In this document: positions 1 to 64,000 of the stretch, in pieces
Numbering within the stretch: the stretch's first letter is position 1
Layout: each line of letters begins with the position of its first letter
NCBI GenBank assembly: GCA_016215455.1
Contig: JACRJP010000004.1
Coordinates: 91,787-155,786, forward strand
DNA from: Candidatus Tayloriibacteriota bacterium
GTDB lineage: Bacteria > Patescibacteriota > Minisyncoccia > Phycocordibacterales > PALSA-1337
Length of the DNA: 64,000 nucleotides
Direction of reading: 5' to 3'
Program-made: the position numbers and the translations under genes
The notes under the pieces: model-generated
What the model saw: the letters and a program-made list of their open reading frames with translations, nothing else
Database searches by the model: none
Told to the model about the DNA's origin: nothing

Positions 1-1
1 A

Positions 2-97
2 AAGATCGGACAATTCACCGGTATACTCATGAAAGATCTCAAAGGCAAAGCTGACGGAGCGGTAGTAAAAGAGGTTGTGGAAAGTTTGTTTCAATAA
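2..97 (+). CDS. 3' end of a GatB/YqeY-domain protein (partial, runs off window start)
   Basis: In-frame translation ...FTGILMKDLKGKADGAVVKEVVESLFQ* resembles the YqeY/GatB C-terminus. Stop at 95-97. Confidence 0.35.
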   Translation, partial: KIGQFTGILMKDLKGKADGAVVKEVVESLFQ

Positions 98-100
98 CTA

Positions 101-130
101 TTGAATAAAAAAATAGTCGTAGTGTATAAT
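101..130 (+). promoter_or_regulatory. sigma70-like promoter (TTGAAT-N18-TATAAT)
   Basis: -35 TTGAAT at 101-106 and -10 TATAAT at 125-130, read directly. Drives the G+C-richer segment 131-400. Confidence 0.5.
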
Positions 131-156
131 GGCGACAGACTTACCACCCTGTTCCT

Positions 157-396
157 ATGGTTATGATTCCTTGCATACAGCCAAGTCTGTTTCTGCCGGG
201 TCAAATTCAACCGTCTCAGCCCTATGTGCGAATACAGCGGGCACCGAGGCCAACGGATCAATCACCATCAGTGATTCTTCAAGCCATAATCAATGGCACA
301 AGAGAACTACATCCTGATGATCCTTGGATCGTCAAATACGCTTTTGCAGTCGGGGGTCAAACCCAGATAGAAGTTCTACGTGGTGACAGCGACTAG
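157..396 (+). CDS. small hypothetical protein (G+C-rich islet). Start uncertain; C-terminus EVLRGDSD
   Basis: 79-codon ORF downstream of the promoter at 101-130. C-terminal motif is shared with ORF 568..690. No homolog recognised. Confidence 0.3.
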   Translation: MVMIPCIQPSLFLPGQIQPSQPYVRIQRAPRPTDQSPSVILQAIINGTRELHPDDPWIVKYAFAVGGQTQIEVLRGDSD

Positions 397-435
397 ATGC
401 CACCAAACGTGAGATTTTTATTTATACAACCATCA

Positions 436-464
436 TTGACACCATATATCTAAGATGATATAAT
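436..464 (+). promoter_or_regulatory. sigma70-like promoter (TTGACA-N17-TATAAT)
   Basis: TTGACA at 436-441, 17-nt spacer, TATAAT at 459-464. Predicted TSS ~471. Confidence 0.55.
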
Positions 465-567
465 TGTGTTAGTGAAAAATTCATCCTCGACTGCTCATCG
501 AAGTGAAAGCCTTCATTGGAGAGTCCTATTTGCCGAGCTCAAAGCTGCGGCGGAGGGGTCTCCTCTG

Positions 568-690
568 ATGTCCATCGAGCCCAACCTTCCACTCTTAAGT
601 GGTCTCCCCTTTGGAACAGTTTCCATCGATGACCGCGCCCAGGTGGACTGGGTGATTGCTGAAGAGGTGGCTCGTGGGGATTGGGATTAA
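568..690 (+). CDS. 40-aa hypothetical micro-protein MSIEPNLPLLSGLPFGTVSIDDRAQVDWVIAEEVARGDWD
   Basis: ATG at 568 with SD GGAGGGG 8 nt upstream, after a ~97-nt leader from the 436-464 promoter. The track ORF 466..690 would start upstream of the predicted TSS. C-terminus EVARGDWD is paralogous to 157..396. Confidence 0.35.
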   Translation: MSIEPNLPLLSGLPFGTVSIDDRAQVDWVIAEEVARGDWD

Positions 691-706
691 CATCCCCAAC
701 AACACA

Positions 707-740
707 ACGGCGGACTTTCACAAGTCCGCCGTTTCTGCCC
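707..740 (+). terminator. hairpin terminator-like structure
   Basis: AACGGCGGACT-ttcaca-AGTCCGCCGTT followed by a T-rich tail. Sits between the micro-ORF and the convergent histidine kinase gene. Confidence 0.4.
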
Positions 741-767
741 CTCAATTTTCTCACATTGTCGAAACTT

Positions 768-2456
768 TTATTTCACACTCGGTAACTCAACATAGAATTG
801 AGAACCCTTTCCTTCTCCTTCTGATTCTGCCCAAACACGACCTTTGTGAGCGGTAACAATTTCTTTTGCAACGAAGAGACCAAGACCAGTACCATGAATA
901 TTTGTCTTATTCGCATTATATGCTCGAGTAAATTTCTGAAAGAGTGATGCGATTGTTTTCTCTGACATTCCAATACCGGTATCTTTGACTGAGAAAAGTA
1001 ATATATTCCCTTTTATCGCATCATGCTTCTTCTCAAGAGAGACGGTAACTGAACCAGTCGGAGTGTACTTAACCGAGTTATCGATGAGGTTAGCAAATAC
1101 TTGTTTCAACTTATCAGGATCAGCATTTACTATAAATTCATCTTCAGTACTTACATTAAACTTTAAGGTAATACCGGCTTTTTTAGTATTTGGTTCAAGT
1201 TCAGCAATGACATCACTTACCATCGCTCGAATATCATGCGGAGCAAAATCATACTTCATCGTACCAAGTTCAATACGAGAAATATTGAGATACCCTTCAA
1301 CTACATTTGCGAGAGTTTTAGTTGATTCAAAGATACGAGAAAGTGGCTCACGAGCAACTGCTGAGATCTCACCGTAGTCACCGTCGAGAATGAGTGAAGC
1401 GTATCCCCGCATTGCCGCCAAAGGACTCTTCAATTGATGTGTCGCAAACGATACGAATTCTGATTTTTGTTTATCGAGTTCGAGGAGGTGGTTGTTGGCT
1501 TTTTTGAGATCGCTTGCAAGTTTTTCAATACGCTCACGCTGTTGTACTTCCGCCAAAACAGATCTTATTAAAAAGGCACCTAAAATAATGACCAATATAA
1601 CTGTAGCAGAAAGAATTACATTAAATACAGAACTATCTTCGATAAAAAATAGAGAAAAAACCAGAAGTGCTAATATAAAAACGAGAAATTCAGTTGCAAA
1701 TATTTTAGGATTAACAAACAGCTTAAATCGAACGATAGAATAGGCTAATACAAGTAGAAATACTAGCATTCCTATTGGTCCCCAGAGATTAAACTCATAA
1801 ATCTTAGTCAGCTCTCCCGCAAAATTCGACAAAAAGAATCCAAACAGAAATAGAGTAGCTCCTATAGTAAGTATCAAACCTTCTTTTTTAATATTCTTAC
1901 TTCGAATCATTTGGAACTTTCTTAATCCAATAATAGCAGTGAAAGTAACCAACACAGATTCAAGTACATATATTAAATTCCACAAAATACCGGTATTACC
2001 CTGACATTCGGTTATATCATACTCAAGAATATTAACTGATGTAGGAAGAGCTACAGCTAATAGACCAAGCCCAATGAGAACTGACCAGATCAAAGGATAT
2101 GGCAATTTCTGTCTTTCATATGCAATGACATAAATAAATAATAATGTAAATACAAAAATAGCTATTTCAAATAAAGCCGTTAACTGCCAAGCAAACATCA
2201 AAATAGAATGATAGGAAGCAACCCATTGTACAAGAATATTAAGAATCCAAAGTGAAAAAGAAAAAGCAATTCCCACAAAAAGTCTACTTTTTAGACTGTT
2301 ATCCTTTATCAAAATATAAATCCCGAGAACAACTGAAAGAATCAATATCGGTATATAAGAATAAAACAAAAGACTTGGAGCCGTTGAGAAATCAAAAATC
2401 CAAAAATGAGGATTTTCAGAACCACATATCTGTAAACCTGATTCAAAAAATTTCAT
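768..2456 (-). CDS. sensor histidine kinase, multi-TM N-terminus
   Basis: About 8 N-terminal TM helices. HisKA region ELDKQKSEFVSFATHQLKSPL and HATPase_c region DTGIGM...GTGLGLFVAKEI. No response regulator adjacent. Confidence 0.85.
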   Translation of the reverse strand: MKFFESGLQICGSENPHFWIFDFSTAPSLLFYSYIPILILSVVLGIYILIKDNSLKSRLFVGIAFSFSLWILNILVQWVASYHSILMFAWQLTALFEIAIFVFTLLFIYVIAYERQKLPYPLIWSVLIGLGLLAVALPTSVNILEYDITECQGNTGILWNLIYVLESVLVTFTAIIGLRKFQMIRSKNIKKEGLILTIGATLFLFGFFLSNFAGELTKIYEFNLWGPIGMLVFLLVLAYSIVRFKLFVNPKIFATEFLVFILALLVFSLFFIEDSSVFNVILSATVILVIILGAFLIRSVLAEVQQRERIEKLASDLKKANNHLLELDKQKSEFVSFATHQLKSPLAAMRGYASLILDGDYGEISAVAREPLSRIFESTKTLANVVEGYLNISRIELGTMKYDFAPHDIRAMVSDVIAELEPNTKKAGITLKFNVSTEDEFIVNADPDKLKQVFANLIDNSVKYTPTGSVTVSLEKKHDAIKGNILLFSVKDTGIGMSEKTIASLFQKFTRAYNANKTNIHGTGLGLFVAKEIVTAHKGRVWAESEGEGKGSQFYVELPSVK

Positions 2457-2485
2457 ACTCTTATATTATATCCTATATTTACAAT

Positions 2486-3409
2486 TTACCCATTGATCAA
2501 GAAACTTCCTACGATAATAACAACAACAGCAATACCTTTGTTAACCAAAGCTCTCGGCGAAACATCTTCTTTTAGAATTTTAGGGAAAGCATATGTCAAA
2601 ATTATTCCAATAATAAATACGAAAAGTGGCTGATAAGCACTGACCACAAGTACAAGTCCAACTTGAACTATCAAGAAAGCATAAGCTGTACAAGCATTAC
2701 CCACCAAAACAAAGACTTCACCAAGAAAATTCAACGAAAGTATCGGAAATGAATTGAATCTGAAAAGATTTAAGAAATCTCTTCTTAAGGATCCGATAAA
2801 CACAAAGAGAAAAACGCCAGTAAACAAAATTCCAATATGCTCCCATAGTAATCCCAACCAAAAATCATTTTCCCCTATGGCCCCAATTTTAAATAAAATA
2901 GCATGAAATATAAAACAGATACTGGAACCAGACATCAATATTAAAGGTCTCCAATTTATTTGAATCCTATTCGAGAAATTAATATCTCTTTTCATACTTA
3001 TGATCATGGCGCCAAAAAGAATCACAATTACCCCTACAGATTGGGTCACCGTGATTGTTTCTTTAAAAATAAAATATCCGAATATAAGTGCTATTACAGG
3101 AGATAGTTGAAACAACGGGACAATTTTTGATGCTTCTTCTTTTTGTAAAGCTAACAAATAAAGCAACATACCCACTGCACTCAATATACCGCCCAATAAC
3201 AAAGCAGCACCATCAAGTAGATCTACCAAAATAAACTGCGGTCTTAGATAAATCAATATAGGTATAATAACTATCGAAAACAAACAAGAAAATATAATAA
3301 GAGCACCAACGCCTCCACCCCTTAAGTGTCGACTCAAAATATATTTATCGATATGATTTACAAAACTCCATAGTAGAGGACCGCACAAGGCTAGAATAAA
3401 CCAGAGCAT
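2486..3409 (-). CDS. EamA/DMT-family transporter (10-TM membrane protein)
   Basis: Two repeated 5-TM halves and overall hydrophobicity typical of the drug/metabolite transporter superfamily. Confidence 0.55.
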   Translation of the reverse strand: MLWFILALCGPLLWSFVNHIDKYILSRHLRGGGVGALIIFSCLFSIVIIPILIYLRPQFILVDLLDGAALLLGGILSAVGMLLYLLALQKEEASKIVPLFQLSPVIALIFGYFIFKETITVTQSVGVIVILFGAMIISMKRDINFSNRIQINWRPLILMSGSSICFIFHAILFKIGAIGENDFWLGLLWEHIGILFTGVFLFVFIGSLRRDFLNLFRFNSFPILSLNFLGEVFVLVGNACTAYAFLIVQVGLVLVVSAYQPLFVFIIGIILTYAFPKILKEDVSPRALVNKGIAVVVIIVGSFLING

Positions 3410-3588
3410 ATTAAAAAATTAATTATCTTCAGAAAGAGACTCTACTACCGTAAAATTACCAAGGATAACTGAATCATAAAAAGTAACCCCGATACTCAAG
3501 ATAACTAACAAAACTATAGAAAAAGAAAGTATTTTTGTTGCTTTATCCATAAAGGATTTTATGATAAAATCTTAGTAACAATTATACC

Positions 3589-4893
3589 ATGAGAATCCTG
3601 TTTATCTCAAATGACCTGATTGCCGGACACCTAGCTCAACTACTAAGAAATGAAGGGCATGATGTCCTCCTTTATATATCAGAAAAGAAGCGTCGAAATA
3701 ATTTTAAAAACTTAGTATCAAAAACCAATAACTGGAAAAAATCATTATCATGGGTAGGAAAAGAAGGTCTTATCATATTCGATGATATAGGGTTTGGAGA
3801 GGAACAAGATACTTTAAGAGCTCAAGGATACCGAGTATTTGGGGGTAGTAAACTAGGAGATAAACTTGAGATAGACCGCGCATATGCTCAAGATATCTTT
3901 GAAAAATCAGGTATTCAAAAAATACCGACCGTTAACTTTGACACAATCGACGCGGCGATTAATTACGCAAAATTAAATAAAAATGCTTGGGTTATTAAAC
4001 AAAATGGAAGTTCTAGTAAATCCCTTAATTTCGTAGGTCACTTCCCTGACAGCAGAGACATAATTGATGTACTTGAACGATATAAAATCTTAGGTTTAGG
4101 AAAAAAAGAAATTATTACTCTTCAAAAACGTGTGTATGGGATCGAAATTGCCATCACCCGATATTTTAATGGAACACATTGGGTCGGACCTTCTCTTATC
4201 AATATAGAACACAAACGATTTTTCCCTGGAGATATTGGTCCGACGACAAGCGAAATGGGTACTCTAGGTTGGTATGATTATGATGAAAATAATAAACTCC
4301 ACCAAGCAACACTTAAAAAATTAGAATCTCATCTCAAAGAAATAAATTATCGCGGGTGTATCGATATTAATTGCATAGTAGACGAAGATAAAGTATATCC
4401 TCTCGAGGTAACAGCTCGTATCGGGTCTCCTATCATTCATCTCCAATCTGAATTAAACATAACTCCATGGAGTGATTTAATTAGTGCAATAGCCGATGGA
4501 AAAGATTTTGATGTAAAAGTAAAAGATGGTTTTGGTATTGTTGTTGTAGTCGCTCTTCCCCCATTTCCTTACAGTAAATATATCAAGGAACAATCATCTA
4601 TTGGTTCTAGAGTATATTTTGAAGAATTTTCTGAGGATGATTTTAAACATATACATTTTGAGGAAATCGCTTGGAATAAAAAAGAAAAAGTGCACTACAT
4701 ATCTGATAACCGAGGCTATGTACTATACGTAACTGGACAAAGTACGACTGTACCAGAAGTACAAGAGAAGACCTATGATCTAATCAAAAGAATCCATATA
4801 CCGAAAATGTTCTACAGAAATGACATCGGGCTACGTTTTAATAACGAACAAAAAGCTTTATTACAAAAATGGGGTTACCTAAAGATAATTTAA
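3589..4893 (+). CDS. PurD-like ATP-grasp ligase (phosphoribosylamine-glycine ligase family, divergent)
   Basis: Collinear with PurD: ATP-grasp region GYRVFGGSKLGDKLEIDRAYAQDIF...AWVIKQNG, FPGDIGPTTSEMGTLGWY, C-terminal RNDIG. The N-terminal GGREHA motif is absent. Confidence 0.5.
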   Translation: MRILFISNDLIAGHLAQLLRNEGHDVLLYISEKKRRNNFKNLVSKTNNWKKSLSWVGKEGLIIFDDIGFGEEQDTLRAQGYRVFGGSKLGDKLEIDRAYAQDIFEKSGIQKIPTVNFDTIDAAINYAKLNKNAWVIKQNGSSSKSLNFVGHFPDSRDIIDVLERYKILGLGKKEIITLQKRVYGIEIAITRYFNGTHWVGPSLINIEHKRFFPGDIGPTTSEMGTLGWYDYDENNKLHQATLKKLESHLKEINYRGCIDINCIVDEDKVYPLEVTARIGSPIIHLQSELNITPWSDLISAIADGKDFDVKVKDGFGIVVVVALPPFPYSKYIKEQSSIGSRVYFEEFSEDDFKHIHFEEIAWNKKEKVHYISDNRGYVLYVTGQSTTVPEVQEKTYDLIKRIHIPKMFYRNDIGLRFNNEQKALLQKWGYLKII

Positions 4894-4902
4894 TAAATAT
4901 CT

Positions 4903-5253
4903 CTACAAATGCTCCCTTAGATGTCCGTTGATTCTCTGTACGAGATCGAAAGCACCTTCATATAAAGCAATCTCACTAAGTTCGGTAAACGTATCATGTG
5001 CTTCATCAACATGACCTGTAGCTAGATGGAGTTCGGCCATATGAAGTGCGCATTCAAGATTTGCTCGACCTGGGGCTACGGTATTCTGTTCTGCGATAGT
5101 CTCGCATTGCGCCGCATAGGTTGCTATGAGTTTTTTGAATTGATCTGACTCATTTCCTCCAGCAAGAAAACAAGCAATGACATCTTCGCGTGTCACTTCT
5201 TGTTCTGGATTTGACATGAAATCTATAGACTCGGTCATACTCTCAGTATACAC
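4903..5253 (-). CDS. hypothetical protein
   Basis: 116-aa acidic ORF; no recognisable motif. Confidence 0.4.
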   Translation of the reverse strand: MYTESMTESIDFMSNPEQEVTREDVIACFLAGGNESDQFKKLIATYAAQCETIAEQNTVAPGRANLECALHMAELHLATGHVDEAHDTFTELSEIALYEGAFDLVQRINGHLREHL

Positions 5254-5348
5254 TTTTTAAATAAAAAACCACCACCATACGTACGATCAGCCTTGACCGG
5301 TAATAAAACTTAATGTACTTTTTAAATAGACAATAAGGCGCTCTAGCT

Positions 5349-5966
5349 ATGGTGAAAATCTACATCACACGTCATGGCCAAAACGAGGATAATGCTCAAG
5401 GTATCCTCAATGGTCACCGAGATCTGCCGCTCACCGTCCTTGGTGAAGCACAAGCACGCAAACTTGCAAACGAGATTAGGAAGGTAGGATTCGTGTTTGA
5501 CACCGTCTATACCTCCCCTCTATCACGTGCAAGTAGAACAGCAGAAGTAATTTGCGAGGCTTTGGATCTGAATAGGCCTGTAGTCTTGGACTCACTCATC
5601 GAACGTAACTTCGGTATCATGACAGGCAAACGAATTGCCGACATTGAGAAGTTGTGTGCTCCGGACATCATCAAAACGGACATCATTACCTACTTCCTGT
5701 CACCAGAAGGAGCAGAGACCTTTCCAGATCTGCTCAAACGAGCACGGCGAGTGTTACGTCAGATCCAAGAACAACACTCATCGGGAACAATCCTCCTCTC
5801 CACTCACGGTGATTTTGGTAAAATGCTGTATGCGGCATACTACCGTCTGCATTGGCGAGAGATACTCACCAAATTTCACTTTGGAAACTGTGAACTCCTT
5901 TTACTGGCTGAAGGAATAAGTTTGGACGCATCACGCGTGGTGCGTATCGAACAACACAACCATTAA
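5349..5966 (+). CDS. histidine phosphatase family protein (phosphoglycerate mutase-like)
   Basis: N-terminal RHG motif (IYITRHGQNEDN) and catalytic His region STHGDFG. Confidence 0.7.
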   Translation: MVKIYITRHGQNEDNAQGILNGHRDLPLTVLGEAQARKLANEIRKVGFVFDTVYTSPLSRASRTAEVICEALDLNRPVVLDSLIERNFGIMTGKRIADIEKLCAPDIIKTDIITYFLSPEGAETFPDLLKRARRVLRQIQEQHSSGTILLSTHGDFGKMLYAAYYRLHWREILTKFHFGNCELLLLAEGISLDASRVVRIEQHNH

Positions 5967-6019
5967 GAACACTTTCGCAAAAATCTGGACTACCGATCGA
6001 GGTGGTTCTTTTTATTTTA

Positions 6020-6048
6020 TTGACACAATACATATTTCAATGTAATAT
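6020..6048 (+). promoter_or_regulatory. sigma70-like promoter (TTGACA-N17-TAATAT)
   Basis: TTGACA at 6020-6025, 17-nt spacer, TAATAT at 6043-6048. Same architecture as the other G+C-islet promoters. Confidence 0.5.
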
Positions 6049-6089
6049 ACTTTCAGCGGTTCATCTCATTACAGAAACTCACTACAGTC

Positions 6090-6455
6090 ATGCCGAAAAT
6101 CGTCTTCAACATTCCCCACAATACAACACTCGTCCCCGCAGATCTCCTGGGTGCTGGAAAACAGATCATTCATCTGGTCGCAAAGGCCTGCTCCACGGAC
6201 GAGCGTCAGCTCACTCAGTTTGACGTGGACTGGATCGTGAACCCTCTTCCCCACGGCTCCATTGCCGGTATGGGAATCGAACTCTATACGATCGGCTTCC
6301 CTGATCGCAGGAAGAAGCTCGAGAACCTCGACGTGCTCAGGAAACTCAAGGCGGACATCATCGGGGTCTTGCGGGAAATTGTGTCGGGTCTCCCGCCCAT
6401 CAAGGATGACGATGGCTTCCTCTGGGTGCAGTTTACCGACGGACCTCATGTCTGA
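6090..6455 (+). CDS. hypothetical protein (G+C-rich islet)
   Basis: 121-aa ORF ~40 nt downstream of the promoter. The overlapping minus-strand ORF 6069..6476 was rejected because of promoter orientation. Confidence 0.4.
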   Translation: MPKIVFNIPHNTTLVPADLLGAGKQIIHLVAKACSTDERQLTQFDVDWIVNPLPHGSIAGMGIELYTIGFPDRRKKLENLDVLRKLKADIIGVLREIVSGLPPIKDDDGFLWVQFTDGPHV

Positions 6456-6539
6456 GGTCCTCGATATGGTAGTCAACTACCCGAGTGATCAGACTCGCAG
6501 CAATACAACTTTACACCACGCCCTGATCAGCGTGTGTTT

Positions 6540-6962
6540 TTATTTAACTACCATTTGAGAGATTCGCTCCTTTATCTGATCTTTTACGTTTCTTGTAAAA
6601 TCAGTATCCTGTCCTTTTGGATCGGGAAGACTCCATCGAATCATCTTTGGAGATTGTGCCAAATATTCAGGTAGGTCTTCAGTTGGTTCCATGATTACAA
6701 CCACCGTATCTACAGTATTAACCATCTCTTCTGTTAATTGTTTGCGCACTACCATTGAAAGATCAATCCCTTCTTCATTCATGACATCAAGAACTGGTCC
6801 TATGCGTCCAAGTGGAACTATTTTACTGATAGGTTCTTCAGGTCCACTCAACTGCGTTCCAGCGGAAAATACTTCGTGCTGTGTTCCAAATTTCTTTCGA
6901 AATAGAGCTTCGGCCATCTGACTTCTTCCAACATTTCCTTTACAAACAAAAAGAATTTTCAT
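6540..6962 (-). CDS. low-molecular-weight protein-tyrosine phosphatase / ArsC-type arsenate reductase family
   Basis: P-loop CKGNVGRS (CX5R) at the N-terminus; size 140 aa. Confidence 0.75.
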   Translation of the reverse strand: MKILFVCKGNVGRSQMAEALFRKKFGTQHEVFSAGTQLSGPEEPISKIVPLGRIGPVLDVMNEEGIDLSMVVRKQLTEEMVNTVDTVVVIMEPTEDLPEYLAQSPKMIRWSLPDPKGQDTDFTRNVKDQIKERISQMVVK

Positions 6963-6972
6963 ATTAAATATA

Positions 6973-7305
6973 TTATTTCTTCACCACAACCTGCCATTCA
7001 TCATGGTATACAATCTCACCGATCGTATGTGGGTCAATTTCTTCCATTTTGATATTTGATAGATACTTCTGATGGACTTTTAGTAAGGTGCTTTCATACT
7101 GTACTTTACCTTTTTCGGTAAGAAAAAAACGATACTCACCCTCTGGTAACGATGGCTTAGGCATCCATTTTCGTGCCTCCCATGCTTCGTCTACCAAACT
7201 CTCAGGTAGGAGTCTTTTACCAGCAGAGAAAATACCTTCTCCATTTGATGTGTATCGATACAAAGTTTTGTATGTAGTCATGATTGTAATACTACCACTA
7301 TCCAA
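6973..7305 (-). CDS. hypothetical protein
   Basis: 110-aa ORF tightly packed between flanking minus-strand genes. Confidence 0.4.
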   Translation of the reverse strand: MDSGSITIMTTYKTLYRYTSNGEGIFSAGKRLLPESLVDEAWEARKWMPKPSLPEGEYRFFLTEKGKVQYESTLLKVHQKYLSNIKMEEIDPHTIGEIVYHDEWQVVVKK

Positions 7306-7615
7306 GCAAATCCCGAGCTATGGTAAGTAGCGACTCTTGATTATCAAGTAGCTCATCAGGAACTTGATAATAATTCATACCGACTACCTTACCATCGGAC
7401 TTGGTATACGAGAATTTAGTCCATCCAAGTCCAACAAGTCTTTCTGCATGTTCCCCCTTTGCCTTAAGATACAATTGATTACCAATAATTGCGGCAAAAG
7501 GAATCTTGTTCGAGTATATACACCATCCACTCATCATATGTCTCGAAGTGACTTCAGGCAGATCATTAAAAATGTCATAAACTATGAAGTCGTGATATGA
7601 GAGATCTTTTTTCAT
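7298..7615 (-). CDS. TfoX N-terminal-domain-like protein
   Basis: Approx. 100-aa pattern ...GWTKFSYTKSDGKVVGMNYYQVPDELLDN... resembles the TfoX_N fold. Weak. Confidence 0.35.
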   Translation of the reverse strand: MKKDLSYHDFIVYDIFNDLPEVTSRHMMSGWCIYSNKIPFAAIIGNQLYLKAKGEHAERLVGLGWTKFSYTKSDGKVVGMNYYQVPDELLDNQESLLTIARDLLG

Positions 7616-7622
7616 ATATAAC

Positions 7623-8153
7623 TCACTTCACCCAATCAAGTTTAATGACTGAAGCATTTGGATATGCAGGTAGATCATAGAAGAGTTCAGGATCTGTTCC
7701 CTTTCTGATAGTTTCAATTATTCTCCCAACTCCTGCATGAGCAACCATGAGAACATTCCCTTCGTACTGATTCCATTCTTTCAAAAATGAATTAACTCTT
7801 TCATCGAACGCTTTAGGGTCTTCTGCATGTTCAGCTCTTACCAACATTTTTGAAGATATTTCAAAGGTAGGAGTTCCTGTAAGACTTCCCATATCATATT
7901 CTGTAATACGTGGATCGATATCTATTTCCTTATCATACCCAATTGTTTGAGCAACAATCTTTGCAGTCTCATGAGCTCGTATGAGTGGTGAACTAATGAT
8001 TTTCTGTATATCCAAACCCATTTCTTTAATCTTCTGACCCTCAGCTTTCGCTTGTTCTATCCCCTTACTTGTTAGAGGAGAGTCATCTTTTTGTCCTGCA
8101 AAAACATGCTTTAAGTTTGCTTCACTTTCTCCGTGTCGAATAAAATAAATCAT
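7623..8153 (-). CDS. histidine phosphatase family protein (second copy)
   Basis: MIYFIRHGESEAN RHG motif; catalytic His in MVAHAGVG. Confidence 0.7.
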   Translation of the reverse strand: MIYFIRHGESEANLKHVFAGQKDDSPLTSKGIEQAKAEGQKIKEMGLDIQKIISSPLIRAHETAKIVAQTIGYDKEIDIDPRITEYDMGSLTGTPTFEISSKMLVRAEHAEDPKAFDERVNSFLKEWNQYEGNVLMVAHAGVGRIIETIRKGTDPELFYDLPAYPNASVIKLDWVK

Positions 8154-8209
8154 GGTGGTCGAAATTAATTATATTGTGTTGTAGTATACCAGAAACGATA
8201 ATTGTCGTG

Positions 8210-8950
8210 CTATTTTTCCGTTATAAGTACAACATAAGGTTGTTCTTGTTCACATAATCTCCAAAAATCCTCACCTAGGATAGCGACCCCTTCTTTTGTA
8301 GGATAAAGCTTTTCCCAAGTTATCTTCTTAAAACCCGCTGCTCGAGCAGCATCAGTATATTCTTCTATAGAAAATTGAGTGAGCAAGGCTGTAAATTTAA
8401 CTTCATTAGTTTTTGGCTTTAAAAAATTAACTTCAACTTTCCCATCTTTTATTTTGAAAATTCTATTTGCAATTACACAATCAAAAGCTTTAAACGATGG
8501 ATTAAAAATGACTGACAAAAATCTTCCACCTTCTTTAAGTACTTTATAAGTCGAATCAAAAAAGTTTATAAGATAGTTTGCATCTGGAGCATATGACAAA
8601 ACCATAACAGATAGGCATTCATCAAATAATTCACCTGTATGAAAAGTAAGAGGATCGTCTACACTATATGTAATTCCAAGAGGATACTTACTTTCATCAT
8701 TCTTTGCTAGAGCAATTAAATCGGAAGCTTTATCGTATCCCCAGACCTTTGCTCCAAACTCTTTTGTTAATTTTCTATCAAACAAACCGTCCCCACAACC
8801 AACATCCAAAAGATACTTACCTTTTATATCCCCAAGTAGTTCAACAACTGTCGGATAGTGCAAGTAATTTCGTATAGGATCTCCATCTACAAAAGATGCA
8901 TACTTATCGCTAATCGTATCAAATTGTTTAACTTCATTATGCATAATCAT
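8210..8950 (-). CDS. class I SAM-dependent methyltransferase
   Basis: Motif I LLDVGCGDGLF; acidic motif II; 246 aa. Confidence 0.65.
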   Translation of the reverse strand: MIMHNEVKQFDTISDKYASFVDGDPIRNYLHYPTVVELLGDIKGKYLLDVGCGDGLFDRKLTKEFGAKVWGYDKASDLIALAKNDESKYPLGITYSVDDPLTFHTGELFDECLSVMVLSYAPDANYLINFFDSTYKVLKEGGRFLSVIFNPSFKAFDCVIANRIFKIKDGKVEVNFLKPKTNEVKFTALLTQFSIEEYTDAARAAGFKKITWEKLYPTKEGVAILGEDFWRLCEQEQPYVVLITEK

Positions 8951-9004
8951 TTTATGAAATGTGGTCTCTTTGCTTGGATTCTAGACCAAACAAGGAGCAA
9001 CTTA

Positions 9005-9331
9005 TTACCTAAACGCAACACTTTTTATTAAATTAATCGCAAACAAAACAGCTGGAACAAAAAACACAACAAAAAGAAAAATATAGTAGGTTAACATTCT
9101 AATATCCTTCGATTTGTATGGTCTATTTTTATGATAAGCAATTTTTTTATAAGCTAATTTAAAAAATATATAACTCATAACTAAAAATCCCGCAAAAAGA
9201 ACACCAGCATAAGCCAACTTAATAAACAAAGGTTGATCATCAATCAAATACCAAAAATTACAACGTGGTACTAGCTCTCCACGAAACTCGACCAAAGTAT
9301 TACAAAAAGATACAGGGCCCATATTTTTCAT
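9005..9331 (-). CDS. small membrane protein (hypothetical)
   Basis: Two predicted TM helices; AT-rich. Confidence 0.35.
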   Translation of the reverse strand: MKNMGPVSFCNTLVEFRGELVPRCNFWYLIDDQPLFIKLAYAGVLFAGFLVMSYIFFKLAYKKIAYHKNRPYKSKDIRMLTYYIFLFVVFFVPAVLFAINLIKSVAFR

Positions 9332-9438
9332 ATATTAACACAGAAACAAGGTCCCCATCTTCACCACTGTGCACAATCTCAAACAGTGATATATCTTGGA
9401 CGAGCCGAGAACAACAGGTTTACTGAATGATTAGAAAA

Positions 9439-10161
9439 TTAAATTAAAATTCCAATTTTCTTTAAAATCCCTTGTTTAACAATATTTGTGAATTTGGGTA
9501 GGCTTATTTGTGTGTAAAAACTTTCCCATCTTCTTTCTCCCCCTTTCTTATTTATAGAATATCCAGCAAATACATCAAAAAGTCCGTATTGGTTGTCTGA
9601 AAATGCGAATGGTGTTGTGGGTCCAAATTCATGTAAAACATAATTACGTATGTTATATAGGTGTTGTGCTACTACATCTATATATTTATCTATATTTTTC
9701 AAATTTCTATCTAGAGTTTGGTAGGATGGACCATAATCAGTATACCGACTCTCCTTAAACAATTCATGATATACCCTTTGATATCCACCTCCCGCTTCAT
9801 CTCTAATTTTTAGATTATCTAACAAATACAATTTATCAATTTTCTCTAATCGTCTCAGGAAAGATTTGAAATCGTCTATCAAATTATTGTTCTCTTCAAC
9901 TGCATCAATTAAAATAAACAAAAGAACGGGACGGAGTCTGTTTTCATCCTTGGCAATCTGAGTATCTAGTGATTGATAAAACGCAATTGAAAACAGAAAC
10001 CGTGTTGCATAATCTTCATTAAGCCCATTTAATGTACTAACAAATACTTCTCTATCAGAAAAGCCTACATCCTTAAAAAACTCTAGACAAGTACTTATAT
10101 ACCTCTCCTTTATATCAGATTCCATATTCTTGAGAATTGTATTTCTTAGATCTGTCACCAT
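9439..10161 (-). CDS. hypothetical protein (AT-rich, next to tRNA-Glu)
   Basis: 240-aa K/N/D-rich ORF; no recognisable domain. Confidence 0.45.
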   Translation of the reverse strand: MVTDLRNTILKNMESDIKERYISTCLEFFKDVGFSDREVFVSTLNGLNEDYATRFLFSIAFYQSLDTQIAKDENRLRPVLLFILIDAVEENNNLIDDFKSFLRRLEKIDKLYLLDNLKIRDEAGGGYQRVYHELFKESRYTDYGPSYQTLDRNLKNIDKYIDVVAQHLYNIRNYVLHEFGPTTPFAFSDNQYGLFDVFAGYSINKKGGERRWESFYTQISLPKFTNIVKQGILKKIGILI

Positions 10162-10213
10162 GTTCTGTACTATTATTCATAGGTATTACTATCTGCCACC
10201 TCCAGCAAATCTG

Positions 10214-10285
10214 TGACCCTACAGGGAATCGAACCCTGCTTTAAGCCTTGAGAAGGCCTTGTCCTAGCCGATAGACGATAGGGCC
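10214..10285 (-). tRNA. tRNA-Glu (anticodon CTC)
   Basis: Reverse complement folds as a cloverleaf: acceptor GGCCCTA/TAGGGTC, T-loop TTCGATT, anticodon loop TTCTCAA. CCA is not encoded. Confidence 0.7.
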
Positions 10286-10336
10286 ATATGTGCCAACATG
10301 GCACCACACATAAGCAACGACATAATATCCTGCTTT

Positions 10337-11707
10337 TTAGGGCTTAGCAAGCCATTCTTCATCGTGTCGTACGAGAAGTTCCTTTGCTCTATCACCCTCT
10401 TTAAGTAATGCTCGAGCAACACGTTCCATACGAATTGATTGTGAACCTTTTACAAGGACAACATCTCCTGGTGTTACAAAACTCTTGAGAAAATCTGCGG
10501 CTTCAGATGACCGTTCGAATGAATGTACTCGTGACGGATCCATACCAGCATCAAGTGCCCCTTGAGCAATTCCCTTTGAACGCATACCGACCACAACAAG
10601 TACATCAGCAGATGCTTTTGCAATTCCACCAGCACGAAGATGCTGTGGGACTGAATGTTTTCCAAGCTCCATCATATCTCCAAGAGCTGCAATCTTACGT
10701 CCTTGTGTACGAAGACCTGCAAGTTCAGCAAGTGCTTGATCCATTGCATCAGGTGATGCATTGTAACTATCATCAATGAGAGTAACTCCATTGATACCCT
10801 CAAGTATATTCATTCGACCTCGTGGAGGTTCATGATTATCAAAGGCTTTTACAACAGCCTCCAACGATATACCTCGAGCGAGAGCTACAGCAATACCACC
10901 GAGTACTGGGTACACATGCTGAAGACCAAGAACATGTACTAAATGAAGAGGTGCTGAAACTCCTTTGTAACTTACCATGAGTTTCATCCCTGCTGGAATA
11001 TTCCGACCATGTTCCACCCTATACACAGTCTCAATATCAGACGCAACAACATCAGCTTTTGAGATAACAGGCTTTTCTCCATGAAGAATATCTTGTTGTA
11101 ACGGTTTCTGAATACCAAACGTCACAATGGAAGCACCTGCTTTTACTGCTTTTTCCTTCTGAGCCATGACGATTTCATCATCAGCAGAAAGTACAGCAAC
11201 TCCTCCTTTCTTTACCCCCACAAGAAGTTGAGATTTTTCATTTGCCAGAGCTTCTGGAGTTGGAAAGAACTCAATATGAACAGGAACTTTACTAATCTTT
11301 GTAAGGACAGCAACATCAGGTCGTATCCATCGAACAATGTTCTTGATATCACCTGGATGATCTGCTCCGACTTCAACGATGAGAGTTTTAGGATAGTCTT
11401 CTTTAAGGAAAATGAGTTCAAGACCTGAGAGAAGAATTGAAAGCCATCCTGAAAGACTTCCCCATGCATTATCCTGACCGAGAATAGTGAGTGGGACACC
11501 GAGCTCGCTATTAAAACTCTTCTGATTTCTACGGATTGAGTGTGGAATGCTACTTGTTCCTGTTAGAGCGGTATAGATAGCATCTTTAGTTGATGTTTTA
11601 CCAACACTTCCCGTTACTGCAATTATCGTAGGTTTATACTTCGCCAAGATGATACGACATTCAACTTCAAGAAGAATAACAACGATTTTCTTAAGGAAAG
11701 ACTTCAT
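10337..11707 (-). CDS. murF: UDP-N-acetylmuramoyl-tripeptide--D-alanyl-D-alanine ligase
   Basis: Mur ligase P-loop TGSVGKTSTK plus the central and C-terminal Mur ligase domains. Located in the dcw cluster. Confidence 0.85.
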   Translation of the reverse strand: MKSFLKKIVVILLEVECRIILAKYKPTIIAVTGSVGKTSTKDAIYTALTGTSSIPHSIRRNQKSFNSELGVPLTILGQDNAWGSLSGWLSILLSGLELIFLKEDYPKTLIVEVGADHPGDIKNIVRWIRPDVAVLTKISKVPVHIEFFPTPEALANEKSQLLVGVKKGGVAVLSADDEIVMAQKEKAVKAGASIVTFGIQKPLQQDILHGEKPVISKADVVASDIETVYRVEHGRNIPAGMKLMVSYKGVSAPLHLVHVLGLQHVYPVLGGIAVALARGISLEAVVKAFDNHEPPRGRMNILEGINGVTLIDDSYNASPDAMDQALAELAGLRTQGRKIAALGDMMELGKHSVPQHLRAGGIAKASADVLVVVGMRSKGIAQGALDAGMDPSRVHSFERSSEAADFLKSFVTPGDVVLVKGSQSIRMERVARALLKEGDRAKELLVRHDEEWLAKP

Positions 11708-12105
11708 GATGTGTAATTATTTAAAAATATCTTAAATTCTTCAAGTGTCGTAAACGTACCTTTTTCTTTGATTACTGGTGCAAATTCTTTGACAATCGCA
11801 TCAAGTTCTTCTTGAGAGACCTCAAGGAGAACTTTAGTCTCAATTGGCACGTCACAACGCCACACCTTCATGTAACCATACAGTGTGCCTGAGCCTACGA
11901 AAACATCAAGATCGTGTTTGTCTTCACTCTGATACCCTTCGATGTATCCATAGTCAACAGGATACGTCACACCCTTCAAAGGATACTTCTCCCAAACAGG
12001 ATCGTTATCAATTTCAAATGATTTATAACTCCCTTTCGGATTCTCTATCACAATCGACAGATCAGATGTGTGTACTGTATGCGGCATGACATTAATTATA
12101 TACAA
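11704..12105 (-). CDS. family I inorganic pyrophosphatase-like protein (short)
   Basis: PPase core pattern YPVDYGYIEG...DKHDLDVFV (cf. YPxNYGFI...DGDPLDVLV). Stop overlaps the murF start (ATGA). Only 133 aa. Confidence 0.5.
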   Translation of the reverse strand: MYIINVMPHTVHTSDLSIVIENPKGSYKSFEIDNDPVWEKYPLKGVTYPVDYGYIEGYQSEDKHDLDVFVGSGTLYGYMKVWRCDVPIETKVLLEVSQEELDAIVKEFAPVIKEKGTFTTLEEFKIFLNNYTS

Positions 12106-12166
12106 ATTCCCTTATAAAGACAGGTATGTTAGTGTTGGAACGGATCACTCACAAAAACTCTTTACC

Positions 12167-12928
12167 ATGGAAGTCTATAGCGTCTCTCAAGTAGATTGGA
12201 CGTTGCAACTTACACCGTCAACCGATTCTCCGATTATCATGAGTGTTCCTCATGATGGACTTCCTCGAAGCGACTTCGAGGGTCTTTTTGTCCCACGAAA
12301 TTCTGGTCATCACTGTCGTGATATGTATGTCTGGAACTTTGTAAGAGACATACTCACTCATCATCCATCATATGGAATACGAGGTCTTTTACCTCGAAAA
12401 TTCGTTGACTACAATCGAGCTTGGCCACAAGCGATAAACTACTACCCTCTCACGCAAGCAGAAGCACACACAGCACTCGATGATGAGCGTTTAGTCACAG
12501 CCTGGGAAACATATCACAGAAGCATCGAATCCAACCTATCTCGTTGTATTTCAAAATTCGGTGTAAAGAGAACTCTTCTCATCGACATGCACGGATTCAT
12601 CAAACAACCCGAGTATGCTCCCCATGAAGGCTTTGATCTCATTCTAGGGACTGGAAACCGCATTACGATTCCCTACGGTAATCCAGATGAACAATTAGCC
12701 AACTACATGACTGAACGTGGGTATCACGTGTTCTTGCCTCAACCTCAATCTATTGGACCTCTCGAGGATGTTTACGCTGCGGATTTTACAACCCGACATC
12801 ACGCAGAAACTTCACGAGTCAATGCAATTCAAATTGAGATCGCGAATAAGTTTCGGACAAAGCACGGCCGTGATGCAGGTATCAAACTGGCACAATGCTT
12901 TGCTGAATTCTTTGCCACGATATCATAA
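12167..12928 (+). CDS. N-formylglutamate amidohydrolase (FGase) family protein
   Basis: SVPHDG and LIDMHGF motifs typical of pfam05013. ATG at 12167 chosen; the track ORF extends to 12068 but overlaps the convergent gene. Confidence 0.45.
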   Translation: MEVYSVSQVDWTLQLTPSTDSPIIMSVPHDGLPRSDFEGLFVPRNSGHHCRDMYVWNFVRDILTHHPSYGIRGLLPRKFVDYNRAWPQAINYYPLTQAEAHTALDDERLVTAWETYHRSIESNLSRCISKFGVKRTLLIDMHGFIKQPEYAPHEGFDLILGTGNRITIPYGNPDEQLANYMTERGYHVFLPQPQSIGPLEDVYAADFTTRHHAETSRVNAIQIEIANKFRTKHGRDAGIKLAQCFAEFFATIS

Positions 12929-12958
12929 ACAGCACATAGGTTGTATTTTTATTTACAT

Positions 12959-14665
12959 CTATCTATCAGGTGGTACTTCGTAATAATTAATAAGAAACTT
13001 ATTAATATCCATAACAGGTGCAGTAAGAGTTTCAGAGGCATATTGTGCTCCCTTTGGATATACCTGATACATGAAAACAAGAAATTGCGGATTATACGCT
13101 GGGAAATAATTAAAGAACGAGTGTAGGTAGCGATCTTTGTAGTAACCACCTGCCCCACGCTCTGCTATCTGTGCTGTTCCTGTCTTTGCAGCAACAGTAT
13201 AGTGTTCATTTTTATACACTCCCTTACGAAGGGCCTCATCTACCACTCGAATGAGCATCCGAGTAATTTCTTCTGATGTTTCTTTCTTAATGACCCGAGC
13301 GCCCTCAGAATATTCGATCTCTTTGACTGATCCTCCATCATATTCAATACGTTGTACAAGGTGTGGTGTAATGAGGGTACCTCCATTTGCAAGTACAGAG
13401 AGAGCTCGGACAGTTTCAATTGGTGTTGTTGCAATACTCTGACCGAAACCCGCTGATACATGGTCAATATCCTGATTTGTTTTCAAACTATTAATACCGA
13501 CAGCTTCATTTGGTTGATCGATACCTGTCTTTTCACCGAGACCGAACCCAAGAAAATATTTTGTCATGGTTTCATTACCAAGACGCTTAACAATGAAGGC
13601 AATACCGGTGTTAAGTGACTGACTCAAAATTTCTTGCATCGGCACAACACCACGACCCTTGAAGTCGAAGTTTGAAATCTTTTTACCATCAACTTCCACG
13701 AAACCCTTGTCATCATACGTTGTAGCAGCAGTGATGACCCCAGCATCGAGACCAGCGGCAACGGTCAAAGGTTTCAAGATCGATCCCATTTCGTACACAT
13801 TCTCAACAAGAGGATTTGAATACACACGCGGGTCTTCTGATTCCTTTCGATCATTCGGGTTAAAACCTGGCAAAGCTGCCATTGCATAAATTTCACCCGT
13901 CTTTGGATTAATGACAATTGCCCCAATGGTATCAGGACTCCATTGTGCTTTTGTCTTCACAAGTACTGACTCAACATAACTCTGCACCGAAGGTTCAATC
14001 GTCGTCACAATATCACCTTGTCCTGATCGATTATTAAACACACTTGAAGTGATACCTGAAAAAAGTTCAGCAAAAAAGTTTACATACACTTCTTTGTTAT
14101 TTCTCGAAAGAGTATCTTCATAATATCGTTCGAGTCCATAACGTCCTGCAATGACATCTCCTTTATACCCAATGAAACCAATAGAATGTGCTGCTATACC
14201 GTTCGCAGGATAGGTACGCCATGTATCCTTATACGTCCTCACACCAGGAATCTTCGCAGCTTCAAGCGCAACAGCTGTATCACGATCAACGCGTTTTGCA
14301 ATCTCTTCGTATGGATCTTCTTTACGAGCTGCCTTTTCAAGAAATTGCTCTTTATCAAGAGAAATAAAAGTTTTCAATTTTTCATATACCACCTCAGTGT
14401 CGGTAATGAGCTTTGGAATAATCGCTACTGTTGCTCCATCTTTAATTCCTGCAGCAGTCACTCGAGTTCCATCTTTTACTTCAAAGAAAATAGACCCACG
14501 ATCAAATGTTGCATTGATAGGTCGAGCATACTGTCGATCTGCTTTCTCACGATAGAGATCCCCCTTAACAATCTGAATGAGATAAAGGTCACCGATAATA
14601 ACAAGAGCCGCGAGAGCAATTCCCACGGAAAGAATACGTATACGGATGTGATACTTAGAGTTCAT
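12959..14665 (-). CDS. ftsI: penicillin-binding protein (FtsI/PBP3-type transpeptidase)
   Basis: N-terminal TM anchor; transpeptidase SxxK (GSILKP), SxN and KTG-type motifs. Sits between ftsL and murF. Confidence 0.85.
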   Translation of the reverse strand: MNSKYHIRIRILSVGIALAALVIIGDLYLIQIVKGDLYREKADRQYARPINATFDRGSIFFEVKDGTRVTAAGIKDGATVAIIPKLITDTEVVYEKLKTFISLDKEQFLEKAARKEDPYEEIAKRVDRDTAVALEAAKIPGVRTYKDTWRTYPANGIAAHSIGFIGYKGDVIAGRYGLERYYEDTLSRNNKEVYVNFFAELFSGITSSVFNNRSGQGDIVTTIEPSVQSYVESVLVKTKAQWSPDTIGAIVINPKTGEIYAMAALPGFNPNDRKESEDPRVYSNPLVENVYEMGSILKPLTVAAGLDAGVITAATTYDDKGFVEVDGKKISNFDFKGRGVVPMQEILSQSLNTGIAFIVKRLGNETMTKYFLGFGLGEKTGIDQPNEAVGINSLKTNQDIDHVSAGFGQSIATTPIETVRALSVLANGGTLITPHLVQRIEYDGGSVKEIEYSEGARVIKKETSEEITRMLIRVVDEALRKGVYKNEHYTVAAKTGTAQIAERGAGGYYKDRYLHSFFNYFPAYNPQFLVFMYQVYPKGAQYASETLTAPVMDINKFLINYYEVPPDR

Positions 14666-14984
14666 TCGACAACGTAAGCTGTCCTAGAGAGCCTTTTTTA
14701 ATATAACTTAAATGATTCGCCTCTTTGAAACCTCGATCAAATGCCAATTCGAGTGTCACAGTATTCTTGAGAGCAAGATATGAAGATTCAAGATCAGCAA
14801 CACGTGATGTTGCAATACGTAACTCCTTTATCATCGCCTCACGCTCAACAACATTTACAATCGCCTTCTGAAGAAGATATCCGTATGAGATAGCGCTTAC
14901 TGCAAGAAGTGCACATAGTGTATAGAAAATACGCTCTCGGTAGAGATGAACTTTTGAAATTGTTGTTGCTACTGCTTTTGTCAT
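14655..14984 (-). CDS. ftsL: cell division protein FtsL-like
   Basis: 109 aa with a single TM and a coiled coil, between rsmH and ftsI. Confidence 0.5.
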   Translation of the reverse strand: MTKAVATTISKVHLYRERIFYTLCALLAVSAISYGYLLQKAIVNVVEREAMIKELRIATSRVADLESSYLALKNTVTLELAFDRGFKEANHLSYIKKGSLGQLTLSNEL

Positions 14985-15009
14985 ATATAAAAATTGAACT
15001 AACTAAAAA

Positions 15010-15930
15010 TTACATAACTATCTTTTCAATAATACGGAGCTTTGCACTTCGAGCTCGCGGATTATGCATAATCTCTGCATCAGATGGCACCAAAGGCTTT
15101 TTCATCATAAGTGTCCCCTTTCCTTCATCTGATTTCTCACGAAAAAAGTTTTTAACAATACGATCTTCGAGACTGTGGAAAGAAATAACTGCCATACGTC
15201 CACCTACACTCAATCGATCAAACCCAGCAGCAATACCTTGTTTGAGAGCTCCAATTTCATCATTCACCGTAATACGGAGAGCTTGAAATGTTCGAGTTGC
15301 TGGATGAATCCGTCCAACATGATAGCTTCGTGGAGTTGCCTTCTTTATGAGTTCAACGAGCTCAAATGTTGTTGCAATCTCTTTTTCTTTACGAGCTTCA
15401 CATAGTACTCGAGCAATGCGTCGAGCGTACCGTTCTTCTCCGTACCCATAGATGATGTCTGCAATATTTGACTCATCCCATGTATTGACGATCTCCTTTG
15501 CAGTAAGATCTTCTGGAGTAAGTGTTGCAGCGTCTTTGAATGTCATGAGAAGTGGTTCGTCTCGCTTGAAACTAAAACCTCGTCCTGATGTTTCAAATTG
15601 ATCTGACGAAAGTCCAAGATCAAGCATGAAAGCATCGATATGCCCTATACCCTTTTCATCCAACTTTGTAGCAATATTTCGGTAACTATCTTGGATAAGA
15701 GTTACCGTAAGACCCTTTGCTACAGCATTTGCCAATCGCTCAGTACTTCGAGCTAACGCTCCCGCATCACGATCAAATCCAATAACATGCCCTTTGGTAC
15801 CAATCTTTTGAGCGGCCAAAAGAGCATGTCCAGCACTTCCTAGAGTTCCATCAACGTAGATGGCTCCAGGACGGAGGTTAAGACCTTCGATTGATTCATG
15901 TAAAAGAACGGTAGTGTGAATGTACTCCAT
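15010..15930 (-). CDS. rsmH: 16S rRNA (cytosine1402-N4)-methyltransferase
   Basis: MraW family signature ...VDGTLGSAGHA... and the SAM-binding fold. Confidence 0.9.
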   Translation of the reverse strand: MEYIHTTVLLHESIEGLNLRPGAIYVDGTLGSAGHALLAAQKIGTKGHVIGFDRDAGALARSTERLANAVAKGLTVTLIQDSYRNIATKLDEKGIGHIDAFMLDLGLSSDQFETSGRGFSFKRDEPLLMTFKDAATLTPEDLTAKEIVNTWDESNIADIIYGYGEERYARRIARVLCEARKEKEIATTFELVELIKKATPRSYHVGRIHPATRTFQALRITVNDEIGALKQGIAAGFDRLSVGGRMAVISFHSLEDRIVKNFFREKSDEGKGTLMMKKPLVPSDAEIMHNPRARSAKLRIIEKIVM

Positions 15931-15931
15931 A

Positions 15932-16405
15932 TTAGAGCATTCCTACCTGACCCAACTTTTCTGCGAGTGCATCAGCTTGCTTCTCGACTACCTTCTTGTA
16001 CTCGAGCCAAGCCTTTTCATTCCAGATTTCTGCACGTGTCTGAACTCCAATGACTACTGTCTTGTTTTTAAGTCCAGCACGTTCCTTAAGAAAATCAGGA
16101 ATGAGAATGCGACCTATCGAATCGATCTCTGCTTCAACAGCTCCTCCAAGAAGAAAGCGGTTGAAACTTCGACTGTCTGCCGACAACATTGATGATTCAG
16201 AAAGCTTTCCCGAAATCTTTTCCCATTCCTTCATCGCGAAGACGAAGATACATGAGTCAAGACCAGGAGTAAGCACAACCTTCTTCCCCATTTCTTGGCG
16301 GAACTTAGAAGGCATCGATAAACGATTCTTATCGTCGATGGTGTGGGTGTATTCTCCGATCAGCATATGCGCGCAAGTGAGAAGAAATCTTTTATACCAC
16401 TTCAT
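15932..16405 (-). CDS. mraZ: transcriptional regulator MraZ
   Basis: Two DXXXR-type MraZ repeats (IDDKNRLSMP / IDSIGRILIP). First gene of the dcw cluster. Confidence 0.85.
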   Translation of the reverse strand: MKWYKRFLLTCAHMLIGEYTHTIDDKNRLSMPSKFRQEMGKKVVLTPGLDSCIFVFAMKEWEKISGKLSESSMLSADSRSFNRFLLGGAVEAEIDSIGRILIPDFLKERAGLKNKTVVIGVQTRAEIWNEKAWLEYKKVVEKQADALAEKLGQVGML

Positions 16406-16500
16406 CCCACTTAAGTAATATTATATACCACTCTATCCCACACACCAACATATCGCACCACCCTATTATGGGGATTACCTGTGTATAAGTTACAAAAGTA

Positions 16501-16526
16501 AAAACAGCCGTGTGTGGCTGTTTTTG
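16501..16526. terminator. bidirectional rho-independent terminator hairpin
   Basis: AAAAACAGCC-gtgtgt-GGCTGTTTTT with an A-run and a T-run on either side. Lies between the upstream small gene and the mraZ promoter region. Confidence 0.5.
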
Positions 16527-16591
16527 AAAATAATAAAAATCACTCTAACGTGGTGACGGGACGGCATGTAGGTTTCATGCAATTTTTCGAT

Positions 16592-16819
16592 CTAGAGGAT
16601 CTGGGTTATTTTGATGTGAAGGCCAACCCCAACAGCCCCAAATAGAATTGCGAGGGTCAACCATAAAACCCACAGTATAGGTTCGAAACCAGACTTCCGC
16701 TTACTGAACGGAACCGGATACTTGTAGGAGAAGAAGCTCATGCTGCCCATAATGGCGGCCAAAATATAGAGGAAGGTATACGGTGTCATACAGATCTCCG
16801 TTTCTTTTAATTCTACCAA
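16592..16819 (-). CDS. small membrane protein (hypothetical)
   Basis: 75 aa with 2 TM helices. Confidence 0.3.
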   Translation of the reverse strand: MVELKETEICMTPYTFLYILAAIMGSMSFFSYKYPVPFSKRKSGFEPILWVLWLTLAILFGAVGVGLHIKITQIL

Positions 16820-16951
16820 CCAGACTTTTTTGAGGAGCTGGTTTTTGTGATACTCGTGGGTAACGAGGTGGCCTTAGACATAACTTATGTCGGAGGGCTA
16901 TCTGAGTAATATTATACAACAGATATATGATATAGGTCAATATATCATGAA

Positions 16952-18412
16952 TTATTCCTTCTCTTTCGGTCTCATAAGTGGGAATGTCTGCAACTCTCGA
17001 AGTGGCTTATCAACAAAGAAAGCAAAGAGTCGTTCGCCAAAACCGAATCCGCATGTTGGTGGCATACCGTGTTCAAGCATTTCAACAAATTCCCAATCAG
17101 CCATCATTGCTTCAGTGTCACCTGCATTAATAAGCTTCTGTTGTGCTTCAAAACGCTGTCGCTGATCGATAGGATCATTGAGTTCAGAATATCCACGACC
17201 AAGTTCACTTCCTGCGATAATAGGCTGGAACATTTGCACCACATCTTTACCTGGAACAGTTTTTGCAAGAGGACCAACAATGAGTGGGTGGTTAATGAGA
17301 AAAGCAGGACCAGTAATATTCTTACGGCAATATTTCCAAAGAGTATCGATCAATCGTTCTTTATTATCCCCTTCATACTTCACCTTGAGATCATCGAGCT
17401 TCTTCTTCATATCTTTCTCTGTTGCTGAAACAACATCGATACCCGTCTGCTTCTTTATTTCTTCAACATAGTCAATCTTCGTCCATTCATTCATGAGATC
17501 AAATGTGTGACCTCGAGTTGTGAATGATGTTGTACCAAATACTTCCTTTGCAATTGTTCGATAAAGATCCTGAACAAGAGCCATACCCATTTCATAGTCA
17601 GCATATCCCCAATAGAATTCCATATTAGTAAATTCCTGAAGATGATCAGGGCTTGAACCTTCATTACGATATACTCGGCCAATTTCAAATGTCTTTGGAA
17701 AACCAGCAGACATCAAACGCTTTTGCCAAAGTTCACCAACAGAAATGCGAAGATACACATCAAGATCATAGTCATTGTGATGTGTTTCAAATGGAGTAGC
17801 TTCTGCTCCACCTGTTGTTGTTTCAAGAGTTGGAGTTTCAACTTCAAGAAAACCTTGTTTCTTCAAAAATTCACGCGTAACATCCCAGAATTTTGACTTC
17901 TTGATCAAAAGATCACGGAGCTCGGGGTTCATGAGAATATCGAGATAACGCTTACGGTACCGTTCATCAGTATCCTGAATACCATGCCATTTGTCAGGCA
18001 AAGGAGCGATTGATTTTGTAGCAATCGTCCATGATGTCATGAGGAGACTTTGTTCACCTCGTTGAGTTACAAAAACAGTTCCTGTGACTGAGATAAAATC
18101 ACCAATATCAATACCTGCTGCAAAGAGATCAAAAAGTGTAGCATCGAGAGAGTCTTTTTTGACAACTACTTGGAATTTATCAGTACCATCATATAGAACA
18201 ACGAATTGAATCGCGCCCTGACCTCGAATAGCCATGATACGTCCTGCAACTGATATAGACTTCTGGCTTTTTTCAAGTTCAGCAAACTGAGCACGAAGTT
18301 CGGCAAGAGAAAGATCTCTCGGCACACGTGCCGGATATGGATGCATACCTGCCTTCTCGAGAATCTTTAACTTCTCAAGACGCGTTGCACGGAGTTCATC
18401 GAGAGATGCCAT
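16952..18412 (-). CDS. lysS: lysine--tRNA ligase (class II)
   Basis: N-terminal OB anticodon-binding domain; class II motifs FEIGRVYRNEG and GGAEATPFETH. Confidence 0.9.
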   Translation of the reverse strand: MASLDELRATRLEKLKILEKAGMHPYPARVPRDLSLAELRAQFAELEKSQKSISVAGRIMAIRGQGAIQFVVLYDGTDKFQVVVKKDSLDATLFDLFAAGIDIGDFISVTGTVFVTQRGEQSLLMTSWTIATKSIAPLPDKWHGIQDTDERYRKRYLDILMNPELRDLLIKKSKFWDVTREFLKKQGFLEVETPTLETTTGGAEATPFETHHNDYDLDVYLRISVGELWQKRLMSAGFPKTFEIGRVYRNEGSSPDHLQEFTNMEFYWGYADYEMGMALVQDLYRTIAKEVFGTTSFTTRGHTFDLMNEWTKIDYVEEIKKQTGIDVVSATEKDMKKKLDDLKVKYEGDNKERLIDTLWKYCRKNITGPAFLINHPLIVGPLAKTVPGKDVVQMFQPIIAGSELGRGYSELNDPIDQRQRFEAQQKLINAGDTEAMMADWEFVEMLEHGMPPTCGFGFGERLFAFFVDKPLRELQTFPLMRPKEKE

Positions 18413-18433
18413 ATAAATAGAGGGGTGATTGAA

Positions 18434-18907
18434 TTATTCAATCGATAGTATCTTGTAATTTACTTTGCCTTTTGGAGTATTGAAACCAACAGTATCACCC
18501 TTCTTCTTGCCTATAAGAGCCTGTCCGAGTGGTGAGAGATTTGAAACCTTACCTTCAAGCATGTTTGCTTCTTCAGAACCAACAATCTTGTATTTCTTAT
18601 TTTCTGACTCACCTTCCTTAACAACTTGTACAGTAGAACCGATACCGACTGTATCTCCTTGTCGATCTTCTCCGATAATAATAGCAGTTTTTAGGATAGC
18701 TTCGAGGTGATTAATACGATCTTCTACCTCTGCCTGTTCTGAACGAGCTTCATGGTATTCAGCATTCTCTGAAAGGTCACCAAGCTTTTTTGCGTATTCG
18801 AGACTTTCTGCAACTTCCTTGCGCCGAGTGGTCCGAAGTGTGTCGAGTTCTTTCTTAAATTCTTCAATCTTTTCTTTGGTAAGATATTGTTTTTCTTCGT
18901 TTGCCAT
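18434..18907 (-). CDS. greA: transcription elongation factor GreA
   Basis: N-terminal coiled coil and C-terminal FKBP-like domain ...GDTVGFNTPKGKVNYKILSI. Confidence 0.9.
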   Translation of the reverse strand: MANEEKQYLTKEKIEEFKKELDTLRTTRRKEVAESLEYAKKLGDLSENAEYHEARSEQAEVEDRINHLEAILKTAIIIGEDRQGDTVGIGSTVQVVKEGESENKKYKIVGSEEANMLEGKVSNLSPLGQALIGKKKGDTVGFNTPKGKVNYKILSIE

Positions 18908-18974
18908 TGTGATCGCCTAATAACGGGTTATAAGGCTATCATCATACCTAAAAAAACGTGTAAAGTAAAGTGTA

Positions 18975-20681
18975 TTACTTGAAGTATTCAGGGGTATTTA
19001 TATTCATCCAATCGAAAAGTCCACGTGTAGCTGCTGCTGCTCCAATGAGATTGTGACGGCTCCCCTTCTCCAACACAACTGTAAATGCATAACGAGGGTT
19101 CTGATATGGGAAATATCCTGTAATCCATGAGTTAACATTTTCTTTGGTAATACCGAGTTCAGCAGTACCTGATTTACTTGCAATTTGAACATACGGAACA
19201 TTCAATGCCTGACTTGTTCCTTCTGTTGTCGACAACATCATACCTTCATTCACAATCTTAAAATAACTCTCAGGGATATCGATCGTACTTGCAACACTAC
19301 GAGGAGTATCTTTAATAATACTTGGATTCAATAGACTTCCATGATTTGCAAGAGCCGCAACCGCTCGTACTGCCTGCACAGGAGAAACTTGGAATCCATA
19401 CTGACCAATTGATGTATGGTACGTGTCACCCAATCTCCATGATTCTCCATTAAAATGAATCTTTTTCCATTCAGGAGTTGGAATAGTCCCCTGTGCACCA
19501 TTTGAGAAAAATGGAGCTTGTATTTTTTCACCAAAACCAAATAGACGAATATAATCATCAATCTTAGTGATGCCCAATCCTTTTTGATCCTTATACCCAC
19601 CACCGATAGCATAAAAATAGACGTCAGATGAAACTGCAATTGCATGACGCATATCGACATATCCATGAGCTTTCCAGTCACGAAAGATTGTTTGAATTGT
19701 AGGATCATACTGATTGGGAATCGAAATAGATCCTGTACTCAATATTTTCTTTGCAGGATCAATTAATTTTTCATTCAAAGCAGCGAGAGCAAGATACGGC
19801 TTGAGAATAGATCCGGGAATGTATAATCCATCGATGACACGATTAAGAAATGGTGTCCTCTTATCCTTCATATACTGACTAATTTTTTCTCGATCATCTC
19901 CGAGCGACATCACCATCGGGTCATATTCTGGATAGCTCGTCATTGCAATGATTTCACCAGTATGTACATCCATGATGACTCCCGAACCTCCCGAAAACCC
20001 CACCTTCTCAGACGTATCACGAATCACTTCATACAACTTTGACTGAATACGCGAATCGATCGACAGTGTCATATTCTCGCCTTGTTGTGACGGTCGAATG
20101 ACATTCTGACTTTGTACTCTTCCCAGTGCATTTGTTTCGATAAGACGAAGACCGTTCTTGCCTTGCAATTGCGCATCAAAAAACTTCTCAACTCCAGCTA
20201 CACCAATAAAATCTTCACGGTAATAAAATCCCTGTGCATCTTTGGTAGGATACTGAACATATCCTAATGTATGTGCAAGTCCCGGAGCCTTTTTATACTC
20301 TCGAGTTGTTACATCAATATTTTCGGTGCCTGGAGCGTTCCATGCAAGCTCAATACCATTACGATCAGTGATGACACCACGAGAAGCAAATATAGGTGTG
20401 TGTTTGAGACGATTATTCTCACTTCGATCAAGGAAAGCTTCTCCTTGTTTAATCTGTAAAAAACCAACGCGACTAGCATATCCCAAAAGAATAATAAAAA
20501 ATATAGCCCCTACCACAAACACGGTCGTGGTTGAAATTGGTGATTCAAGACGCCCTTCAAATTGATCAGTATCAAATTGTGGAAGATTGTGAGCATCAAT
20601 AAAAATCTCATCAGGATGCACTTCACCTCCCTTCCGTCGTCGAAATAATGTAGCAAAAAATCTCCGAAAAGTATGGATCAT
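18975..20681 (-). CDS. mrdA: penicillin-binding protein 2 (elongasome transpeptidase)
   Basis: TM anchor; transpeptidase motifs SxxK (GSILKP) and KSGT. Adjacent to mreBCD. Confidence 0.85.
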   Translation of the reverse strand: MIHTFRRFFATLFRRRKGGEVHPDEIFIDAHNLPQFDTDQFEGRLESPISTTTVFVVGAIFFIILLGYASRVGFLQIKQGEAFLDRSENNRLKHTPIFASRGVITDRNGIELAWNAPGTENIDVTTREYKKAPGLAHTLGYVQYPTKDAQGFYYREDFIGVAGVEKFFDAQLQGKNGLRLIETNALGRVQSQNVIRPSQQGENMTLSIDSRIQSKLYEVIRDTSEKVGFSGGSGVIMDVHTGEIIAMTSYPEYDPMVMSLGDDREKISQYMKDKRTPFLNRVIDGLYIPGSILKPYLALAALNEKLIDPAKKILSTGSISIPNQYDPTIQTIFRDWKAHGYVDMRHAIAVSSDVYFYAIGGGYKDQKGLGITKIDDYIRLFGFGEKIQAPFFSNGAQGTIPTPEWKKIHFNGESWRLGDTYHTSIGQYGFQVSPVQAVRAVAALANHGSLLNPSIIKDTPRSVASTIDIPESYFKIVNEGMMLSTTEGTSQALNVPYVQIASKSGTAELGITKENVNSWITGYFPYQNPRYAFTVVLEKGSRHNLIGAAAATRGLFDWMNINTPEYFK

Positions 20682-20686
20682 GGACC

Positions 20687-20959
20687 CTATTGTACCTTAA
20701 ATGTTTTACTTCGAATATATTCAACAAAAAGATACGCAATCACGGCAAAAGTTACCCCCGCATACATTTCAAAAAAACCACCTCCTGGTACACCATATAG
20801 TCCATCAAATACAATACCAAGAAATACTATCTCAAAATATTTTCGTATAAAAATAATAGCAATGAGTCCACAGGTTACTGTAACCCACCATGGAGCAAAA
20901 ACTAACACGATAATAAATACTATAAATATACCTATTCGAGGAAACCAAGATAATTTCAT
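20687..20959 (-). CDS. mreD: rod shape-determining protein MreD-like small membrane protein
   Basis: 90 aa, 3 TM helices, positioned between mreC and pbp2. Confidence 0.4.
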   Translation of the reverse strand: MKLSWFPRIGIFIVFIIVLVFAPWWVTVTCGLIAIIFIRKYFEIVFLGIVFDGLYGVPGGGFFEMYAGVTFAVIAYLFVEYIRSKTFKVQ

Positions 20960-20960
20960 A

Positions 20961-21737
20961 CTATTTTTTAACTGTTACCCATCGCATCTGTTGAATATTG
21001 ATTGGAGTCTTAAAATAGATCGCAACAAAAGCTCGAGCAGGATCAGTTGTCACATATTCAACAACACCAAATAGCCCTTCATACAATGCAGGAATAGTTA
21101 CCGGATCACCAGGAACAATTTTAAATTCACGAGGAACAATAGCTTCATATACACCTCCTCCTTTTCCAATAGCAGTAGCTCGCACTGAATCCTTTCCCAA
21201 CAATACCTCATATGTCTGATCAGGAGATGAGAACAACACCACCTTTGAACTATGTTCATAGACATCAACCACTCTACCAATGAGTGTTGATGAGGCGTAC
21301 ACATCTTTATTCACCTGTATTCCTTCAGCAGAACCTGCATCGATGATGATCGTATCGTATGGAGATTGTGGAGGTACACTTAAAACTGCAGCAAGTATTT
21401 CTTGATGAGTATTTTGTCGACCAAACATTTCTTTGAGTCGAGTATTCTCTTCACGCAAAAGAGAAATCTCTGCCCGAAGAGTTTCTGGTGATGATGACGC
21501 AAGATCAGAAGGAACTGGGTCACGGATGATTTGAATTTGATGCTGTACTGCTAATAAAGGAGTGAGTACTCGCAACAACAATCCTGTAAAAAATCTTGGG
21601 AAGATAATGTGTACGAGAATGAAACAACCAAGAATGGTTGCCACTATAACCGTAGGTCGATTATTTCGTTGTTGTTCTCTATTACTTTGTCGCAGGTAAT
21701 TCATCTTCGTTTTGTATGAGAGACTCTCGATATTCAT
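20961..21737 (-). CDS. mreC: rod shape-determining protein MreC
   Basis: N-terminal TM, coiled coil, C-terminal beta domain. True start is probably an internal Met to avoid the 56-nt overlap with mreB. Confidence 0.75.
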   Translation of the reverse strand: MNIESLSYKTKMNYLRQSNREQQRNNRPTVIVATILGCFILVHIIFPRFFTGLLLRVLTPLLAVQHQIQIIRDPVPSDLASSSPETLRAEISLLREENTRLKEMFGRQNTHQEILAAVLSVPPQSPYDTIIIDAGSAEGIQVNKDVYASSTLIGRVVDVYEHSSKVVLFSSPDQTYEVLLGKDSVRATAIGKGGGVYEAIVPREFKIVPGDPVTIPALYEGLFGVVEYVTTDPARAFVAIYFKTPINIQQMRWVTVKK

Positions 21738-22743
21738 CGATGTTTTCTAGTATAACACCCGTACCACGTGCAATAGCAGTCAAAGGGTCCTCAGCGATAT
21801 GAACAGGGATTCTCAAAGTATCAGCAAGAAGCTTATCGAGACCTTTAATGAGTGCCCCGCCACCAACAAGATGGATACCTCGATGCATCACATCAGAGAG
21901 AATTTCAGGAGGGGTTGTTTCAAGAACTTCTTTAGTTGCCTCAACAAGAAGTTCAATTGATGATGCCATAGCTTCACGAATATCAGAGTCAGTTACCACC
22001 ACCTCTCGAGGAAGACCAGTAATGAGATCACGACCACGGATCGAAGACTCCATTGGTTCACCTGATGCTACGGTACCAATTTGCATCTTAATATATTCTG
22101 CGGTTTTTTCTCCAATGAGAATTTTAAATTCATTACGAATATACGAAATGATATCAGTGTTCAGCTTATCACCTGCAACTCGAAGATTCTTTGAACGAAC
22201 TATACCGCCAAGAGAAATCACTGCAATATCGGTCGTCCCTCCTCCAATATCAACGATCATTGAACCAACTGGTTCATGAATAGGTAAACGAATACCAATT
22301 GCACCAGCCATAGGTTGCTCTACGATGTACACCTCGCGTGCTCCTGCATTCTTTGTTGCATCACGCACAGCACGAATCTCTACGTTTGTAACACCACATG
22401 GTACTCCGACAACCACTCGTGGACCAAGCATTTTCTTAGAAAAAGATTCTGCTTTCTTGATAAGGTATGCAAGCATTTCTTCTGTCACTTCAAAATCTGA
22501 GATCACTCCATCAACAAGAGGTCGCACTGCAACAATGTGAGCAGGAGTTCGTCCTAACATATCTTTTGCTGCTTGACCCACAGCAACTACACGACCAGTT
22601 TTCTGATTAACTGCAACCACCGAAGGTTCATTCACCACAATTCCCTTTCCTCGAACATAGACAAGAGTATTGGCAGTACCGAGATCGATCCCGATATCAT
22701 TTGAAAGTGATGTGCCAAATTTTGTCTTGAAGAAATCAAACAT
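21682..22743 (-). CDS. mreB: rod shape-determining protein MreB (actin homolog)
   Basis: GIDLGTANTLVYV phosphate-1 motif; DIGGGTTDIAVISLGGIV. Confidence 0.9.
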   Translation of the reverse strand: MFDFFKTKFGTSLSNDIGIDLGTANTLVYVRGKGIVVNEPSVVAVNQKTGRVVAVGQAAKDMLGRTPAHIVAVRPLVDGVISDFEVTEEMLAYLIKKAESFSKKMLGPRVVVGVPCGVTNVEIRAVRDATKNAGAREVYIVEQPMAGAIGIRLPIHEPVGSMIVDIGGGTTDIAVISLGGIVRSKNLRVAGDKLNTDIISYIRNEFKILIGEKTAEYIKMQIGTVASGEPMESSIRGRDLITGLPREVVVTDSDIREAMASSIELLVEATKEVLETTPPEILSDVMHRGIHLVGGGALIKGLDKLLADTLRIPVHIAEDPLTAIARGTGVILENIDEYRESLIQNEDELPATK

Positions 22744-23983
22744 AATTAAGGAATTCTGTACGAGTTTTTATATCTGCTGTTTCATTTGTTCGAGCCTTTA
22801 CCTCAACTGAATCAGTTGCCATGAGCTTTTCACTCACCACCACTCGAAGTGGAAGACCGATAAGGTCGGCATCAGCAAACTTTTCACCTGGACGAAGATC
22901 ACGATCGTCATACAACACCTCAATACCCTTCGCCGTCAAATCAGAATAGAGTTGTTCTGCATATGCAGCCACCTTCCCTTCTTTATCAAAAATACCAATG
23001 AGATGCACCTTAAATGGTGCAATAGATTCAGGCCACACAAGCCCCTTATCATCAGCAAATGTCTCAGCAATCGTACCCATGACACGTCCTGGGCCAATAC
23101 CATATGAACCCATGATGACAGGTTGCTTTACTCCCTTCTGATCAACATAACTTAATTCAAGTGCATCTGAAAATCGAGTACTAAGATTGAAAATATTTCC
23201 AACTTCTACTGCTTTCTTTTCAATAAGGTCTTCTCGACGAACGCCAAGATCCTTGAGAACTTCGTCATTGAGGACCTCTTTGTTAACCGCAATCTTCTTC
23301 TTTTCATCAATATAGATAAGATCTTCTCCTGCATCAGTTATTGTCTGAAACTCATGAGAGTATTTTGAGAATGAACCACCTGAAGCAAATGTGACGTATG
23401 TTACTGCACCAAGTCCTACTCGTTCAAATATTTTAATATATGCTTGTTTAACTTTTTCATAGAAAGCATCGTGTTGTGCAGTATCTGCAGAGAATGAATA
23501 CAGATCCTTCATAACAAATTCTCGACAACGCATGATACCTGACTTCGCACGAGTTTCATTACGAAACTTTGTTTGGAATTGATAGACATAGCGAGGCACA
23601 TCACGATATGACGCAATGTAATCTTTCATGAGAGCAGTAAGTTCTTCTTCATGAGTTGAACCGAGACCTACTTCTGTTTCATTCTTGAGTTTTGTTTTAA
23701 ACCACACATCGAGTACAGCATCGTCCCAACGTCCTGTTTTTTCCCAATTCTTTTTGTCTTGTAGAGCGGTGAGAGTGATCTCCTGACTACCGATAGCATT
23801 CATCTCTTGGCGAATAACTTCAATGATTTTGTTAAGTGTTCGAAGACCTAGAGGAAGAAATGAATACACACCTGCCATTTCTTTGTGAATAAAGCCTGCT
23901 CGAATGAGTAGTTGTGCATTTTTTGATACCTCATCCTTTGGGGCATCCTTACGAGTTTTTGTGAAGAGATGTGATTGTTTCAT
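22736..23983 (-). CDS. proS: proline--tRNA ligase (short bacterial-type lacking the editing insertion)
   Basis: Class II motifs; N-terminus collinear with ProS. 415 aa, i.e. no INS editing domain. Confidence 0.85.
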   Translation of the reverse strand: MKQSHLFTKTRKDAPKDEVSKNAQLLIRAGFIHKEMAGVYSFLPLGLRTLNKIIEVIRQEMNAIGSQEITLTALQDKKNWEKTGRWDDAVLDVWFKTKLKNETEVGLGSTHEEELTALMKDYIASYRDVPRYVYQFQTKFRNETRAKSGIMRCREFVMKDLYSFSADTAQHDAFYEKVKQAYIKIFERVGLGAVTYVTFASGGSFSKYSHEFQTITDAGEDLIYIDEKKKIAVNKEVLNDEVLKDLGVRREDLIEKKAVEVGNIFNLSTRFSDALELSYVDQKGVKQPVIMGSYGIGPGRVMGTIAETFADDKGLVWPESIAPFKVHLIGIFDKEGKVAAYAEQLYSDLTAKGIEVLYDDRDLRPGEKFADADLIGLPLRVVVSEKLMATDSVEVKARTNETADIKTRTEFLNYV

Positions 23984-24046
23984 GGCGTAATAATAACCGA
24001 TTTTAACGATTTGTAGATACTTGACACGATAGTAATGTATGTCTAT

Positions 24047-25168
24047 CTATTTCCAGAGATTCCAAACATCTTTGAAGGTAACAATGAGCATGAGAAGGAG
24101 GAGGAGACCGAAACAAACAGCATTCACGGTATTTGCAATCTTGGGGGAAATATTTTTGCGACGAATTGCTTCGATGGTGACAAAGAGGATGCGTCCTCCA
24201 TCAAGTGCAGGAAATGGGATGAGATTAAGTACTCCAAGGTTGATTGAGATGAGAGCAGTAAACATACAAAGGTATGCAAAGCCGAGTCCAGCTGCATCTC
24301 CAACAAGTCCTGCGATACCAACAGGTCCTGTGACTGAACTAAGATTTGCTTCTCCACGAAAAGCATTTACAACGAGATCAAAAAGACCTGTTGCAGTGCC
24401 TATAATAAGATGTACGGTAAATCTCCCTCCTTCATATATTGCATAGTGAGCGGGTAGAGAAAGTGTGCCGACTTCATCCATTGAAATACCGACAGCGTAT
24501 TTATCAGCAATGATTCCCCTTTCAGCAACTACATTCTTCTCAACAATCTCCTCTCCTCTCTTAATAGAAAATGTAACCGGCTTTCCTTCACTTGTAGCAA
24601 TTTCTGTACGAATAGCTTCTATATCGAGTGTATCCCCTTTGATCTGAGTTGCACCTGAAGTAAAGCCGACAATGACATCACCTCCCTTAAGACCTGCGCC
24701 CGCAGCTGGAGATCCTGGATTCACCAGTGATACAATAATTCGACTATCTTGAAAATGAGTTGGATACTTTTCTGCATATGATTCCTTTGAACTAGCAACA
24801 CCCGCCATGAAAGCAAATGAAATGAGTATCCAAGCGAATATAAAATTGAAGAGAATTCCTGCAATCAATACAATCACCTGCTGCCATCGAGGTTTAGCAA
24901 CGAGACTCCGATTCTTATCAGGACCTTCAAGACTTTCTGAATCAGGACTTTCTCCAAAGATTTTTACAAAACCTCCAAATGGAATCCAATTCAAAGAGTA
25001 CACCGTCTCACCATATTTTTTACCAAACATTCTTGGAGGAAAACCGAGTCCGAACTCATCAACACGAATACCAAACTTTTTTGCAGCAAGAAAATGTCCA
25101 AGCTCGTGAACAAAAACAAGTATTGCGAGAACTATGAGAAACAGGATCGTTGTGGTGAGTGCGTGCAC
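24047..25168 (-). CDS. rseP: RIP site-2 zinc metalloprotease RseP (M50) with PDZ domain
   Basis: HELGH zinc motif in TM1, central PDZ, C-terminal LDGG motif. Confidence 0.85.
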   Translation of the reverse strand: MHALTTTILFLIVLAILVFVHELGHFLAAKKFGIRVDEFGLGFPPRMFGKKYGETVYSLNWIPFGGFVKIFGESPDSESLEGPDKNRSLVAKPRWQQVIVLIAGILFNFIFAWILISFAFMAGVASSKESYAEKYPTHFQDSRIIVSLVNPGSPAAGAGLKGGDVIVGFTSGATQIKGDTLDIEAIRTEIATSEGKPVTFSIKRGEEIVEKNVVAERGIIADKYAVGISMDEVGTLSLPAHYAIYEGGRFTVHLIIGTATGLFDLVVNAFRGEANLSSVTGPVGIAGLVGDAAGLGFAYLCMFTALISINLGVLNLIPFPALDGGRILFVTIEAIRRKNISPKIANTVNAVCFGLLLLLMLIVTFKDVWNLWK

Positions 25169-25180
25169 AAATAAATGAAG

Positions 25181-25732
25181 TTAATTTAATATTTCTTTTT
25201 CTTTCTTCTCATACAGAGCGTCGAGAGCTTTGTTAGCTTCATCAACCAATTTCTGTGCATCAGTCTTGTGGCGGAATACATCATCCTTACCCAAAGAACC
25301 ATCTTTTTCCTTTGTCTGAAGATCCTTCATGACATCATCTCGATTTCCTCGAATACGCTTCTTTGCTTCTTCCAACTTCTCTTTAGCTGCTTTTGTAATC
25401 TGAACACGTCGTTCTGCAGTAAGTTCGGGGAAAATCACTCGAAGTCCCTTATCATCCACTGTTACTGAAACACCAGTATTAGAAGCAATAATAGCCTTCT
25501 CAATATTTTTTGCCTGTGTCATATCCCAAGGAACAATACGAAGACAACGAACGTCTTCGTTGGTAATACTTCCTAATTCTTGAATAGAAAGAAATGATCC
25601 ATATGACTCTATCTTGATACCATCAAGTACTGCAGCTGAGGCTCGGCCTGTTCGAATATTAGAAAACTCCTTCTTGAGCCATTCCTCTGAATCTTTGATA
25701 TGTGTCTTGAATTTTGAAAAGTCGTATGCCAT
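25181..25732 (-). CDS. frr: ribosome recycling factor
   Basis: Full-length RRF pattern (183 aa, ...IRTGRASAAVLDGIKIE...). Confidence 0.9.
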   Translation of the reverse strand: MAYDFSKFKTHIKDSEEWLKKEFSNIRTGRASAAVLDGIKIESYGSFLSIQELGSITNEDVRCLRIVPWDMTQAKNIEKAIIASNTGVSVTVDDKGLRVIFPELTAERRVQITKAAKEKLEEAKKRIRGNRDDVMKDLQTKEKDGSLGKDDVFRHKTDAQKLVDEANKALDALYEKKEKEILN

Positions 25733-25749
25733 ATGATTGTTGTGTGGAG

Positions 25750-26460
25750 TTAATTATATAGACTAATGGCAATATTCTCAAGGAGAAGCTTCACTGATGA
25801 ACTTCGATCTGAAATATATGATTCTGTTTCGAGGAGAAGCTTGAGTATTTTATTTTCACTCAATGTACGTTGTGCTGCTCTTGTACCACTCAATGCTCGG
25901 ATAATAGCGGCAACAAAAGCTTTAGCATCTGATCGTGTTGCCTTTTCATCTGAAATATCTTTAGCAATCTGTGCAGCAATATCGAGTCGATCTTTCAAAG
26001 TATTCTTTGGATCAATAAATTTTGAAACTAGAGCCGAAAAGAGATGCTCATCATCCTTACAGTGTTCTTCTCGTAGATCAATATGGAGAGCACGACTTCG
26101 TAACGTTGGTAGTACAACATGCAAACTTGGAACGATAATAAAAAAGTGACTACCTTCTATCGGCTCTTCAAATATTTTGAGGAGTGAATTCTGTGCTTCG
26201 ACCGTAGCGCCATTCATAGAAATGACGGTCACTCGCTTCCCTGTTGCATCAAAGCTTTTTACTTCATGAAGATGTTTAATACGACGACTATCATCAATCG
26301 AAAGGGTCTCAATTTCTTCAAAACGAATATCAGGATTAGCAGCAATCGTCATTCCAAGTTCATTTTCAATGAACATACGAAGTAAAGGAGTAACAACCGT
26401 ATGCTCGCCGGTAATGATATATGCGTGATGAAGACTATCTTTTGAGAATGGGAGTTTCAC
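25750..26460 (-). CDS. holB: DNA polymerase III delta'-like subunit
   Basis: HHAYIITG start, NSLLKIFEEP and LPTLRSR motifs of delta'. No Walker A. Confidence 0.55.
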   Translation of the reverse strand: MKLPFSKDSLHHAYIITGEHTVVTPLLRMFIENELGMTIAANPDIRFEEIETLSIDDSRRIKHLHEVKSFDATGKRVTVISMNGATVEAQNSLLKIFEEPIEGSHFFIIVPSLHVVLPTLRSRALHIDLREEHCKDDEHLFSALVSKFIDPKNTLKDRLDIAAQIAKDISDEKATRSDAKAFVAAIIRALSGTRAAQRTLSENKILKLLLETESYISDRSSSVKLLLENIAISLYN

Positions 26461-26476
26461 TTCGTTAGTATATCTC

Positions 26477-28171
26477 TTACCTCTTCACATCAGCAATACC
26501 TCGACAGTCATACACCGTTGCAGATACTGAACGATCTATCTCTTGATATACCACTTTACAAGAATCTAAATATCGTCGATAGACACTCGCAGGGTCTATT
26601 CTCGGTACATTTATTTCTAGATAATGTTCTTTATACGTATTGAGAGTGGTAATCTTCTCATTAATATCAAAAGCAGGATCAGTATAGAGACGCTTACGGT
26701 ACTTCCCTATTTCCTGAATCTCATTTCCTCCATTGTCGTTATACACCGTGACGTATTGTATGCTTGGATCATTTTTAATAAACTCAGTGACTGCTGGTAA
26801 AAGACCAGACGCAGAACCATATATATTTCCAAACATGTATTCTTCAATAAACACAAGGTTGTATACCAAACTTAGAGGGATAAGTACGAGGAGCATTTTT
26901 GCACGAAGATGTGACTTAAAAAATGCAATAACAACAGCACTAAGAGAAATGACCCACGACACCGCTAGAAAAAGAAACGACATATAGAATCCCAAAGGAC
27001 CAGATCCACCTGAGAATGGATAGAGAAAATTCCATTTGAATGACAAAACTCTCGAGATCCATGCAGCTTTTGGATGTAGTGCTGGAACGGAGTGAGAAAA
27101 GAACATAAGAGCACCTACGACAATAGCAAGAATACTCCCCACCACCAAAAAGGTTCGCGTATGTCTATACGAATCACTCTTCCACATAGTAACTACTGCA
27201 ATTGCAGAAGTGACACAAAGTGGAATGATTGCAAATTGTAAGTATCGATCAAGAGCACCGATTGAAAAATCAAAAAGAATTAGATAGAAGATACAACCAA
27301 AGATAAGGTAGAACAAAAATGGCATGACCTCATGACGTCGTTCTTTCGACAAACACACCAGTGACAGACAAAGAAAAGGAGAAAGATACAAGATTACTTT
27401 AACAAACTGAATAGCTGTCTGCATCCAATTCCTATCAGCACGAATGAAATGTTCCCAATATGCTACGGCGGTTGATAAATTGAAAAATGAGAAAAGACTC
27501 TGTGCGAGTATCAAACAGATAATTAAAATAGCCACTCCTCCTAATCCATACGCTCCATATTTCACAATATCACGTCGAGTGATGTGTGTTCGTTTACTCC
27601 ATATATAGTCTGCAATGATAGCGGCAATAGCAAGGACAAAACTTACCTTAATAAAGAAACCGAGGAGACATGCAAGAAGAAGTAGACCCAACCACATCAA
27701 TCTCTTGCGACCAACTGAAGCCTGCACCTTATAATACGCAATCAAAGCACTCAAAAAAAAGAACGGCATGATCTGTCCATCAGTATCAACCATAAGTGAT
27801 GCAAGCACCGAGAAAAACGAAAGGGTGAAGAATACACTTCCCACTGTGGCTATCGTCCTTCCAAAACGCATACGAAGAAGATAGTACAGGAGGAGCACAT
27901 TCACCACGCCGAATGAAAGTGGTACAAAACGAAAATCAACATCATACCCAACAACAGCCCCTGCAACACGATACACAAATTGTGATAATGGCGGGTGTGG
28001 AATTTCCGTATCACTCACAATAGCTGGATTTACAATTTTCGGCCATTTATATTCATCTTGATGAAGAGGTAGGCTCGTGCCTGGCAAACGAATAACTATA
28101 AACACTACAACAAGTAGCACAAGAACTACTTTTTCATGATTTCGGAACCATTGCGTTATTGTTGATATCAT
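26477..28171 (-). CDS. polytopic membrane protein, probable ArnT/PMT-like (GT-C) glycosyltransferase
   Basis: About 12 TM helices with a large C-terminal soluble domain. Co-operonic with a GT2 and a methyltransferase. Confidence 0.4.
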   Translation of the reverse strand: MISTITQWFRNHEKVVLVLLVVVFIVIRLPGTSLPLHQDEYKWPKIVNPAIVSDTEIPHPPLSQFVYRVAGAVVGYDVDFRFVPLSFGVVNVLLLYYLLRMRFGRTIATVGSVFFTLSFFSVLASLMVDTDGQIMPFFFLSALIAYYKVQASVGRKRLMWLGLLLLACLLGFFIKVSFVLAIAAIIADYIWSKRTHITRRDIVKYGAYGLGGVAILIICLILAQSLFSFFNLSTAVAYWEHFIRADRNWMQTAIQFVKVILYLSPFLCLSLVCLSKERRHEVMPFLFYLIFGCIFYLILFDFSIGALDRYLQFAIIPLCVTSAIAVVTMWKSDSYRHTRTFLVVGSILAIVVGALMFFSHSVPALHPKAAWISRVLSFKWNFLYPFSGGSGPLGFYMSFLFLAVSWVISLSAVVIAFFKSHLRAKMLLVLIPLSLVYNLVFIEEYMFGNIYGSASGLLPAVTEFIKNDPSIQYVTVYNDNGGNEIQEIGKYRKRLYTDPAFDINEKITTLNTYKEHYLEINVPRIDPASVYRRYLDSCKVVYQEIDRSVSATVYDCRGIADVKR

Positions 28172-28812
28172 TTTTTTTCAGCAACAAACAACATCTGACC
28201 TGCAAAAGGTTTTATCGGAGAATTAAGATACGCTCGAATAATCAATGGGTGTACCGGTATTATTGAAGGACGAGATCTCAAAGAGAAAGGCAAAAACTTT
28301 GGCTTCATAAGTTTGATATCAAAGTGATGAGATATCAAGAAACTTTCAAGTGCCCCGTGACTGAACACTTTTTTGTGAGTAGGATCATCAAAATAACTAC
28401 GATACGCGTAATAATAATTCGGCTGCATCAAAATAAGAATACCTTTATCTTTCAACACTCGACGTATTTCTGATATGGTCTGAGTGAGTTCATCGTCAGA
28501 TAAGTGTTCAAGTAAATTACTTGCGTGTACCACATCCACAGAATGATCAAGGATTTGTTGAAACTCAAGAACACTTGATTGAATTTGAATTACCCCAGGA
28601 GCTGCATAGTGTGATAGTTCCGGAGAATGATCAACTGCATATCTTTTACCTGTTGTGACAACATTATTAATAAAATCACAATACCCCGCCCCAAGATCAA
28701 GAACGGTTGCATCAGATACGATGAAAGGAGTGTGGTGACGCACAATTTCTTTCCACACGATTGCACGTGAAGGATCGGGAACAAATCGTGAAGCGTAATA
28801 ATCGTCTTTCAT
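28168..28812 (-). CDS. class I SAM-dependent methyltransferase
   Basis: Motif I VLDLGAGYCDF. 4-nt overlap with the downstream gene. Confidence 0.6.
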   Translation of the reverse strand: MKDDYYASRFVPDPSRAIVWKEIVRHHTPFIVSDATVLDLGAGYCDFINNVVTTGKRYAVDHSPELSHYAAPGVIQIQSSVLEFQQILDHSVDVVHASNLLEHLSDDELTQTISEIRRVLKDKGILILMQPNYYYAYRSYFDDPTHKKVFSHGALESFLISHHFDIKLMKPKFLPFSLRSRPSIIPVHPLIIRAYLNSPIKPFAGQMLFVAEKK

Positions 28813-28813
28813 G

Positions 28814-29530
28814 TTATATTTTTCTAAATCTCATTTTAGTAATGAGCCACATCATTCTAAAACCAAGTTTTGCTGCCTTCCATATATCTCCAGTATACAT
28901 TGATTCCCCAATACGCTGACGATACATGACGGGGACTTCAATGGGTTTAAACCCGCGACGAATCGTCCATACCATAAATTCTGGAGAGAATTTACCTCCC
29001 CCATCAGACGTAGCAAAAAGATCTTGAATTTTAGTAAGTGCAGAACGAGAAATGAGCTTATACGTACAGCCCACATCTGTAAAAGTTGAACCGTTATGAA
29101 GTACCTCCAAAAACTTTGCGACAAACCAATTTCCAAAACGAACAGGAAATGGCATAAAAGCACCTGACCAAATAGCTGCACGTGATGTGCGTGTTCCAAA
29201 TACGACTTCATAATCATTACTGTAGACCAGAAGCTTTTCTATATCTTTTGCATCAAACGTACCGTCAGCTTCACACATGACAATGAGATCACCTGTTGCT
29301 TCCTTGAGACCTCGCATGAGAGCATGTCCATAACCTTGATGCTCAGTCTCTCGAATATGTATCGCTTTAGTTTTCTGAATCTCAGCAGCGGTATTACCAC
29401 GAGCATTATTATCAACAGCAATTACTTCATCCACAAAGCCAGTATTGAAAAAGTCCTGGATGACTGCTGCAATGCTTTTTTCTTCATTATATGTAGGTAA
29501 CACCACACTGACCTTCTTTTTGTGATACAT
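28814..29530 (-). CDS. family 2 glycosyltransferase (polyprenyl-phosphate sugar transferase-like)
   Basis: VVLPTYNEE, DxD-type acidic motif (MCEADG), GT2 fold. Confidence 0.8.
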   Translation of the reverse strand: MYHKKKVSVVLPTYNEEKSIAAVIQDFFNTGFVDEVIAVDNNARGNTAAEIQKTKAIHIRETEHQGYGHALMRGLKEATGDLIVMCEADGTFDAKDIEKLLVYSNDYEVVFGTRTSRAAIWSGAFMPFPVRFGNWFVAKFLEVLHNGSTFTDVGCTYKLISRSALTKIQDLFATSDGGGKFSPEFMVWTIRRGFKPIEVPVMYRQRIGESMYTGDIWKAAKLGFRMMWLITKMRFRKI

Positions 29531-29558
29531 AGAAATTTACACACATACTACCATTAAA

Positions 29559-29594
29559 CCTACTTCTTTGAAATAATTGTCTTCTTATATGTAA
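29559..29594. repeat. direct repeat copy 1 (remnant 3' end of the mreB-like gene)
   Basis: 36-bp match to 30166-30200 with 2 mismatches. On the minus strand it encodes ...TYKKTIISKK* like the intact gene end. Confidence 0.7.
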
Positions 29595-29637
29595 TGAAGA
29601 CTCTCTTTAGAAAATGGATGGCCATTCTAGAATAATA

Positions 29638-29666
29638 TTGACATACTTAAATAGTAGTGTTAATTT
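29638..29666 (+). promoter_or_regulatory. sigma70-like promoter (TTGACA-N17-TGtTAATTT)
   Basis: TTGACA at 29638-43, 17-nt spacer, extended -10 GTGTTAATTT. Confidence 0.5.
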
Positions 29667-29773
29667 AGGTATTAAGCTCTTGAATAAACCCGAGGGCGGA
29701 AGATACCTGTAAATTGTATTGAATTATAGAGCTCTGGTATATCCTTCCGCCTCATAAGCGGAAAGGAAGAACT

Positions 29774-30073
29774 ATGAGCGAAGTCGCTCCTCACATCACG
29801 TGCACCATTCTTTGGAATGGTGGGTGGGATGATTACCTCGTTGATATCAGTGAGACCACTGATGCCCCTGCAACTGGAATTGGTCCCGATTGGTGGAAAC
29901 ATCATCCAAACGGAACCTTTACCACACCAGGTGGTTGGTGGATCCTGTGTCGTTACTTGAACTACGACCAGTTCAACGGTAATCCTGCCATACCCAACCC
30001 CCAAAAAGGCAGGGGTGTATATCCTGACACCAAAGGGATACGCATCCTCAAACATCTTGGTGGAGGCGATTAA
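29774..30073 (+). CDS. small Trp/Gly-rich hypothetical protein (G+C-rich insert)
   Basis: 99-aa ORF with RBS GGAAAGGAAG 4 nt upstream. Preceded by a structured leader. The overlapping minus-strand ORF was rejected. Confidence 0.4.
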   Translation: MSEVAPHITCTILWNGGWDDYLVDISETTDAPATGIGPDWWKHHPNGTFTTPGGWWILCRYLNYDQFNGNPAIPNPQKGRGVYPDTKGIRILKHLGGGD

Positions 30074-30165
30074 ACAACTAACCGAGGGCCTCGTATGCCA
30101 GCCGGATAAATCAGCACGGTCACACCATTCGGGATGTGATCATTTTTATTTTTAAACTTTATAAC

Positions 30166-30200
30166 CCTACTTCTTTGAAATAATTGTCTTCTTATACGTA
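30166..30200. repeat. direct repeat copy 2 (functional 3' end of the mreB-like gene)
   Basis: Matches 29559-29594. Confidence 0.7.
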
Positions 30201-31180
30201 TCGAGGTGATCGAGTGCAATACCAGTTCCCTTTACCACACAAAAGAGTGCATCATCAGCAAGACGAGCCTTTACTCCAGTTCGTCGATACACAAGTTCAG
30301 GAAGGTTACGGAGAAGTGATGAACCGCCAGTCATAGTAATACCCTGATCGATAATATCAGCAGCAAGCTCGGGTGGAGTTTCTTGAAGGACATCTTTGAT
30401 CGCCTTGATCATATCCCGAAGTTCTTTATTAATCGCCTTTACGATTTCATTTGTTTTAATCTCTGTTGAACGTGGAAGACCTGAAACAAAATCACGTCCC
30501 TTCACTGTCATGACAAATTCTTCTTCAAGTGGAATAGCTGAACCAATTTTAATTTTAATTTGTTCTGATGTCTTATCACCGATAGCAAGATTGAATGTCT
30601 TCTTTATATAATCAGCAATAGCAGCATCAATACGATCACCAGCACATTTTACTGATGTACACGCCACAATACCTCCAAGTGAAATCACCGCAACATCAGT
30701 TGTACCTCCTCCGATATCAACTACCATGTGTCCAACTGCTTCTTGAATAGGGATACCGGCACCAATAGCTGCGAGAATCGGCTCCTTAACCACGTACGCA
30801 TTTTTGGCCCCTGCCTTAAGTGCAGCTTCAATCACCGCACGACGTTCAGTCGATGTAATACCAGCGGGTACTGACACCATGACATCGGGTTTGAAAATAT
30901 TCCACTTCCCTAAGGCTTTATCAATAAAATAACGAAGCATCGCTTCAGTCACACGATAGTCAGCAATTACCCCATCACGCATCGGTCGATATGCAATGAT
31001 ATTTTCAGGAGTACGCCCAATCATCTCTTTGGCATCAAGACCTACTGCCAAGATCTTCTTATCATGTTCAGACACTGCAACAACCGAAGGTTCATTCAAA
31101 ACAACCCCTTTTCCAGGAACAAAAACAAGAGTGTTTGCTGTCCCAAGATCAATACCGATTTTTTTACTCCAGAGTGACAT
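30167..31180 (-). CDS. MreB/Mbl-family actin-like protein (second paralog)
   Basis: GIDLGTANTLVFV, DIGGGTTDVAVISLGGIV; 337 aa. Confidence 0.8.
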   Translation of the reverse strand: MSLWSKKIGIDLGTANTLVFVPGKGVVLNEPSVVAVSEHDKKILAVGLDAKEMIGRTPENIIAYRPMRDGVIADYRVTEAMLRYFIDKALGKWNIFKPDVMVSVPAGITSTERRAVIEAALKAGAKNAYVVKEPILAAIGAGIPIQEAVGHMVVDIGGGTTDVAVISLGGIVACTSVKCAGDRIDAAIADYIKKTFNLAIGDKTSEQIKIKIGSAIPLEEEFVMTVKGRDFVSGLPRSTEIKTNEIVKAINKELRDMIKAIKDVLQETPPELAADIIDQGITMTGGSSLLRNLPELVYRRTGVKARLADDALFCVVKGTGIALDHLDTYKKTIISKK

Positions 31181-31205
31181 AGCGCCACTATAACATATTT
31201 ACAAA

Positions 31206-32033
31206 CTATATAACAAAATCTGGTTGCTGCGCTCTTCGCTCCACTTCTTCGTTGAAAAGTCTCGCTATAATATCAAAAGGGACCTCCTTAAAATCAGGAC
31301 CAATTTCATTCGACATAGTATGAAAGACGAGTTCGGGGAAATTTAAATATTTGTCGCTATAATTCACCTTACCTACAAAAAAGCTACCTGGTCGTAAAAA
31401 TCTACCAACCGTAGCCTCTTTTAATTCAGAGTGCTGAGCAAGTATCTCACCACAACAATCTTTCATTTTCATCAAAGTTTGATCATCAATCGTTTTCATA
31501 TATGAACCGATAATCTTCGAATCGAAATCATACCCGGTGTCAGCTCTTCGCTCTTCTTCAGTAACGCGAATAGTTTCAGATAGAATATCCTCTAATTCTT
31601 GACCACTTATTTCAAGATCTCTAAATCGTATCCCGTCATCATGCTTTGCTCGATCAGAAGGAAGAGTAGCAAGATGGACTTTTTTAAATACACCATCTAT
31701 AAATTCTTCAAAAGTAGGAGGTGCTGGATGGTTGAGAAATGTAGAGTTGGATACCAATCTATCGTAGCCATCTCCACGACGTGACATTTGTCTTAAAAAA
31801 TAATCAAGCCCACCGTGTGTCGCTCGTGACGGAACTTCGGAAGACCAATCGAGTGAGCCTTTAAGACCCGCAATCTTGTCTCGTATTTGGGTAAGACGAC
31901 GTACTGACATATGAAAAGACGCTATTCCTTCCTGAAATTGTGTAAGAAATGCATCGCGAAGCTCTCGAATCTTTTCTGCACGAGCATCAGGGATGACAGG
32001 AGCTTCGGATTCAGCAGATGGAAATTCATTCAT
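31206..32033 (-). CDS. hypothetical protein
   Basis: 275-aa acidic ORF co-directional with the mreB paralog. Confidence 0.45.
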   Translation of the reverse strand: MNEFPSAESEAPVIPDARAEKIRELRDAFLTQFQEGIASFHMSVRRLTQIRDKIAGLKGSLDWSSEVPSRATHGGLDYFLRQMSRRGDGYDRLVSNSTFLNHPAPPTFEEFIDGVFKKVHLATLPSDRAKHDDGIRFRDLEISGQELEDILSETIRVTEEERRADTGYDFDSKIIGSYMKTIDDQTLMKMKDCCGEILAQHSELKEATVGRFLRPGSFFVGKVNYSDKYLNFPELVFHTMSNEIGPDFKEVPFDIIARLFNEEVERRAQQPDFVI

Positions 32034-32062
32034 GGTAATAAAATTATAGCATACAGCATTTT

Positions 32063-33136
32063 TTAACGAAGCATCTCCAAAAAATCAACGCTAGACACTT
32101 TCACACTCTGAGGAACAACATGAATTTTCTTGTCTATACCAAGAAGTTCTGCTAATCCGTTCACTGTACGAACAAAATTCAAACCATTCAGCAAAAGATT
32201 CTTTTCATGCTCATCAATCTCAGTACCCAAAGAAAGTTTTATGAGAATCGCTACAGTTTTATCCATCACACGATTATCACCTGGATATCGTGCATCGACC
32301 AAAGAATATGAGATTTTATCTTCTTTTTGATACACAACGACATTATCCTGTCCTGCAAGATCGAGTATTTCTCCAGTGTCTTCTGTATAGATAATTATTT
32401 TCTTAATTAATTCCCGTAACAATTTGTGTACATTTTCGTCAGTTTCAGACGCACTAAGAAGAGCTCGTAATGAATCCGAGGATTGAACACTAAGAAATTC
32501 TTCTTTATCCAATTTTTCTTCTGTACCTTGCTCAAAAACTAAACGATCAGTTATCTTCTTGTATACGTCAGCGCGTACCCCTTCTTTTTCAGCATATCCC
32601 GTAACAAGAGAAAGGCGATCAGGATCATTCATAGCCTCCACTCGTTTCTGTATTGTGATAACACTCCACGCTTCATTAATTTCAGGTATTACACCTTCTC
32701 TACAAACAACCTTCAATATATCTTGGGTAACAGGAATTTTGATTAAAGCCTCTTTTTGACCAGGAACATGCTCAGCTCCAAAATACTGTTTGAGTTGTTG
32801 ATGATAAACCCCCTCTCTTTTAAGAAAATCTTGTACAGCAGATTTTACCTCTTCTTCCAATGAATCAGCAGGTAATCCGTGTGTCATATTCCATTCAAGT
32901 ATCCCTCTCAGTGCCTCTGTCGCAACTTTCACCACAACACCTTGATGCTCTGGTATGTCGTATACAATATGCTCTCCACCTTTTGCTATAAATTTTGGTT
33001 GATATCTTGTAACTAAATCATGCTCAACCGCATTAAGAGTAAATCTTTCTTCCTCAGGAACAGTTCTCTCAACCGCCGTAGAATCTGTTTCTGTCAGAAT
33101 GTCGTTAGGGGTAGTTTTGAGAGTTTCAGGACTCAT
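32063..33136 (-). CDS. hypothetical protein
   Basis: 357 aa. The N-terminal KGGEHIVYDIP is Gly-loop-like, so it may be an atypical kinase-like fold. Speculative. Confidence 0.45.
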   Translation of the reverse strand: MSPETLKTTPNDILTETDSTAVERTVPEEERFTLNAVEHDLVTRYQPKFIAKGGEHIVYDIPEHQGVVVKVATEALRGILEWNMTHGLPADSLEEEVKSAVQDFLKREGVYHQQLKQYFGAEHVPGQKEALIKIPVTQDILKVVCREGVIPEINEAWSVITIQKRVEAMNDPDRLSLVTGYAEKEGVRADVYKKITDRLVFEQGTEEKLDKEEFLSVQSSDSLRALLSASETDENVHKLLRELIKKIIIYTEDTGEILDLAGQDNVVVYQKEDKISYSLVDARYPGDNRVMDKTVAILIKLSLGTEIDEHEKNLLLNGLNFVRTVNGLAELLGIDKKIHVVPQSVKVSSVDFLEMLR

Positions 33137-33210
33137 CCGCCTATTCTAACAGAACATCATCCCAGGTAACAGTCAGCTAGATATACACATTTTATTGACT
33201 AGATTTATAT

Positions 33211-33226
33211 ATAGCATATATGCTAT
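33211..33226. promoter_or_regulatory. perfect 16-bp palindrome ATAGCATATATGCTAT in the promoter region of HTH-murA
   Basis: Self-complementary 16-mer 33 nt upstream of the ATG, overlapping -35-like TTGACT (33195-33200) and a TATACT -10-like box. Confidence 0.5.
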
Positions 33227-33258
33227 ACTACTAACCATACGTACAATAAAAGGAATCA

Positions 33259-34791
33259 ATGAAAAATTCAAAGAAAACAAACAATCCCCTCGTGAATATC
33301 GGTAAGATGATTAGCCAACTTCGTGAAGATCGTCGCATGACACAGTCTGAGCTTGCTAAGAAAATCGACACCACTCAAAGTGTTGTCGCTCGTATTGAAA
33401 CAGGTGAACAAAATATTAGTACTGAAACACTTTCAAAAATAAGTGCGGCACTTGATCGTGAAATTGTTACCATTGCTCCAAAAGGTATGCTCAACTTTCG
33501 TGTTGAAGGTGGTCGTAAACTTTCAGGAACTATCGTCGTTCGACCATCTAAGAATGGTACAGTAGGTGTAATGTGTGCATCTCTTTTGAATAAAGGTACG
33601 ACAACAATCAAAAATGCTCCGAAGATCGAAGAAGTGTATCGAATTGCTGAGGTACTCGAAAGTATTGGAGTGAACGTAGAATGGAAAGGTAAAGATCTCC
33701 TTATCACTCCTCCTAAAAAGATTACCATCGACAAAATCGATGTAGAAAATGCTGCCAAAACTCGCAGTGCCATTATGATCATGGGTCCCCTTCTCCATGA
33801 ATTCAAGAAGTTTAATCTTCCTCAGGCTGGAGGTTGTCGACTTGGATCACGAACAGTAAAACCCTACTTTTATGCTCTTGAACGAGTGGGTGTAAAGATT
33901 GAAACGGAATCAGATCACTATGCAATTTCACACAATGGTCTCAAAAAAGACAGTGAGATCATCATGTATGAATCTGGTGACACTGCAACTGAAACAGTTC
34001 TCATGGCTGCTGCACGAATTCCAGGAAAGACTGTTATCAAATTTGCTTCACCGAACTACCAAGTACAAGATGTCTGTTTCTATCTCGAGGCCTTGGGAGT
34101 GAAGATAGAAGGTATTGGAACGGCGTACCTCACTGTTTACGGCAAAGAGAATATCGATACAAACATTGAATACTCTGTAACTGAAGATCCAATTGAGGCT
34201 ATGTCACTTCTTGCAGTAGCAATTGTTACCAAGTCATCTATTACTATTGAGCGCTGCCCTATCGACTTTCTCGAACTCGAACTCTACAAACTCGAAAAGA
34301 TGGGTTTCAAATATAAAATAGTACGACGTTATACAGCAGCAAATGGATCCGCACATCTCGCCGACATTACCACATTCCCTTCACAACTCGTGGCACTCGA
34401 GGAAAAAATTCACGCAATGCACCCTGGTATTAACATGGATAACCTCCCTTTCTTTGCTATCATCGGTACACAAGCAGAAGGTCAGACATTCATCCATGAT
34501 TGGAGTTTTGAAGAACGAGCTATCTACTACAAGGAACTTGATAAGATGCGTGCTGATACGATTCTTGCCGATCCACACCGCTTCTATGTCAAAGGCCCTA
34601 CAAAGCTCAAGGCAACAGAAATTGTCTGTCCCCCAGCACTACGCCCTTCAGTGATTATTCTCATTGGTATGCTCGCAGCTGAAGGAACATCAATCCTTCG
34701 TGGAGTCTATAACATCAATCGTGGCTACGAAGACCTCGCTGAACGACTCAATTCTATTGGTGCAAAAATCGAAACATTCCGAGATTTGTAA
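33259..34791 (+). CDS. murA: XRE-type HTH domain fused to UDP-N-acetylglucosamine 1-carboxyvinyltransferase (MurA)
   Basis: Residues ~10-70 read as an HTH_XRE (QSELAKKIDTTQSVVARIETGEQNIS). Residues ~77-510 are collinear with MurA, with the catalytic Cys in GGCRLGSR. SD AAAGGAA precedes the ATG at 33259. Confidence 0.8.
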   Translation: MKNSKKTNNPLVNIGKMISQLREDRRMTQSELAKKIDTTQSVVARIETGEQNISTETLSKISAALDREIVTIAPKGMLNFRVEGGRKLSGTIVVRPSKNGTVGVMCASLLNKGTTTIKNAPKIEEVYRIAEVLESIGVNVEWKGKDLLITPPKKITIDKIDVENAAKTRSAIMIMGPLLHEFKKFNLPQAGGCRLGSRTVKPYFYALERVGVKIETESDHYAISHNGLKKDSEIIMYESGDTATETVLMAAARIPGKTVIKFASPNYQVQDVCFYLEALGVKIEGIGTAYLTVYGKENIDTNIEYSVTEDPIEAMSLLAVAIVTKSSITIERCPIDFLELELYKLEKMGFKYKIVRRYTAANGSAHLADITTFPSQLVALEEKIHAMHPGINMDNLPFFAIIGTQAEGQTFIHDWSFEERAIYYKELDKMRADTILADPHRFYVKGPTKLKATEIVCPPALRPSVIILIGMLAAEGTSILRGVYNINRGYEDLAERLNSIGAKIETFRDL

Positions 34792-34822
34792 AAAGTCTAT
34801 CTGAGTTTGCTATACTGTAGCT

Positions 34823-36733
34823 ATGAACGTCATTGAGGTTATACCGATCGCCCGAACCATTGGTACTGAGACCCTTTCCTATTTCACCGGAGAGAATATT
34901 CCCCTTGGAGCTCTCGTTAAGGTTCCTCTTCGTAAAAAGAAGATCAATGCAATTGTTGTCGCTACTCATCCAGTGAGTGATGTTAAGTCACATGTAAAAA
35001 CAGCTGACTTCAGTATGAGAAAAATCGATGAACTTACTTCAACGAAATTTCTCTCTCCTGAATTCATGAAAGCGGTACAAAAAACATCAACATATTTTGC
35101 GGCACCAATTGGATCAATCCTCACTCAAACTGTTGCAGGAGGACTCTTTTCATATCCTGATAAGATTGTGCCGAAACTCCCTCAACCTTCAACCTACTCA
35201 CCGATGGATCGTTTTGTTGTTCAAGGAGATGATCTCGAACGTAGCTCGCATCACAAAAGTCTCATCCGACAAGAATTCGCCCGCAAACGCTCAGTAGTCA
35301 TTCTCGTACCAACTGTCGAAGATGGGACGTATATGCATAAGCTTATCGAAAAAGGTATTGAAGAATACACTGTTTTCCTTCATGCGGGTATTACAAAAAA
35401 AGCCCTCAAAGAAACTTTGCATAAAATTCAAAACGAACCACATCCAATGGTTATTTTTGCTACAGGACCTTTCCTTGCTCTTCCTCGCACCGACATTGCC
35501 ACAATCATTATCGAACGTGAAAATGGTAAAGGGTACCGTACACCAAAACGTCCATACATTGACTATCGAGTATTCGCAGAATTTCTCGCTTTCGAAAGCA
35601 ACGCTCGTTTGTATGTTGGTGACATACTTCTTCGCACCGAAACTCTTGAACGACAAAGTCGAGGTGAATTCGTTGAATCACCTCCTTTCAAATGGCGATC
35701 TCTTTCAACAGCAGAAGATTCTTTAATCGACATGCGACCTGATCGAAATAGAGATGCCCCTCTTGAGAAATTTAGAATTCTCTCACCTCTTGCCGAGACA
35801 GTCATTCAAACAACTCGAACACAGAGTGAACATATGATAATTTACGCAACCCGACGAGGAGTTGCTCCCATGACCGTATGTGGTGATTGCCAAAATATCG
35901 TGACGTGCCGAAAGTGTAGTGCCCCTGTCGTCCTTCATGAGCCAAAAGCACAGGTTCAAGGTGATAGTGTTCCCTTTTTCCTTTGCCATCGCTGTGGTGA
36001 TCGACGTGGAGCAGATGAAACATGTTCAGTGTGTGATAGCTGGAAGCTTGGTACTGTTGGTATTGGTATTGATCTCATTGCAAAAAAGCTACGTGACAAA
36101 TTTACTGACATAAAACTATACATCATCGACGCTGATACAACTCCAACAGAAAAAGCAGTCAAAGAAACCATTGCAAAATGGCGTGCTGCGCCAGGAAGTA
36201 TTCTATTAGGTACTGATATGATGCTATCGTACCTCCATGAACCTGTACACAATGTCTTGATTGTCTCACTTGATTCTCTTTTCTCGCTCCCTGATTTTCG
36301 TATTCAAGAAAAAATAGTGTATACCCTCACTAAGCTCCGTACCCTTGCTACCTCAACGTTTATCCTCCAAACACGAAAACCTCATGAAAAAGTTCTTGAA
36401 TATGCACTCAAAGGAAATCTTGCAGACTTTCATCGTCTTCATATAGCTGAACGCAAACAATTCAATTACCCACCGTTTTCTGTTCTCATAAAAATTACTC
36501 TTGAAGGTAAGCGTGATCAAATTGTAAAAGAAATGGAAGAATTACAATCATTCCTTGCACCATTCGAGATCGAAGTATTTCCTGCATTTACCCACACAGT
36601 TCGAGGTAACCACGTACTTCACGGTCTTCTCCGCATTCCTCGCGAACAATGGCCACTCCCTGAACTCGTAACAAAACTTCAATCACTTCCACCATATGTT
36701 GCCCTACGAGTTGATCCAGAAAGTTTGTTGTAA
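34823..36733 (+). CDS. priA: primosomal protein N' (PriA)-like, helicase motifs degenerate
   Basis: C-terminal Cys-rich zinc region CGDCQ...CRKC...CHRCG...CSVC. The N-terminal 3'-DNA-binding region is conserved, but there is no GxGKT Walker A and no DEEH box. Confidence 0.65.
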   Translation: MNVIEVIPIARTIGTETLSYFTGENIPLGALVKVPLRKKKINAIVVATHPVSDVKSHVKTADFSMRKIDELTSTKFLSPEFMKAVQKTSTYFAAPIGSILTQTVAGGLFSYPDKIVPKLPQPSTYSPMDRFVVQGDDLERSSHHKSLIRQEFARKRSVVILVPTVEDGTYMHKLIEKGIEEYTVFLHAGITKKALKETLHKIQNEPHPMVIFATGPFLALPRTDIATIIIERENGKGYRTPKRPYIDYRVFAEFLAFESNARLYVGDILLRTETLERQSRGEFVESPPFKWRSLSTAEDSLIDMRPDRNRDAPLEKFRILSPLAETVIQTTRTQSEHMIIYATRRGVAPMTVCGDCQNIVTCRKCSAPVVLHEPKAQVQGDSVPFFLCHRCGDRRGADETCSVCDSWKLGTVGIGIDLIAKKLRDKFTDIKLYIIDADTTPTEKAVKETIAKWRAAPGSILLGTDMMLSYLHEPVHNVLIVSLDSLFSLPDFRIQEKIVYTLTKLRTLATSTFILQTRKPHEKVLEYALKGNLADFHRLHIAERKQFNYPPFSVLIKITLEGKRDQIVKEMEELQSFLAPFEIEVFPAFTHTVRGNHVLHGLLRIPREQWPLPELVTKLQSLPPYVALRVDPESLL

Positions 36734-36781
36734 ATAAGGTGTTTCATAATGACAAGGTAGTTTGATTTAAACTCATTTTCA

Positions 36782-37348
36782 TTGTATAGTATTTTCATGG
36801 TAGATATCATCCAAAATGGTAATCCAATACTCCGCGAAGTCGCGCATCCAGTCTCCCTTGAGGAGTGTGGTTCTTCACGTATCAAGAAAGTCATCTCGGA
36901 TATGCGCGAAGCATTAGCCTCACAAAGTGACGGCGTTGCAATTGCTGCGCCTCAAATCGCTCAATCACTACGAATATTTCTTGTATCAGGTAAAGTTCTC
37001 AAGGAAGCTAATCCAGAACTCTATAAAGACCTCCCTGATGAAATAGTTTTCATTAATCCTGAAATTACAAAACTCTCAAAAGAAACTCAGATTCTTGAAG
37101 AAGGCTGTCTCAGTGTTCGATGGTTATATGGAAAGGTAAAACGCTCAAAAAAAGCATCGATCAGAGCATACGATGTGACAGGTAAGAAATTTGAACGTGG
37201 AGCAAGTGGTCTTCTTGCTCAGATATTCCAACACGAAGTGGATCATTTAAACGGTGTGCTCTTTATTGATAAGGCATTTGATATTGAAGAGGTTCTTCCT
37301 GAACATATCGAAGCTCGAACAAAAAACAAGAAAAAGTTGTCAGAATAA
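36782..37348 (+). CDS. def: peptide deformylase
   Basis: Motifs GIAAPQI, EGCLS, QHEVDHLNG. Confidence 0.9.
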   Translation: MYSIFMVDIIQNGNPILREVAHPVSLEECGSSRIKKVISDMREALASQSDGVAIAAPQIAQSLRIFLVSGKVLKEANPELYKDLPDEIVFINPEITKLSKETQILEEGCLSVRWLYGKVKRSKKASIRAYDVTGKKFERGASGLLAQIFQHEVDHLNGVLFIDKAFDIEEVLPEHIEARTKNKKKLSE

Positions 37349-37362
37349 GCTACAATACTCTC

Positions 37363-38193
37363 ATGATTCCTTTTGTCTATTTCGGCAGCTCGCAGTTTTC
37401 AGTTTTCATACTTGATGAACTTGAGAAATTAGGTTTTCTTCCAACTCTCATCGTCTCTACTCCTGATAAGCCACAGGGACGTAAACTTGTCATGACTCCG
37501 ACTCCTGTGACACTCTGGGCTCGAACACGAAAAATTCCTACATTTACTCCAGAGAGTCTCAATAGTGCAGCAATCAATCATATCAAAGACATTGGTGCGG
37601 ATATTTTTATTGTTGCTTCATACGGAAAGATCCTTCCAAAAGAACTCATTAATCTTCCTAAATACAAAACGATTAACGTACACCCTTCTTTGCTTCCAAA
37701 GTACCGAGGACCATCTCCTCTTCAATCAATGATTCTTGCTGATGATAAGGAAACGGGTACTTCAATTATGATAATTGATGAAAAGATGGATCATGGTCCA
37801 CTTCTTGGACAAGCAACACTTACTATATATGACTGGCCACCACTCCTGGAACTCAAGCGTCAGATGGCAGTTCTTAGTGTACAAGTACTCGCTGAAGTAT
37901 TACCTCAATGGATTGCTGGAACACTTACCCCTAAAGAACAAGATCATTCTCAGGCGACCTATACAAAGAAAATAACCAAAGAAGATGGTCGCATTGATCT
38001 CAAAGAAGATCCGTACTATAACTTTCGGAAAATTCAAGCATATAGTGGCTGGCCTTCAGCATTCTTTTTTACTGAACGACATAACAAAAAGATACGCGTC
38101 AAAATTACGAGTGCTCGCTTTGAAAAAGACAAACTCATCATCGACAAAGTTATTCCCGAAGGAAAAGGAGAGATTCCATTTCGAGACCTTTAA
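37363..38193 (+). CDS. fmt: methionyl-tRNA formyltransferase
   Basis: Formyl-transferase N-domain (SYGKILP...NVHPSLLPKYRGPSP) with the C-terminal domain. Confidence 0.9.
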   Translation: MIPFVYFGSSQFSVFILDELEKLGFLPTLIVSTPDKPQGRKLVMTPTPVTLWARTRKIPTFTPESLNSAAINHIKDIGADIFIVASYGKILPKELINLPKYKTINVHPSLLPKYRGPSPLQSMILADDKETGTSIMIIDEKMDHGPLLGQATLTIYDWPPLLELKRQMAVLSVQVLAEVLPQWIAGTLTPKEQDHSQATYTKKITKEDGRIDLKEDPYYNFRKIQAYSGWPSAFFFTERHNKKIRVKITSARFEKDKLIIDKVIPEGKGEIPFRDL

Positions 38194-38195
38194 TC

Positions 38196-38396
38196 TTATT
38201 TACTACGAATTGTATCGTTAGAACTCTTTGCAGAGGAACTTCCTATCTCACGGAGCACTTCTTCTTCAATTGCAAGATTATCTCCAATCGCTTGTGCCTT
38301 GTGAGTAAAGTAATAAAGAACTGTCCAAAAAGCCATGAGCGCTGTGAGAAGAATACAGAGCGGTGAACTTACTTTTTGAACCAAAAATTCTTTCAT
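38196..38396 (-). CDS. small membrane protein (hypothetical)
   Basis: 66 aa with 1 TM. Confidence 0.3.
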   Translation of the reverse strand: MKEFLVQKVSSPLCILLTALMAFWTVLYYFTHKAQAIGDNLAIEEEVLREIGSSSAKSSNDTIRSK

Positions 38397-38414
38397 GAAA
38401 TTTGAGTATAGATA

Positions 38415-38801
38415 CTAAGATTGTACAACATCATCACTTCCAAACAAACCCTTAATCATTGATTTTACTTTTGCTCCACCTTTTCGCATCATTGATACTT
38501 TCTTATCTTTCAAGCCAGTGAGCTTACTCATTACTTCATCTCGTACCATATCAATCGCTGAATAGAGATCTGTTGTTTCTTTTGCAACGTATATTTCTTG
38601 TCCCTTGAGATGGACTCGTACTTCTGCACGGAAGATATCACCGTGCTTATGGTGACTTGATGTCTTACCTACTTCCACATGACACACAGTATCAGGAGAA
38701 TGACGATCAATGAATTTTGAGACGCCTTCGAGTTTCTTGCTAATGTAATCTGAAATTGCTGGAGTTAATTCAATATTTGAACCTTTTACGTTAATGTTCA
38801 T
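38415..38801 (-). CDS. hpf: ribosome hibernation-promoting factor (HPF/RaiA family)
   Basis: MNINVKGSNIELTPAISDYI... sigma-54 modulation protein/S30EA family pattern. Confidence 0.85.
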   Translation of the reverse strand: MNINVKGSNIELTPAISDYISKKLEGVSKFIDRHSPDTVCHVEVGKTSSHHKHGDIFRAEVRVHLKGQEIYVAKETTDLYSAIDMVRDEVMSKLTGLKDKKVSMMRKGGAKVKSMIKGLFGSDDVVQS

Positions 38802-38877
38802 ATGTGTTGTAGATTAGCGTGTAATGAAACTCTTACTTCTTTAGTATACCTCGAGAAGAGCATGGTTCAAAATGGTT

Positions 38878-38906
38878 TTGACACATGTATAAAGATGGTG
38901 TATAAA
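38878..38906 (+). promoter_or_regulatory. sigma70-like promoter (TTGACA-N17-TATAAA)
   Basis: TTGACA at 38878-83, 17-nt spacer, TATAAA at 38901-06. Confidence 0.5.
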
Positions 38907-38934
38907 GTGGTCCAGACATATCCACATATCTCGT

Positions 38935-39453
38935 ATGAATTTCCCTGAAGAAACATTTTTCAAGGGGAAGTTCTATGTAATAACTCCCCTTTCAGTCTAC
39001 GAAATCGTTACCAGAGGACTCTGGAGCGGTGTTACGGCACATAAGATTGCAACGAGAGAACCTTATGACCTACAGCAACGTCAATTGGGTCAACCGTTAT
39101 ATGGTGGGATTTTTCTCGCCATTACACGAAATGGTATTTTGAAATACGGAGGGTGCACCTATACAGGACCGTTTCAAAAACCAGGACAAAAAGCTCCTGT
39201 ATTTGATCAAGTTTCTCGAAAACGTCGAGGAACCTATAGCGACACAGTCGTTGCGCTATGCTTTGATCTTGACCAAGCTTTTACGTGTCACGATATTTAC
39301 CCAAAAGAGAGTTTTGATCCTCGTTGGGAAGAATCTACACGCGAAGTGCTCCAGAAAATTGGACATGAGCATCCATTCATTGGACTCTGTCTCACAGGAC
39401 CTGAAGCACTCCCTCTCCACATTCATCCACCGCGGCTTGCGCATGGAATGTAG
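38935..39453 (+). CDS. hypothetical protein (G+C-rich islet)
   Basis: 172-aa ORF ~30 nt downstream of the promoter; no SD. Confidence 0.4.
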   Translation: MNFPEETFFKGKFYVITPLSVYEIVTRGLWSGVTAHKIATREPYDLQQRQLGQPLYGGIFLAITRNGILKYGGCTYTGPFQKPGQKAPVFDQVSRKRRGTYSDTVVALCFDLDQAFTCHDIYPKESFDPRWEESTREVLQKIGHEHPFIGLCLTGPEALPLHIHPPRLAHGM

Positions 39454-39459
39454 GACTTT

Positions 39460-39705
39460 TTATATATCTTCAGGTGTATCGATACTAATAATTTTTGATG
39501 GAGAATGATGTCCGCTTACAATTCTCAATCGAGTGTTTGGATATCTTTCACGAAATAGTTCAAGGATGCGAGCGTTTGCACGATTTTGCTCTGCCGGTTC
39601 TCGTACCGACACTTTATAGTGGTCAGAGGTAATCTGTTCAACAACCTCCTCTTTAGCTTGAGTAATAGCTCGAACCTTGATGTACATACACCTATTATAC
39701 CCCAC
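39460..39705 (-). CDS. DUF167/YggU-family protein
   Basis: 81 aa with the ...KVSVREPAEQNRANARILELF...IVSGHHSPSKII pattern. Confidence 0.55.
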   Translation of the reverse strand: MGYNRCMYIKVRAITQAKEEVVEQITSDHYKVSVREPAEQNRANARILELFRERYPNTRLRIVSGHHSPSKIISIDTPEDI

Positions 39706-39768
39706 CCATCTTGTACCGCTTCACTTTTTACTAAAATTTGTTATGATAGCGCTGTGCTTGAATACATT

Positions 39769-39844
39769 CCGCGGTAGCTCAGTTGGTAGAGCAATCCCCT
39801 GTTAAGGGATGGGTCCTAGGTTCGAGCCCTAGCCGCGGAGCCAA
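39769..39844 (+). tRNA. tRNA-Asn (anticodon GTT), CCA encoded
   Basis: TCCGCGG acceptor, GCTC/GAGC D-stem, anticodon loop CTGTTAA, T-loop TTCGAGC, 3' GCCA. Confidence 0.9.
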
Positions 39845-39928
39845 CGAAAAAGACTTGATTTATTCAGGTCTTTTTCTATATACCCAGACTAGTTTCGAAC
39901 TTTTTGATATACTATTAACAAAAATGAC

Positions 39929-40420
39929 ATGTCAAAACTTCAATTAGAAATTGAACGAAAGTTTCTTCTCTCAAAACTCCCTGATGTTAGTGCAATTACA
40001 GCGATTCCCTACGAACGCTATTTCTTAGAACGAACTAAAGAAGTCGAGGTTCGTATTCAGAGAAAAGGAAATATCTTCACGTATCAGAGAAAAGTAGAGG
40101 TACCAGGAATTGGAAGAGAACGTTCCGAAGACCACGAAATCTCTGAGGAAGAATTCAATAAGCTCAAAATCACAGCTTCAAAAGCAATTCTTCGCACTCG
40201 ATACGATCTCTCCCCCATGATCGCCATTCAGGTATATCATGGAGACCATGAAGGACTCATTCGCTACGAAGTTGAGTTCCCGACATCAGAAGATGCTACA
40301 AAATTTCAACCAGAGCCATGGATGGGAAAAGAAATTACCGATTCACCCTTGGGCCGTGATGGTAAACTTCTAGATCTTAGCCCAGAACAATTTACCGCCG
40401 AACTAGCAAGATATTCTTAG
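39929..40420 (+). CDS. CYTH-domain protein (CyaB/thiamine-triphosphatase-like)
   Basis: Hallmark N-terminal EIERKFLL and downstream acidic motifs. Confidence 0.7.
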   Translation: MSKLQLEIERKFLLSKLPDVSAITAIPYERYFLERTKEVEVRIQRKGNIFTYQRKVEVPGIGRERSEDHEISEEEFNKLKITASKAILRTRYDLSPMIAIQVYHGDHEGLIRYEVEFPTSEDATKFQPEPWMGKEITDSPLGRDGKLLDLSPEQFTAELARYS

Positions 40421-40427
40421 TCTTTTA

Positions 40428-40596
40428 TGTGTGTACATTTGAATGTTGTAAACTGTGTAAGTGACATAAGATAATTCACTTCTTTTTTCATTACATCAAT
40501 ATCTTCTACCACCTCACTCCACTCAAAAGTTCGAAACGCGTGTAGCCAAGCGAGCTCGTAAAAAATCACCTTACAATTAAGGTGATTTTTTATTGG
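40428..40596 (+). repeat. intergenic repeat element copy A ending in a terminator hairpin (40561-40590)
   Basis: Shares TGTGyACATkTGAA..., ACCACCTC..TCAAArGTTCGrAAAC and a terminal AAAATCAyCTTAC-loop-GTAAGrTGATTTTT hairpin with copy B. Confidence 0.5.
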
Positions 40597-40648
40597 CTCA
40601 TTTAAATTTTCCCAAACTGTTTAGTTGTGATCGAAACACTATCACTTT

Positions 40649-40677
40649 TTGACATAATATGATTATCGTGTTAATTT
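40649..40677 (+). promoter_or_regulatory. sigma70-like promoter (TTGACA-N17-TGtTAATTT)
   Basis: TTGACA at 40649-54, spacer 17, GTGTTAATTT. Nearly identical to the 29638 promoter. Confidence 0.5.
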
Positions 40678-40705
40678 GCTTTTAGATCCTCAACCTCGAA
40701 ATCAA

Positions 40706-41491
40706 ATGAAGACCCCTCTCGTTCTCGCCGCGCTATGCACCCTTTTCGTCGTCAGTTCCTGCTCCCCCAAAAAGGAAGAACTAGCAACACGCTCGGACAA
40801 CACCCAGCCAAACATGGTCGTAATTAGCATCGACTCGACTAGTGCATTTGTCCATCCTCAGAATCTCTACGCATGGCTTGATGCTCATAGACCTGAACAA
40901 GTCTACGTCGGACAAATAAACCTACTTAAGATAGGGACAAACTCATACGCGGTCACAGCACCCCATGTGATGACCTCACCATTACTTCAGTTCCCCTTTC
41001 CTAACTCAGAAGAGCTTGGTCAGTGGACGAACTCCGCAGATGGACGTGAAATTTCATTTGCCCAGCTGCGCGATTGGAAAAAGTTTGGTTTCAGTGTTGA
41101 GCCTGTCGAAGCACAGGCGCCGACAATCAACGCACCCGCTTCAATCAAGACGACGATGTTCGTCAGTGCAGAAGAAGGTGTTCGAGACATGGATATGCCA
41201 GGGACACTCAAAATACTTTCTTCTCCTGAACACATCAAACTCTTAGGCGAGACGATGGATCCGGGATCAGCTTTTACAGATCGTCTTCTGAGAAGGGCGC
41301 CGACCAAGCCAGTTCTGGCAATGATCATCCCTGAACAGTATCGAAGATTTTTGCGAGGAAGCTCAGGAGCATTCGTGTGGCAAAACGGGCATCCTGTTGG
41401 AGTGTTCGTCGCGGCATATTTCAATGAAGGAATGCCACCCGTGACCTACATTGAACCCCTGCTTGATTCTGTGGCTGTGACAAAACCCTAA
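40706..41491 (+). CDS. lipoprotein (hypothetical, G+C-rich)
   Basis: Signal peptide with lipobox LFVVSSC. ATG at 40706 chosen because the track start 40676 lies inside the promoter. Confidence 0.5.
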   Translation: MKTPLVLAALCTLFVVSSCSPKKEELATRSDNTQPNMVVISIDSTSAFVHPQNLYAWLDAHRPEQVYVGQINLLKIGTNSYAVTAPHVMTSPLLQFPFPNSEELGQWTNSADGREISFAQLRDWKKFGFSVEPVEAQAPTINAPASIKTTMFVSAEEGVRDMDMPGTLKILSSPEHIKLLGETMDPGSAFTDRLLRRAPTKPVLAMIIPEQYRRFLRGSSGAFVWQNGHPVGVFVAAYFNEGMPPVTYIEPLLDSVAVTKP

Positions 41492-41518
41492 CCCCGTCAA
41501 TCGACGGATTTTTTATTT

Positions 41519-41625
41519 TTGTGCACATGTGAACGATATAAGATACTTCACCACCACCTCCATTCAAAGGTTCGGAAACACATGTGCACAAAATCATCTT
41601 ACTTAATTGTAGGATGATTTTTAGT
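41519..41625 (+). repeat. intergenic repeat element copy B ending in a terminator hairpin (41591-41622)
   Basis: See copy A. Confidence 0.5.
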
Positions 41626-41649
41626 TGACCAGAACAATACTAGAATTTA

Positions 41650-41677
41650 TTGACATCTATATCCCAAGATGTAATCT
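41650..41677 (+). promoter_or_regulatory. sigma70-like promoter (TTGACA-N16-TAATCT)
   Basis: TTGACA at 41650-55, TAATCT at 41672-77. Confidence 0.45.
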
Positions 41678-41798
41678 TAAAAATAGAAAACTAGTTTAGG
41701 CTGAACCAATGAGTGCATTTTAATAAAGTGCTTTCATTGGTTCAGCACTAGACAGTGGAATGCAGTCCACAACATAAAAGGAGGACTTCTCTGCACGG

Positions 41799-41915
41799 AT
41801 GTCCAAAAGGATACCTTTGTGTTCAAAAAAGTGTCTACGGCGCGAAGCGGTTGCAGGCTCATGCTCTGTGACGTCACTACCCAAATCCTTTGACGTACCG
41901 ATGATGTAATCGTTG
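41799..41915 (+). CDS. candidate 38-aa Cys-containing micro-ORF
   Basis: ATG 13 nt after the strong SD AAAAGGAGGA. Downstream of the promoter and a 13-bp inverted-repeat hairpin. May instead be non-coding. Confidence 0.2.
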
Positions 41916-42116
41916 GTAATAGTTGGGAGGCAAAGACAAGAAAGCCTTAATTTCTTGGAGAGTGGAGAACTGTCGCAAGAGGTACACTCCCATACTCGAT
42001 GCTCAGCATGAAATGGCTGGGCAATTTTTATATCTGATACTCACAAGCACATCCTGAAAATTTAATTGGCTGGACTAAGACTAAAAACAATTTCAAACTT
42101 TGGTATAATAAACGAC

Positions 42117-42518
42117 ATGAAAATTGATCCTCGACTTCACCACTACTGTCAGAATATAACAAAAGGAAATCTTGATACGGTTGTTGAAATGTACCAACTT
42201 CTCAATTTCAAAGTAGTCTACACTCCCCCAAACGGCGATTGGATCATGGTAGGTCAAGATCAACTTCGTTTTGCTATTCAAATAACTCAAGTGGAAGATA
42301 CACCCATTGTTGATATTGATATAAAAAGACGAACTCATATCGCTTTCCTCTCGGATAATCCTCAAGAAGTTATTTCAAAAGTTGAAGCTTGGGCAAACAA
42401 TAAAAATATCAAATTCAGACAAGGTGGATGGTCCGATAAAGAAAAATACTTTGACCTACCTGATATTTTCGTCAACTTTGTAGTTGAGGTGATGCACACA
42501 TCTATTGAAGAAAAATAG
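42117..42518 (+). CDS. hypothetical protein, possibly VOC/glyoxalase-like
   Basis: ATG at 42117 preceded by a TATAAT box. Weak beta-alpha-beta-beta-beta pattern only. Confidence 0.35.
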   Translation: MKIDPRLHHYCQNITKGNLDTVVEMYQLLNFKVVYTPPNGDWIMVGQDQLRFAIQITQVEDTPIVDIDIKRRTHIAFLSDNPQEVISKVEAWANNKNIKFRQGGWSDKEKYFDLPDIFVNFVVEVMHTSIEEK

Positions 42519-42555
42519 TAAATTTATTTCAAAAAAGCATAGAACAATTTAAAGA

Positions 42556-44082
42556 TTAATTAGATTTATTGTACTTAGAATTATTAAGGACTTTCCAGAT
42601 CTCAACCATAGCTAAAGTATCCAAATGGCAATAATCCTTAAGTGCCTGTATTTTCATATCTCTTTCCTCTTTGGAATATTCCCCTGAAACAATTCGATTC
42701 CATGTATCTGAAGCTGTACCACCTTCTTGGATATGCATATTTTTATAAGACAAATGTGGTACTAATGCTGGTAGAACATATTTAATTGAAGCGCTTCCCT
42801 TAAATTTAGGATGATCATACATTGTGGTCTTTCCGAAAAACGGAATAATCAAATCTACCACTCGATCATTAACCTCCTCCATGAAAGCTTTATATTCTGG
42901 TAAACCTTCCCCAAGCTGTTCATTGATACTTTTTTCAAACCTCTGACTCCACACGATCACACTACCTATTTTAGGGAGATGTTTTTGCAATGCTTCAGCA
43001 AAATATTTATCGGGACAACCCTGTTCTGTATAGATAAAATCACAATGTGTTAATTCATCGCCATATGAGTTAATGACATGGAGTGAAAATTGAAATGGAA
43101 TCTGTTGATATGGTTTGTGTCCGCTATATTTAGGTATTGCAGATGGGTATGTTTCGTAATCAAGGAAAGCCAAGGGGTATTTCATTGTTTCTAAAAACTC
43201 TGAAATACCAGCACTATCGATATATTCTTTATCCGATTGCGCTGTGTCTACCTGTCTTCGCTGATTATCTGATAATTCAAAGTCGCTAGGCACATCGTGA
43301 ATACTTAGAATATTATTATCTACAAGCTCTGTGAGTTTCTTCTTAGTTATTCTAGCTATTGCATGGACCGGATATTCAGGCAGGTCGGGATTAGAATATT
43401 CTGAAGTGGTGCAATGAGAATTCCATCCTTTAAGAATGCAGTCACAGTGGCCAGCTGGCTCTTTGTCACTTACAAGTAGCTCATACACACCTTCCATCTT
43501 TTGTTTTACTTCCTCAAGTTTTTCATTCGCCTGATTAGTAACATCCTCGATTATAAAAAGTCCCTTGAGATTAATATCTCCAATTCGAACATACTCCTTG
43601 TTGAGCCGAATAAGATTGAGTGTTCCTATTTCAATACCGAGATCATTTAAAATGTTCTTCTGAAAGGCGATGTCGATTAAGTAATCTTCTGTTTTACGAC
43701 CACCGCCTTCCTCAGAAGATGTTGATGATTTAACCTCATACAAATCGTAGAGGTTTGTGGCACTATTCCATACAAAAATATCTGAAGCTGTTATAAACTT
43801 TTCAGTAGAAAATACCGGCTGATAAATGACAGCTGTTTTGTCTGTCATAAGCTTTTTAGTTTGCTCTGTGTCATCTCGAGACTCGACAAGTACCCCATTA
43901 GGAAAGAGACCTCTAGCTAGCTCGTCAATTTGGTTACCCGTATCAATGATATTCAACTCAAAAGAAGAAAGTGGATACTTCCTATAAATATCTGGTTTAT
44001 GAATCTTGAGCCATGCATTCTTAGCGCAATCGAGGCATGTTAGGAAATTAGTTTTTGAGAGGAGGGTCATAGGAATTACCAA
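42556..44082 (-). CDS. DUF2779-family protein (predicted Cas4-like PD-(D/E)xK nuclease N-terminal half + RNase H-like exonuclease C-terminal half)
   Basis: C-terminal motifs LAFLDYETYPSAIP and YQQIPFQFSLH. N-terminal Cys cluster C..C ... GHCDCILKGWNSHC. Last gene of the RM-linked operon. Confidence 0.6.
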   Translation of the reverse strand: MVIPMTLLSKTNFLTCLDCAKNAWLKIHKPDIYRKYPLSSFELNIIDTGNQIDELARGLFPNGVLVESRDDTEQTKKLMTDKTAVIYQPVFSTEKFITASDIFVWNSATNLYDLYEVKSSTSSEEGGGRKTEDYLIDIAFQKNILNDLGIEIGTLNLIRLNKEYVRIGDINLKGLFIIEDVTNQANEKLEEVKQKMEGVYELLVSDKEPAGHCDCILKGWNSHCTTSEYSNPDLPEYPVHAIARITKKKLTELVDNNILSIHDVPSDFELSDNQRRQVDTAQSDKEYIDSAGISEFLETMKYPLAFLDYETYPSAIPKYSGHKPYQQIPFQFSLHVINSYGDELTHCDFIYTEQGCPDKYFAEALQKHLPKIGSVIVWSQRFEKSINEQLGEGLPEYKAFMEEVNDRVVDLIIPFFGKTTMYDHPKFKGSASIKYVLPALVPHLSYKNMHIQEGGTASDTWNRIVSGEYSKEERDMKIQALKDYCHLDTLAMVEIWKVLNNSKYNKSN

Positions 44083-44396
44083 TTTCTTGGAATAACCGGA
44101 GGTTCTTTCGGATTCACAAGTCTAGTAATTTCTCTTCCATCAAATGATTCTTTTAAGACCTCAACGCTAGATATATTGCTTAGGTATGTTGAAACAACAT
44201 GCGCCCCGTGTGGAACATGAATATCTGCATATCCCAAAAGAAAGTCTTCTTCGTGGTAATGATTCTTCTTCTTTTTTGGAAAAATATCATATGGGGCAAT
44301 ATCGCGAGTTACAAATTCTCCCGTTGTTTCCTTTTGAAAATTAATCCTGATCATTTGTTGAGATTGGATGGCTGAGATTATAATTTGTTTGTGCAT
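44076..44396 (-). CDS. hypothetical protein (106 aa) within the defense operon
   Basis: Overlaps the downstream gene by 7 nt and lies 3 nt from the upstream gene; no recognisable domain. Confidence 0.4.
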   Translation of the reverse strand: MHKQIIISAIQSQQMIRINFQKETTGEFVTRDIAPYDIFPKKKKNHYHEEDFLLGYADIHVPHGAHVVSTYLSNISSVEVLKESFDGREITRLVNPKEPPVIPRNW

Positions 44397-44399
44397 AAA

Positions 44400-45371
44400 T
44401 TATTTTTTTAAGTATTTCTTATAAGCTTCAATTATACTCTCAGCATAAGTGTGTTTATCGGATATTTTCATAGGAAATATATTACTAAAAGTACTCCAAT
44501 CGAATGAAACTTCTTTATTGACCTTAATAGCTTTCATAAAATTATTGAAGTTTTTACGATTATACCCCTGAATATCTCTTACAACTTTAAGTACGTCTTT
44601 GTGGTGATATTTATATTTTGCTAATGCCTCTGTGATTTCTGGTATTCTAACACTTCTTCCCTCATCTGATAGATTAACACCCTGACTCAATGAAATTTTA
44701 TCGTTGGATTGATTATTAATCCCAACAACCATATCAGAATCCTTTATTCTTTTTACATTTTCCAATAAAACCTTAACATTAACTAAAACGCCTTTATTCT
44801 CTTTTAATTGGACTTGCTTTGAATGTACCTCAATCACTTTTTTCATATAACTTTTAACCTCTGACGAAGCATTTTTTAATGAAGAAGTATTTTCAATAAA
44901 ATCAAAATCGGTATATGGTATCTCCGTTGCAACAGGTAAGATATACCAACTTTTATCTTTAATAAGGCTCTTACTAAAATATTTCTGGATAAAATCTTTA
45001 AAGAGGATAATATTTGATTGAATGAGCATATAATCTACTAAATCAAGTCCTTTGTGATAGTGAACGATTTTACATCTTTCTTTATATAGTAATTTTGTAC
45101 TTTGATACCAGTCATCACTATATCTATTACCCAGATTACTCTTGACACATTCAAGACATTCGTCAAAAGGTTTGCTTTCGTCTTTTTTTCTATTATAAAT
45201 CTTTGCCCATTTTTTATTTATAATTAATGCCTTCAAAGCATTTTCCCAAGAATTGACAATCAGAATAACTACGGATTCTGTTCTGTATTTTATTAAAGGC
45301 TTATTGTAGAGTTCAATTGCAAGTGTAATCGATTCTATAGATTTTGATAACAAATTTTCTGAAATAGTCAT
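44400..45371 (-). CDS. hypothetical protein with HEPN-like Rx4H motif
   Basis: 323 aa, very K/N/I-rich, with KERCKIVHYH (R-x4-H). 4-nt overlap with the RM gene stop. Confidence 0.45.
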   Translation of the reverse strand: MTISENLLSKSIESITLAIELYNKPLIKYRTESVVILIVNSWENALKALIINKKWAKIYNRKKDESKPFDECLECVKSNLGNRYSDDWYQSTKLLYKERCKIVHYHKGLDLVDYMLIQSNIILFKDFIQKYFSKSLIKDKSWYILPVATEIPYTDFDFIENTSSLKNASSEVKSYMKKVIEVHSKQVQLKENKGVLVNVKVLLENVKRIKDSDMVVGINNQSNDKISLSQGVNLSDEGRSVRIPEITEALAKYKYHHKDVLKVVRDIQGYNRKNFNNFMKAIKVNKEVSFDWSTFSNIFPMKISDKHTYAESIIEAYKKYLKK

Positions 45372-48300
45372 AAAATATTATCTATTTCTTTCATGGTTTT
45401 TTCAGTTTCCACAAGAGCAACAATCATCTTCTGATAATGTTCTAGATCTTCACTTGAAAGAAGTCTGTCACGTCTATCTTTAAGCCATTTTTGAGCAGGC
45501 TGATATCCGCCAATATAGAAATTCCAAGCAATTTTTGGAACGCCACCAAAATATTGCTTTTCATTTATATAAACCTTACCATCTTTATATTTCGGATATT
45601 TTGCTTCAACAGTATCGCTTCCTGCTTCGGGAAATGTCGTGAGGAGGTTTTTGAGTTTTGGTGATTCCAAAAGGTGAAACTCGCGCAATTCCCTACCCAA
45701 AATAACAAGTGCTTTAAATGAGGCTACGTCCTTCGGGTACGGCACTCGAGGAAAATCAATTTTAAGAAATTCTTTGTATTTTTCTCGATAACTTGGTGAG
45801 TGTAGAACTGCGTAAATATAGTCGAGGATATCTTCAGGGATGATTTTTCCAACAGTTTTTTCTATTTCTTCAATAATTTCTTTATTTAGATTTGGAACTT
45901 TTGACCCATCTTCAGCATAAAGATAAAGTGGGTAAATTTGTTCTGCACCCAGCATGCCAGGTCTTGACCACGATCTTCTATCAATGATGTATTTGGTAAT
46001 AAAACAAGGAGCAGATTCTTCTTGAACAAAGCCTCGTTTTGCAATAAATCCTAGGTTATCTTTAAGCATGTGTCTCATTACTTCAGACCTTGGGCGAGAA
46101 AAAACGCCCTCGCTTTTTAATGAGTATAGTGTATGTCTAACATCGAAAGGTCGATAGAGTATTTCTGAGGAATCAGCAACAATATTTTTAATATCATTCC
46201 TAACAGCGGTCACCTGTTTCTTTTCTACATTATTTCTTTGAGTTATTTCTTCATCTGTTTTTGTTTGAAAGGATTCACGCAACTCATTAATTTCTCTCGT
46301 TGAGAACTTAATCAAAAGATCATCTTTTGCTGAAGTAGCTCCTGAAGAGTGTATGGGAAATAAATTTGAAACAGAAAATCCCTTATTATAATTTCCTTCG
46401 CCTGAAAAATCTTTAGGTGTAAAAAAGTAGTTAGGATGAACACACTTAAGAAAATTCCATTTGAAGTTCTCTAGACTGCCTTTGTTAAGTGACTCAAACT
46501 TATCTTCTCGCTTACCATACAGATCTTTATGGTACACCTCCCCCAACCCTTTCTTCTTTCCTTCATTCTTGACAAAGATATCTATCGAAACTCCCTGCAT
46601 GATATTAAACACATTTTCATCCCTACCACCATCAGGAGCTTTTTCTTTTTTCTTTGAATTTCCATGTAAATTAACAATATAGATTGAATCAAAAGTCTCT
46701 AGTAGATGTTTTCTCATCTGCCGGTGGGTAACACCGTCGATGAAGGAGTTGTTTGTGATCATCGCTACAATACCGCTTCCGTTCTTTTCAATCAGACTCT
46801 CAGATAATCGAATAAATTTTATATAGTCATCAGAAAGTTGTTGTATATTTTTTTCATTCAAATCCTTTTTATACTCTTTAATCAAATCCTGTATCCATTC
46901 TCCCTTATTCTGAGAACTGACGCTATACGGCGGATTCCCCATTACCACCATGATCGGTAACTCATTCTTTACCTTATTCGCCTGATTAGATTCCTCTGTG
47001 ATAGCCTTTCCGAGCCCGATGTCGAAAAGTGTTTTTTCTTCAATTTCAGCTTTTTCTAGAGAGTTTGTCAGATATACACCAAGACGAGTATTTTCTATTT
47101 TTGCACCAGTCTCAGCAATCGTCGAGGAAAGCTTGAGATGTGCAATCGTATACGATGCCATCATCAACTCGAAACCATGCATGCGTAGCAGGAGATCTGC
47201 ATTCACGTACGAAGACCAACGACCTTCCTGTCCCTCGAAAGATTTCTTAATGTGAAGTATAACTTCATTGAGGAATGTACCTGTACCTGTAGCTGGGTCG
47301 AGAATCTGAACCCTATGAATCGGCACTTTATGTCGCTTACCTTGGATCTCTTTGAGAATATCTATTTTTGACGCATCAGCTAGACCTTGTGGTAGATCAA
47401 ACTCTTTTTTCAAAATGTCATCTACTGTTCGAACAATAAATCGGACCACTGGTAGAGGTGTATAGAACACGCCCATTTTCTTACGTTCAACTGAATCATA
47501 TTCTTGAAGGAAGTCTTCATAGAAGTGAATGATGGGGTCACGACTGCTGTCCTTATCAACTTTGTAGTAATTATGAACAATGGCTTGCACATCAGCGTGA
47601 TTAAACTCCTCACAGAGTTCATTCACAATATATTCGATACGTGGATCAAATGAAGATCCGGCTATGTGGTCAAAGAAGTGACGTAGAAATGGATTTGAGG
47701 CAGGAACAAGGTCTCGTGCTTCTTGGCGTGAGAAATTGTCTGTTGTTTTATCATAGTACCTTGCTACAAAGAGACCGTAGACAATTGTCTGAGCGTACAT
47801 GTCAGCAAACTTTGCATGATCAAGATCAGCAAGGAGAAGTTTCTTGATAACCTCATATACACCGAGCAAGTTTTCATTCTTAGGATTCTTTTCATCTTCA
47901 AGAAACTTCTTTACGTTATCTCGAATACGACGAGCCTTACCAGCCATAACTTTTGAGAGCACAGTACCGGATTTGATCGGCTCTTTAGATTCTTTTATGA
48001 AATCTCCAATTGTATCGGCTAAAAGTTGAAACGGACCCTCAAAAGGTTCCACACTGTCTTTGTGTAGCTTTCCAACAATGATTGGATCACTGTAGCGAAT
48101 CCCATTTCTGAAAAAGCGAAAATCAAGACCATTGGTGAGTATAATGTTCGAATAGCCGTAGTAGCGAGTCATCTGCTCACTTTTCTCTATCTCATCAAGC
48201 GAGACATTAATATCTTTTGCCTCTGCATAAGCAATAACAGTCTTTCCTTTGAGAAACACGAAGTCAGGAGCACCATGCTCGCTACGTTTAGGCTCATTGA

Positions 48301-48424
48301 TTACATTCAATCCCGTTGTCTGTTCAAAAAGCTCCTTGAGAGCGGGACGGTAAGAGTGTTCACGTGCATGTCCGCTACTGTAGGTCTCTATTACTTTTTG
48401 AATGAATGTTGCAACTGGAGTCAT
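45368..48424 (-). CDS. Type IIG restriction-modification enzyme (fused PD-ExK endonuclease + gamma-class N6-adenine DNA methyltransferase + C-terminal TRD)
   Basis: N-terminal nuclease motif APDFVF...IAYAEAK. MTase motif I ILDPATGTGTFL and motif IV NPPYS. ATG at 48424 preferred over the GTG-initiated extension to 48520. Confidence 0.8.
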   Translation of the reverse strand: MTPVATFIQKVIETYSSGHAREHSYRPALKELFEQTTGLNVINEPKRSEHGAPDFVFLKGKTVIAYAEAKDINVSLDEIEKSEQMTRYYGYSNIILTNGLDFRFFRNGIRYSDPIIVGKLHKDSVEPFEGPFQLLADTIGDFIKESKEPIKSGTVLSKVMAGKARRIRDNVKKFLEDEKNPKNENLLGVYEVIKKLLLADLDHAKFADMYAQTIVYGLFVARYYDKTTDNFSRQEARDLVPASNPFLRHFFDHIAGSSFDPRIEYIVNELCEEFNHADVQAIVHNYYKVDKDSSRDPIIHFYEDFLQEYDSVERKKMGVFYTPLPVVRFIVRTVDDILKKEFDLPQGLADASKIDILKEIQGKRHKVPIHRVQILDPATGTGTFLNEVILHIKKSFEGQEGRWSSYVNADLLLRMHGFELMMASYTIAHLKLSSTIAETGAKIENTRLGVYLTNSLEKAEIEEKTLFDIGLGKAITEESNQANKVKNELPIMVVMGNPPYSVSSQNKGEWIQDLIKEYKKDLNEKNIQQLSDDYIKFIRLSESLIEKNGSGIVAMITNNSFIDGVTHRQMRKHLLETFDSIYIVNLHGNSKKKEKAPDGGRDENVFNIMQGVSIDIFVKNEGKKKGLGEVYHKDLYGKREDKFESLNKGSLENFKWNFLKCVHPNYFFTPKDFSGEGNYNKGFSVSNLFPIHSSGATSAKDDLLIKFSTREINELRESFQTKTDEEITQRNNVEKKQVTAVRNDIKNIVADSSEILYRPFDVRHTLYSLKSEGVFSRPRSEVMRHMLKDNLGFIAKRGFVQEESAPCFITKYIIDRRSWSRPGMLGAEQIYPLYLYAEDGSKVPNLNKEIIEEIEKTVGKIIPEDILDYIYAVLHSPSYREKYKEFLKIDFPRVPYPKDVASFKALVILGRELREFHLLESPKLKNLLTTFPEAGSDTVEAKYPKYKDGKVYINEKQYFGGVPKIAWNFYIGGYQPAQKWLKDRRDRLLSSEDLEHYQKMIVALVETEKTMKEIDNIL

Positions 48425-48715
48425 ATTACACAATACTTTACCATTTTTGTGGCTAAAAATAAAGATTTTACAATGCAGACACACCCCAATTCTGTTACTA
48501 TTACAAATATGACTTTCCACACAAAGGAGTCCGAAACTTATTGAGTGATCTTAAAAAATCTCTTTTACGGAAGATGGAAGAGATGACATAACAACCAAGG
48601 GTGAGATGAAGCACTGGCACGTTTTCCATGTAATAGCTCGTAAATACTAGCACCACTGTAGGTTACATTCTTTGCTTCAATTTCATGTGATAAAATATAC
48701 GTAACCACTTTTCCC

Positions 48716-49693
48716 ATGACACCCGAAACCCCTTACGATCTCCCAAAAATTCTTTTTAAGAATACCCCTACCCTTTCTCAACATGAAAAAGATCATGAAT
48801 TCAATGAAAAACGACTCCTTCTCGTCCCTATCATTGAAAAATATCTCACTGAAAATGAACGATTTCGCGATAAAGAGATTAGTGTAAATTTTTCTGAAAA
48901 TGGAGTATCGTCACTTGTAGCAATACTCGAAACACCTGAAGAAAAATTAGTCCTCAAGATTCCTCTCACTCACACACCATCTGAAGGTGAAAATTATTTT
49001 CTACAAACCTGGGAACAATATGGGGTTGTTGTACCTCACGTGATCGAAGAAGGTGATCTTGAAGGTCACCCCTATACCCTCATGCAGCATATCGATGCTC
49101 CAACGTTAGCAACCTCTCACACATATAATGAACTTATCGCGGAAAAGAAATTCGTAAGTATTGGCCAAACACTACGTATGATGCATATACCCCAAACAGA
49201 AGGATATGGACGTGTGTACAATGGACAAGCTGAACATACTACATTCGAAGAATGGCTTCAAGGCACTCAGATCCAGGAAAAAATCAACTACACAAGAGAA
49301 CACAAACTACTTGCTGAACAAGAAGAGTTTCTTCCTCATGCATATACACTACTCACCAATCACACTCTAACAGAAAAACACAGCAGACTATGCCACAATG
49401 ATTTTGCTGCCTATAATATTTTCGACACAGAGCCTCTGACCGTATTCGACCCAGACCCTCGACTTAATAATAACTATATTGATCTTGGTCGTAGTATTGT
49501 GATTGCAATAGCCCATAGCGGACTATCGGAAACAGCTGAACAACTCATCGAAGGATACTTCGGTACTGACGTCCCTGATATGGAGATACTCAGAGCATCA
49601 ATTCTTCTTAACAGTTGTATAAAATTCCCTCAGTGGCATGCAACAGGAAAATTAAAAAATATCCAACGAGTACTCGATTATTTGCGTGCGTAA
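48716..49693 (+). CDS. phosphotransferase (APH/choline-kinase-like) family protein
   Basis: Brenner motif LCHNDFAAYNIF and downstream D-x-D/G. Confidence 0.6.
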   Translation: MTPETPYDLPKILFKNTPTLSQHEKDHEFNEKRLLLVPIIEKYLTENERFRDKEISVNFSENGVSSLVAILETPEEKLVLKIPLTHTPSEGENYFLQTWEQYGVVVPHVIEEGDLEGHPYTLMQHIDAPTLATSHTYNELIAEKKFVSIGQTLRMMHIPQTEGYGRVYNGQAEHTTFEEWLQGTQIQEKINYTREHKLLAEQEEFLPHAYTLLTNHTLTEKHSRLCHNDFAAYNIFDTEPLTVFDPDPRLNNNYIDLGRSIVIAIAHSGLSETAEQLIEGYFGTDVPDMEILRASILLNSCIKFPQWHATGKLKNIQRVLDYLRA

Positions 49694-49813
49694 GGTATTT
49701 TTATTACCTCCCCTCACCTATTCTTTACATAGCAATTTAAGAAATTGTATAAATTGCTTTTCTTGATGGTACATGTAATATCATGTCTAGACCTTTAACA
49801 CGTGAGGTGATAC

Positions 49814-50296
49814 ATGCAACCAACATTAGATTCGATTCGACACGTCTTTTTTGAGGCGATGGCAAGCGGCTGGGCACAAGATGTTCAGCTAACCACGATA
49901 TCAGGATTTCCTGGCTCAAAAGCAATCTCTTTCGCTCTTGGAGAATTTCGACTGATCGACTGCTACATGGTTACTCCGCATTCTGAAAAAAGCGCAGGTG
50001 TAACCACAATCTGGCATCTGGACCAGCCGGTCTGGATCATGCATTATGGCGGCTGGTATGCAAAGCTGGCCATCCCCTTTCTCAAGGCATGCTTGCATCG
50101 GGCATATGTCGAAGAACGCCATTTTTACGGCGGTCGCGGACCAGACTTTGTTCGTGACGAGCGATTCGTGTATGTGAATCGAATCGAACGTAACGATTTT
50201 GGAGATTTTGCGGGCGAAGAGAGAATCTTCGACCTCAGTGAGCAGTGCTTTGGTTACCACTGGTATCGAGGGATGTCACTTACCAACAGCAGGTAG
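49814..50296 (+). CDS. hypothetical protein (G+C-rich)
   Basis: 160 aa with SD GAGGTGA 5 nt upstream. Confidence 0.45.
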   Translation: MQPTLDSIRHVFFEAMASGWAQDVQLTTISGFPGSKAISFALGEFRLIDCYMVTPHSEKSAGVTTIWHLDQPVWIMHYGGWYAKLAIPFLKACLHRAYVEERHFYGGRGPDFVRDERFVYVNRIERNDFGDFAGEERIFDLSEQCFGYHWYRGMSLTNSR

Positions 50297-50323
50297 TGGA
50301 ACCTAGCACCTTCAATTGACTCA

Positions 50324-50356
50324 AGCCGTCCGGCAACCCTGGACGGCTCTTTTTAT
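50324..50356 (+). terminator. rho-independent terminator
   Basis: AGCCGTCC-ggcaaccct-GGACGGCT followed by CTTTTTAT. Confidence 0.6.
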
Positions 50357-50385
50357 ACACCAACTATCATGCTACGATTGCCACA

Positions 50386-50883
50386 ATGGAAACTAAAAAA
50401 GCTTTAGGTGTTGATATTGGTAATGTCATCATCAACAATCGTCTCAATGATCCCGAAGTCAACAAAGTAGACGAAAATGTATACGCAGCCTTCCCTCCTT
50501 CAGAGGGAGTATTCGATGCATTAAAAACTCTCAATCAATATTTTGATGGTGAAGTCTACTTACTCTCAAAATGTACTGAATGGGCACAGGAACAAATCTT
50601 GCTATGGCTTACAGCGCATGATTTCTATACCAAAACAGGAATCATGGAACATAATGTTCACTTTGTACGACAACGACATGAAAAAGACGGTGTTTGTCGA
50701 AAATTAGGCATCACTCACTTCATCGATGATCGACTTGAAGTTTTAAGTCATATGATTGAATCAACTCCCCACCTCATTCTCTTTCAACCCAACAATGAAG
50801 AGGTGAAAGAATTTGAACAATTCCTTCCAAAAGTTACGGTAGCTACTACCTGGACTGAGGTAGTTAAGAAAATTACTACATAA
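50386..50883 (+). CDS. hypothetical protein (possible degenerate HAD-like nucleotidase fold)
   Basis: LGVDIGNVII aligns where the HAD DxDG motif sits, but the second Asp is lost. Weak. Confidence 0.4.
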   Translation: METKKALGVDIGNVIINNRLNDPEVNKVDENVYAAFPPSEGVFDALKTLNQYFDGEVYLLSKCTEWAQEQILLWLTAHDFYTKTGIMEHNVHFVRQRHEKDGVCRKLGITHFIDDRLEVLSHMIESTPHLILFQPNNEEVKEFEQFLPKVTVATTWTEVVKKITT

Positions 50884-50890
50884 CACACAA

Positions 50891-51280
50891 CTATCCCTGA
50901 AACTCGATTTCAAACGGATACATTCCCATTCCGCACGAACCCTGAAGTGTACCGAGCTTGCCGTCGCCAATATCAATATCAGTTATTCCAGACTGAGGCA
51001 GGACCCTACTGATATTCATACTTGGAATTCTCACCGATGATGAACAATCAAAAGTTCCCTTTGTAACGAATCGAATAACAGTTGGGATACCAGCCTTAGC
51101 ACTACTCTTTCGAGGTTGATACCCACCTCGAGCCGTGATTTCGATAATCTGCTTCCCATCAACAATACTGACATTGTTTGCAGACACCGTCTGTCCAAGA
51201 TCATTACGACCATTCGTGAGTAAAAAAGCCCCTCCGATGAGAATCACTGCTACTACAATTGAGATGGTAATTGCTTTCAT
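50891..51280 (-). CDS. cupredoxin-like secreted/membrane-anchored protein
   Basis: N-terminal TM; C-terminal GSCGMGM Cys/Met cluster typical of Cupredoxin_1-type copper-binding domains in cop operons. Confidence 0.45.
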   Translation of the reverse strand: MKAITISIVVAVILIGGAFLLTNGRNDLGQTVSANNVSIVDGKQIIEITARGGYQPRKSSAKAGIPTVIRFVTKGTFDCSSSVRIPSMNISRVLPQSGITDIDIGDGKLGTLQGSCGMGMYPFEIEFQG

Positions 51281-51294
51281 TGTTCTTAAGTATA

Positions 51295-52314
51295 CTAGAA
51301 ATTAAACAGGGGCGGTATGAGTCCAATCACGACCAAGCTATTGATAAGATTAAAGAGGGCAAACATGATCACAATCAGTCCAGCAGTCTTGAAAAAGATT
51401 CCAGCCTTTGAACTTTTTTGGATACTAAATGAACTGAAACTAATAAGTGCCAGAACTGGGAGCGTGCCGAGTGCGAACGCAAGCATTGTAAGCCCTCCCT
51501 GCACAAAAGAACCTGTGGTGAGAGTGTAGAGCTGCATTGATTGTGTAAATCCGCATGGTAAGAAAAATGTAGCAATACCAACAAGGAGTGGTGTGAGTGT
51601 GTGATTAAATTTCGACACACCATGAGCATGCTTCGCAATAAACTTCGGCATTGATGGCTGTAACTTTTTTGCCCAATGGAATGTATCAAGAAGATTAATA
51701 CCGAGAATGAGCATAACAATACCGATAATGAAGCTTAGGATAAAAGTAGCCGATGTATTAAGTGTGAATGCTGATCCAATAGCACCTATCACTCCTCCGA
51801 GAATAAAGAATGCGACTATTCTACCACCATGGAACATAAGCTGGGGTCGTACTTTATCACCTTCTTTTGCAAAAGTTGCCGACATTGAAAGCACAAGTCC
51901 ACCAACCACCGCCATACATGTTGAAAGCGAAGCAATAATCCCTACTACAAACGCTGTCCCATACGTAACATTACCCGCACTCACAAGATTCACTATTCCC
52001 ATCTTTTGAAGTGCTACAAAGAGAACCACGAAACCTAACGCTATAGGGACCGCTATGTTAAAATCACTCCATTTTGTAGTATGTTGTTGTGTTGCAACTG
52101 ACACAGTATACCCATGAACCTTCAGTGGTAGAGAAAGTTCGTCTGCAATCTGTTCTGGTGTTGTATCACCAAAATCTCCAGTAACTTCTACTGAATGATT
52201 CTTTAAACTCGACTTTACATGAGTAATATTTGAGAGTTCACCTAATTCACTTTCGATCATAAGTACACAAGCATTGCAGTGCATACCATGTACATGAAAA
52301 ATATGTTTTTGCAT
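51295..52314 (-). CDS. HMA domain fused to DsbD_2/CcdA-like transmembrane thiol-disulfide transporter
   Basis: N-terminal GMHCNACV metal-binding motif; 6-8 TM helices with LSTC and LPCG Cys motifs. Confidence 0.6.
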   Translation of the reverse strand: MQKHIFHVHGMHCNACVLMIESELGELSNITHVKSSLKNHSVEVTGDFGDTTPEQIADELSLPLKVHGYTVSVATQQHTTKWSDFNIAVPIALGFVVLFVALQKMGIVNLVSAGNVTYGTAFVVGIIASLSTCMAVVGGLVLSMSATFAKEGDKVRPQLMFHGGRIVAFFILGGVIGAIGSAFTLNTSATFILSFIIGIVMLILGINLLDTFHWAKKLQPSMPKFIAKHAHGVSKFNHTLTPLLVGIATFFLPCGFTQSMQLYTLTTGSFVQGGLTMLAFALGTLPVLALISFSSFSIQKSSKAGIFFKTAGLIVIMFALFNLINSLVVIGLIPPLFNF

Positions 52315-52319
52315 ATCAA

Positions 52320-54569
52320 TTATAATTTTTTAGCTTTAATACGAAGTGAATTTGATACGACCGATACCGACGACATCGCCATAGCAAATCCTGCAAATAT
52401 AGGGTTTAATAGCCATCCGAAAAACGGATACAAAGCTCCAGCAGCGAGTGGTATACCAACTATGTTGTAGATAAATGCCCAAAAAAGATTCTGTTTGATT
52501 CCTCGCATAGTAATCTTTGAAAGCTTAATTGCCTTAACAAGCTTTGAAATATCGCCACCAAGAAGTGTGATACCTGCGGATTCAATCGCCACATCAGTTC
52601 CAGTCCCCATAGCGATCCCGACATCAGCTTGAGCAAGTGCAGGAGCATCATTTACTCCGTCACCGGCCATAGCGACCACTCGACCTTGTGATTGAAGATC
52701 CTGAATTTTCTTCAGCTTATCTTGTGGAAGAACGTGAGCAACAACATCATCGATACCGACGAGGGATGCAATGTATTTTGCAACTTTCTCATCGTCGCCA
52801 GTAAGCATGACCACTTTAATGCCAAGTGCGTGGAGATTCTTAATCGCCTCGATGGATTCAGCCTTTACCTCATCAGCAACCATCACAAAACCAAGAACCT
52901 TTTCTTTATTAGCAAGAATGACCGGCGTTTTTCCTTGAGAAGTAAACTCATCAAGCTTTGTGGTATCGAAAGAAAGTCCAAGATCACGTATGAGCTTTAC
53001 ATTACCAACAAAGTATTCCGTACCACCAATCATTCCCTTGAGACCCTTACCTTGTATACCTTCGAAATTTGAAACATCTGATGTGAAAATATTTTTCTCT
53101 TGTGCATACTTCACAATTGCATGTGCGATGGGATGCTCTGATTTCTTTTCAAGTGAAGCGAGTATTGAGACAAGCTCTTCATCTTTTAAATCAGAGAGAT
53201 TCTGTATATCAACAAGAGTTGGTTTGCCTTTAGTGATCGTTCCTGTCTTATCCACCACCACAGTGTTCACCTTATGAAGCTTTTCAAGTGTAGCTGCATC
53301 TTTAATAAGAATACCTTCTTTGGCTCCTTTGCCGACCCCCACAATGATAGCCGTTGGTGTTGCAAGACCAAGAGCACACGGACAGGCGATGACAAGAATT
53401 CCCACAAATGATACAAGACCAAAAGAAAGCGCTTGAGGAAAGCCCAAGTACTGAGAGCCAATCATAAGCCAAGCTCCGAGAGTGAGGAAAGCAATTACCA
53501 AAACTATAGGTACAAAGATTGATGATATTTTATCCGCCAATGCTTGAATAGGTGCTTTACTACCCTGAGCATCCTCAACCATCTGTATAATCTGTGCAAG
53601 AAGTGTTTCAGATCCAACTTTTGTTGCCGTAAATGTAAATGAACCACTTGTATTAAGCGTTCCAGATACAACACCGTCTCCAATCTTTTTCTGTGCAGGC
53701 ATTGGTTCTCCTGTAACCATTGATTCATCAATAAATGAAGTTCCTTCAGTAATTACGCCATCAACAGGAATCTTTGCACCTGGTTTTACAATAATGAGAT
53801 CCCCGTGCTTCACTTCATTAACTGAAATCTCTATTTCCTTTCCTTCTCGAATAACCAAAGCAGTCTTTGCTTGAAGATTAAGAAGTTTTTCAATAGCATC
53901 ACCAGTTTTTTTCTTTGATCTAATTTCTAAATATTTTCCAAGAGTAATAAAACCAATTACAACTATGGTTACATCAAAATAGGTGTATTCGGGCACCTTA
54001 AGTAAAATACCCAGAAACGGAATGAGGGTAAGGGCGATACTGTATACGTATGCGGCGAGAGTACCAAGACCGATAAGAGTATCCATGTTTGCGACCCCAT
54101 GTCGGATAAATCTTGTTACTCCAAGTAAATATGGTTTGCCAACCCAGAATAAGGCGACTGTCGCAAGTATCATGCCAATCGTATTAAATAGCGACATCGG
54201 TATGGGAAGATTCGGTACTCCTACAAATATTTTTGAAGCAATATCCCACATCATGAGAGCAAATACCGCAAACGTAACAGGCAACATAAACTCTGTCTTA
54301 TGTTTGAGTTCCTCTAGAGTGTTCTCCTGTGTATTTACATGATCATGTTCAGACTTTTCAGTTGTCGATAGTGAATACCCTAGTTTACCTATTGCATCAT
54401 TCATAGCATTAATCGAAACGTGTTCGTGATCGTATTCTACTTTTGCTTTTTCAGTTCCATAGTTAACTGCAACGGATTTTATGTGAGGAAGAGCAGACAG
54501 CTGTTTTGTAATCACAGATGCACAACTCGCACAATGCATTCCCTCTATTTTAAAAGTTTGAGTAGTCAT
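52320..54569 (-). CDS. copA: copper-translocating P1B-type ATPase
   Basis: N-terminal HMA GMHCASCA; CPC (IACPCALGLATP), DKTGT, GDGVNDAPAL. Confidence 0.9.
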   Translation of the reverse strand: MTTQTFKIEGMHCASCASVITKQLSALPHIKSVAVNYGTEKAKVEYDHEHVSINAMNDAIGKLGYSLSTTEKSEHDHVNTQENTLEELKHKTEFMLPVTFAVFALMMWDIASKIFVGVPNLPIPMSLFNTIGMILATVALFWVGKPYLLGVTRFIRHGVANMDTLIGLGTLAAYVYSIALTLIPFLGILLKVPEYTYFDVTIVVIGFITLGKYLEIRSKKKTGDAIEKLLNLQAKTALVIREGKEIEISVNEVKHGDLIIVKPGAKIPVDGVITEGTSFIDESMVTGEPMPAQKKIGDGVVSGTLNTSGSFTFTATKVGSETLLAQIIQMVEDAQGSKAPIQALADKISSIFVPIVLVIAFLTLGAWLMIGSQYLGFPQALSFGLVSFVGILVIACPCALGLATPTAIIVGVGKGAKEGILIKDAATLEKLHKVNTVVVDKTGTITKGKPTLVDIQNLSDLKDEELVSILASLEKKSEHPIAHAIVKYAQEKNIFTSDVSNFEGIQGKGLKGMIGGTEYFVGNVKLIRDLGLSFDTTKLDEFTSQGKTPVILANKEKVLGFVMVADEVKAESIEAIKNLHALGIKVVMLTGDDEKVAKYIASLVGIDDVVAHVLPQDKLKKIQDLQSQGRVVAMAGDGVNDAPALAQADVGIAMGTGTDVAIESAGITLLGGDISKLVKAIKLSKITMRGIKQNLFWAFIYNIVGIPLAAGALYPFFGWLLNPIFAGFAMAMSSVSVVSNSLRIKAKKL

Positions 54570-54574
54570 ATTTC

Positions 54575-55135
54575 TTATATGTTATACCAACTACTTCTAA
54601 TACCTTTTAAAGTCGTTATACCATTTGTCAAAAATGCTTCGACCGCATCTGCATTATTGAGGATTTCAGCACGACTTGATTTTTCTCTCGTCTCTTTTGT
54701 CATTACAATTCCATCTTCATGATGAGCGATAATGGCATTCAAAAATCTTAAATCAAATTTCTCATCTGCAGGACCGAGGTTTGCTACAATAGGATCACGA
54801 ACAGTTTTTGTGTCGCTATACCATTCTTTCTTCCATTCATATAGCTCAACGATAGCTTTTGGCTCATCTGCAAGAATATTTTGTGCAAGAGTCTTCATTT
54901 CAGGACGTGAAGTGTTTTTTGAAAGTTGTTCGGCAAGAAGCATTGCACCTCTGTGGTGTGCAATCATGGCATTTATATATCGAAGATCAAAAGTCCTATC
55001 TGCCTGTCCGAGACTCATATTGTTCTTTTCATACATTGATAGTCTATATTCGGGTGTGATGTAGTATCCAAAAGCGATACCCAGAACAGTACCAGTAACT
55101 ACTAAACCTAATGCTAAGTATATTGATATTTTCAT
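54575..55135 (-). CDS. DUF305-domain protein (copper-resistance associated)
   Basis: Duplicated IAHHxxAxxM-type motifs (YINAMIAHHRGA / FLNAIIAHHEDG) after a signal/TM. Confidence 0.75.
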   Translation of the reverse strand: MKISIYLALGLVVTGTVLGIAFGYYITPEYRLSMYEKNNMSLGQADRTFDLRYINAMIAHHRGAMLLAEQLSKNTSRPEMKTLAQNILADEPKAIVELYEWKKEWYSDTKTVRDPIVANLGPADEKFDLRFLNAIIAHHEDGIVMTKETREKSSRAEILNNADAVEAFLTNGITTLKGIRSSWYNI

Positions 55136-55141
55136 ATTATT

Positions 55142-55414
55142 TTATTTTCTTTTTAATTTATAGACCTTAAGAACTTCGCTTTTTGCTTTGTCGACTTGAC
55201 CTGAAGACATCTGATGATGAACACAGTGACCTAGGTGATTCTCCATCAACACGTCCTCAACAGAAGAAAGACTTTGTTTGACTGCTGATGTTTGAGTAAT
55301 AATGTCGATACAGTACTTCTCATCTTCAACCATTTTTTGAAGTCCTCTAATCTGTCCCTCAACAATTTTTAATCGACGAATAGCTTTTGATTTGATATCT
55401 TGTCTCATACCCAC
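55142..55414 (-). CDS. csoR: CsoR/RcnR-family metal-sensing transcriptional repressor
   Basis: 90 aa with the conserved C...H...C metal ligands (YCIDII...HLGHCVHH). Confidence 0.8.
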   Translation of the reverse strand: MGMRQDIKSKAIRRLKIVEGQIRGLQKMVEDEKYCIDIITQTSAVKQSLSSVEDVLMENHLGHCVHHQMSSGQVDKAKSEVLKVYKLKRK

Positions 55415-55423
55415 ATGATACCC

Positions 55424-55897
55424 CTAGGGGGTATTAGAGTCAAGTCTAGATTTCGTAGTAATAGTCTTTTCAAAATAAGTTGCAACAATAGAAGTCGCAC
55501 CGAAGAAAAAGATGATTAAAAGACCCATAAAAACACCTCCAGCGATGTCATCCTTACCCCGTTGAAATATAAAGAGATATATTTCTCCTACAACAGCAAA
55601 GCCAACGAGAGATGTTGCACAGTATCGTATGATCCGAGTAGCTTTCATACCTGCTACTGAAAACAGTGTGTTGTGTCGAATATATCCAAGTAATAGAAAC
55701 TTTTGATACAACATCATAAAGAATGGAATAGACGCTATGTATGCACATAGTAAAAAAGGATCATTAAAATACACTTCAAAGAATGTGGCGTGTACATTCC
55801 TTCCTTCAAGATGAGGTTCATAGAGCATGAATATAAAGGCACTAATACCAATACCTATCAAAGCTACTTGGGACAATAATACGAGAATTCTCTTCAT
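55424..55897 (-). CDS. membrane protein (hypothetical), first gene of the cop operon
   Basis: 157 aa with 4 TM helices. Confidence 0.4.
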   Translation of the reverse strand: MKRILVLLSQVALIGIGISAFIFMLYEPHLEGRNVHATFFEVYFNDPFLLCAYIASIPFFMMLYQKFLLLGYIRHNTLFSVAGMKATRIIRYCATSLVGFAVVGEIYLFIFQRGKDDIAGGVFMGLLIIFFFGATSIVATYFEKTITTKSRLDSNTP

Positions 55898-55916
55898 AAT
55901 TTCATAATATCATAAT

Positions 55917-55945
55917 TTGACAAAATATTATGTTTATCGTAATTT
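55917..55945 (+). promoter_or_regulatory. sigma70-like promoter (TTGACA-N17-TAATTT)
   Basis: TTGACA at 55917-22, spacer 17, TAATTT at 55940-45. Confidence 0.5.
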
Positions 55946-55979
55946 GTTTTTAGAACACTTCACAGAACCACATATTCCC

Positions 55980-56339
55980 ATGTACGAAGGACACACCACA
56001 CCAGAGAACGTCGCTCTAGCAGAACGTTTAATGGATGACTATCATTCAATGGAACTCCCGGCGGAGCCGATTCCTTGGAAAGAAGCGAGTGAATTTCAAC
56101 ATCGTTGTCATCTATGTAGCCATTTCGCTTCTAGCACGGACCGAAGACCAGCACACCCAGAGAACGGGAACATCTTTAATCTCACTCATCTCTGCCTTAG
56201 ATGCGGTCGCCGATGGTGGCAATACAATAGCGTCTATCACCTCTGGCAACACGTGACAGACCCCGTTGAGTGGGATACTCTTCGCAGGCAGCAAATCATG
56301 CTCAATGGAGGTTTTGGTCTTCCCGGAGCAGATCAGTAG
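55980..56339 (+). CDS. hypothetical protein with CxxC...CxxC zinc-ribbon-like motif (G+C-rich)
   Basis: CHLCSHF...CLRCGRRWW. Start reset to the first ATG downstream of the promoter; the track ORF starts at 55917 inside the -35 box. Confidence 0.4.
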   Translation: MYEGHTTPENVALAERLMDDYHSMELPAEPIPWKEASEFQHRCHLCSHFASSTDRRPAHPENGNIFNLTHLCLRCGRRWWQYNSVYHLWQHVTDPVEWDTLRRQQIMLNGGFGLPGADQ

Positions 56340-56495
56340 CTCATTCTGCAACTTGATTTTTTATTATCGACACAAGTTGCCATACTTCTCCCATAAATAC
56401 CACTGATACAAATTACAAATTGGTTTGCATGAATAGTGGGTGTTGTAAATAAAAAGTCTCGAGACAGTGCCCGAGAACACTAGCGAGGAAGTAGC

Positions 56496-57320
56496 TCACT
56501 CCGGCGCAGGAGAACCTCCGTTCTTCTTGCCGATGTCAGACCGTGCCGCCGCAGAAACAATCGCAGCCCGTTCTTTGTTGGTAATCACACCTCCAGAGTT
56601 GAGATAGTTTGCGAGATCCGTCACGCATGACACGTAATCGCCATGATTGGCAACACCGACCGCACACTGGTCGATGAGGTCTTGCACTGTTGCGCCGCCG
56701 GAACCGACGACCACTTGAATCGTCACGCTCGCGAGTCGCACACCACCAGAACCGGCGCCCTTCTCTACCGCATACAGCGTGTAGTCATAGGTAGCGTTCT
56801 GCGTGGGATTAAGCCCGTAGACCGCGAACCCGATGTTCTGCGACTGTTGGACGATGTTGTAGGTATTCGCCAGCACCGTCTGATCTCCGGCTTCGATGCC
56901 GCCACCATTAGGCGTCGCGTCGTTGCCGAAGGAGTTGTCGGTCCAGGTCGTGAGAACGTTGAGTGCGTTGTAATTGACACCCACCGAGGGATCGAGATCG
57001 ACCAGAAGATAGTAGTCGAGCTGGCCGACCGGTCCGTTTCCGGTCCGGATCGAAAACTCGAAATTCCAAGCAGCACGAGTTATGCTCGAAGGAGCAAAGC
57101 CGACTGGCATGTAATACGTATCGTCAACGTGGGTGGTGTCCCCTGTCGTGCGATTCTTAGCGCGCAAAGCGACGGTGACGTCGTTCTGAGTTTCGGCGTT
57201 CCAACCGACATCAGGGTTCCCACCACCGAAAATTGCCGTGATCACGGCATTGAAGTCGATGGCAAAGGCCGCTGAGGTGGAGACGAGTGCTGCAATGAGC
57301 ACTGAGGTGAGACGCTTCAT
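56496..57320 (-). CDS. secreted hypothetical protein (markedly G+C-rich)
   Basis: Signal peptide MKRLTSVLIAALVSTSAAFA. Gly/Thr/Asn-rich mature part; G+C by eye is far above the flanks. Confidence 0.5.
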   Translation of the reverse strand: MKRLTSVLIAALVSTSAAFAIDFNAVITAIFGGGNPDVGWNAETQNDVTVALRAKNRTTGDTTHVDDTYYMPVGFAPSSITRAAWNFEFSIRTGNGPVGQLDYYLLVDLDPSVGVNYNALNVLTTWTDNSFGNDATPNGGGIEAGDQTVLANTYNIVQQSQNIGFAVYGLNPTQNATYDYTLYAVEKGAGSGGVRLASVTIQVVVGSGGATVQDLIDQCAVGVANHGDYVSCVTDLANYLNSGGVITNKERAAIVSAAARSDIGKKNGGSPAPE

Positions 57321-57501
57321 AGACGTTTATAGACTGTGTGTTTCTGTATGCCGTACTACTCACTCTACTTGTTGCAATGAGCAAACGGTCCAAAACAAAA
57401 TTATCACACAAAATACAATCTGTCGAGATTTACCTATGAAATACTTAGATTCAGGGTTATGATATGCTCAATGTATGAGAACAATAAAGTAATATATCGC
57501 T

Positions 57502-58524
57502 ATGATGTCATTCTTTATCCAAGCACCAAAATCTTTACGTATTATATTTTCGATACTCTTCCTATGTCTCCTATTTTCTGCTGGATGGTTGACTGGCACA
57601 TGGTACGACAATTATGTTGTCCATACACTAACACAAGACACTCCTGTACGTGAAAATTCTCCTGACTTTAAATATATCAACCCTCTTCTATTTGTCGATA
57701 ACTCTCGAGAAGATTTTCCTGAGTACAGTTCTCTTGAAGAAGAGATAGAAAACTACACAAAAAAAGCTATAGCCGTAGGTGATGCCAAAAAAATATCAGT
57801 ATATTTTCGTGATCTCAACTCATCACACTGGGGCGGAGTGAACAAAGATGAACTCTACGCACCATCAAGCATGCTCAAGGTCGCAGTACTCCTCAGTTAT
57901 CTTAAATTATCAGAAAAAAATCCAGACACTCTTTCAAAAAACATACTGTATCAACGTAAAGATACCTATGGTGAATACTACACACCAAAATATCTTACCA
58001 ATGGCAACCATTCAACACTTGAGCTATTACAAAATATGATTATTGAGTCAGATAATTCTGCCATGTCAGCACTTGTTGCTCTACACCAAGATGAAATCAT
58101 TAAACTCTACCAAGATCTACAACTCCCTGATTTACTCGAAAGCGCTGATGATTTTATGTCAGTAGAAGATTATTCATATATATTCCGAGCTCTTTATAAT
58201 TCAACATATCTAAAACGAAATTTTTCTGAACAAGCTCTCAAACTTCTTACATATACAAAATTTGATAAAGGGATAGTTGCCGGTGTCAGTGCATCAACAA
58301 CAATTGCCCATAAATTTGGAGAGCATACCCTTACCGATACAACAGGAAAAATTATTGAACGCCAACTACACGATTGTGGCATCATATATTACCCACAAAA
58401 ACCTTACCTTCTCTGCGTCATGACAAAAGGTGAAGATTTTAAGAATCTTGAGACTGTTATTGCAAAAATATCAGAAATGGTATTTACCTTTACAAAAAAC
58501 ATCAATATTCGGGATACTCTTTAA
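57502..58524 (+). CDS. membrane-anchored class A beta-lactamase-like serine hydrolase
   Basis: N-terminal TM; SxxK (SSMLK), SDN (ESDNSA) and KxG-like (HKFG) motifs. Confidence 0.55.
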   Translation: MMSFFIQAPKSLRIIFSILFLCLLFSAGWLTGTWYDNYVVHTLTQDTPVRENSPDFKYINPLLFVDNSREDFPEYSSLEEEIENYTKKAIAVGDAKKISVYFRDLNSSHWGGVNKDELYAPSSMLKVAVLLSYLKLSEKNPDTLSKNILYQRKDTYGEYYTPKYLTNGNHSTLELLQNMIIESDNSAMSALVALHQDEIIKLYQDLQLPDLLESADDFMSVEDYSYIFRALYNSTYLKRNFSEQALKLLTYTKFDKGIVAGVSASTTIAHKFGEHTLTDTTGKIIERQLHDCGIIYYPQKPYLLCVMTKGEDFKNLETVIAKISEMVFTFTKNINIRDTL

Positions 58525-58601
58525 AAACCAATTATTCAACCAGGTAATTTTGATAGCTAATGAGAACATGTCATAATGACAGTACGTAATACAATAATCA
58601 T

Positions 58602-59021
58602 ATGAAAAAAATACTCACCATATCATCATTCTTTGCAATTATTGCTGGAATCATACTTGTCATCGGGGGTGTCTGGGGCATCTTTTTTACTTACAAAAAT
58701 ATTACACAAGAAAAAATAGTAACTCCAGCAGACGCAACTATTTCACAACAACCAGTACGTGGACCTTTTACACTGAAAGCACAAGCTGACATTATTCGAA
58801 AACACGTACTTGCAACAACTGGAGGAAAAACATATGCCGAAATGTCACGTGAGGATGCAAATCGCAATCTTTGGATCACCGCAACAACTCTTACAACCGC
58901 ACTCAATCTAGGTATCTTAACCTATGTATTCTCTGGTCTCATTCTCCTATTTGGTTGTGTATCAATCTGGACTGGTGTCATTTTTTACGCATTACGATCT
59001 CGAAAAAACAATTTTGCATAA
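58602..59021 (+). CDS. membrane protein (hypothetical)
   Basis: N- and C-terminal TM helices; 139 aa. Confidence 0.35.
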   Translation: MKKILTISSFFAIIAGIILVIGGVWGIFFTYKNITQEKIVTPADATISQQPVRGPFTLKAQADIIRKHVLATTGGKTYAEMSREDANRNLWITATTLTTALNLGILTYVFSGLILLFGCVSIWTGVIFYALRSRKNNFA

Positions 59022-59043
59022 GATAGAAGTCACGAAAATCCTC

Positions 59044-59559
59044 ATGAGAACACAAACGATTCGAGTCAACGACCGCATGCAAAAAGAGTACAGCTATGAG
59101 TTGACTGAACCTACTGGTAAAAACTTCGATCCGCAATTCAAACCTCCTCTCACACCACAACAGATGCTTGAACTTGGAGTATTCGGGGGTGTATACATGC
59201 GTGACTGTACCAAAGAATTTCCAGAAAGCTGGTTTACTTCTGCAAAATTTCAGGATAAGAATTCATACAAACCAAATCCAAAACTCAACTATTTTGGTGT
59301 AAACGCATCACAACCACTTTCTGTATGGCGAGCAAAAGGATGGATTTACAAAGATGATCCTCGTGGATGGTTTCAATGGTATTGTCGTTATTACCTTGGT
59401 CGACGATGTCCTGATGATACACGCCAAATCAAGCGCTGGCTTGCAATGCGTCGACATATCATGCAAATCAAAAATAATTGCAGAGCAGGAGATATTAACT
59501 GTCGCCGAAAGCAACGACAAGCGCTCCTTCACTGGGCATACGATAGTAGAAATTTGTAG
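59044..59559 (+). CDS. hypothetical protein (basic, Trp/Cys-rich C-terminus)
   Basis: Internal ATG at 59044 chosen to avoid overlap with the upstream gene. Confidence 0.35.
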   Translation: MRTQTIRVNDRMQKEYSYELTEPTGKNFDPQFKPPLTPQQMLELGVFGGVYMRDCTKEFPESWFTSAKFQDKNSYKPNPKLNYFGVNASQPLSVWRAKGWIYKDDPRGWFQWYCRYYLGRRCPDDTRQIKRWLAMRRHIMQIKNNCRAGDINCRRKQRQALLHWAYDSRNL

Positions 59560-59571
59560 TGTCTAAGAAGC

Positions 59572-60189
59572 TTATGAAACCTTCTTAATCTTATTTTCAT
59601 CGGCGACTCTCCATAATATCTTGGCAGCATAGGTACGATATGGAGCCCATGATTTTGAGAGTTGTACCATCTTCTTTTGACTTGGTAATTTTCGAAGACC
59701 GTAAATATACATAATCCCCTTCTGAAGACCGAGGTCTCCTGTAGAAAAAATATCTTCACGACCAAGGGAGAACATTAGGATCATTTCTGCTGTCCAAGGA
59801 CCAATACCTTTTACTTTCGTTAATGTTGTAATAACTTCATCATCTTGAAGATGATGAATATTTGTAAGATTAAGATGGGCTTGTTCAACCGCCTGAGCAA
59901 GACTTTTTATAGCTATGATTTTTGCATTTGAAAAACCACACTCGCGGAGTGCTCCATCATTTATTTTAAGCACATGAGGAGCTATGAACTTTTTCTTCCC
60001 TAACAACTTTTCTAATCTACCAAATATTGTATCGGCAGCCTTGCCTGATAATTGTTGTGAAGCAATCGCTCGAACAAGATCACGAAACACGTTATCTGAT
60101 ATTTTAATCGTATCAATCTTGTGTACTAAAGAAGCCCTGTACAGAATCGGGTCCGTCCTTTTGAAATGTTGCTGGGCTTTATGATACAT
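59572..60189 (-). CDS. HhH-GPD DNA glycosylase (AlkA/3-methyladenine glycosylase II-like)
   Basis: Helix-hairpin-helix VKGIGPWTAEM followed by the catalytic Asp (STGD). Confidence 0.7.
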   Translation of the reverse strand: MYHKAQQHFKRTDPILYRASLVHKIDTIKISDNVFRDLVRAIASQQLSGKAADTIFGRLEKLLGKKKFIAPHVLKINDGALRECGFSNAKIIAIKSLAQAVEQAHLNLTNIHHLQDDEVITTLTKVKGIGPWTAEMILMFSLGREDIFSTGDLGLQKGIMYIYGLRKLPSQKKMVQLSKSWAPYRTYAAKILWRVADENKIKKVS

Positions 60190-60194
60190 ACTCT

Positions 60195-60707
60195 TTACAC
60201 CTTATCACTCGCATAGCGTTTTTTACGATACCAATATACCGCATATATAAGAATAAGGAATCCTACGTTCGTAAAAAATATAATTGGTGTTGACCAGGGT
60301 ATTCCATTAATCGGAGTAAATGCAAATGGCCATAAATATGGTGTAGGGAAAAATTCTGTCGAATGTGTAAAGAGATCAAGAAATATATGAAATGGCCACG
60401 CAAGCATTTCCCATATTGGTCGTTTAAACAATGCCCATACAATACAAAATACGAGTATGAATATAACAAAGCTGTGTGTGATGTCATAAAGACCACTCAC
60501 ATACTGGGGAATCTCAGCAAGATCGGGTTTACCTGAACGTATGTGCCAAGTACCCGTGAAGGCCGAACGAATAAGTCTTTCTAAGAAAAGAATACCGAAT
60601 GAAAGAAAATCGGGACCAATACCGAAAACAAAACTCGCCCAAAAGCTTTTTTTATTTTTTCTACCAAAAATAATACCTCCCCAAAGTCCGTGTGAAAGAA
60701 TATCCAT
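60195..60707 (-). CDS. membrane-bound metal-dependent hydrolase (DUF457/YdjM-like)
   Basis: MDILSHGLWGG N-terminus and His-rich TM helices. Confidence 0.5.
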   Translation of the reverse strand: MDILSHGLWGGIIFGRKNKKSFWASFVFGIGPDFLSFGILFLERLIRSAFTGTWHIRSGKPDLAEIPQYVSGLYDITHSFVIFILVFCIVWALFKRPIWEMLAWPFHIFLDLFTHSTEFFPTPYLWPFAFTPINGIPWSTPIIFFTNVGFLILIYAVYWYRKKRYASDKV

Positions 60708-60737
60708 GAGAGAAGTATAGCAAAAAATATTAAAAAA

Positions 60738-60766
60738 TTGCCTTTATTAAAAGAAAAGCGTAATCT
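60738..60766 (+). promoter_or_regulatory. sigma70-like promoter (TTGCCT-N17-TAATCT)
   Basis: -35 at 60738-43 and -10 at 60761-66. Confidence 0.45.
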
Positions 60767-60798
60767 GTGACTAGAAAACAACTTTACAGTCTTAGGGT

Positions 60799-61356
60799 AT
60801 GGAACCAGACCTAAAACAATTTCACACATGGCACCTCATTCGGGCCATACTGTTACGAGCAAGTGCTCAGTATCACAGTGCAGGAATATCATCAGGTCGA
60901 TCTCATGCTTCATATGTCTATGACGCATGGGCACTCACCTTCCCTTACTCGGGACCCCAACTTCTCGATACTCCCATCGAAAAACTCAGGGATGAGTTAT
61001 TGCAACGTGATCCGCTAATCAAAAATGGCCAACAAGTTTTTTGTTTTGACCTCAGAGGACTTAGCTCAGCTGAGATTACGGCAGTGACAATACACTGCAT
61101 GGCGGAATGTCATTCGTATCTCTCAACCGACGGATATCATCTACATGATGCCGTTACCGCAACGGACACTGTCATTGATTTCTTTGGAAAAGTTCGCGCA
61201 GACTTAGCCGGATTTATTCCTAGAAATCTCGAAAAGAGACGTCGTCACCTTAACCCTTCTGAAATTCCAGAACTCAAAGGCTTAGTCGAGGAACTCAATC
61301 ATCGCCGGGATCTCATCGTCATTGACCCCTACAAAGGCATTCAACCCAAGAGCTGA
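60799..61356 (+). CDS. hypothetical protein (G+C-rich islet)
   Basis: 185-aa ORF ~30 nt downstream of the promoter. Confidence 0.4.
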   Translation: MEPDLKQFHTWHLIRAILLRASAQYHSAGISSGRSHASYVYDAWALTFPYSGPQLLDTPIEKLRDELLQRDPLIKNGQQVFCFDLRGLSSAEITAVTIHCMAECHSYLSTDGYHLHDAVTATDTVIDFFGKVRADLAGFIPRNLEKRRRHLNPSEIPELKGLVEELNHRRDLIVIDPYKGIQPKS

Positions 61357-61362
61357 ATACTC

Positions 61363-61749
61363 TTATTTTTTATTCTCTTCCGGATTAAGATCGAGACACA
61401 CTGAGTTTAAACAATAACGTTTGCCTGTTACTGTTGGACCATCATTAAATACATGCCCGAGATGTGAACCGCATTTTGCACAAACCACTTCAATTCGCTG
61501 CATTCCATGACTTTGATCGATAATTTCTTTGACTGCACCTGGTAATGCCTGATCAAAAGAAGGCCAACCTGTACCACTATCAAACTTAGCTGTTGAAGGA
61601 AATAGTGGACTACTACACACCTTACACATATATGTACCTGATTTCTTCTCGTGAAGAAGCTTGCCACTAAAAGGCGCTTCGGTTCCCTTCTCACGGAGTA
61701 CATGATATTCCTCGGGTGTTAATTTTTGTTTAAGTTCTTGTTCGTTCAT
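61363..61749 (-). CDS. msrB: peptide-methionine (R)-S-oxide reductase
   Basis: GTGWPSF, CxxC zinc pairs, catalytic RYCINS-like region. Confidence 0.9.
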
Positions 61750-61761
61750 ATAAAAATTATA

Positions 61762-62415
61762 TCATAGCGACTTATCTACCTTTTGTTCTTCTAAAAACTT
61801 CTTACCATGTCCAACATGTGTATTAATAAGGACTCCTTTCTTACACAATGGACAGTTTGCAGCTTCATACGAAACAACCTTGAATTCAGCAAGAGAATCG
61901 ATGGGAACCCCCAGATCTTTTGAATTGACCAATTCTGGATCTTTATTAACCATGACACATATCGCCTCGATAATTCCACCAGCCTTCTTAACACTCATCA
62001 CGGTTTTTTCTATAGATCCTCCAGTGGTCGCAAGGTCTTCAATAACCAAAATTCTTTTCCCTTGTACAAAAGCATCATACCCTCGAGTAAATATTTGATT
62101 TTTCGCAGCATCTTTTTCGGTATACACACCAAGTACTTCTCTACCAGTAAACTTTGATAAAGAATGCGCCGTCCATTGAGATAAGATAATTCCCCCGAGA
62201 GCAGGGGCAACGACAACATCAATATTTCGATCTTTATATTTAAGAGCAAACATTTCTCCTACTTGTGCCACAGCACTCGTATGAGGAAAAAGCATATCTT
62301 TATTAACATATGTATCAAAATGTCGACCTGATGTGCCAACAAAATGGTCAGGACCTACAATAGCACCCACACTTCTCAAAATTTCTATAACATCTTTCAT
62401 AGCAATAGACTTCAT
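61762..62415 (-). CDS. type I phosphoribosyltransferase (orotate PRTase-like)
   Basis: PRPP-binding motif ILVIEDLATTGGSI. Confidence 0.6.
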   Translation of the reverse strand: MKSIAMKDVIEILRSVGAIVGPDHFVGTSGRHFDTYVNKDMLFPHTSAVAQVGEMFALKYKDRNIDVVVAPALGGIILSQWTAHSLSKFTGREVLGVYTEKDAAKNQIFTRGYDAFVQGKRILVIEDLATTGGSIEKTVMSVKKAGGIIEAICVMVNKDPELVNSKDLGVPIDSLAEFKVVSYEAANCPLCKKGVLINTHVGHGKKFLEEQKVDKSL

Positions 62416-62951
62416 TTTAACAACTGTGCAAATCTCTTTTGTAATTTCTCAAGTTTGGGCGCGATAACAATCTGACAATATGGAGCATCTGCATGATTGT
62501 CATAGTATTCATGATGATAATCTTCAGCTTCATAGAACTCGATAAGCGGTACAATTTCAGTTACAACTGGTTTTTCATATGCTTGTGCAGCATTCAGTTC
62601 TTTGACTAAAGATTCAGCTTTTTGTCGCTGTTCATCACTGGTATAAAAGATAGTAGAACGATACTGGGTACCAACATCATTTCCCTGTCGATTGAGTGTT
62701 GTTGGATCATGTGTATTAAAAAATACCGCAAGTAAATCATCGTAGGTAATGATCGTAGGATCATAGATAATTTTAATTCCTTCGGCATGACCAGTATTAC
62801 CGTTTGAAACTTGTTCATATGTTGGATTTTTTATCGTCCCTCCAACATACCCTGGTTTCACTGACTGAACCCCCTTAAGCATCGCAAAGACTGCTTCAGT
62901 ACACCAAAAACATCCATTAGCAAACACTGCGGTTGTGAGATTAGTCTCCAT
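62412..62951 (-). CDS. msrA: peptide-methionine (S)-S-oxide reductase
   Basis: GCFWCTEAVF active-site motif. Confidence 0.9.
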   Translation of the reverse strand: METNLTTAVFANGCFWCTEAVFAMLKGVQSVKPGYVGGTIKNPTYEQVSNGNTGHAEGIKIIYDPTIITYDDLLAVFFNTHDPTTLNRQGNDVGTQYRSTIFYTSDEQRQKAESLVKELNAAQAYEKPVVTEIVPLIEFYEAEDYHHEYYDNHADAPYCQIVIAPKLEKLQKRFAQLLK

Positions 62952-63080
62952 GAGATAAGTATAACAAAAAATAATTCCAACAACTCTTTTTACACTACTT
63001 CATCAAAGATATTTACACATATGATATTATGTGGTACTCTACCAACCAGGTCAGAACAACATCATACACAGTCGAATCGA

Positions 63081-63452
63081 ATGAAATCGCCAGTTCTTAT
63101 CATCCAGACATCACAAACGGGTTTGGCCCTGACAAAGAAGAGCTTGAAAAAAGCTGGGTTAATTGAAGACCAAGACTTCGTGATCACCGATAATCCGACA
63201 TCTCTGGAATCACAAGTGATCGCCGATACGCCACAACTACTCATTACGGGGATGTTTAACGGCAACAGCATCGCTGCAACGGCCTTTGTCCAAAAGATGA
63301 AAAAGGTGAACACGAAGCTTAAAGTGGGAGCCTTTTCATCTGGGGATATTCTCTCCGGAGAACCCTATGATGTGGTGCTTCACAAAGGCATCGGGGTGAA
63401 TTTTGCACAAACACTCGTCGATGCGGTGAAAAATTTCTTGACCGCCAAATAG
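63081..63452 (+). CDS. hypothetical protein (G+C-rich); start uncertain (track 63021)
   Basis: ORF MKSPVLIIQTSQTG... downstream of a TTTACA-N17-TACTCT promoter-like site. Confidence 0.3.
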   Translation: MKSPVLIIQTSQTGLALTKKSLKKAGLIEDQDFVITDNPTSLESQVIADTPQLLITGMFNGNSIAATAFVQKMKKVNTKLKVGAFSSGDILSGEPYDVVLHKGIGVNFAQTLVDAVKNFLTAK

Positions 63453-63481
63453 TTTCAAGGCGCGAATCAAGGCTTTTTATT

Positions 63482-64000
63482 TTATCCAATACAATCCAAT
63501 AATTCCTGTCTGCCCTCTTTCGTTTTTGAACTACACGGAACAATATGAGCCTGAGGGAGAAGATTGGCAATAACTTTCATAGCTGCTACTTTCTCATTAC
63601 CGCTTAATTTATCAATCTTATTCGCAGCAACAATAACTTCTACCCCGTCATTTTTAAGCGTTGTATATACTTCTACATCTTGAGGTGAAGGACCAACAAC
63701 AGCATCAAGTACTAATACAATTTTTCGTTGTGGTAAAGGAAGTGAAAGATACCAAACAATTAACTTCTCGAGAGCTTGTCGTTCAACCAAAGGAATATTT
63801 GCAAAGCCATAACCAGGAACATCAACAAAATAATATTTTTTATTTACCAAAAAAAAGTTGATCTCTTGTGTCTTACCTGGTGTCTTCCCTGTCTTTACCA
63901 AATCTTTCTGACTCAATAAAGTATTCATGAGACTTGATTTACCGACATTTGAACGACCAATAAAACCTGTATGAGGCATATCAACAAGAGGATCAGTTCC
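63482..64000 (-). CDS. engB: ribosome-biogenesis GTPase EngB/YsxC (5' end probably beyond the window)
   Basis: G1 GRSNVGKSSLMN, G3 DVPGYG, G4 NKID. Reading frame stays open to the window edge. Confidence 0.75.
   Translation of the reverse strand, partial: GTDPLVDMPHTGFIGRSNVGKSSLMNTLLSQKDLVKTGKTPGKTQEINFFLVNKKYYFVDVPGYGFANIPLVERQALEKLIVWYLSLPLPQRKIVLVLDAVVGPSPQDVEVYTTLKNDGVEVIVAANKIDKLSGNEKVAAMKVIANLLPQAHIVPCSSKTKEGRQELLDCIG

Follow-up and report, generated by a model that had tools for sequence, protein, structure and literature searches.

One of the closest known systems is the moron, a concept of Hendrix and Juhala. Phage morons have a published definition (PMC4378225). In Patescibacteria, genomic islands and horizontal gene transfer make up as much as 13% of genomes, with transfers mostly from one member of the group to another (PMC12455944), and natural transformation with homologous recombination has been demonstrated in Saccharibacteria (PMC10633639). 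We analyzed a 64-kb chromosome segment, here called the window, of an uncultured ultrasmall bacterium, Candidatus Taylorbacteria (Patescibacteria/CPR), in which GC-rich ORFs are scattered through a backbone of housekeeping genes. We consider it probable that these islets are moron-like, self-contained accessory transcription units, most of which were acquired horizontally.

The initial annotation had picked out eight segments as visibly richer in GC, and the contrast persists when computed. The segments have 44.7 to 53.6% GC against 39.6% for the whole window, placing them at the 92nd to 99th percentile of all windows of the same length, and GC3 is 0.40 to 0.70 in 13 ORFs versus 0.21 to 0.34 in backbone genes. 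These 13 ORFs take in seven of the eight segments, the exception being the weakest, 38935-39453 (GC3 0.34, 92nd percentile). The additional members are 5349-5966, 16592-16789 (minus strand), 49814-50296, 63021-63452 and 56496-57320 (minus strand), the last of which is the strongest outlier (56.6% GC, GC3 0.65). Ten of the 13 lie on the plus strand, while the backbone is mainly minus-strand (strand bias p = 2.7e-4), and an all-vs-all BLASTP agrees with the earlier view that the ORFs are mutually unrelated. They were also said to lack Shine-Dalgarno (SD) sequences for the most part; these are indeed rare, but with SDs in only 4/63 backbone genes the scarcity is genome-wide and not specific to islets. 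Ribosomal-protein genes have backbone-like GC3 (0.22 to 0.40), and therefore codon bias gives no support for a high-expression regulon. High GC3 is not confined to accessory genes, as the core gene mraZ reaches 0.46. The window also has larger blocks that vary between strains; these exceed the backbone in A+T content and carry no TTGACA-type promoters.

The GC-rich ORFs are associated with a particular kind of promoter. The exact motif TTGACA-N17-TAnnnT occurs five times in the 64-kb window against 1.2 expected, and all five sites (436, 6020, 29638, 40649 and 55917) are on the plus strand, intergenic and immediately 5′ of GC-rich ORFs. With thresholds set post hoc and a sample of one 64-kb window, an intergenic TTGACA-like -35 followed by N16-18 and a TAnnnT -10 was found at 8/13 GC-rich ORFs and at one of the 26 backbone genes whose upstream gap is 40 nt or more (Fisher p = 1.6e-4). 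The relaxed motif as such is not enriched over the window (53 sites vs 56.7 in shuffles), and generic promoter-consensus scans were at or below chance. A near-consensus promoter 25-45 nt upstream of every islet, as originally described, is more than the data bear out: the site at 60738-60766 is weak (TTGCCT/TAATCT), the -10 of the 29638 promoter stands 108 nt from the ATG, and that of the 436 promoter ends 2 nt ahead of the called GTG, so that this transcript is probably leaderless from the GTG at 472. The unit promoters have little in common past the consensus hexamers; eight share an unusual -10, TAATnT, and TAATTT agrees with TATAAT at only three of six positions. Judging by inspection of the sequence, the unit promoters are probably active, and most backbone genes may use -10-dominated promoters or be leaderless.

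The initial annotation had also suggested looking for indels in sister genomes. Compared with a sister strain (98.5% identical), three units, i4, i16k and the tRNA-Asn island holding i6, are absent or replaced, with the promoters lying inside the variable DNA, and two more units are missing from the related species used for synteny (L079). Unit i4 (29555-30200, plus strand) consists of a TTGACA-N17-(TGt)TAATTT promoter (29638-29666), a structured 5′UTR (about 29673-29773, plus strand), a 99-aa ORF (29774-30073) and a terminator (about 30117-30155). It is bounded by a direct repeat of 39 nt, 95% identical, of which copy B (30162-30200) is the 3′ end of the mreB-like gene and copy A (29555-29593) its duplicate; in the sister strain i4 is absent and the GT2 and mreB-like genes are 29 bp apart. 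The only homologue of i4 (62% identity) sits at a different locus in an A+T-rich genome (L009), with its own promoter at the conserved position, a conserved 5′UTR and 55% GC in a 37% GC backbone. The unit has therefore relocated between genomes as a whole, from promoter and UTR through ORF to terminator. Unit i16k (16531-16946, minus strand) has a TTGACC-N18-TATAAT promoter (16940-16911), an SD, a 65-aa ORF with two TM segments (16789-16592) and a terminator, and separates lysS from the lysS terminator; the 416 bp present here correspond to about 16-21 bp in the sister strain, and neither this unit nor the older ones have a flanking repeat.

Unit i6 (40421-41677, plus strand) carries a TTGACA-N17-(TGt)TAATTT promoter (40649-40677), a 261-aa lipoprotein-like ORF (40706-41491) and a terminator (41494-41520). 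It is flanked by modules of about 100-170 nt, module L (40421-40600) and module R (41505-41640), with a further promoter-like site, TTGACA-N16-TAATCT, at 41650-41677 on the plus strand. On the minus strand the modules read as relic C-termini (ending in EVVEDVEVMKREVKYLIAFTCAQK and a stop). Both i4 and i6 are recent, and each has copies of a convergent gene's 3′ end on either side. Between the same modules, and beside tRNA-Asn, the sister strain has a different GC-rich cassette of 180 aa with a TTGACA-N16-TAATTT promoter, and the module R junction is identical (TTTTTTATTTTTGTGCACATG) after the two cassettes. The module was found in the tRNA-Asn island only, with no match in JGI metagenomes, and its inverted repeat is present in one copy. 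The variable region downstream of tRNA-Asn also includes a Type ISP restriction-modification gene.

The two units absent from L079 are i2 and a histidine-phosphatase unit, for which the syntenic position was checked. The first (436-733, plus strand; GC3 0.51) has a perfect TTGACA-N17-(TGa)TATAAT promoter (436-464), an ORF from 466 or 472 to 690 and a hairpin (706-733) common to the convergent histidine kinase gene. The second (5293-6018, plus strand; GC3 0.47) has a TTGACC-N17-TACTTT promoter (5293-5321), an ORF (5349-5966) and a terminator (5987-6018). Units i1 and i3 are syntenic in L079 and are therefore old residents rather than recent arrivals. Unit i1 (101-420, plus strand; GC3 0.40) combines a TTGAAT-N18-TATAAT promoter (101-130), a 79-aa ORF (157-396) and a weak terminator; its L079 homologue (45% identity) occupies the same place after yqeY and conserves the TATAAT-GCGACAGAC start region. 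Unit i3 (6020-6545, plus strand; GC3 0.70) combines a TTGACA-N17-TAATAT promoter (6020-6048), a 121-aa ORF (6090-6455) and a terminator (6517-6545), and its L079 homologue has a TTGACA promoter at the conserved position. Full-length homologues of i3 number 63. A homologue in an unrelated genome of 46% GC (L080) is non-syntenic and again on the opposite strand, with a terminator and a perfect TTGACA-N16-TGaTATAAT promoter of its own. The AlphaFold model of i3 (pLDDT 95.5) matches the tautomerase/MIF/cis-CaaD fold.

Units conserved in the sister strain include i5 (38878-39453, plus strand; TTGACA-N17-TATAAA at 38878-38906, 172-aa ORF 38935-39453, 44.7% GC), which with its GC3 of only 0.34 is a marginal member; i8 (55917-56375, plus strand; TTGACA-N17-TAATTT at 55917-55945, 119-aa Cys/His-rich ORF 55980-56339, GC3 0.47); and i10 (60738-61356, plus strand; weak TTGCCT-N17-TAATCT at 60738-60766, 185-aa ORF 60799-61356, GC3 0.40). 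At i7 (49814-50358, plus strand; GC3 0.50), where a DUF5680 ORF (49814-50296) has an SD and a strong terminator (50324-50348 plus T-run) but only a weak promoter, sister-strain identity falls locally to 87.7%. A 143-aa ORF at 63021-63452 (plus strand, GC3 0.50) lies between minus-strand genes and has no convincing promoter upstream.

The remaining unit, i9 (56450-57426, minus strand), comprises a TCGACA-N17-(TGa)TAATTT promoter (57426-57398), an 84-nt leader, a 274-aa secreted-protein ORF (57320-56496) and a terminator (56476-56457 plus T-run). Its family (52 homologues, 63 genome loci) spans Verrucomicrobia, Acidobacteriota, Burkholderiales and Planctomycetes and has a patchy distribution within CPR; its centre is in Verrucomicrobia and other high-GC bacteria, outside CPR. 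In 11/11 CPR loci the gene exceeds its flanks by 1-16 GC points, while in most sampled non-CPR loci, Maribacter excepted, it is at or below flank GC, and TTGAC(T/A)-N16/17-TAnTnT promoters are kept upstream of the CPR homologues. Selection acting on the gene, and not repeated transfer, could account for this GC excess over many CPR lineages. Most cargos were not traced to a donor; i4 has its one homologue, and i6, i8, i10 and i11 were searched shallowly.

We hypothesize that each islet is an independent monocistronic unit of promoter, leader, one ORF and intrinsic terminator, the promoter being of a sigma-70 type with a full -35 TTGACA, a 16-18 nt spacer and a TAATnT or TATAAT -10, often with TGn. 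The cargo would come from a horizontally exchanged gene pool, partly other Patescibacteria and partly high-GC bacteria, hence GC and GC3 above the backbone. Insertion would mostly be opposite to minus-strand housekeeping operons; because units land between or against operons, only those with their own promoter and terminator would be expressed and retained, so that a cellular chromosome would here follow the moron logic known from phages. Acquisition appears to be ongoing, with strain-specific, species-specific and genus-conserved units, and its likeliest route may be uptake of DNA with subsequent homologous or homology-facilitated recombination, for which the duplicated 3′ ends could serve as anchors. 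Since i1 and i3 are not recent and are still GC-rich, a simple "not yet ameliorated" transfer fails to account for them.

Several observations would also suit a host regulon of vertically inherited, fast-evolving small proteins expressed together through one promoter class (TTGACW-N16/17-TAnTnT) and perhaps a particular sigma factor, in which GC would reflect selection or mutation bias from strong head-on transcription and not foreign origin. The synteny and conserved promoter positions of i1 and i3 in L079, the shared TAATnT, the promoter and GC excess kept by i9 homologues in diverse CPR and the strand bias all point this way. We nevertheless think this reading unlikely, as i2, i4, i6, i16k and the histidine-phosphatase unit are strain or species indels, the homologue of i4 occupies a different locus, the i9 family has its centre beyond CPR, GC3 is not raised in ribosomal-protein genes, and the GC3 spread of 0.40-0.70 suggests heterogeneous sources. 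Less likely again is a dedicated exchange of cassettes, with site-specific integration at, and duplication of, the 3′ end of a convergent gene by a recombinase encoded elsewhere, and build-up or swapping at the module-flanked slot by tRNA-Asn as in integrons or cis-mobilisable elements. The mreB-like repeat on both sides of i4, the relic modules that enclose different cassettes in the two strains and their identical module R junction favor it, but recombination between homologous relic repeats would yield the same picture. Moreover, no integrase, transposase or other recombinase domain was present among the ORFs scanned, terminal inverted repeats are missing from the cassettes, the units have no common ends, the module and its single-copy inverted repeat are confined to one island, and i16k and the older units lack flanking repeats.

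That the islets are misassemblies, contaminant DNA or structured RNA genes, with promoter-like sites arising by chance in A+T-rich spacers, is already largely refuted and very improbable. The chance frequency of the relaxed motif, the omission of i1 and i2 from the NCBI annotation, and an i2 transcript that folds better than shuffled controls (z = -3.85, in part owing to its terminator) would agree with it. Against this, the same junctions recur in independent assemblies, namely the NCBI MAG and Logan contigs of three SRA runs, the strict motif is over-represented and sits ahead of GC-rich ORFs, and most units are protein-coding: i1, i3, i4, i7 and i9 have protein homologues, the i3 fold is confident, all three changes that separate i2 from its sister-strain counterpart are synonymous, and an Rfam scan returned tRNAs only. 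What survives of the original cassette interpretation is the acquisition of islets with their own promoters, supported by the indels, the i4 relocation and the i9 family; a single mobile-element family is unsupported, given the lack of common ends, terminal inverted repeats and recombinase and the long residence of i1 and i3.

Among known systems, self-contained accessory units of this kind resemble phage morons in having one coding region with its own sigma-70-type promoter and factor-independent terminator, inserted between genes that stand next to each other in close relatives and unlike its neighbours in composition, with no recombinase or conserved ends. Unlike morons, they lie in a CPR housekeeping chromosome (dcw cluster, aminoacyl-tRNA synthetases, mreB) rather than a phage or prophage, and no phage genes and no PHROG or viral-contig matches were found; they are GC-rich inserts in an A+T-rich host, two of them bracketed by copies of the 3′ end of a neighbouring gene. 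With the islets and islands of Patescibacteria (PMC12455944) they share strain variability, atypical composition, many genes of unknown function and a variable region that follows immediately after a tRNA gene (here tRNA-Asn, with the Type ISP gene), but they are single genes of 0.3-1 kb, probably below the size typical of island prediction, each a complete transcription unit with near-consensus -35/-10, and no integrase was found. Integron cassettes are likewise small single-gene units of unrelated function, and the repeat-bounded slot with different cassettes in two strains is reminiscent of them; however, there is no IntI, attI or conserved attC hairpin here, the bounding repeats resemble relic 3′ ends of a protein-coding gene, and integron cassettes are mostly promoterless whereas the islets have promoters and terminators of their own. 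The pattern looks like one of independent add-on genes, as opposed to one regulon or one mobile-element family.

The window has a GC content of 39.6% and a negative GC skew on the plus strand along its whole length. Its backbone (NCBI tags HZA80_029xx-033xx) is housekeeping in character and lies mostly on the minus strand, with genes for a histidine kinase, an EamA transporter, a Mur ligase, two PBPs, MraZ/MraW, LysRS, a class II aminoacyl-tRNA synthetase (ProRS-type), two MreB paralogues, RRF, PriA and a copper ATPase. The MreB-family paralogues (21682-22743 and 30167-31180), 8.5 kb apart, have in common an 86-nt stretch with 80% identity. The eight segments that the initial annotation described as visibly richer in G+C are so when measured, at 44.7-53.6% GC, which places them in the 92nd to 99th percentile of windows of the same length. 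At the codon level the contrast holds for the flagged ORFs (GC3 of 0.40-0.70 against 0.21-0.34 for the backbone), with the exception of 38935-39453, where GC3 is 0.34. The class also has members that had been overlooked: 56496-57320(-), the strongest outlier (56.6% GC, GC3 0.65); a DUF5680 gene at 49814-50296 (GC3 0.50); a histidine phosphatase gene at 5349-5966 (GC3 0.47); a 65-aa membrane peptide at 16592-16789(-); and an ORF at 63021-63452 (GC3 0.50). The GC3-rich ORFs favour the plus strand (10 of 13, compared with 14 of 64 backbone genes; p = 2.7e-4). As had been claimed, the ORFs of these islets, by which we mean GC-rich ORFs with their own promoter, are unrelated to one another.

A sigma-70-type promoter and an intrinsic terminator are clear for the units i2 (436-733), the histidine-phosphatase unit (5293-6018), i3 (6020-6545), i4 (29555-30200) and i6 (40421-41677), all on the plus strand, and for i9 (56450-57426) and i16k (16531-16946) on the minus strand. 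The pair is weaker for the plus-strand units i1 (101-420), i5 (38878-39453), i7 (49814-50358), i8 (55917-56375) and i10 (60738-61356), and for i11. The exact motif TTGACA-N17-TAnnnT occurs five times against 1.2 expected, and all five copies are on the plus strand, intergenic and immediately 5′ of a GC-rich ORF. Near variants are found at i9 (TCGACA-N17-TAATTT), i16k (TTGACC-N18-TATAAT), i5 (TTGACA-N17-TATAAA), i1 (TTGAAT-N18-TATAAT) and the histidine-phosphatase unit (TTGACC-N17-TACTTT), with a sixth at position 41650 (TTGACA-N16-TAATCT). When the count is limited to genes that have 40 nt or more of free sequence upstream, a site no more than 130 nt away precedes 8 of 13 GC-rich ORFs and only 1 of 26 in the backbone (p = 1.6e-4, or 0.002 in a stricter count), bearing out the association of such promoters with the islets. 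The stricter pattern TTGAC[AT]-N16-18-TAnTnT has 6 sites against 2.1 expected (p ~0.03). Because the relaxed motif is not enriched across the whole window (53 sites, 56.7 in shuffles) and generic promoter scans of the window were at or under chance, the signal lies in the quality and placement of the sites rather than in their number. The -10 element TAATnT recurs in eight promoters, which hints at a promoter class instead of chance. Inspected by eye, backbone promoter regions seem to combine a poor -35 hexamer with a -10-like element, TATAMT or TATGAT, that in many cases has a TG extension. A Bacteroidetes-type -7 motif, TAnnTTTG, was also considered for the islet promoters by eye and rejected, as the i9 promoter alone fits it.

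Shine-Dalgarno (SD) sequences are scarce in the islets, as first noted, but this scarcity is not specific to them: only 4 of 63 backbone genes have one, and 7 of 77 ORFs across the whole window. In two backbone genes, at 60689-60707(-) and 62933-62951(-), TATACTTNTCTC stands directly 5′ of the ATG (TATACTTNTCTCATG at 60707 and 62951), and the sequence suggests that several backbone genes, these two included, are leaderless. The i2 mRNA is probably also leaderless, starting at GTG 472, since its -10 element ends at 464. Three tandem 8-nt units, TCATAATN, at 55894-55925 lie directly 5′ of the i8 -35 hexamer and overlap it. The divergent region in which they stand also serves the gene at 55424-55897(-), and an operator or UP-like element is a possible role for them. 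Just 5′ of mraZ, and overlapping its called start, two tandem 29-nt repeats with GTGGGAT boxes (16366-16441, minus strand) look like a putative MraZ operator. The sister-strain gene call begins at a later Met (MLIGEYTH..., 144 aa), and this, rather than the start of the 157-aa ORF, is probably the true mraZ start.

Most units are supported as protein-coding. The i3 ORF (6090-6455) has 63 full-length homologues of about 115-125 aa, its AlphaFold model (pLDDT 95.5) matches the tautomerase superfamily (MIF, cis-CaaD), and its N-terminus is Met-Pro, as in that family. Homologues and confident fold together settle the strand of i3, and the Logan gene call on the opposite strand is wrong. There are 52 homologues of i9, one of i4 (62% identity) and a 45%-identical homologue of i1 in a related species, while all three differences between i2 and its counterpart in the sister strain are synonymous. 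With gathering and E-value thresholds, Rfam returned only tRNA-Glu and tRNA-Asn in the window and no known RNA family at the islets; the RNA fold z-score of i1 is -0.98. For most units, structured noncoding RNAs were rejected on the Rfam result and the coding support. The DUF5680 protein of i7 is the sole islet protein with a significant match in Pfam, PHROGs, NCBIfam or PADLOC, and i6 had no match among PDB sequences. Many islet products appear to be secreted or surface proteins and could mediate host interaction.

We compared the window with a sister strain (two Logan contigs from SRR22388193; about 98.5% identity over shared DNA). The comparison supports the proposal of horizontally acquired islets with their own promoter, since i4, i16k and an island at tRNA-Asn are all variable. 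The i4 segment (29594-30161) is missing in the sister strain, in which only 29 bp separate the GT2 gene from the mreB-like gene; the window has, on either side of i4, a copy of a 39-nt direct repeat that is the 3′ end of the mreB-like gene, including the stop codon. Between lysS and its terminator, the i16k unit stands in place of about 16-21 nt. At the third site, identity ends at 39849, 6 nt past tRNA-Asn (39768-39843), and restarts at 48679. The intervening 39850-48678, wholly replaced in the sister strain by a different 3.5-kb gene set, encodes a 163-aa ORF, i6, a 150-aa ORF, DUF2779 and DUF3644 proteins and a 1050-aa Type ISP restriction-modification enzyme. The variable DNA includes the TTGACA promoter in all three cases. 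The further blocks that differ between the two strains, at 1512-4901, 7620-10208, 32060-33208 and the restriction-modification gene, have an A+T content at or above that of the backbone and no islet-type promoters. At 31206-32033, a gene of 275 aa shares just 66-91% identity with its sister-strain counterpart, compared with about 99% for its neighbours. Directly beside it is an A+T-rich gene of 357 aa (32063-33136) with no counterpart in the sister strain, and 31162-33208 looks like DNA imported by recombination, without relation to the GC-rich units. Sister identity also falls to 88-90%, against 95-98% nearby, in the DUF5680 gene of i7 and in a cupredoxin-like gene (49879-50178 and 50779-51078), which may be divergence hot spots or reflect allele replacement.

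The related species, L079, has YqeY and RmuC 87% and 93% identical to those of the window. It is without i2 and the histidine-phosphatase unit at the syntenic positions, and has i1 and i3 in synteny with conserved promoter positions and proteins just 45% and 42% identical. Together, the sister-strain indels, the absences from L079 and the synteny of i1 and i3 indicate that the units differ in age, some being strain-specific, some species-specific and some genus-conserved. A PriA-anchored synteny scan of metagenomes found one short related contig only, and exact matches to the S30AE protein revealed no further strain types.

The i4 homologue resides at another locus, between cysS and dnaB, in an A+T-rich genome (L009, about 37% GC). 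At 55% GC, it comes with a promoter of its own (TTGACT-N17-TATTAT), a leader of ~105 nt that is conserved, and a terminator, and by this comparison i4 has moved as a whole unit, from promoter to terminator. In the i4 5′UTR (29673-29773; about 6150-6258 in L009), GAGGGCGGAAG (~29691) can pair with CTTCCGCCTC (~29745), or the latter segment can pair with GCGGAAAGG, sequestering the SD; the arrangement looks like a putative structured switch. The long-range stem is kept in L009 by 4 compensatory pairs (two sequences in total), and the element has no Rfam entry. A homologue of i3 in an unrelated genome of 46% GC is on the strand opposite its neighbours, with a perfect TTGACA-N16-TGaTATAAT promoter 5′ and a strong terminator 3′. 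The i9 family is patchy in Patescibacteria and ranges over Chthoniobacterales, Opitutae, Acidobacteriota, Burkholderiales, Planctomycetota and Maribacter, with PEP-CTERM or VPDSG-CTERM sorting tags on several of the non-Patescibacteria members. At each of the 11 CPR loci examined, the GC of the i9 gene exceeds that of its flanks by 1-16 points; in most sampled non-CPR loci it equals or is below that of the flanks, the one Maribacter locus examined being an exception. Most CPR copies have a TTGAC(T/A)-N16/17-TAnTnT promoter ~85-100 nt upstream, followed by a GGAC motif.

Within the tRNA-Asn island, i6 is placed between two diverged copies of a module of ~100-170 nt (L, 40421-40600; R, 41505-41640). 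The same two modules in the sister-strain island enclose a different GC-rich gene of 180 aa with the promoter TTGACA-N16-TAATTT, and the junction with module R is identical after both cassettes (TTTTTTATTTTTGTGCACATG). On the minus strand the modules translate to ...TFEWxEVVEDVEVMKREVKYLIAFTCAQK and a stop, probably the relic C-terminus of a protein, and in this the i6 module parallels the i4 repeat, for which the convergent mreB-like gene provides the 3′ end. The direct repeats found, of 39 nt and about 100-170 nt, originate in gene 3′ ends. They could be footprints of single-crossover or att-like integration, and could equally be anchors for homologous cassette replacement. Hallmarks of mobile elements were sought as well: Pfam gave no integrase, recombinase or transposase domain among 40 window ORFs, and terminal inverted repeats were absent at the edges of i4, i6 and i16k and of the histidine-phosphatase/i3 pair. 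A 15-nt inverted repeat (41517-41531/41579-41593) is in only one module copy and not conserved in the sister module, and none of this type occurs at i4 or i16k. No further module copies were found in the window, the loci or the JGI metagenomes, nor was an intact parent gene for the relic peptide, and no tRNA-Asn 3′-end repeat was reported in the window in a non-exhaustive search for short att repeats. An origin of i4 by homology-facilitated illegitimate recombination, with the divergent donor tract alongside, was rejected in that form: the adjacent mreB-like gene shares ~99% identity with its sister-strain counterpart, and the diverged stretch at 31162-32059 goes with the neighbouring indel at 32060-33208 instead. 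Past module R, in 41650-42033, the TTGACA-N16-TAATCT promoter is followed by a perfectly paired stem of 13 bp (about 41702-41748), a GGAGG box with a possible 36-aa ORF, and a terminator (42000-42023). No gene is called there, and this candidate transcription unit may be an sRNA or small-protein gene.

The best-supported reading is that the islets are self-contained accessory transcription units, mostly acquired horizontally. On this reading they are kept because their own signals allow expression at any landing site, and natural transformation with homologous recombination, as in Saccharibacteria, is a plausible route of acquisition. A gene at 7298-7615 has a TfoX_N domain, a family of competence regulators (the domain comes from the sister-strain call), and fits DNA uptake as a route of gene gain. 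Simple horizontal transfer leaves unexplained the GC richness of the genus-conserved i1 and i3, and of i9 across many CPR lineages; lasting GC richness would need repeated exchange within a GC-richer mobile pool, or selection on the genes. The units might instead be tied together as a host regulon by one promoter class, and the recurrent -10 element hints at this and is why we retain it as a rival. A regulon for high expression, the alternative first proposed, is unsupported by the codon usage: the L9, L27 and L21 ribosomal-protein genes have a backbone-like GC3 (0.22-0.40), so expression-driven codon bias fails to explain the GC excess. What the initial annotation observed is confirmed with minor corrections. 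Of its interpretation, horizontally acquired islets with their own promoters are supported, and a single cassette family and a high-expression regulon are not.

Going beyond accessory units acquired one by one, it is conceivable, although we consider it unlikely, that Patescibacteria chromosomes host a distinct class of integrase-less, moron-like cassettes, moved whole and exchanged at gene-end slots. Promoter, UTR, ORF and terminator would then be inherited and moved together; cassettes would be exchanged through DNA uptake and would recombine at slots where the 3′ end of a convergent gene is duplicated. The slots would be represented by the module-bounded site at tRNA-Asn, with different cassettes in two 98.5%-identical strains, and by the 39-nt duplication at i4. 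Genome-wide, such a class should be recognizable by GC excess and a full -35/-10 promoter (TTGACW-N16/17-TAnTnT), set against a backbone of -10-dominated promoters or leaderless starts. Patescibacteria make up a large part of bacterial diversity, and to our knowledge almost nothing is known of their promoters or of gene gain in their small genomes. If the pattern holds genome-wide, GC excess with a full promoter would be a simple mark of recently gained, independently expressed accessory genes, and the units would give the emerging field of Patescibacteria genetics promoters and terminators that are natural and portable. The most interesting lead is in the gene-end-duplication junctions and the cassette slot by tRNA-Asn, which offer a concrete handle on an insertion mechanism that is still unexplained for phage morons. 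On the best-supported reading, the islets are a chromosome-borne, CPR-specific variant of the moron/islet theme.

Horizontal transfer and genomic islands are frequent in Patescibacteria, with transfers mostly within the group (PMC12455944), and Saccharibacteria have been shown to undergo natural transformation with homologous recombination (PMC10633639). Among known systems, integrons have IntI, attI and Pc and a conserved attC imperfect inverted repeat at the 3′ end of each cassette, whereas none of these was found at the islets, with 40 window ORFs covered for the recombinase. The units examined for them also lack the terminal inverted repeats and short target-site duplications of IS elements and MITEs, and the islets, most with coding support and none with a match to a known RNA family, differ from structured noncoding RNA genes. 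Like a tRNA-linked genomic island, the variable DNA at 39850 starts on the 3′ side of tRNA-Asn, but neither an integrase nor a direct repeat of the tRNA 3′ end was found. Phage morons consist of one ORF together with a promoter and a terminator of its own; they sit between genes that adjoin each other in relatives, deviate in composition and have no known mechanism (PMC4378225). The islets differ in residence, since their backbone is housekeeping rather than phage or prophage; islet proteins had no match in PHROGs, and viral contigs held no relatives of the i9 family, i6, i10 or i7. In the remaining respects the likeness is close: each islet is one ORF with a sigma-70-type promoter and an intrinsic terminator, clear in seven units and weaker in the others, its composition is unlike that of its neighbours (GC in the 92nd to 99.9th percentile; GC3 0.40-0.70 against 0.21-0.34), and i4, i16k, i2 and the histidine-phosphatase unit, though not i1 and i3, are inserted between genes adjacent in relatives. 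With three of four defining traits shared, the phage moron is the closest known analogue of the islets.

Follow-up and report, generated by a model that had tools for sequence, protein, structure and literature searches.

A single-gene cassette bracketed by a duplicated mreB gene end in a Taylorbacteria genome

A 568-bp segment carrying one complete transcription unit lies at the 3′ end of an mreB paralog in the 64,000-nt stretch of Candidatus Tayloriibacteriota DNA analysed here (the window), bracketed by two copies of the last codons of that gene. Two related contigs hold the same locus without it. We favour, with moderate confidence, the insertion of a foreign cassette by a recombinase-independent process with a long target duplication, and not by an att-specific integrase.

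A duplicated gene end brackets a G+C-rich segment

The target gene, a minus-strand paralog of mreB (30167..31180; Pfam MreB_Mbl, E=1.8e-135), is intact after the duplication. A canonical mreB-mreC pair is present at 20961-22743. Downstream of the paralog lies a gene for a family-2 glycosyltransferase (GT2; 28814..29530, minus strand). An earlier sequence-only reading of this DNA had described a 36-bp direct repeat with two mismatches at the mreB end. The repeat is real and slightly longer: it spans 39 nt (29555-29593 and 30162-30200) with 37/39 identities, and its copies start 607 nt apart. Read on the minus strand, it consists of 1 nt, ten codons (TYKKTIISKK), the stop codon and 5 nt past the stop. 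Copy A (30162..30200, minus strand) is functional and supplies the last 10 codons, the stop and the following 5 nt of the intact paralog. Copy B (29555..29593, minus strand) is an orphan mreB 3′ end, which reads T ACA TAT AAG AAG ACA ATT ATT TCA AAG AAG TAG GTTTA. It runs directly into the original spacer of 29 nt and the start of GT2.

Within the window, the repeat stands alone. Its 30-nt core has two exact copies where none is expected (100 shuffles), and no other close-range direct repeat of like quality was found in the 64 kb, the sole further match being 74% identical. The search for additional copies that the earlier reading had proposed gave no second copy of either the repeat or the cargo within the window. 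The repeat core has no match in viral contigs. A single match in JGI metagenomes (L009) was rejected as an unrelated chance match.

The two mismatches sit near the two ends of the repeat, and the coding one is synonymous (ACG/ACA). At these positions the gene-side copy (attL) reads G..G, the orphan copy (attR) A..T and the empty site G..T. Copies A and B each match the target in the sister contig L001 at 37/39 positions, as they match one another (37/39), and both read AAG where the two empty sites (L001 and L014) read AAA. By itself, the mismatch pattern would suit equally well a crossover that joined two slightly divergent copies and a duplication after which two mutations arose.

The segment between the repeats (29594-30161) is 568 bp long, and corresponds to the G+C-rich block of about 570 bp seen in the earlier reading. 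Its G+C content is 0.49-0.51 over 29775-30149 compared to 0.31-0.45 in the flanks; overall, the insert has about 50% G+C and the genome 39%. The segment holds one complete transcription unit and 44 further nucleotides, no more. These 44 nt (29594..29637, plus strand) lie 5′ of the promoter and are without counterpart in the homologous cassettes or the empty site. Known structured RNAs (tmRNA, RNase P, group I or II intron, riboswitch) were ruled out as the identity of the G+C-rich block with Rfam and ARAGORN.

Related contigs hold the empty site

Alignment with related genomes, suggested in the earlier reading as a check, reveals a true insertion/deletion polymorphism. Two related contigs, L001 and L014, lack the 607 bp and are colinear with the window in the flanks. 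In both, the mreB stop is followed by 29 nt and the GT2 start, with one copy of the repeat to which the orphan copy aligns; the distance between the two genes is 636 nt in the window. The proposed regeneration of the mreB 3′ end by the insertion is thus borne out. The upstream, orphan copy is intergenic DNA and not part of a conserved gene. The closest relatives of the glycosyltransferase (78% identical; L010-L013) have another gene on their upstream side and are therefore uninformative on the site.

L001 represents a sister strain (98-99% identical), with flanks 98-98.7% identical to the window. The protein encoded by the mreB paralog is identical in L001, and the DNA differs by 12 synonymous changes. 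L014 is only 81-87% identical and shows gap-free colinearity with L001 over the junction. Because clean empty sites are found in both the sister strain and this more distant genome, the alignments indicate that the empty state is ancestral and that the insert is a derived gain. The integrated junctions are seen in the contig of the metagenome-assembled genome (MAG) alone; an independent contig of 100% identity (L002) breaks off precisely at the repeat. An exact look-up of the 99-aa cargo protein in the contig index gave no match.

The cassette encodes a structured leader and a rare 99-aa protein

The promoter, structured leader and Trp-rich 99-aa ORF noted earlier are all present. The promoter (29638..29666, plus strand) combines a perfect -35 TTGACA (29638-29643) with an extended -10 TGT-TAATTT (29658-29666) across a 17-nt spacer. 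It was read from the sequence, and a simple consensus promoter scan missed it. TTGACA or TTGACT is equally placed in five cassettes (the window, L003, L015, L016 and L017).

The structured 5′ leader of about 100 nt (29673..29773, plus strand) folds better than shuffled sequences (z=-3.1), and compensatory changes in its pairings occur across 8 cassettes. Five segments can be assigned on the plus strand: P1a (29675-29680), P2a (29692-29707), P1b (29728-29733), P2b (29736-29753) and the Shine-Dalgarno (SD) segment (29758-29769). In the predicted OFF state, P1a and the 5′ part of P2a pair, and a long hairpin joins P1b/P2b to the SD and AUGAGC. In the predicted ON state, P2a pairs with P2b. The P1 helix has an invariant core of 4-5 bp, with weak covariation save in L019, and P1 and P2 may form a pseudoknot or mutually alternative pairings. 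The leader would normally block translation of the ORF by sequestering the SD and AUG, and some signal would release the block. The arrangement resembles translational riboswitches and attenuator leaders in its four-segment alternative pairing, where one strand pairs upstream to leave the SD free or downstream to sequester the SD and AUG. Unlike these, the cassette leader fits no Rfam family: a search of the leader and insert against Rfam 15 gave no match at the gathering threshold, only chance-level ones with E above 0.4.

The ORF (29774..30073, plus strand; NCBI HZA80_03140, annotated as hypothetical) encodes 99 residues, six of them Trp. It belongs to a rare, unannotated family of 46 clusters among 5.8 billion, whose members carry the motif LWNGGWDxYLVD close to the N-terminus and the motif GVRILRHLGGGD at the C-terminal end. 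The AlphaFold2 model has a pLDDT of 88.7, and no fold match was found in the structure libraries searched. The protein has no match in Pfam, PHROG, PADLOC or PDB. Its ..RILRHLGGGD tail prompted us to consider a ubiquitin-like or ThiS/MoaD (beta-grasp) identity, which failed in fold, sequence and profile searches. A phage or defence cargo was likewise rejected, given the lack of PHROG and PADLOC matches and the absence of the family from IMG/VR viral contigs. An antisense ORF of 127 aa (29672..30055) has no Pfam match and was taken to shadow the coding strand, which is rich in G+C. The G+C content of the ORF is 0.50 compared to 0.39 in the flanks, and the ORFs of the family have 0.49-0.58 in hosts of 0.32-0.51. 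Because the ORF stands out from its flanks and the G+C content of the family is high whatever the host, its composition points to a foreign origin of the cassette.

The 3′ UTR contains a four-codon micro-ORF (MPAG*; 30095..30109, plus strand) after an SD-like GAGGG, of uncertain significance. The MPAG peptide is also encoded in L015, with three synonymous differences, and is absent from L003, L016 and L018. The unit ends in an intrinsic-terminator-like element (30118..30153, plus strand), in which a hairpin (30118-30141) is followed by ATTTTTATTTTT. Homology to the L015 cassette stops at about 30158.

Homologous cassettes occur alone at different sites

A lone homologous cassette is found in at least 8 other genomes, in a different context each time. 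The homologous promoter, leader, ORF and terminator occur together, alone in varied surroundings, in L003, L004 and L015-L019. Two more cassettes, L018 and L008, lie between long repeats located at a neighbouring gene's 3′ end, and the repeat sequences differ. No flanking repeat was found around five of the eight close cassettes. The L004 cassette lies directly 3′ of a tRNA-like gene. Distant members of the family are flanked by repeated structured elements of about 55-81 nt, and in L007 these lie beside a RelB/ParE toxin-antitoxin unit.

The L018 repeat aligns over 46 nt with 37/46 identities (score 26, null maximum 14) and extends in frame to a retained stop, giving about 51 nt of the end of an RNB/S1 gene. 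The orientation of the cassette relative to its target is the opposite one. The longest identical run between the L018 copies is 14 nt. Ten of their 14 differences fall at third codon positions, and the stop is kept in frame in both. This excess has p ~0.004 against fully neutral decay and ~0.04 if one copy is under selection; with the latter value, we downgraded it as proof of divergence in separate lineages. The L008 repeat is 81 nt long, 84% identical, and overlaps the last 6 nt of a MiaB-like gene.

Alternative origins of the insert

The sequence-only reading took the repeat as the footprint of a site-specific element, possibly decayed, and remarked that the insert holds no integrase. The remark is confirmed: no recombinase lies between the repeats, where only the cassette is found, and no integrase or transposase Pfam domain was detected in the 35 window ORFs scanned, out of 67 of at least 110 aa in these 64 kb of a 222-kb contig. 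A decayed integrase-type element appears unlikely because no integrase occurs among these ORFs; the repeats enclose precisely one conserved cassette, not what is left of something larger. Integration by a tyrosine or serine integrase, acting in trans or since lost, with the 39-bp repeat as att core, would explain the clean empty site, the regenerated 3′ end and the imperfect repeat ends, as in attL/attR hybrids, and the position of L004 right behind a tRNA-like gene would suit it. We nevertheless consider such an integration quite improbable. The repeats of related cassettes are unrelated to one another, measure 39, ~51 and 81 nt and are found in either orientation, no common att core is shared by those of the window, L018 and L008, and five other cassettes are repeat-free. 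A single att-specific integrase would not yield such a pattern. By inspection, the repeat contains no dif-like 28-bp site (11-6-11; IMEX, pdif), only an ATAA-N8-TTAT with the wrong spacing and poor arms, and the window lacks a further copy of repeat or cargo. Signs of a transposon, IS or MITE are missing as well, with no terminal inverted repeats, a duplication of 39 bp rather than 2-14 bp, and one copy in the window.

Recombination could also have followed a Campbell-type route, in which a circle of about 607 bp, composed of the cassette and a captured mreB 3′ end, recombines with the resident mreB over 31-39 bp of homology. The circle would stem from looping out in another strain or from illegitimate circularisation, attL and attR would be donor/resident hybrids, and the predicted circle would join GTCTTCAT to TACATATAAG and, farther along, GTAGGGTTA to TAAAGTTT. 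The mismatches fit one crossover inside the 31-nt identical core, with the difference inside the coding sequence synonymous, and the 375 nt of mreB upstream of the repeat are identical to L001, so that a donor tract would be confined to the repeat. The third-position differences and in-frame stops of the L018 copies fit as well, and the route would account for different 'attP' sequences with the same cargo. However, it requires a prior event to make the first repeat-flanked copy or circle, and an extra polymorphism for the AAG in both copies where both empty sites have AAA. The lower limit of RecA-dependent exchange lies close to 31-39 bp of homology, and the L018 copies offer an identical run of only 14 nt. 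Overall, we regard this route as unlikely. Far less probable still is an ancestral cassette that the L001 and L014 lineages lost by precise deletion. Recombination between 39-bp direct repeats would leave one copy, as observed, and L001 carries a separate deletion 2 kb away. Yet two independent precise losses would be needed, one of them in a genome of 81-87% identity, the G+C content is foreign, the cassette occupies a different locus in every other genome, and creation of the repeat would still call for an insertion. It is similarly hard to credit an assembly artefact, in which the MAG assembler threaded a graph loop or a strain-variant bubble in at the shared 31-39-mer. Such an error would match the presence of both junctions in the MAG contig only and the end of L002 at the repeat, since a contig end is expected there where a k=31 assembly graph branches. 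Against it, the repeat copies differ at both ends as real attL/attR junctions would, and like architecture occurs in independent assemblies of other organisms (L018, JGI; L008, NCBI MAG). A 607-bp molecule without a replication gene must, moreover, itself stem from an integrated copy.

Comparison with known insertions

Insertion with long target duplication, the reading we prefer, has been described for restriction-modification genes (Nobusato et al. 2000; Furuta et al. 2010, PMC2853133). In a Haemophilus influenzae case, the identities are 45/46, 45/46 and 44/46, and the gene that the repeat overlaps at its 3′ end is HI0105 (PMC2853133). The window agrees with the features listed by Furuta et al. 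2010 in several respects. The insert is an intraspecific indel with aligned flanks, and the repeat exceeds 30 bp, with both copies aligning to a single unique one in the empty genome. The copies are near-identical (37/39 here, 44/46 in the published case) and overlap a gene 3′ end. The insert carries no mobility gene and has a G+C content unlike that of the host. For a further feature, a repeat otherwise unique in the genome with no mobility gene in or next to the insert, the analysis covers the 64-kb window, where the repeat is unique, and the insert and the 35 ORFs scanned, where no recombinase was found. The cargo differs. Published inserts are restriction-modification systems of several kb, and breakage of DNA by these systems was suggested to drive the process (PMC2853133). 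The window holds a single 99-aa protein with a regulatory leader, in a Patescibacteria host, and members of one cargo family are found in this arrangement at three targets unrelated to each other. As in the published cases, the label stands for a pattern rather than for an enzymatic mechanism.

The cassette also shares features with other small or gene-end-replacing elements. Elements that replace the 3′ end of their target include tRNA/tmRNA-targeting islands and the prophages e14 and 21 at icd. As in these, the 3′ end of the target is duplicated, the gene remains functional, a displaced copy lies at the far end, and the copies differ by synonymous changes. Unlike the cassette, such elements have their own integrase, measure kilobases and use one att per family; none of this was found here. 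Integron cassettes and attC arrays are likewise small single-gene units, and distant relatives of the cassette lie between structured repeats of ~55-81 nt. In contrast to attC, the window repeat is an mreB coding end without R''/R' boxes, hairpin or palindrome; the cassette has its own conserved promoter, and no integron integrase occurs in the ORFs scanned. Minimal mobile elements of Neisseria are single genes or small cassettes without mobility genes between conserved genes, present or absent as small units and moved by transformation and host recombination (PMC3787668). These enter by double crossover in conserved flanks, with no target duplication.

On the long-target-duplication reading, a self-contained unit of promoter, gating leader RNA, 99-aa ORF and terminator would have entered the Taylorbacteria lineage at the end of the mreB paralog, most probably through recombination or repair of imported DNA by the host. 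The event would have duplicated 39 bp of target, with the ten final codons, the stop and 5 nt beyond. Of the two copies, one would then complete mreB and the other remain as an orphan beside the original downstream spacer, so that no gene is damaged. Against this reading, the mismatches in the window and the third-position bias in L018 fit recombination between resident and incoming homologous gene ends somewhat better than a simple duplication with later decay. The five close cassettes that lack repeats, and the support of the junctions by the MAG contig alone, also weigh against it. The 39-bp repeats would in principle permit looping out and re-entry, or passage from strain to strain by homologous recombination. 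As for the route of import, published cases of long target duplication are mostly from naturally competent bacteria (PMC2853133), and Saccharibacteria, which are a different lineage of the Patescibacteria, have been shown to be naturally competent (PMC10633639); uptake of this kind may have served here.

Implications

Little is understood of the ways in which the ultra-small, streamlined genomes of Patescibacteria acquire accessory genes. Here, comparison of near-identical strains reveals the gain of a single gene, and the empty site, the two junctions and a donor-type cassette are all visible. On the preferred reading, insertion with long target duplication would extend past restriction-modification genes and into a new phylum, and the process may have a handy model in this substrate of 600 bp, which turns up at three targets unrelated to each other. 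The analysis also defines a rare protein family, with a confident model and no fold match so far, and a conserved four-segment leader outside Rfam. The 99-aa family and its leader RNA are candidate dark-matter functions. As a speculation that we rate as possible rather than probable, a recombinase-free minimal mobile cassette might spread among Patescibacteria and other small-genome bacteria, inserting at gene 3′ ends or terminators with a 40-80-bp target duplication and building arrays, as in L007, by repeated hits. It would carry a new fold and an undescribed translational riboregulator.

A recent, gene-sparing insertion behind mreB

The mreB paralog that carries the insertion (30167..31180, minus strand; Pfam MreB_Mbl, E=1.8e-135) is an extra copy, since a second mreB, encoding 353 aa, adjoins mreC at 20961-22743. 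A 39-nt direct repeat occurs at 30162-30200 (copy A) and 29555-29593 (copy B); the copies share 37/39 positions and their starts lie 607 nt apart. Its minus-strand sequence comprises T, the last ten mreB codons (ACG TAT AAG AAG ACA ATT ATT TCA AAG AAG, encoding TYKKTIISKK), the stop codon TAG and five more bases, GGTTA. Copy A completes mreB. Copy B is left as an orphan, separated by 24 nt from the start of the family-2 glycosyltransferase gene that lies downstream (GT2; 28814..29530, minus strand). The bracketed segment (29594-30161, 568 bp) reaches a G+C content of 0.49-0.51, compared with 0.31-0.45 around it. The sequence-only reading had placed and described this repeat, including its two mismatches, correctly to within a few bases. 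It had also proposed looking for other copies: the 30-nt repeat core occurs exactly twice in the 64 kb (0 expected, 100 shuffles), and no comparable close-range repeat is present elsewhere within the window.

As that reading anticipated, related contigs lack the insert. L001, a 52.5-kb Logan contig of a sister strain from another sample, encodes the window MreB residue for residue (12 substitutions, 12/12 synonymous) and is 98.0-98.7% identical in the flanks; its mreB stop is followed by 29 nt and then the GT2 start. The more distant L014 has the same empty arrangement, with a GT2 protein 96% identical and DNA identities of 81-87% to the window and 82.6% to L001. L014 and L001 are colinear and gap-free across the junction, and 39 nt of L014 can be aligned to both window repeat copies. 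Since the empty state is common to two lineages at very different distances, the 607 extra bases of the window (568 + 39) are a derived gain. A third contig, L002, is 100% identical to the window and terminates exactly at the repeat, and is therefore uninformative on the junctions. The insertion is genuine, recent and gene-sparing, and it regenerates the mreB end.

Several other differences are found nearby. A 357-aa ORF without a Pfam match (32063-33136, minus strand), some 2 kb from the cassette, is deleted in L001, where all that remains of it is the last codons (ATGCTTCGT), fused near the upstream start region. Between this gene and mreB, a 275-aa ORF (31206-32033, minus strand) shares only ~81% identity with the 277-aa version in L001, against 98-99% for mreB and the outer flanks; the gene is either hypervariable or was replaced by recombination. 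Further away, the region 39768-48520 downstream of tRNA-Asn holds several ORFs without Pfam hits, followed by DUF2779 and DUF3644 proteins and a 1050-aa ORF. This stretch is a possible genomic island, and the scanned ORFs included no integrase.

The insert is a single transcription unit with a structured leader

The insert amounts to a single, complete transcription unit, which is read from the plus strand and converges with mreB. After a spacer of 44 nt of unique DNA, it contains a promoter with a perfect -35 box (TTGACA, 29638-29643), a 17-nt spacer and TGT-TAATTT, a leader of ~100 nt (29673-29773), an ORF of 99 aa with six Trp (29774..30073), and a terminator consisting of a hairpin (30118-30141) followed by ATTTTTATTTTT. 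The promoter, leader and Trp-rich ORF recognized from the sequence alone are all present.

The 99-aa protein is annotated as hypothetical in a Candidatus Taylorbacteria MAG (NCBI HZA80_03140). When 1.84 billion representative proteins were searched in full with HMMER, only nine relatives reached E<1e-3; profile searching across 5.8 billion clusters gave 46 matches, all unnamed and without Pfam domains. The family hallmarks are LWNGGWDxYLVD near the N-terminus and GVRILRHLGGGD at the extreme C-terminus, and the fold is novel-looking.

The leader is common to the eight cassettes of the ~100-aa subfamily (window, L003, L004 and L015-L019) and contains four interacting segments. From the unedited MAFFT alignment, RNAalifold predicts a 5' hairpin, formed by P1a with the 5' part of P2a, and, on the 3' side, a long hairpin that joins P1b/P2b to the Shine-Dalgarno region and to AUGAGC. 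This 'OFF' fold is the minimum-energy structure in six of seven sequences folded with ViennaRNA. In the alternative predicted pairing, P2b pairs with P2a, which would free the SD and the AUG. The lower part of the P2 helix is 95% paired with compensatory changes in 4/9 pairs, and P2 has a covariation score of 0.374 (0.154 for shuffles, <=0.143 for slid registers) in an alignment fitted by hand, where the upper P2 pairs by construction. No Rfam family matches the leader, and its covariance model, run against 169 kb of DNA, recovered only the eight training sequences, with a single copy in the window. From the predicted folds we infer that the leader gates translation of the cargo.

Two further features of the coding and 3' regions can be observed. 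A 21-nt stretch encoding DWWKHHP (29894-29914; GATTGGTGGAAACATCATCCA) is identical in L003 despite only 62% identity between the two proteins, which may reflect chance or a constraint that goes beyond the protein. In the 3' UTR (30074-30109, and the same region of L015 and L017), the stop codon is followed by a conserved TAAAC and, ~20 nt further, by an SD-like GGAGG/GAGGG and a 4-codon ORF. This ORF encodes MPAG* both in the window and, through three synonymous differences, in L015, and MTHW* in L017; L003, L016 and L018 lack it.

The cassette recurs alone at unrelated loci

Lone homologous units are located between an 83-aa ORF and dnaB (L003), directly 3' of a tRNA-like gene (L004), between DKNYY and cyclodipeptide-synthase genes (L015), SIMPL and nusG genes (L016), lysyl-oxidase-like and lipase genes (L017), and RNB/S1 ribonuclease and 131-aa genes (L018), and after the ATP-synthase subunit a gene on the contig carrying P0135. 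The genomic context is different for every unit. The homology between the window and L015, its closest DNA relative, extends from the -35 box to AAACT past the terminator T-run and ends 2-4 nt from copy A; the insert is therefore essentially the cassette alone. The family ORFs have a G+C content of 0.49-0.58 in hosts of 0.32-0.51. The L004 tRNA-like gene (3494-3873; anticodon loop CTGTGAA) is interrupted by ~330 nt, was missed by both ARAGORN and Rfam, and is probably a tRNA with an intron.

Significant flanking repeats emerged at two further loci in a diagonal search controlled by shuffling. In L018, the final 17 codons and the stop of the upstream RNB/S1 gene (1145-1195) reappear beyond the terminator of the cassette (1762-1812), where 12 nt separate them from the end of the downstream, convergent gene. 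The scored part of the two copies agrees at 37/46 positions; among the 17 codons, 7 are unchanged, 6 show a synonymous and 3 a non-synonymous difference, and the stop is kept in frame (TAA/TAG). The cassette is co-directional with its target gene in L018 and convergent in the window. In L008, a highly structured 81-nt direct repeat (3733-3813 and 4273-4353; 84% identical) flanks a family gene, and the second copy extends over the final 6 nt of a MiaB-like gene and the apparent terminator of that gene. The L008 MAG is labelled Gammaproteobacteria; the flanks have only 32% G+C. The three repeats share no sequence, and five of the eight close cassettes lack a detectable flanking repeat.

A distant family member on L007 lies within an array of four copies of a ~55-nt element (2501-5089; spacings 738, 1064 and 736 nt) between two convergent genes. 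Each copy has a terminator-like hairpin with compensatory stem changes and a conserved TTGAGCTGGCTACTAGAGGACGTTAGAAC. Of the units between the copies, one contains a gene pair of unknown type, another the family member together with a 101-aa ORF, and another a RelB/ParE pair, an arrangement that reads as an integron-like or repeated-insertion cassette array.

Mechanism of insertion

The 568-bp insert has no terminal inverted repeats and encodes no recombinase (the sequence-only reading had likewise seen no integrase in it), and no integrase or transposase domain was detected in 35 scanned window ORFs (of 67 of >=110 aa). IMG/VR contains no family members. Our favored explanation, somewhat better than an even bet, is an 'insertion with long target duplication', a class defined through genome comparison by Kobayashi's group (PMC2853133). 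Inserts of this class are strain-to-strain indels flanked by repeats of more than 30 bp; both repeats align with a single unique copy of the target, and the overlap with a gene 3' end is 15 or 2 bp (PMC2853133). A mobility gene is absent, and the cases come mostly from naturally competent species (PMC2853133). The published copies are nearly but not perfectly identical, 45/46, 45/46 and 44/46 in H. influenzae (PMC2853133), comparable to 37/39, 37/39 and 37/39 here. While the published cargo consists of restriction-modification systems (PMC2853133), here it is an unannotated protein with a conserved leader. The class is a known pattern, mechanistically unexplained, and the present case is a variation with new cargo. 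A minimal recurrent cassette would have inserted independently of a recombinase. As natural competence was shown in Saccharibacteria (PMC10633639), DNA import by the Candidatus Taylorbacteria host is plausible by analogy.

Closely related, though unlikely, is the Campbell-type entry of a small circle carrying a captured gene end. The variable positions (empty site G..T, gene-side copy G..G, orphan A..T) correspond to one crossover, G..T x A..G, and the coding difference between the window copies is synonymous (ACG/ACA). The 375 nt of mreB upstream of the repeat are identical to L001, which leaves only the repeat itself for any foreign tract. The excess of L018 copy differences at third codon positions (10/14) is suggestive, not decisive: p is about 0.004 if both copies decay freely, and an estimated 0.04 with one copy under purifying selection. 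However, AAG is present in both window copies versus AAA in both empty sites, uninterrupted identity in L018 is only 14 nt, and the circle still needs an origin for the first repeat-flanked copy. An integrase acting in trans is less probable again, because an att-specific enzyme misfits unrelated repeats of 39, about 51 and 81 nt and the two cassette orientations. The evidence points away from the decayed integrase-type element of the sequence-only reading; the insertion and the rebuilt mreB end in that reading stand. An ancestral cassette followed by two precise losses is very hard to credit, and an assembly artefact equally so.

Inferred consequences for the host

Where the site is empty, mreB and GT2 lie 29 nt apart on the same strand and are probably co-transcribed. 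In the window the gap is 636 nt and holds a convergent cassette with a terminator hairpin, and the consequence for the host would be the separation of mreB and GT2. Overlapping the cassette promoter on the minus strand (29663-29634), a promoter-like TTAACA-18-AATATT is directed at the GT2 operon and might compensate for this separation.

Follow-up and report, generated by a model that had tools for sequence, protein, structure and literature searches.

The window, the whole 64-kb stretch of DNA analysed here, carries a gene for a MurA enzyme with an XRE-type helix-turn-helix (HTH) domain fused to its N terminus, and the promoter of this gene contains a palindrome that, in sequence comparisons, occurs and varies together with the HTH. 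The best reading of these features is that the protein, here called HTH-MurA, is an enzyme-regulator ("trigger enzyme") that represses its own gene. We give this reading a probability of roughly 0.78, with DNA binding, repression and enzymatic activity all predicted from sequence. MurA, the target of fosfomycin, catalyses the committed first step in making peptidoglycan precursors. A second murA is not present within the 64-kb window. A full-text literature search retrieved no description of an HTH-MurA fusion, and self-control of cell-wall synthesis by such a protein was likewise not described in the literature searched. Coordinates of the features are collected in Table 1.

Table 1. Features of the HTH-murA locus (positions in the window)
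Feature	Position	Strand	Basis or remark
Degenerate copy ATATACACA (2 mismatches) of DnaA-box-like TTATCCACA	33181..33189	+	Second conserved upstream element
Predicted operator, 16-bp palindrome ATAGCATATATGCTAT	33211..33226	.	Sequence; conservation in relatives
Extended -10 element TGCTATACT	33221..33229	+	Hexamer TATACT at 33224-33229; overlaps right arm of operator
Predicted transcription start (+/- 1-2 nt)	33236..33236	+	Inferred from usual spacing between -10 and start
Shine-Dalgarno-like AAGGA	33250..33254	+	4 nt before ATG; read directly from sequence
HTH-MurA coding sequence	33259..34791	+	ATG start, 510 aa and stop codon; ORF, Pfam, NCBIfam, homologues
XRE/Cro-C1-type HTH, aa ~10-72	33286..33474	+	HTH_3 match, AlphaFold2, PDB sequence matches
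Recognition helix QSVVARIE, aa 40-47, preceded by T38-T39	33376..33399	+	61-sequence alignment
Short linker APKGM, aa 73-77 (~5 residues)	33475..33489	+	Alignment, AlphaFold2 model
MurA (UDP-GlcNAc enolpyruvyl transferase) domain, aa 78-510	33490..34788	+	Pfam, NCBIfam, alignments, fold comparison

As the preliminary description had proposed, the HTH and the enzyme are joined in frame in a gene with its own Shine-Dalgarno sequence and ATG, and Pfam recognizes HTH_3 and EPSP_synthase within this single ORF. The same architecture is present in all 120 of the 120 best homologues, which come from independent Paceibacteria/Parcubacteria assemblies and are 70-98% identical, as well as in genomes of cultured Nonomuraea isolates, and representatives of 50%-identity clusters include full-length fusions down to 33% identity. 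An AlphaFold2 model of the full protein (pLDDT 87, pTM 0.82) consists of a five-helix HTH followed by the MurA fold. It had been noted at the outset that an assembly or frameshift artefact could have joined a small HTH gene to murA. Such an artefact now has a negligible probability and is already refuted, because the fusion is one continuous ORF in more than 120 independent assemblies of differing sources and in the isolate genomes, and the alignment indicates that the length of the linker is kept among orthologues. Nothing was found in favour of an artefact: one relative (L049) appears to have a split gene, which reflects a masked run of N in the record. Judged by these comparisons, the fusion is real and widespread.

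The N-terminal ~70 residues had been described as an XRE-like HTH, and this assignment holds. Pfam HTH_3 (PF01381) matches aa 18-69 (E=3.1e-16; 59.6 bits vs a cut-off of 23), and the domain models as an HTH with helices predicted at aa 10-24, 29-35, 40-47, 55-64 and 69-72 (AlphaFold2, pLDDT 71-89). The nearest solved sequences, by PDB sequence matches, are the HTH domains of MBF1/EDF1, SinR, C.BclI and HipB. The peptide QSELAKKIDTTQSVVARIETGEQNIS, singled out when the gene was first noticed, corresponds to aa 29-54 and includes the recognition helix. Residues T39, Q40, S41, A44, R45, I46, E47, G49, Q51 and N52 are invariant in a 61-sequence alignment, and the recognition residues remain so across orthologues that differ by 20-40% elsewhere. 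The RodZ-type domain HTH_25 (PF13413) gave no Pfam match in the protein at E values up to 0.01, and, unlike in the RodZ-type layout, the MurA domain comes immediately after the HTH, with no transmembrane segment.

The remainder of the protein is a full-length MurA domain with the catalytic cysteine, in agreement with the preliminary description. EPSP_synthase (PF00275) matches aa 82-497 with E=5.9e-43 and covers profile positions 1-417 of 417. Comparison of the model with solved MurA structures gives TM-scores of 0.84-0.90 and E about 1e-36; the fold search with the full model retrieved stand-alone MurA/EPT structures only, none of which has an N-terminal HTH or covers that of the model, and UNAM-bound MurA structures are among the matches listed. 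The protein scores 318.7 bits with NCBIfam NF006873 (MurA subfamily), above the cut-off of 297, 312.0 bits with TIGR01072 (MurA equivalog), below the cut-off of 392.7, and 211 with NF009470, below the cut-off of 552, and the AroA model gives only 82 bits. These profile scores place it in a divergent MurA subfamily. Cys193 (codon 33835-33837), within GGCRLGSR, aligns with E. coli C115, and K22, N23, R91, C115, R120, D305, R371 and R397 (E. coli numbering) are all retained; comparison with PDB 5UJS bore out the alignment of the catalytic loop. Neither this loop nor K98, N99, C193, R198, D394 and R462 vary among 61 orthologues. The C-terminal 433 residues are therefore predicted to be a catalytically competent MurA, and both halves of the putative enzyme-regulator appear intact.

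The palindrome that had been reported 33 nt upstream of the ATG is indeed a perfect 16-bp palindrome whose last base lies at this distance, and it extends to a perfect 18-bp palindrome at 33210..33227. The centres of its half-sites, ATAGC and GCTAT, are separated by 11 bp. The window alone lends the palindrome no significance, as expected in 64 kb of AT-rich DNA: a perfect palindrome of at least 18 bp occurs in 31% of Markov-1 simulated windows, and a match to the palindrome with at most 3 mismatches in 28% of shuffles. Its significance derives instead from its conservation in relatives. It is the sole copy in the 64-kb window, even when up to 3 mismatches are tolerated, and a search of the window for a regulon yielded no other site.

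The preliminary description also held that the palindrome overlaps promoter elements. This stands for the extended -10 element, into which the right arm runs, and does not stand for a canonical -35/-10 arrangement: the only partner of TTGACT at 33195 is TATGCT, a poor hexamer at a spacing of 18 nt. An extended -10 promoter is preferred because TTGACT lies 23 nt from the conserved TATACT. Given the inferred transcription start, the predicted operator would cover about -25 to -10. The 9-mer TGCTATACT is also found at 34808-34816, 6 nt before the ATG of priA, and 6 nt before the ATG of a gene starting at 60707 on the minus strand, and in both cases the mirrored left arm is absent. A second element is conserved upstream of the operator: in relatives, the DnaA-box-like TTATCCACA lies ~29 nt farther upstream than the operator, and 41 of 73 orthologous loci contain it with at most 1 mismatch, vs 2.2% of background 80-nt windows. 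A replication origin at the degenerate copy in the window was rejected, as there is neither a GC-skew switch nor an enrichment of boxes.

Every one of the 74 HTH-bearing orthologous loci whose sequence extends upstream of the gene carries the operator, although the loci are phylogenetically related and such counts therefore overstate the number of independent events. It lies directly upstream of the gene with 0-2 mismatches in 71 of the 74, and the remaining three carry variant forms, with 3 mismatches in L055 and the variant ATCTCATATGTGATAT in L059 and L077. Each orthologous locus has exactly one copy, always just upstream of HTH-murA and nowhere else in 745 kb. Information content is 0.9-2.9 bits at every operator position, vs about 0.1 bit in the flanks, and is lowest at position 6, which varies between A and G. 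The TG at positions 11-12 and T19 of TATAnT are 97-100% conserved, with T19 at 100% and at a constant offset; the right arm would be conserved regardless, because it is part of the promoter. A general promoter motif was considered and rejected, since each locus has a single full palindrome across the 745 kb and the left arm is missing from other TGCTATACT promoters. The divergent neighbour mreB is also conserved: in 44 of 80 loci, 38-395 nt separate its start codon from the palindrome. The window has a perfect palindrome even though mreB is 2 kb away there.

Four MurA genes that lack the HTH are nested among the fusions (72-84% identity; L075 is closest to the HTH-bearing L012), and represent perhaps two or three loss events. 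They retain mreB next door and the right-hand ATG(N)TATAAAT extended -10, whereas the left half-site is lost or split. Variation among the fusions points in the same direction, although each operator variant represents a few lineages. Both arms are altered together in the variant ATATCATATATGATAT of L203 and L209, and symmetrically in the variants ATCTCATATGTGAGAT and ATCTCATATGTGATAT (Nonomuraea L206, L059 and L077). HTH residue 39 tracks operator position 4/13: at position 4, Thr39 pairs with G (68 of the 73 operators found), and Ser39 pairs with T or A (8 of 9). In the aligned loci, then, operator and HTH occur together and vary together, and the proposal that the palindrome is the site of the HTH gains support from its presence in all 74 HTH-bearing orthologous loci with upstream sequence, its unconserved flanks and its absence from the four HTH-less relatives.

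A metagenome scan for the exact palindrome gave at least 120 matches. HTH-murA loci had been expected to predominate, yet they account for only 3 of the 120 matches listed (L110, L152 and L169); the 16-mer is thus not unique to murA. The other matches listed belong to small XRE/antitoxin loci or to a eukaryote-like repeat family, or are singletons. Among these matches, the palindrome lies within ~40 nt of the start of about 20 small, unrelated XRE genes, and the helix GT(T/K)QS(V/A)(I/V)(S/A)R(L/I)E.G is common to about a dozen of these. These small genes may represent independent cognate pairs of helix and operator.

Distant HTH-MurA-like proteins (33-43% identity) keep the HTH and have lost the catalytic loop. 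Most of them also keep the operator, and most adjoin genes for peptidoglycan precursors (murA-murB, ddl, Mur ligases, alr). P0129, P0130, P0143, P0144, P0152, P0172 and P0208 combine a full-size enzyme fold and an HTH with loss of the catalytic residues, and reside beside pathway genes; some catalytically dead paralogues lie between divergent murA-murB and ddl/Mur-ligase operons. In L207, an operator-like site precedes the first gene of a three-gene operon. No recognizable operator was detected at the locus of another distant member, L202, whose gene is apparently in an operon behind alr. That proteins without the catalytic loop retain the HTH and, mostly, the operator indicates that the architecture is maintained for regulation.

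In the mechanism we propose, one polypeptide would have two jobs, with MurA catalysis in the C-terminal 433 residues and DNA recognition by the XRE-type HTH in the N-terminal ~72. The HTH would recognize the palindrome ATAGC(A/G)TATATGCTAT, which overlaps the gene's own extended -10, and two protomers would occupy the two half-sites, one helical turn apart on the same face of the helix. The bound protomers would keep RNA polymerase off the -10 region, so that MurA represses its own synthesis and the level of the enzyme is held constant. More speculatively, the ligand state of MurA (UDP-GlcNAc, PEP, UDP-MurNAc) may tune DNA binding and thereby provide direct metabolite feedback. mreB is possibly co-regulated, because in most relatives the short intergenic region is shared with this divergent gene. 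MurA is usually described as a monomer, which counts against dimeric binding of an operator. The preliminary description had left it open whether MurA doubles as a DNA-binding regulator or is tethered to one; tethering is less likely than direct autoregulation.

Other explanations share parts of this evidence. The palindrome might be solely a promoter feature, in which an extended -10 and its mirror image serve bidirectional transcription toward mreB or the upstream gene, while the HTH is a RodZ-like protein-interaction module that tethers MurA to the MreB elongation machinery. The XRE-type HTH of RodZ binds MreB and is a precedent for such a module, the right arm is the organism's extended -10, and mreB is the conserved divergent neighbour. 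We nevertheless regard this explanation as improbable. On the minus strand, position -2, which would be the essential last T of the mirrored -10 hexamer, is not conserved, with A in only 33% of loci, and other promoters of this type have no mirrored arm. HTH-less relatives retain the -10 half and the neighbouring mreB without the left arm, whereas variant arms change jointly, and with helix residue 39. Unrelated XRE repressors accompany the identical palindrome, the protein has no HTH_25 match, and the palindrome of the window is perfect even with mreB 2 kb off.

It is also unlikely, though somewhat less so, that the protein binds the palindrome with another main output, either as a ligand-dependent switch or in controlling mainly mreB or other genes, with the murA promoter as one target among others. 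The compact mreB/murA intergenic region shared in most relatives, the dead paralogues between divergent pathway operons and the site before the L207 operon would all fit such a role. However, the position of the operator is fixed with respect to the -10 of murA and variable with respect to mreB, a site at -25 to -10 has the classical geometry of repression, and the operator persists in the window, where mreB is not adjacent. A third explanation, that a free-standing XRE regulator such as an antitoxin binds the palindrome through the same recognition helix and the HTH of MurA is a non-functional remnant, takes its appeal from the small XRE antitoxins noted above and seems very improbable, because invariant recognition residues are unexpected for a remnant and because loss of the operator coincides exactly with loss of the fused HTH.

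A broader interpretation, which we offer tentatively and consider somewhat less than an even bet as a whole, is that the EPT (MurA) fold is the sensor domain of an unrecognized transcription-factor family governing peptidoglycan precursor synthesis in Patescibacteria. In Paceibacteria, the active enzyme might translate its ligand state (UDP-GlcNAc, PEP or UDP-MurNAc; open or closed conformation) into operator occupancy at its own promoter and possibly that of mreB. In other lineages, a duplicated copy might have lost catalysis and become a dedicated regulator between murA-murB and ddl/Mur-ligase genes. The recognition code, residue 39 vs operator position 4/13, would then be readable from sequence.

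If autorepression by HTH-MurA is correct, an enzyme that represses itself through a built-in HTH would constitute a minimal homeostatic circuit, which fits the tiny genomes of CPR bacteria, with their few encoded regulators, and would give peptidoglycan synthesis its first trigger enzyme. Operator and HTH are so sharply conserved that a single recombinant protein and a single oligonucleotide would suffice to test the hypothesis, with no need to culture the organism, and the correlation of T39 or S39 with G4 or T4 offers a specificity-swap test. The copy in Nonomuraea, which is cultured, provides a genetically tractable host. The catalytically dead relatives beside murA-murB may capture the transition from enzyme to regulator at several stages.

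Several known systems resemble parts of this arrangement. BirA (biotin ligase and bio repressor), PutA (proline dehydrogenase and put repressor) and NadR are trigger enzymes with their own DNA-binding domains. Like HTH-MurA, they are metabolic enzymes with an N-terminal DNA-binding domain and an operator at promoters of pathway genes, and the operator of PutA, like that of HTH-MurA, is located between divergent genes, one of which encodes the enzyme itself. In systems of this type the state of the enzyme or metabolite is coupled directly to transcription, whereas for HTH-MurA control by a ligand is a proposal. The domains themselves differ, since BirA uses a winged HTH and PutA a ribbon-helix-helix, in contrast to the five-helix XRE domain on MurA, and the EPT-fold enzyme is different as well. 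To our knowledge, no trigger enzyme of the BirA/PutA kind is known in peptidoglycan precursor synthesis.

The HTH belongs to the same family (PF01381) as 434 Cro/CI, SinR, HipB, HigA and the controller C proteins. Autoregulating XRE repressors and antitoxins have palindromic operators over their own -10 with half-sites one helical turn apart, as is predicted for HTH-MurA, and among the metagenome matches listed, small antitoxins with its recognition helix adjoin the same 16-mer. These repressors are 70-170 aa long with at most a small extension for dimerization or toxin binding, whereas in HTH-MurA a linker of ~5 residues leads to a 433-aa essential biosynthetic enzyme. MocR/GabR regulators, in which an HTH is joined to an aminotransferase-like sensor domain, are the best analogue for the distant relatives without catalytic residues, although they have another enzyme fold and HTH type, and the protein in the window retains every catalytic residue.

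MurA is itself a known control point. In Firmicutes, its degradation by ClpCP is governed by ReoM/ReoY and a PASTA kinase, and the enzyme is feedback-inhibited by UDP-MurNAc. We know of only a few model organisms in which the setting of the MurA level has been worked out, in each case by proteolysis or feedback inhibition. The proposed circuit would act on the same quantity, the amount or activity of this gatekeeper of peptidoglycan synthesis, but the Firmicutes and UDP-MurNAc mechanisms target the protein, by proteolysis or by formation of a dormant complex, whereas that of HTH-MurA would be transcriptional and built into the enzyme. RodZ, finally, shares with HTH-MurA an XRE-type HTH in a cell-wall context, and mreB is a conserved neighbour of the latter. 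HTH-MurA differs from RodZ in having neither an HTH_25 match nor a transmembrane segment, and in being accompanied by a palindromic DNA site that co-varies with its helix.

The HTH-murA gene of the window encodes a single protein in which an XRE-type helix-turn-helix (HTH) domain is fused in frame to a MurA that keeps its catalytic cysteine, as proposed in the preliminary description, and the gene has a proper Shine-Dalgarno sequence (AAGGA, 4 nt 5' of the ATG). Pfam places HTH_3 at residues 18-69 (E=3.1e-16), with a full-length EPSP_synthase/EPT domain following at residues 82-497. Among NCBIfam models, NF006873 assigns the C-terminal part to MurA (318.7 against a cut-off of 297), the more stringent equivalog TIGR01072 scores 312, below its cut-off of 392.7, and the AroA model reaches only 82 bits. 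Cys193 lies within the catalytic loop GGCRLGSR, and K22, N23, R91, C115, R120, D305, R371 and R397 are all retained, in the numbering of an E. coli reference sequence that was cross-checked on the catalytic loop against PDB 5UJS. In the AlphaFold2 model (pLDDT 87, pTM 0.82), the N-terminal domain forms five helices (residues 10-24, 29-35, 40-47, 55-64 and 69-72) ahead of the MurA fold; within the XRE family, this HTH is unexceptional. MurA is normally a stand-alone enzyme, and in a fold search with the model every solved MurA structure was stand-alone, with ~411-438 residues, and none covered the HTH.

The fusion is continuous across many independent assemblies, and is therefore not a frameshift or assembly artefact. 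PF01381 and PF00275 occur together in all 120 best matches from a database of 5.8 billion proteins; these matches are 487-550 aa long, share 70-98% identity and come from many independent assemblies. The best relatives carry the labels Candidatus Paceibacterota, Taylorbacteria or Parcubacteria, which makes a Paceibacteria (CPR/Patescibacteria) genome the probable source of the window. With one genome taken per species, a scan yielded 351 relatives, and at 76 of the 80 best loci the HTH is in frame with MurA through a short conserved linker. An apparently split gene in one relative (L049, 4001-4440) was rejected as a data artefact, a masked stretch of N within the HTH region. Full-length fusions extend down to 33% identity among 50%-identity cluster representatives. 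One representative, P0122, comes from a cultured Nonomuraea (Actinomycetota), is 52% identical and has an intact catalytic Cys; RefSeq names for its cluster are MurA or 'helix-turn-helix domain-containing protein'. At the Nonomuraea locus, the operator variant ATCTCATATGTGAGAT lies 29 nt 5' of the gene and a phage-type integrase gene lies directly 3'; the evidence suggests an extra murA copy acquired horizontally.

Features of the window and of two distant loci (L201, L206)
Feature	Position	Strand	Remark
mreB	30167..31180	-	
ORF, 275 aa	31206..32033	-	no Pfam match
Extended -10 variant TGCTATAAT	32043-32051	-	ahead of 275-aa ORF
ORF, 357 aa	32063..33136	-	no Pfam match
DnaA-box-like copy ATATACACA	33181-33189		degenerate, 2 mismatches
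Palindrome ATAGCATATATGCTAT	33211..33226		18-bp perfect palindrome over 33210..33227
HTH-MurA ORF	33259..34791	+	510 aa, start ATG
Extended -10 TGCTATACT	34808-34816	+	6 nt before priA ATG (34823)
Palindrome TGCCGTGATCACGGCA	57234-57249		
Extended -10 TGCTATACT	60714-60722	-	6 nt before gene starting 60707 (-)
L201 operator	3975-3990		
L201 gene	4001-5530		divergent HTH-MurA-type, no catalytic Cys loop
L206 operator	5972-5987		Nonomuraea
L206 gene	6001-7530		Nonomuraea HTH-MurA

The preliminary description had also placed a perfect palindrome over the promoter of this gene, 33 nt upstream of the ATG. That arrangement stands, and the right arm of the palindrome is the organism's extended -10 element, but its perfection is not improbable in itself: when the window is simulated with a Markov-1 model, 31% of the simulations contain an 18-bp perfect palindrome. 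Because the palindrome alone is not beyond chance and one arm is a -10 element, the case for an operator rests on comparison with relatives. The 64-kb window holds no second copy with up to three mismatches, and its only other perfect palindrome of at least 16 bp is TGCCGTGATCACGGCA. The extended -10 element or its variant also precedes priA, the gene starting at 60707 (-) and the 275-aa ORF, and the short distances to their ATGs (6-9 nt) imply that these mRNAs are leaderless or near-leaderless. HTH-murA differs from them, as its leader is ~23 nt long and contains a Shine-Dalgarno sequence.

When orthologue upstream regions are aligned by anchoring on the palindrome, operator positions 1-16 carry ~0.9-2.9 bits each and the flanks ~0.1 bit. 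T11-G12 form the TG of the extended -10, whose TATAnT hexamer is completed by A17 and T19. Position 6 varies between A and G, and its mirror position 11 is fixed, as expected of a base that doubles as the T of the extended -10. Across 745 kb (80 loci and the window), the palindrome (at most two mismatches) occurs exactly once per locus, just 5' of HTH-murA, in 71 loci and the window. L055 has a three-mismatch variant, and L059 and L077 have ATCTCATATGTGATAT. With two loci that end without upstream DNA excluded, an operator of this family accompanies the HTH in 74/74 HTH-bearing loci with upstream DNA, which are phylogenetically related.

Four of the 80 loci (L058, L075, L076 and L078) encode MurA proteins without the HTH that are 72-75% identical to the window MurA domain. 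Pairwise identities nest them within the HTH-bearing genes, and L075 is closer to the HTH-bearing L012 (82%) than to the other HTH-less genes (72-75%), which suggests that the HTH was lost more than once. The ATG(N)TATAAAT extended -10 is kept before the gene in all four, and the left half-site is gone (in L058, shifted 14 nt away). Survival of the -10 half without its mirror half is what would be expected if the left arm were maintained only for HTH binding. The operator also co-varies symmetrically. At the loci of two distant representatives, P0129 (L203) and P0130 (L209), the perfect palindrome ATATCATATATGATAT combines G4->T with C13->A, and in Nonomuraea, L059 and L077 (ATCTCATATGTGAGAT or ATCTCATATGTGATAT) positions 3/14 and 4/13 are altered symmetrically. 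Such symmetry-preserving changes are the mark of a site bound by a dimer rather than of a -10 element. Thr39 accompanies G4 in 68 of 73 operators found, and Ser39 accompanies T or A at position 4 in 8 of 9, counts that are phylogenetically structured and overstate independence. Conservation, loss with the HTH and symmetric co-variation thus argue for the autoregulatory HTH dimer that had been suggested.

The helix and the 16-mer also meet outside murA. Metagenome contigs scanned for exact matches to ATAGCRTATATGCTAT gave at least 120 loci. Among the matches listed, 3 are HTH-murA (L110, L152, L169), and at ~20 more the start of a small XRE gene is no further than ~40 nt from the palindrome, in many cases 1 nt past its end. 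Roughly a dozen of these small XRE genes share the recognition helix GT(T/K)QS(V/A)(I/V)(S/A)R(L/I)E.G with the MurA HTH (TTQSVVARIETG); helix and 16-mer therefore recur as a cognate pair outside the MurA context. Most of the small proteins are antitoxin-like (93-111 aa) and encoded 3' of a Gp49/RelE-like toxin (MxWKVxFFQTARG...). At nine loci (L168, L174, L177, L118, L124, L091, L199, L082, L198), the palindrome lies between the toxin and antitoxin genes, often with the antitoxin ATG 1 nt past its end and TTGACAG ~17 nt upstream, and looks like an internal promoter/operator of this toxin-antitoxin family. At L081, L095, L109, L113, L145, L176, L184 and L197, a second palindrome, GTTGCATTAATGCTAC, stands ahead of the first; at loci of this type, a small HTH protein (MSRNPEEP...) with a differing recognition helix, VHYQTIGYIERG, is encoded directly 3'. 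The remaining matches listed are scattered singletons, some of them expected by chance given the database size, and a eukaryote-like repeat family (L083, L085, L090, L098, L100, L105-L107 and others), in which the palindrome lies inside ...agcgcgcgATAGCATATATGCTATagcgcgctatatgccatcgcccgtccgtccgtc..., followed by (GACG/GACA)n-like tracts. Its copies are numerous in a few samples (Ga0056131, Ga0056132, Ga0209681, Ga0209788), and its probable origin is repetitive DNA of a eukaryote or of another unrelated organism.

The HTH (TSQSA..R.E.G.QN) and a full EPT-sized domain are both retained in seven distant representatives at 33-43% identity (P0129, P0130, P0143, P0144, P0152, P0172 and P0208). C115 and R91 are absent in all seven, and most also lack R120 and other catalytic residues. 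The genes for P0144 and P0129 are divergent from a canonical murA-murB pair, 5' of ddl or Mur ligase genes; that for P0130 is divergent from an operon (unknown ORF, Mur ligase, murA), 5' of another Mur ligase. The gene for P0208 lies after murB and a RelA/SpoT gene, that for P0152 after NUDIX and NTP-transferase genes, and the ORF ahead of P0143 reads as alanine racemase (alr) from its C-terminal sequence alone. Operators of the palindrome family lie 5' of these genes or their operon at 5 of 6 loci examined; the variants are ATAACATATATGCTAT, ATATCATATATGATAT and ATATCAAATATGATAT. Like L201, loci L202-L205 and L207-L209 encode HTH-MurA-type proteins without the catalytic Cys loop. The dead relatives look like dedicated pseudo-enzyme regulators of peptidoglycan precursor genes, derived from HTH-MurA. 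Retention of the HTH with loss of catalysis suggests that the EPT domain supplies oligomerisation or ligand sensing; any tuning of DNA binding by ligands in the window protein is speculative, and we give it somewhat less than even odds.

In most HTH-murA relatives, mreB is the directly adjoining divergent gene, as it is at three of the four HTH-less loci. In the window, the 275-aa and 357-aa ORFs form an insertion between mreB and HTH-murA, which is followed by a priA-like gene, def and fmt; neither ORF has a tblastn match across the 80 related loci. In 41 of 73 orthologous loci, 21 of them with an exact match, a DnaA-box-like element, TTATCCACA (at most one mismatch), occurs within 80 nt 5' of the palindrome; the element is present in 2.2% of background 80-nt stretches. 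It lies ~20-30 nt 5' of the operator (modal start -29), mostly in one orientation, and on the mreB strand coincides with the spacer between plausible mreB promoter elements (TTGAAA-16-TATGAT). A replication origin was rejected, since the window has no GC-skew switch and no box cluster.

The synteny with mreB invites comparison with RodZ, whose XRE-type HTH binds MreB, and it is tempting to suppose that the HTH of HTH-MurA acts likewise. However, this reading fails on the type of HTH domain in Pfam and leaves the co-varying DNA site unexplained. With transcription starting at ~33236, the operator would span about -25 to -10. A pair of HTH domains, one on each half-site at a spacing of 11 bp, would keep the -10 and extended -10 from being recognised, such that MurA represses its own gene. 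This is classical XRE autorepressor geometry, and autoregulation by dimers bound to palindromes is typical of XRE regulators (PMC12565409); we therefore read HTH-MurA as a self-repressing MurA. Sequence and comparison show the architecture, the intact catalytic residues, the overlap of operator and promoter, and the co-occurrence and co-variation of operator and HTH; binding to DNA, dimer formation, repression and enzymatic activity are inferred from them. Comparison defines this putative enzyme-repressor fusion very sharply.

Full-text literature searches found no description of the HTH-MurA fusion, and the architecture is already in databases under automatic names. Known control of MurA, by ClpCP/ReoM proteolysis and UDP-MurNAc feedback, targets the protein, whereas the control proposed here would act at transcription. 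Functionally, HTH-MurA is closest to trigger enzymes with their own DNA-binding domain, such as BirA, PutA and NadR, and its dead paralogues are closest to regulators of the MocR/GabR type.
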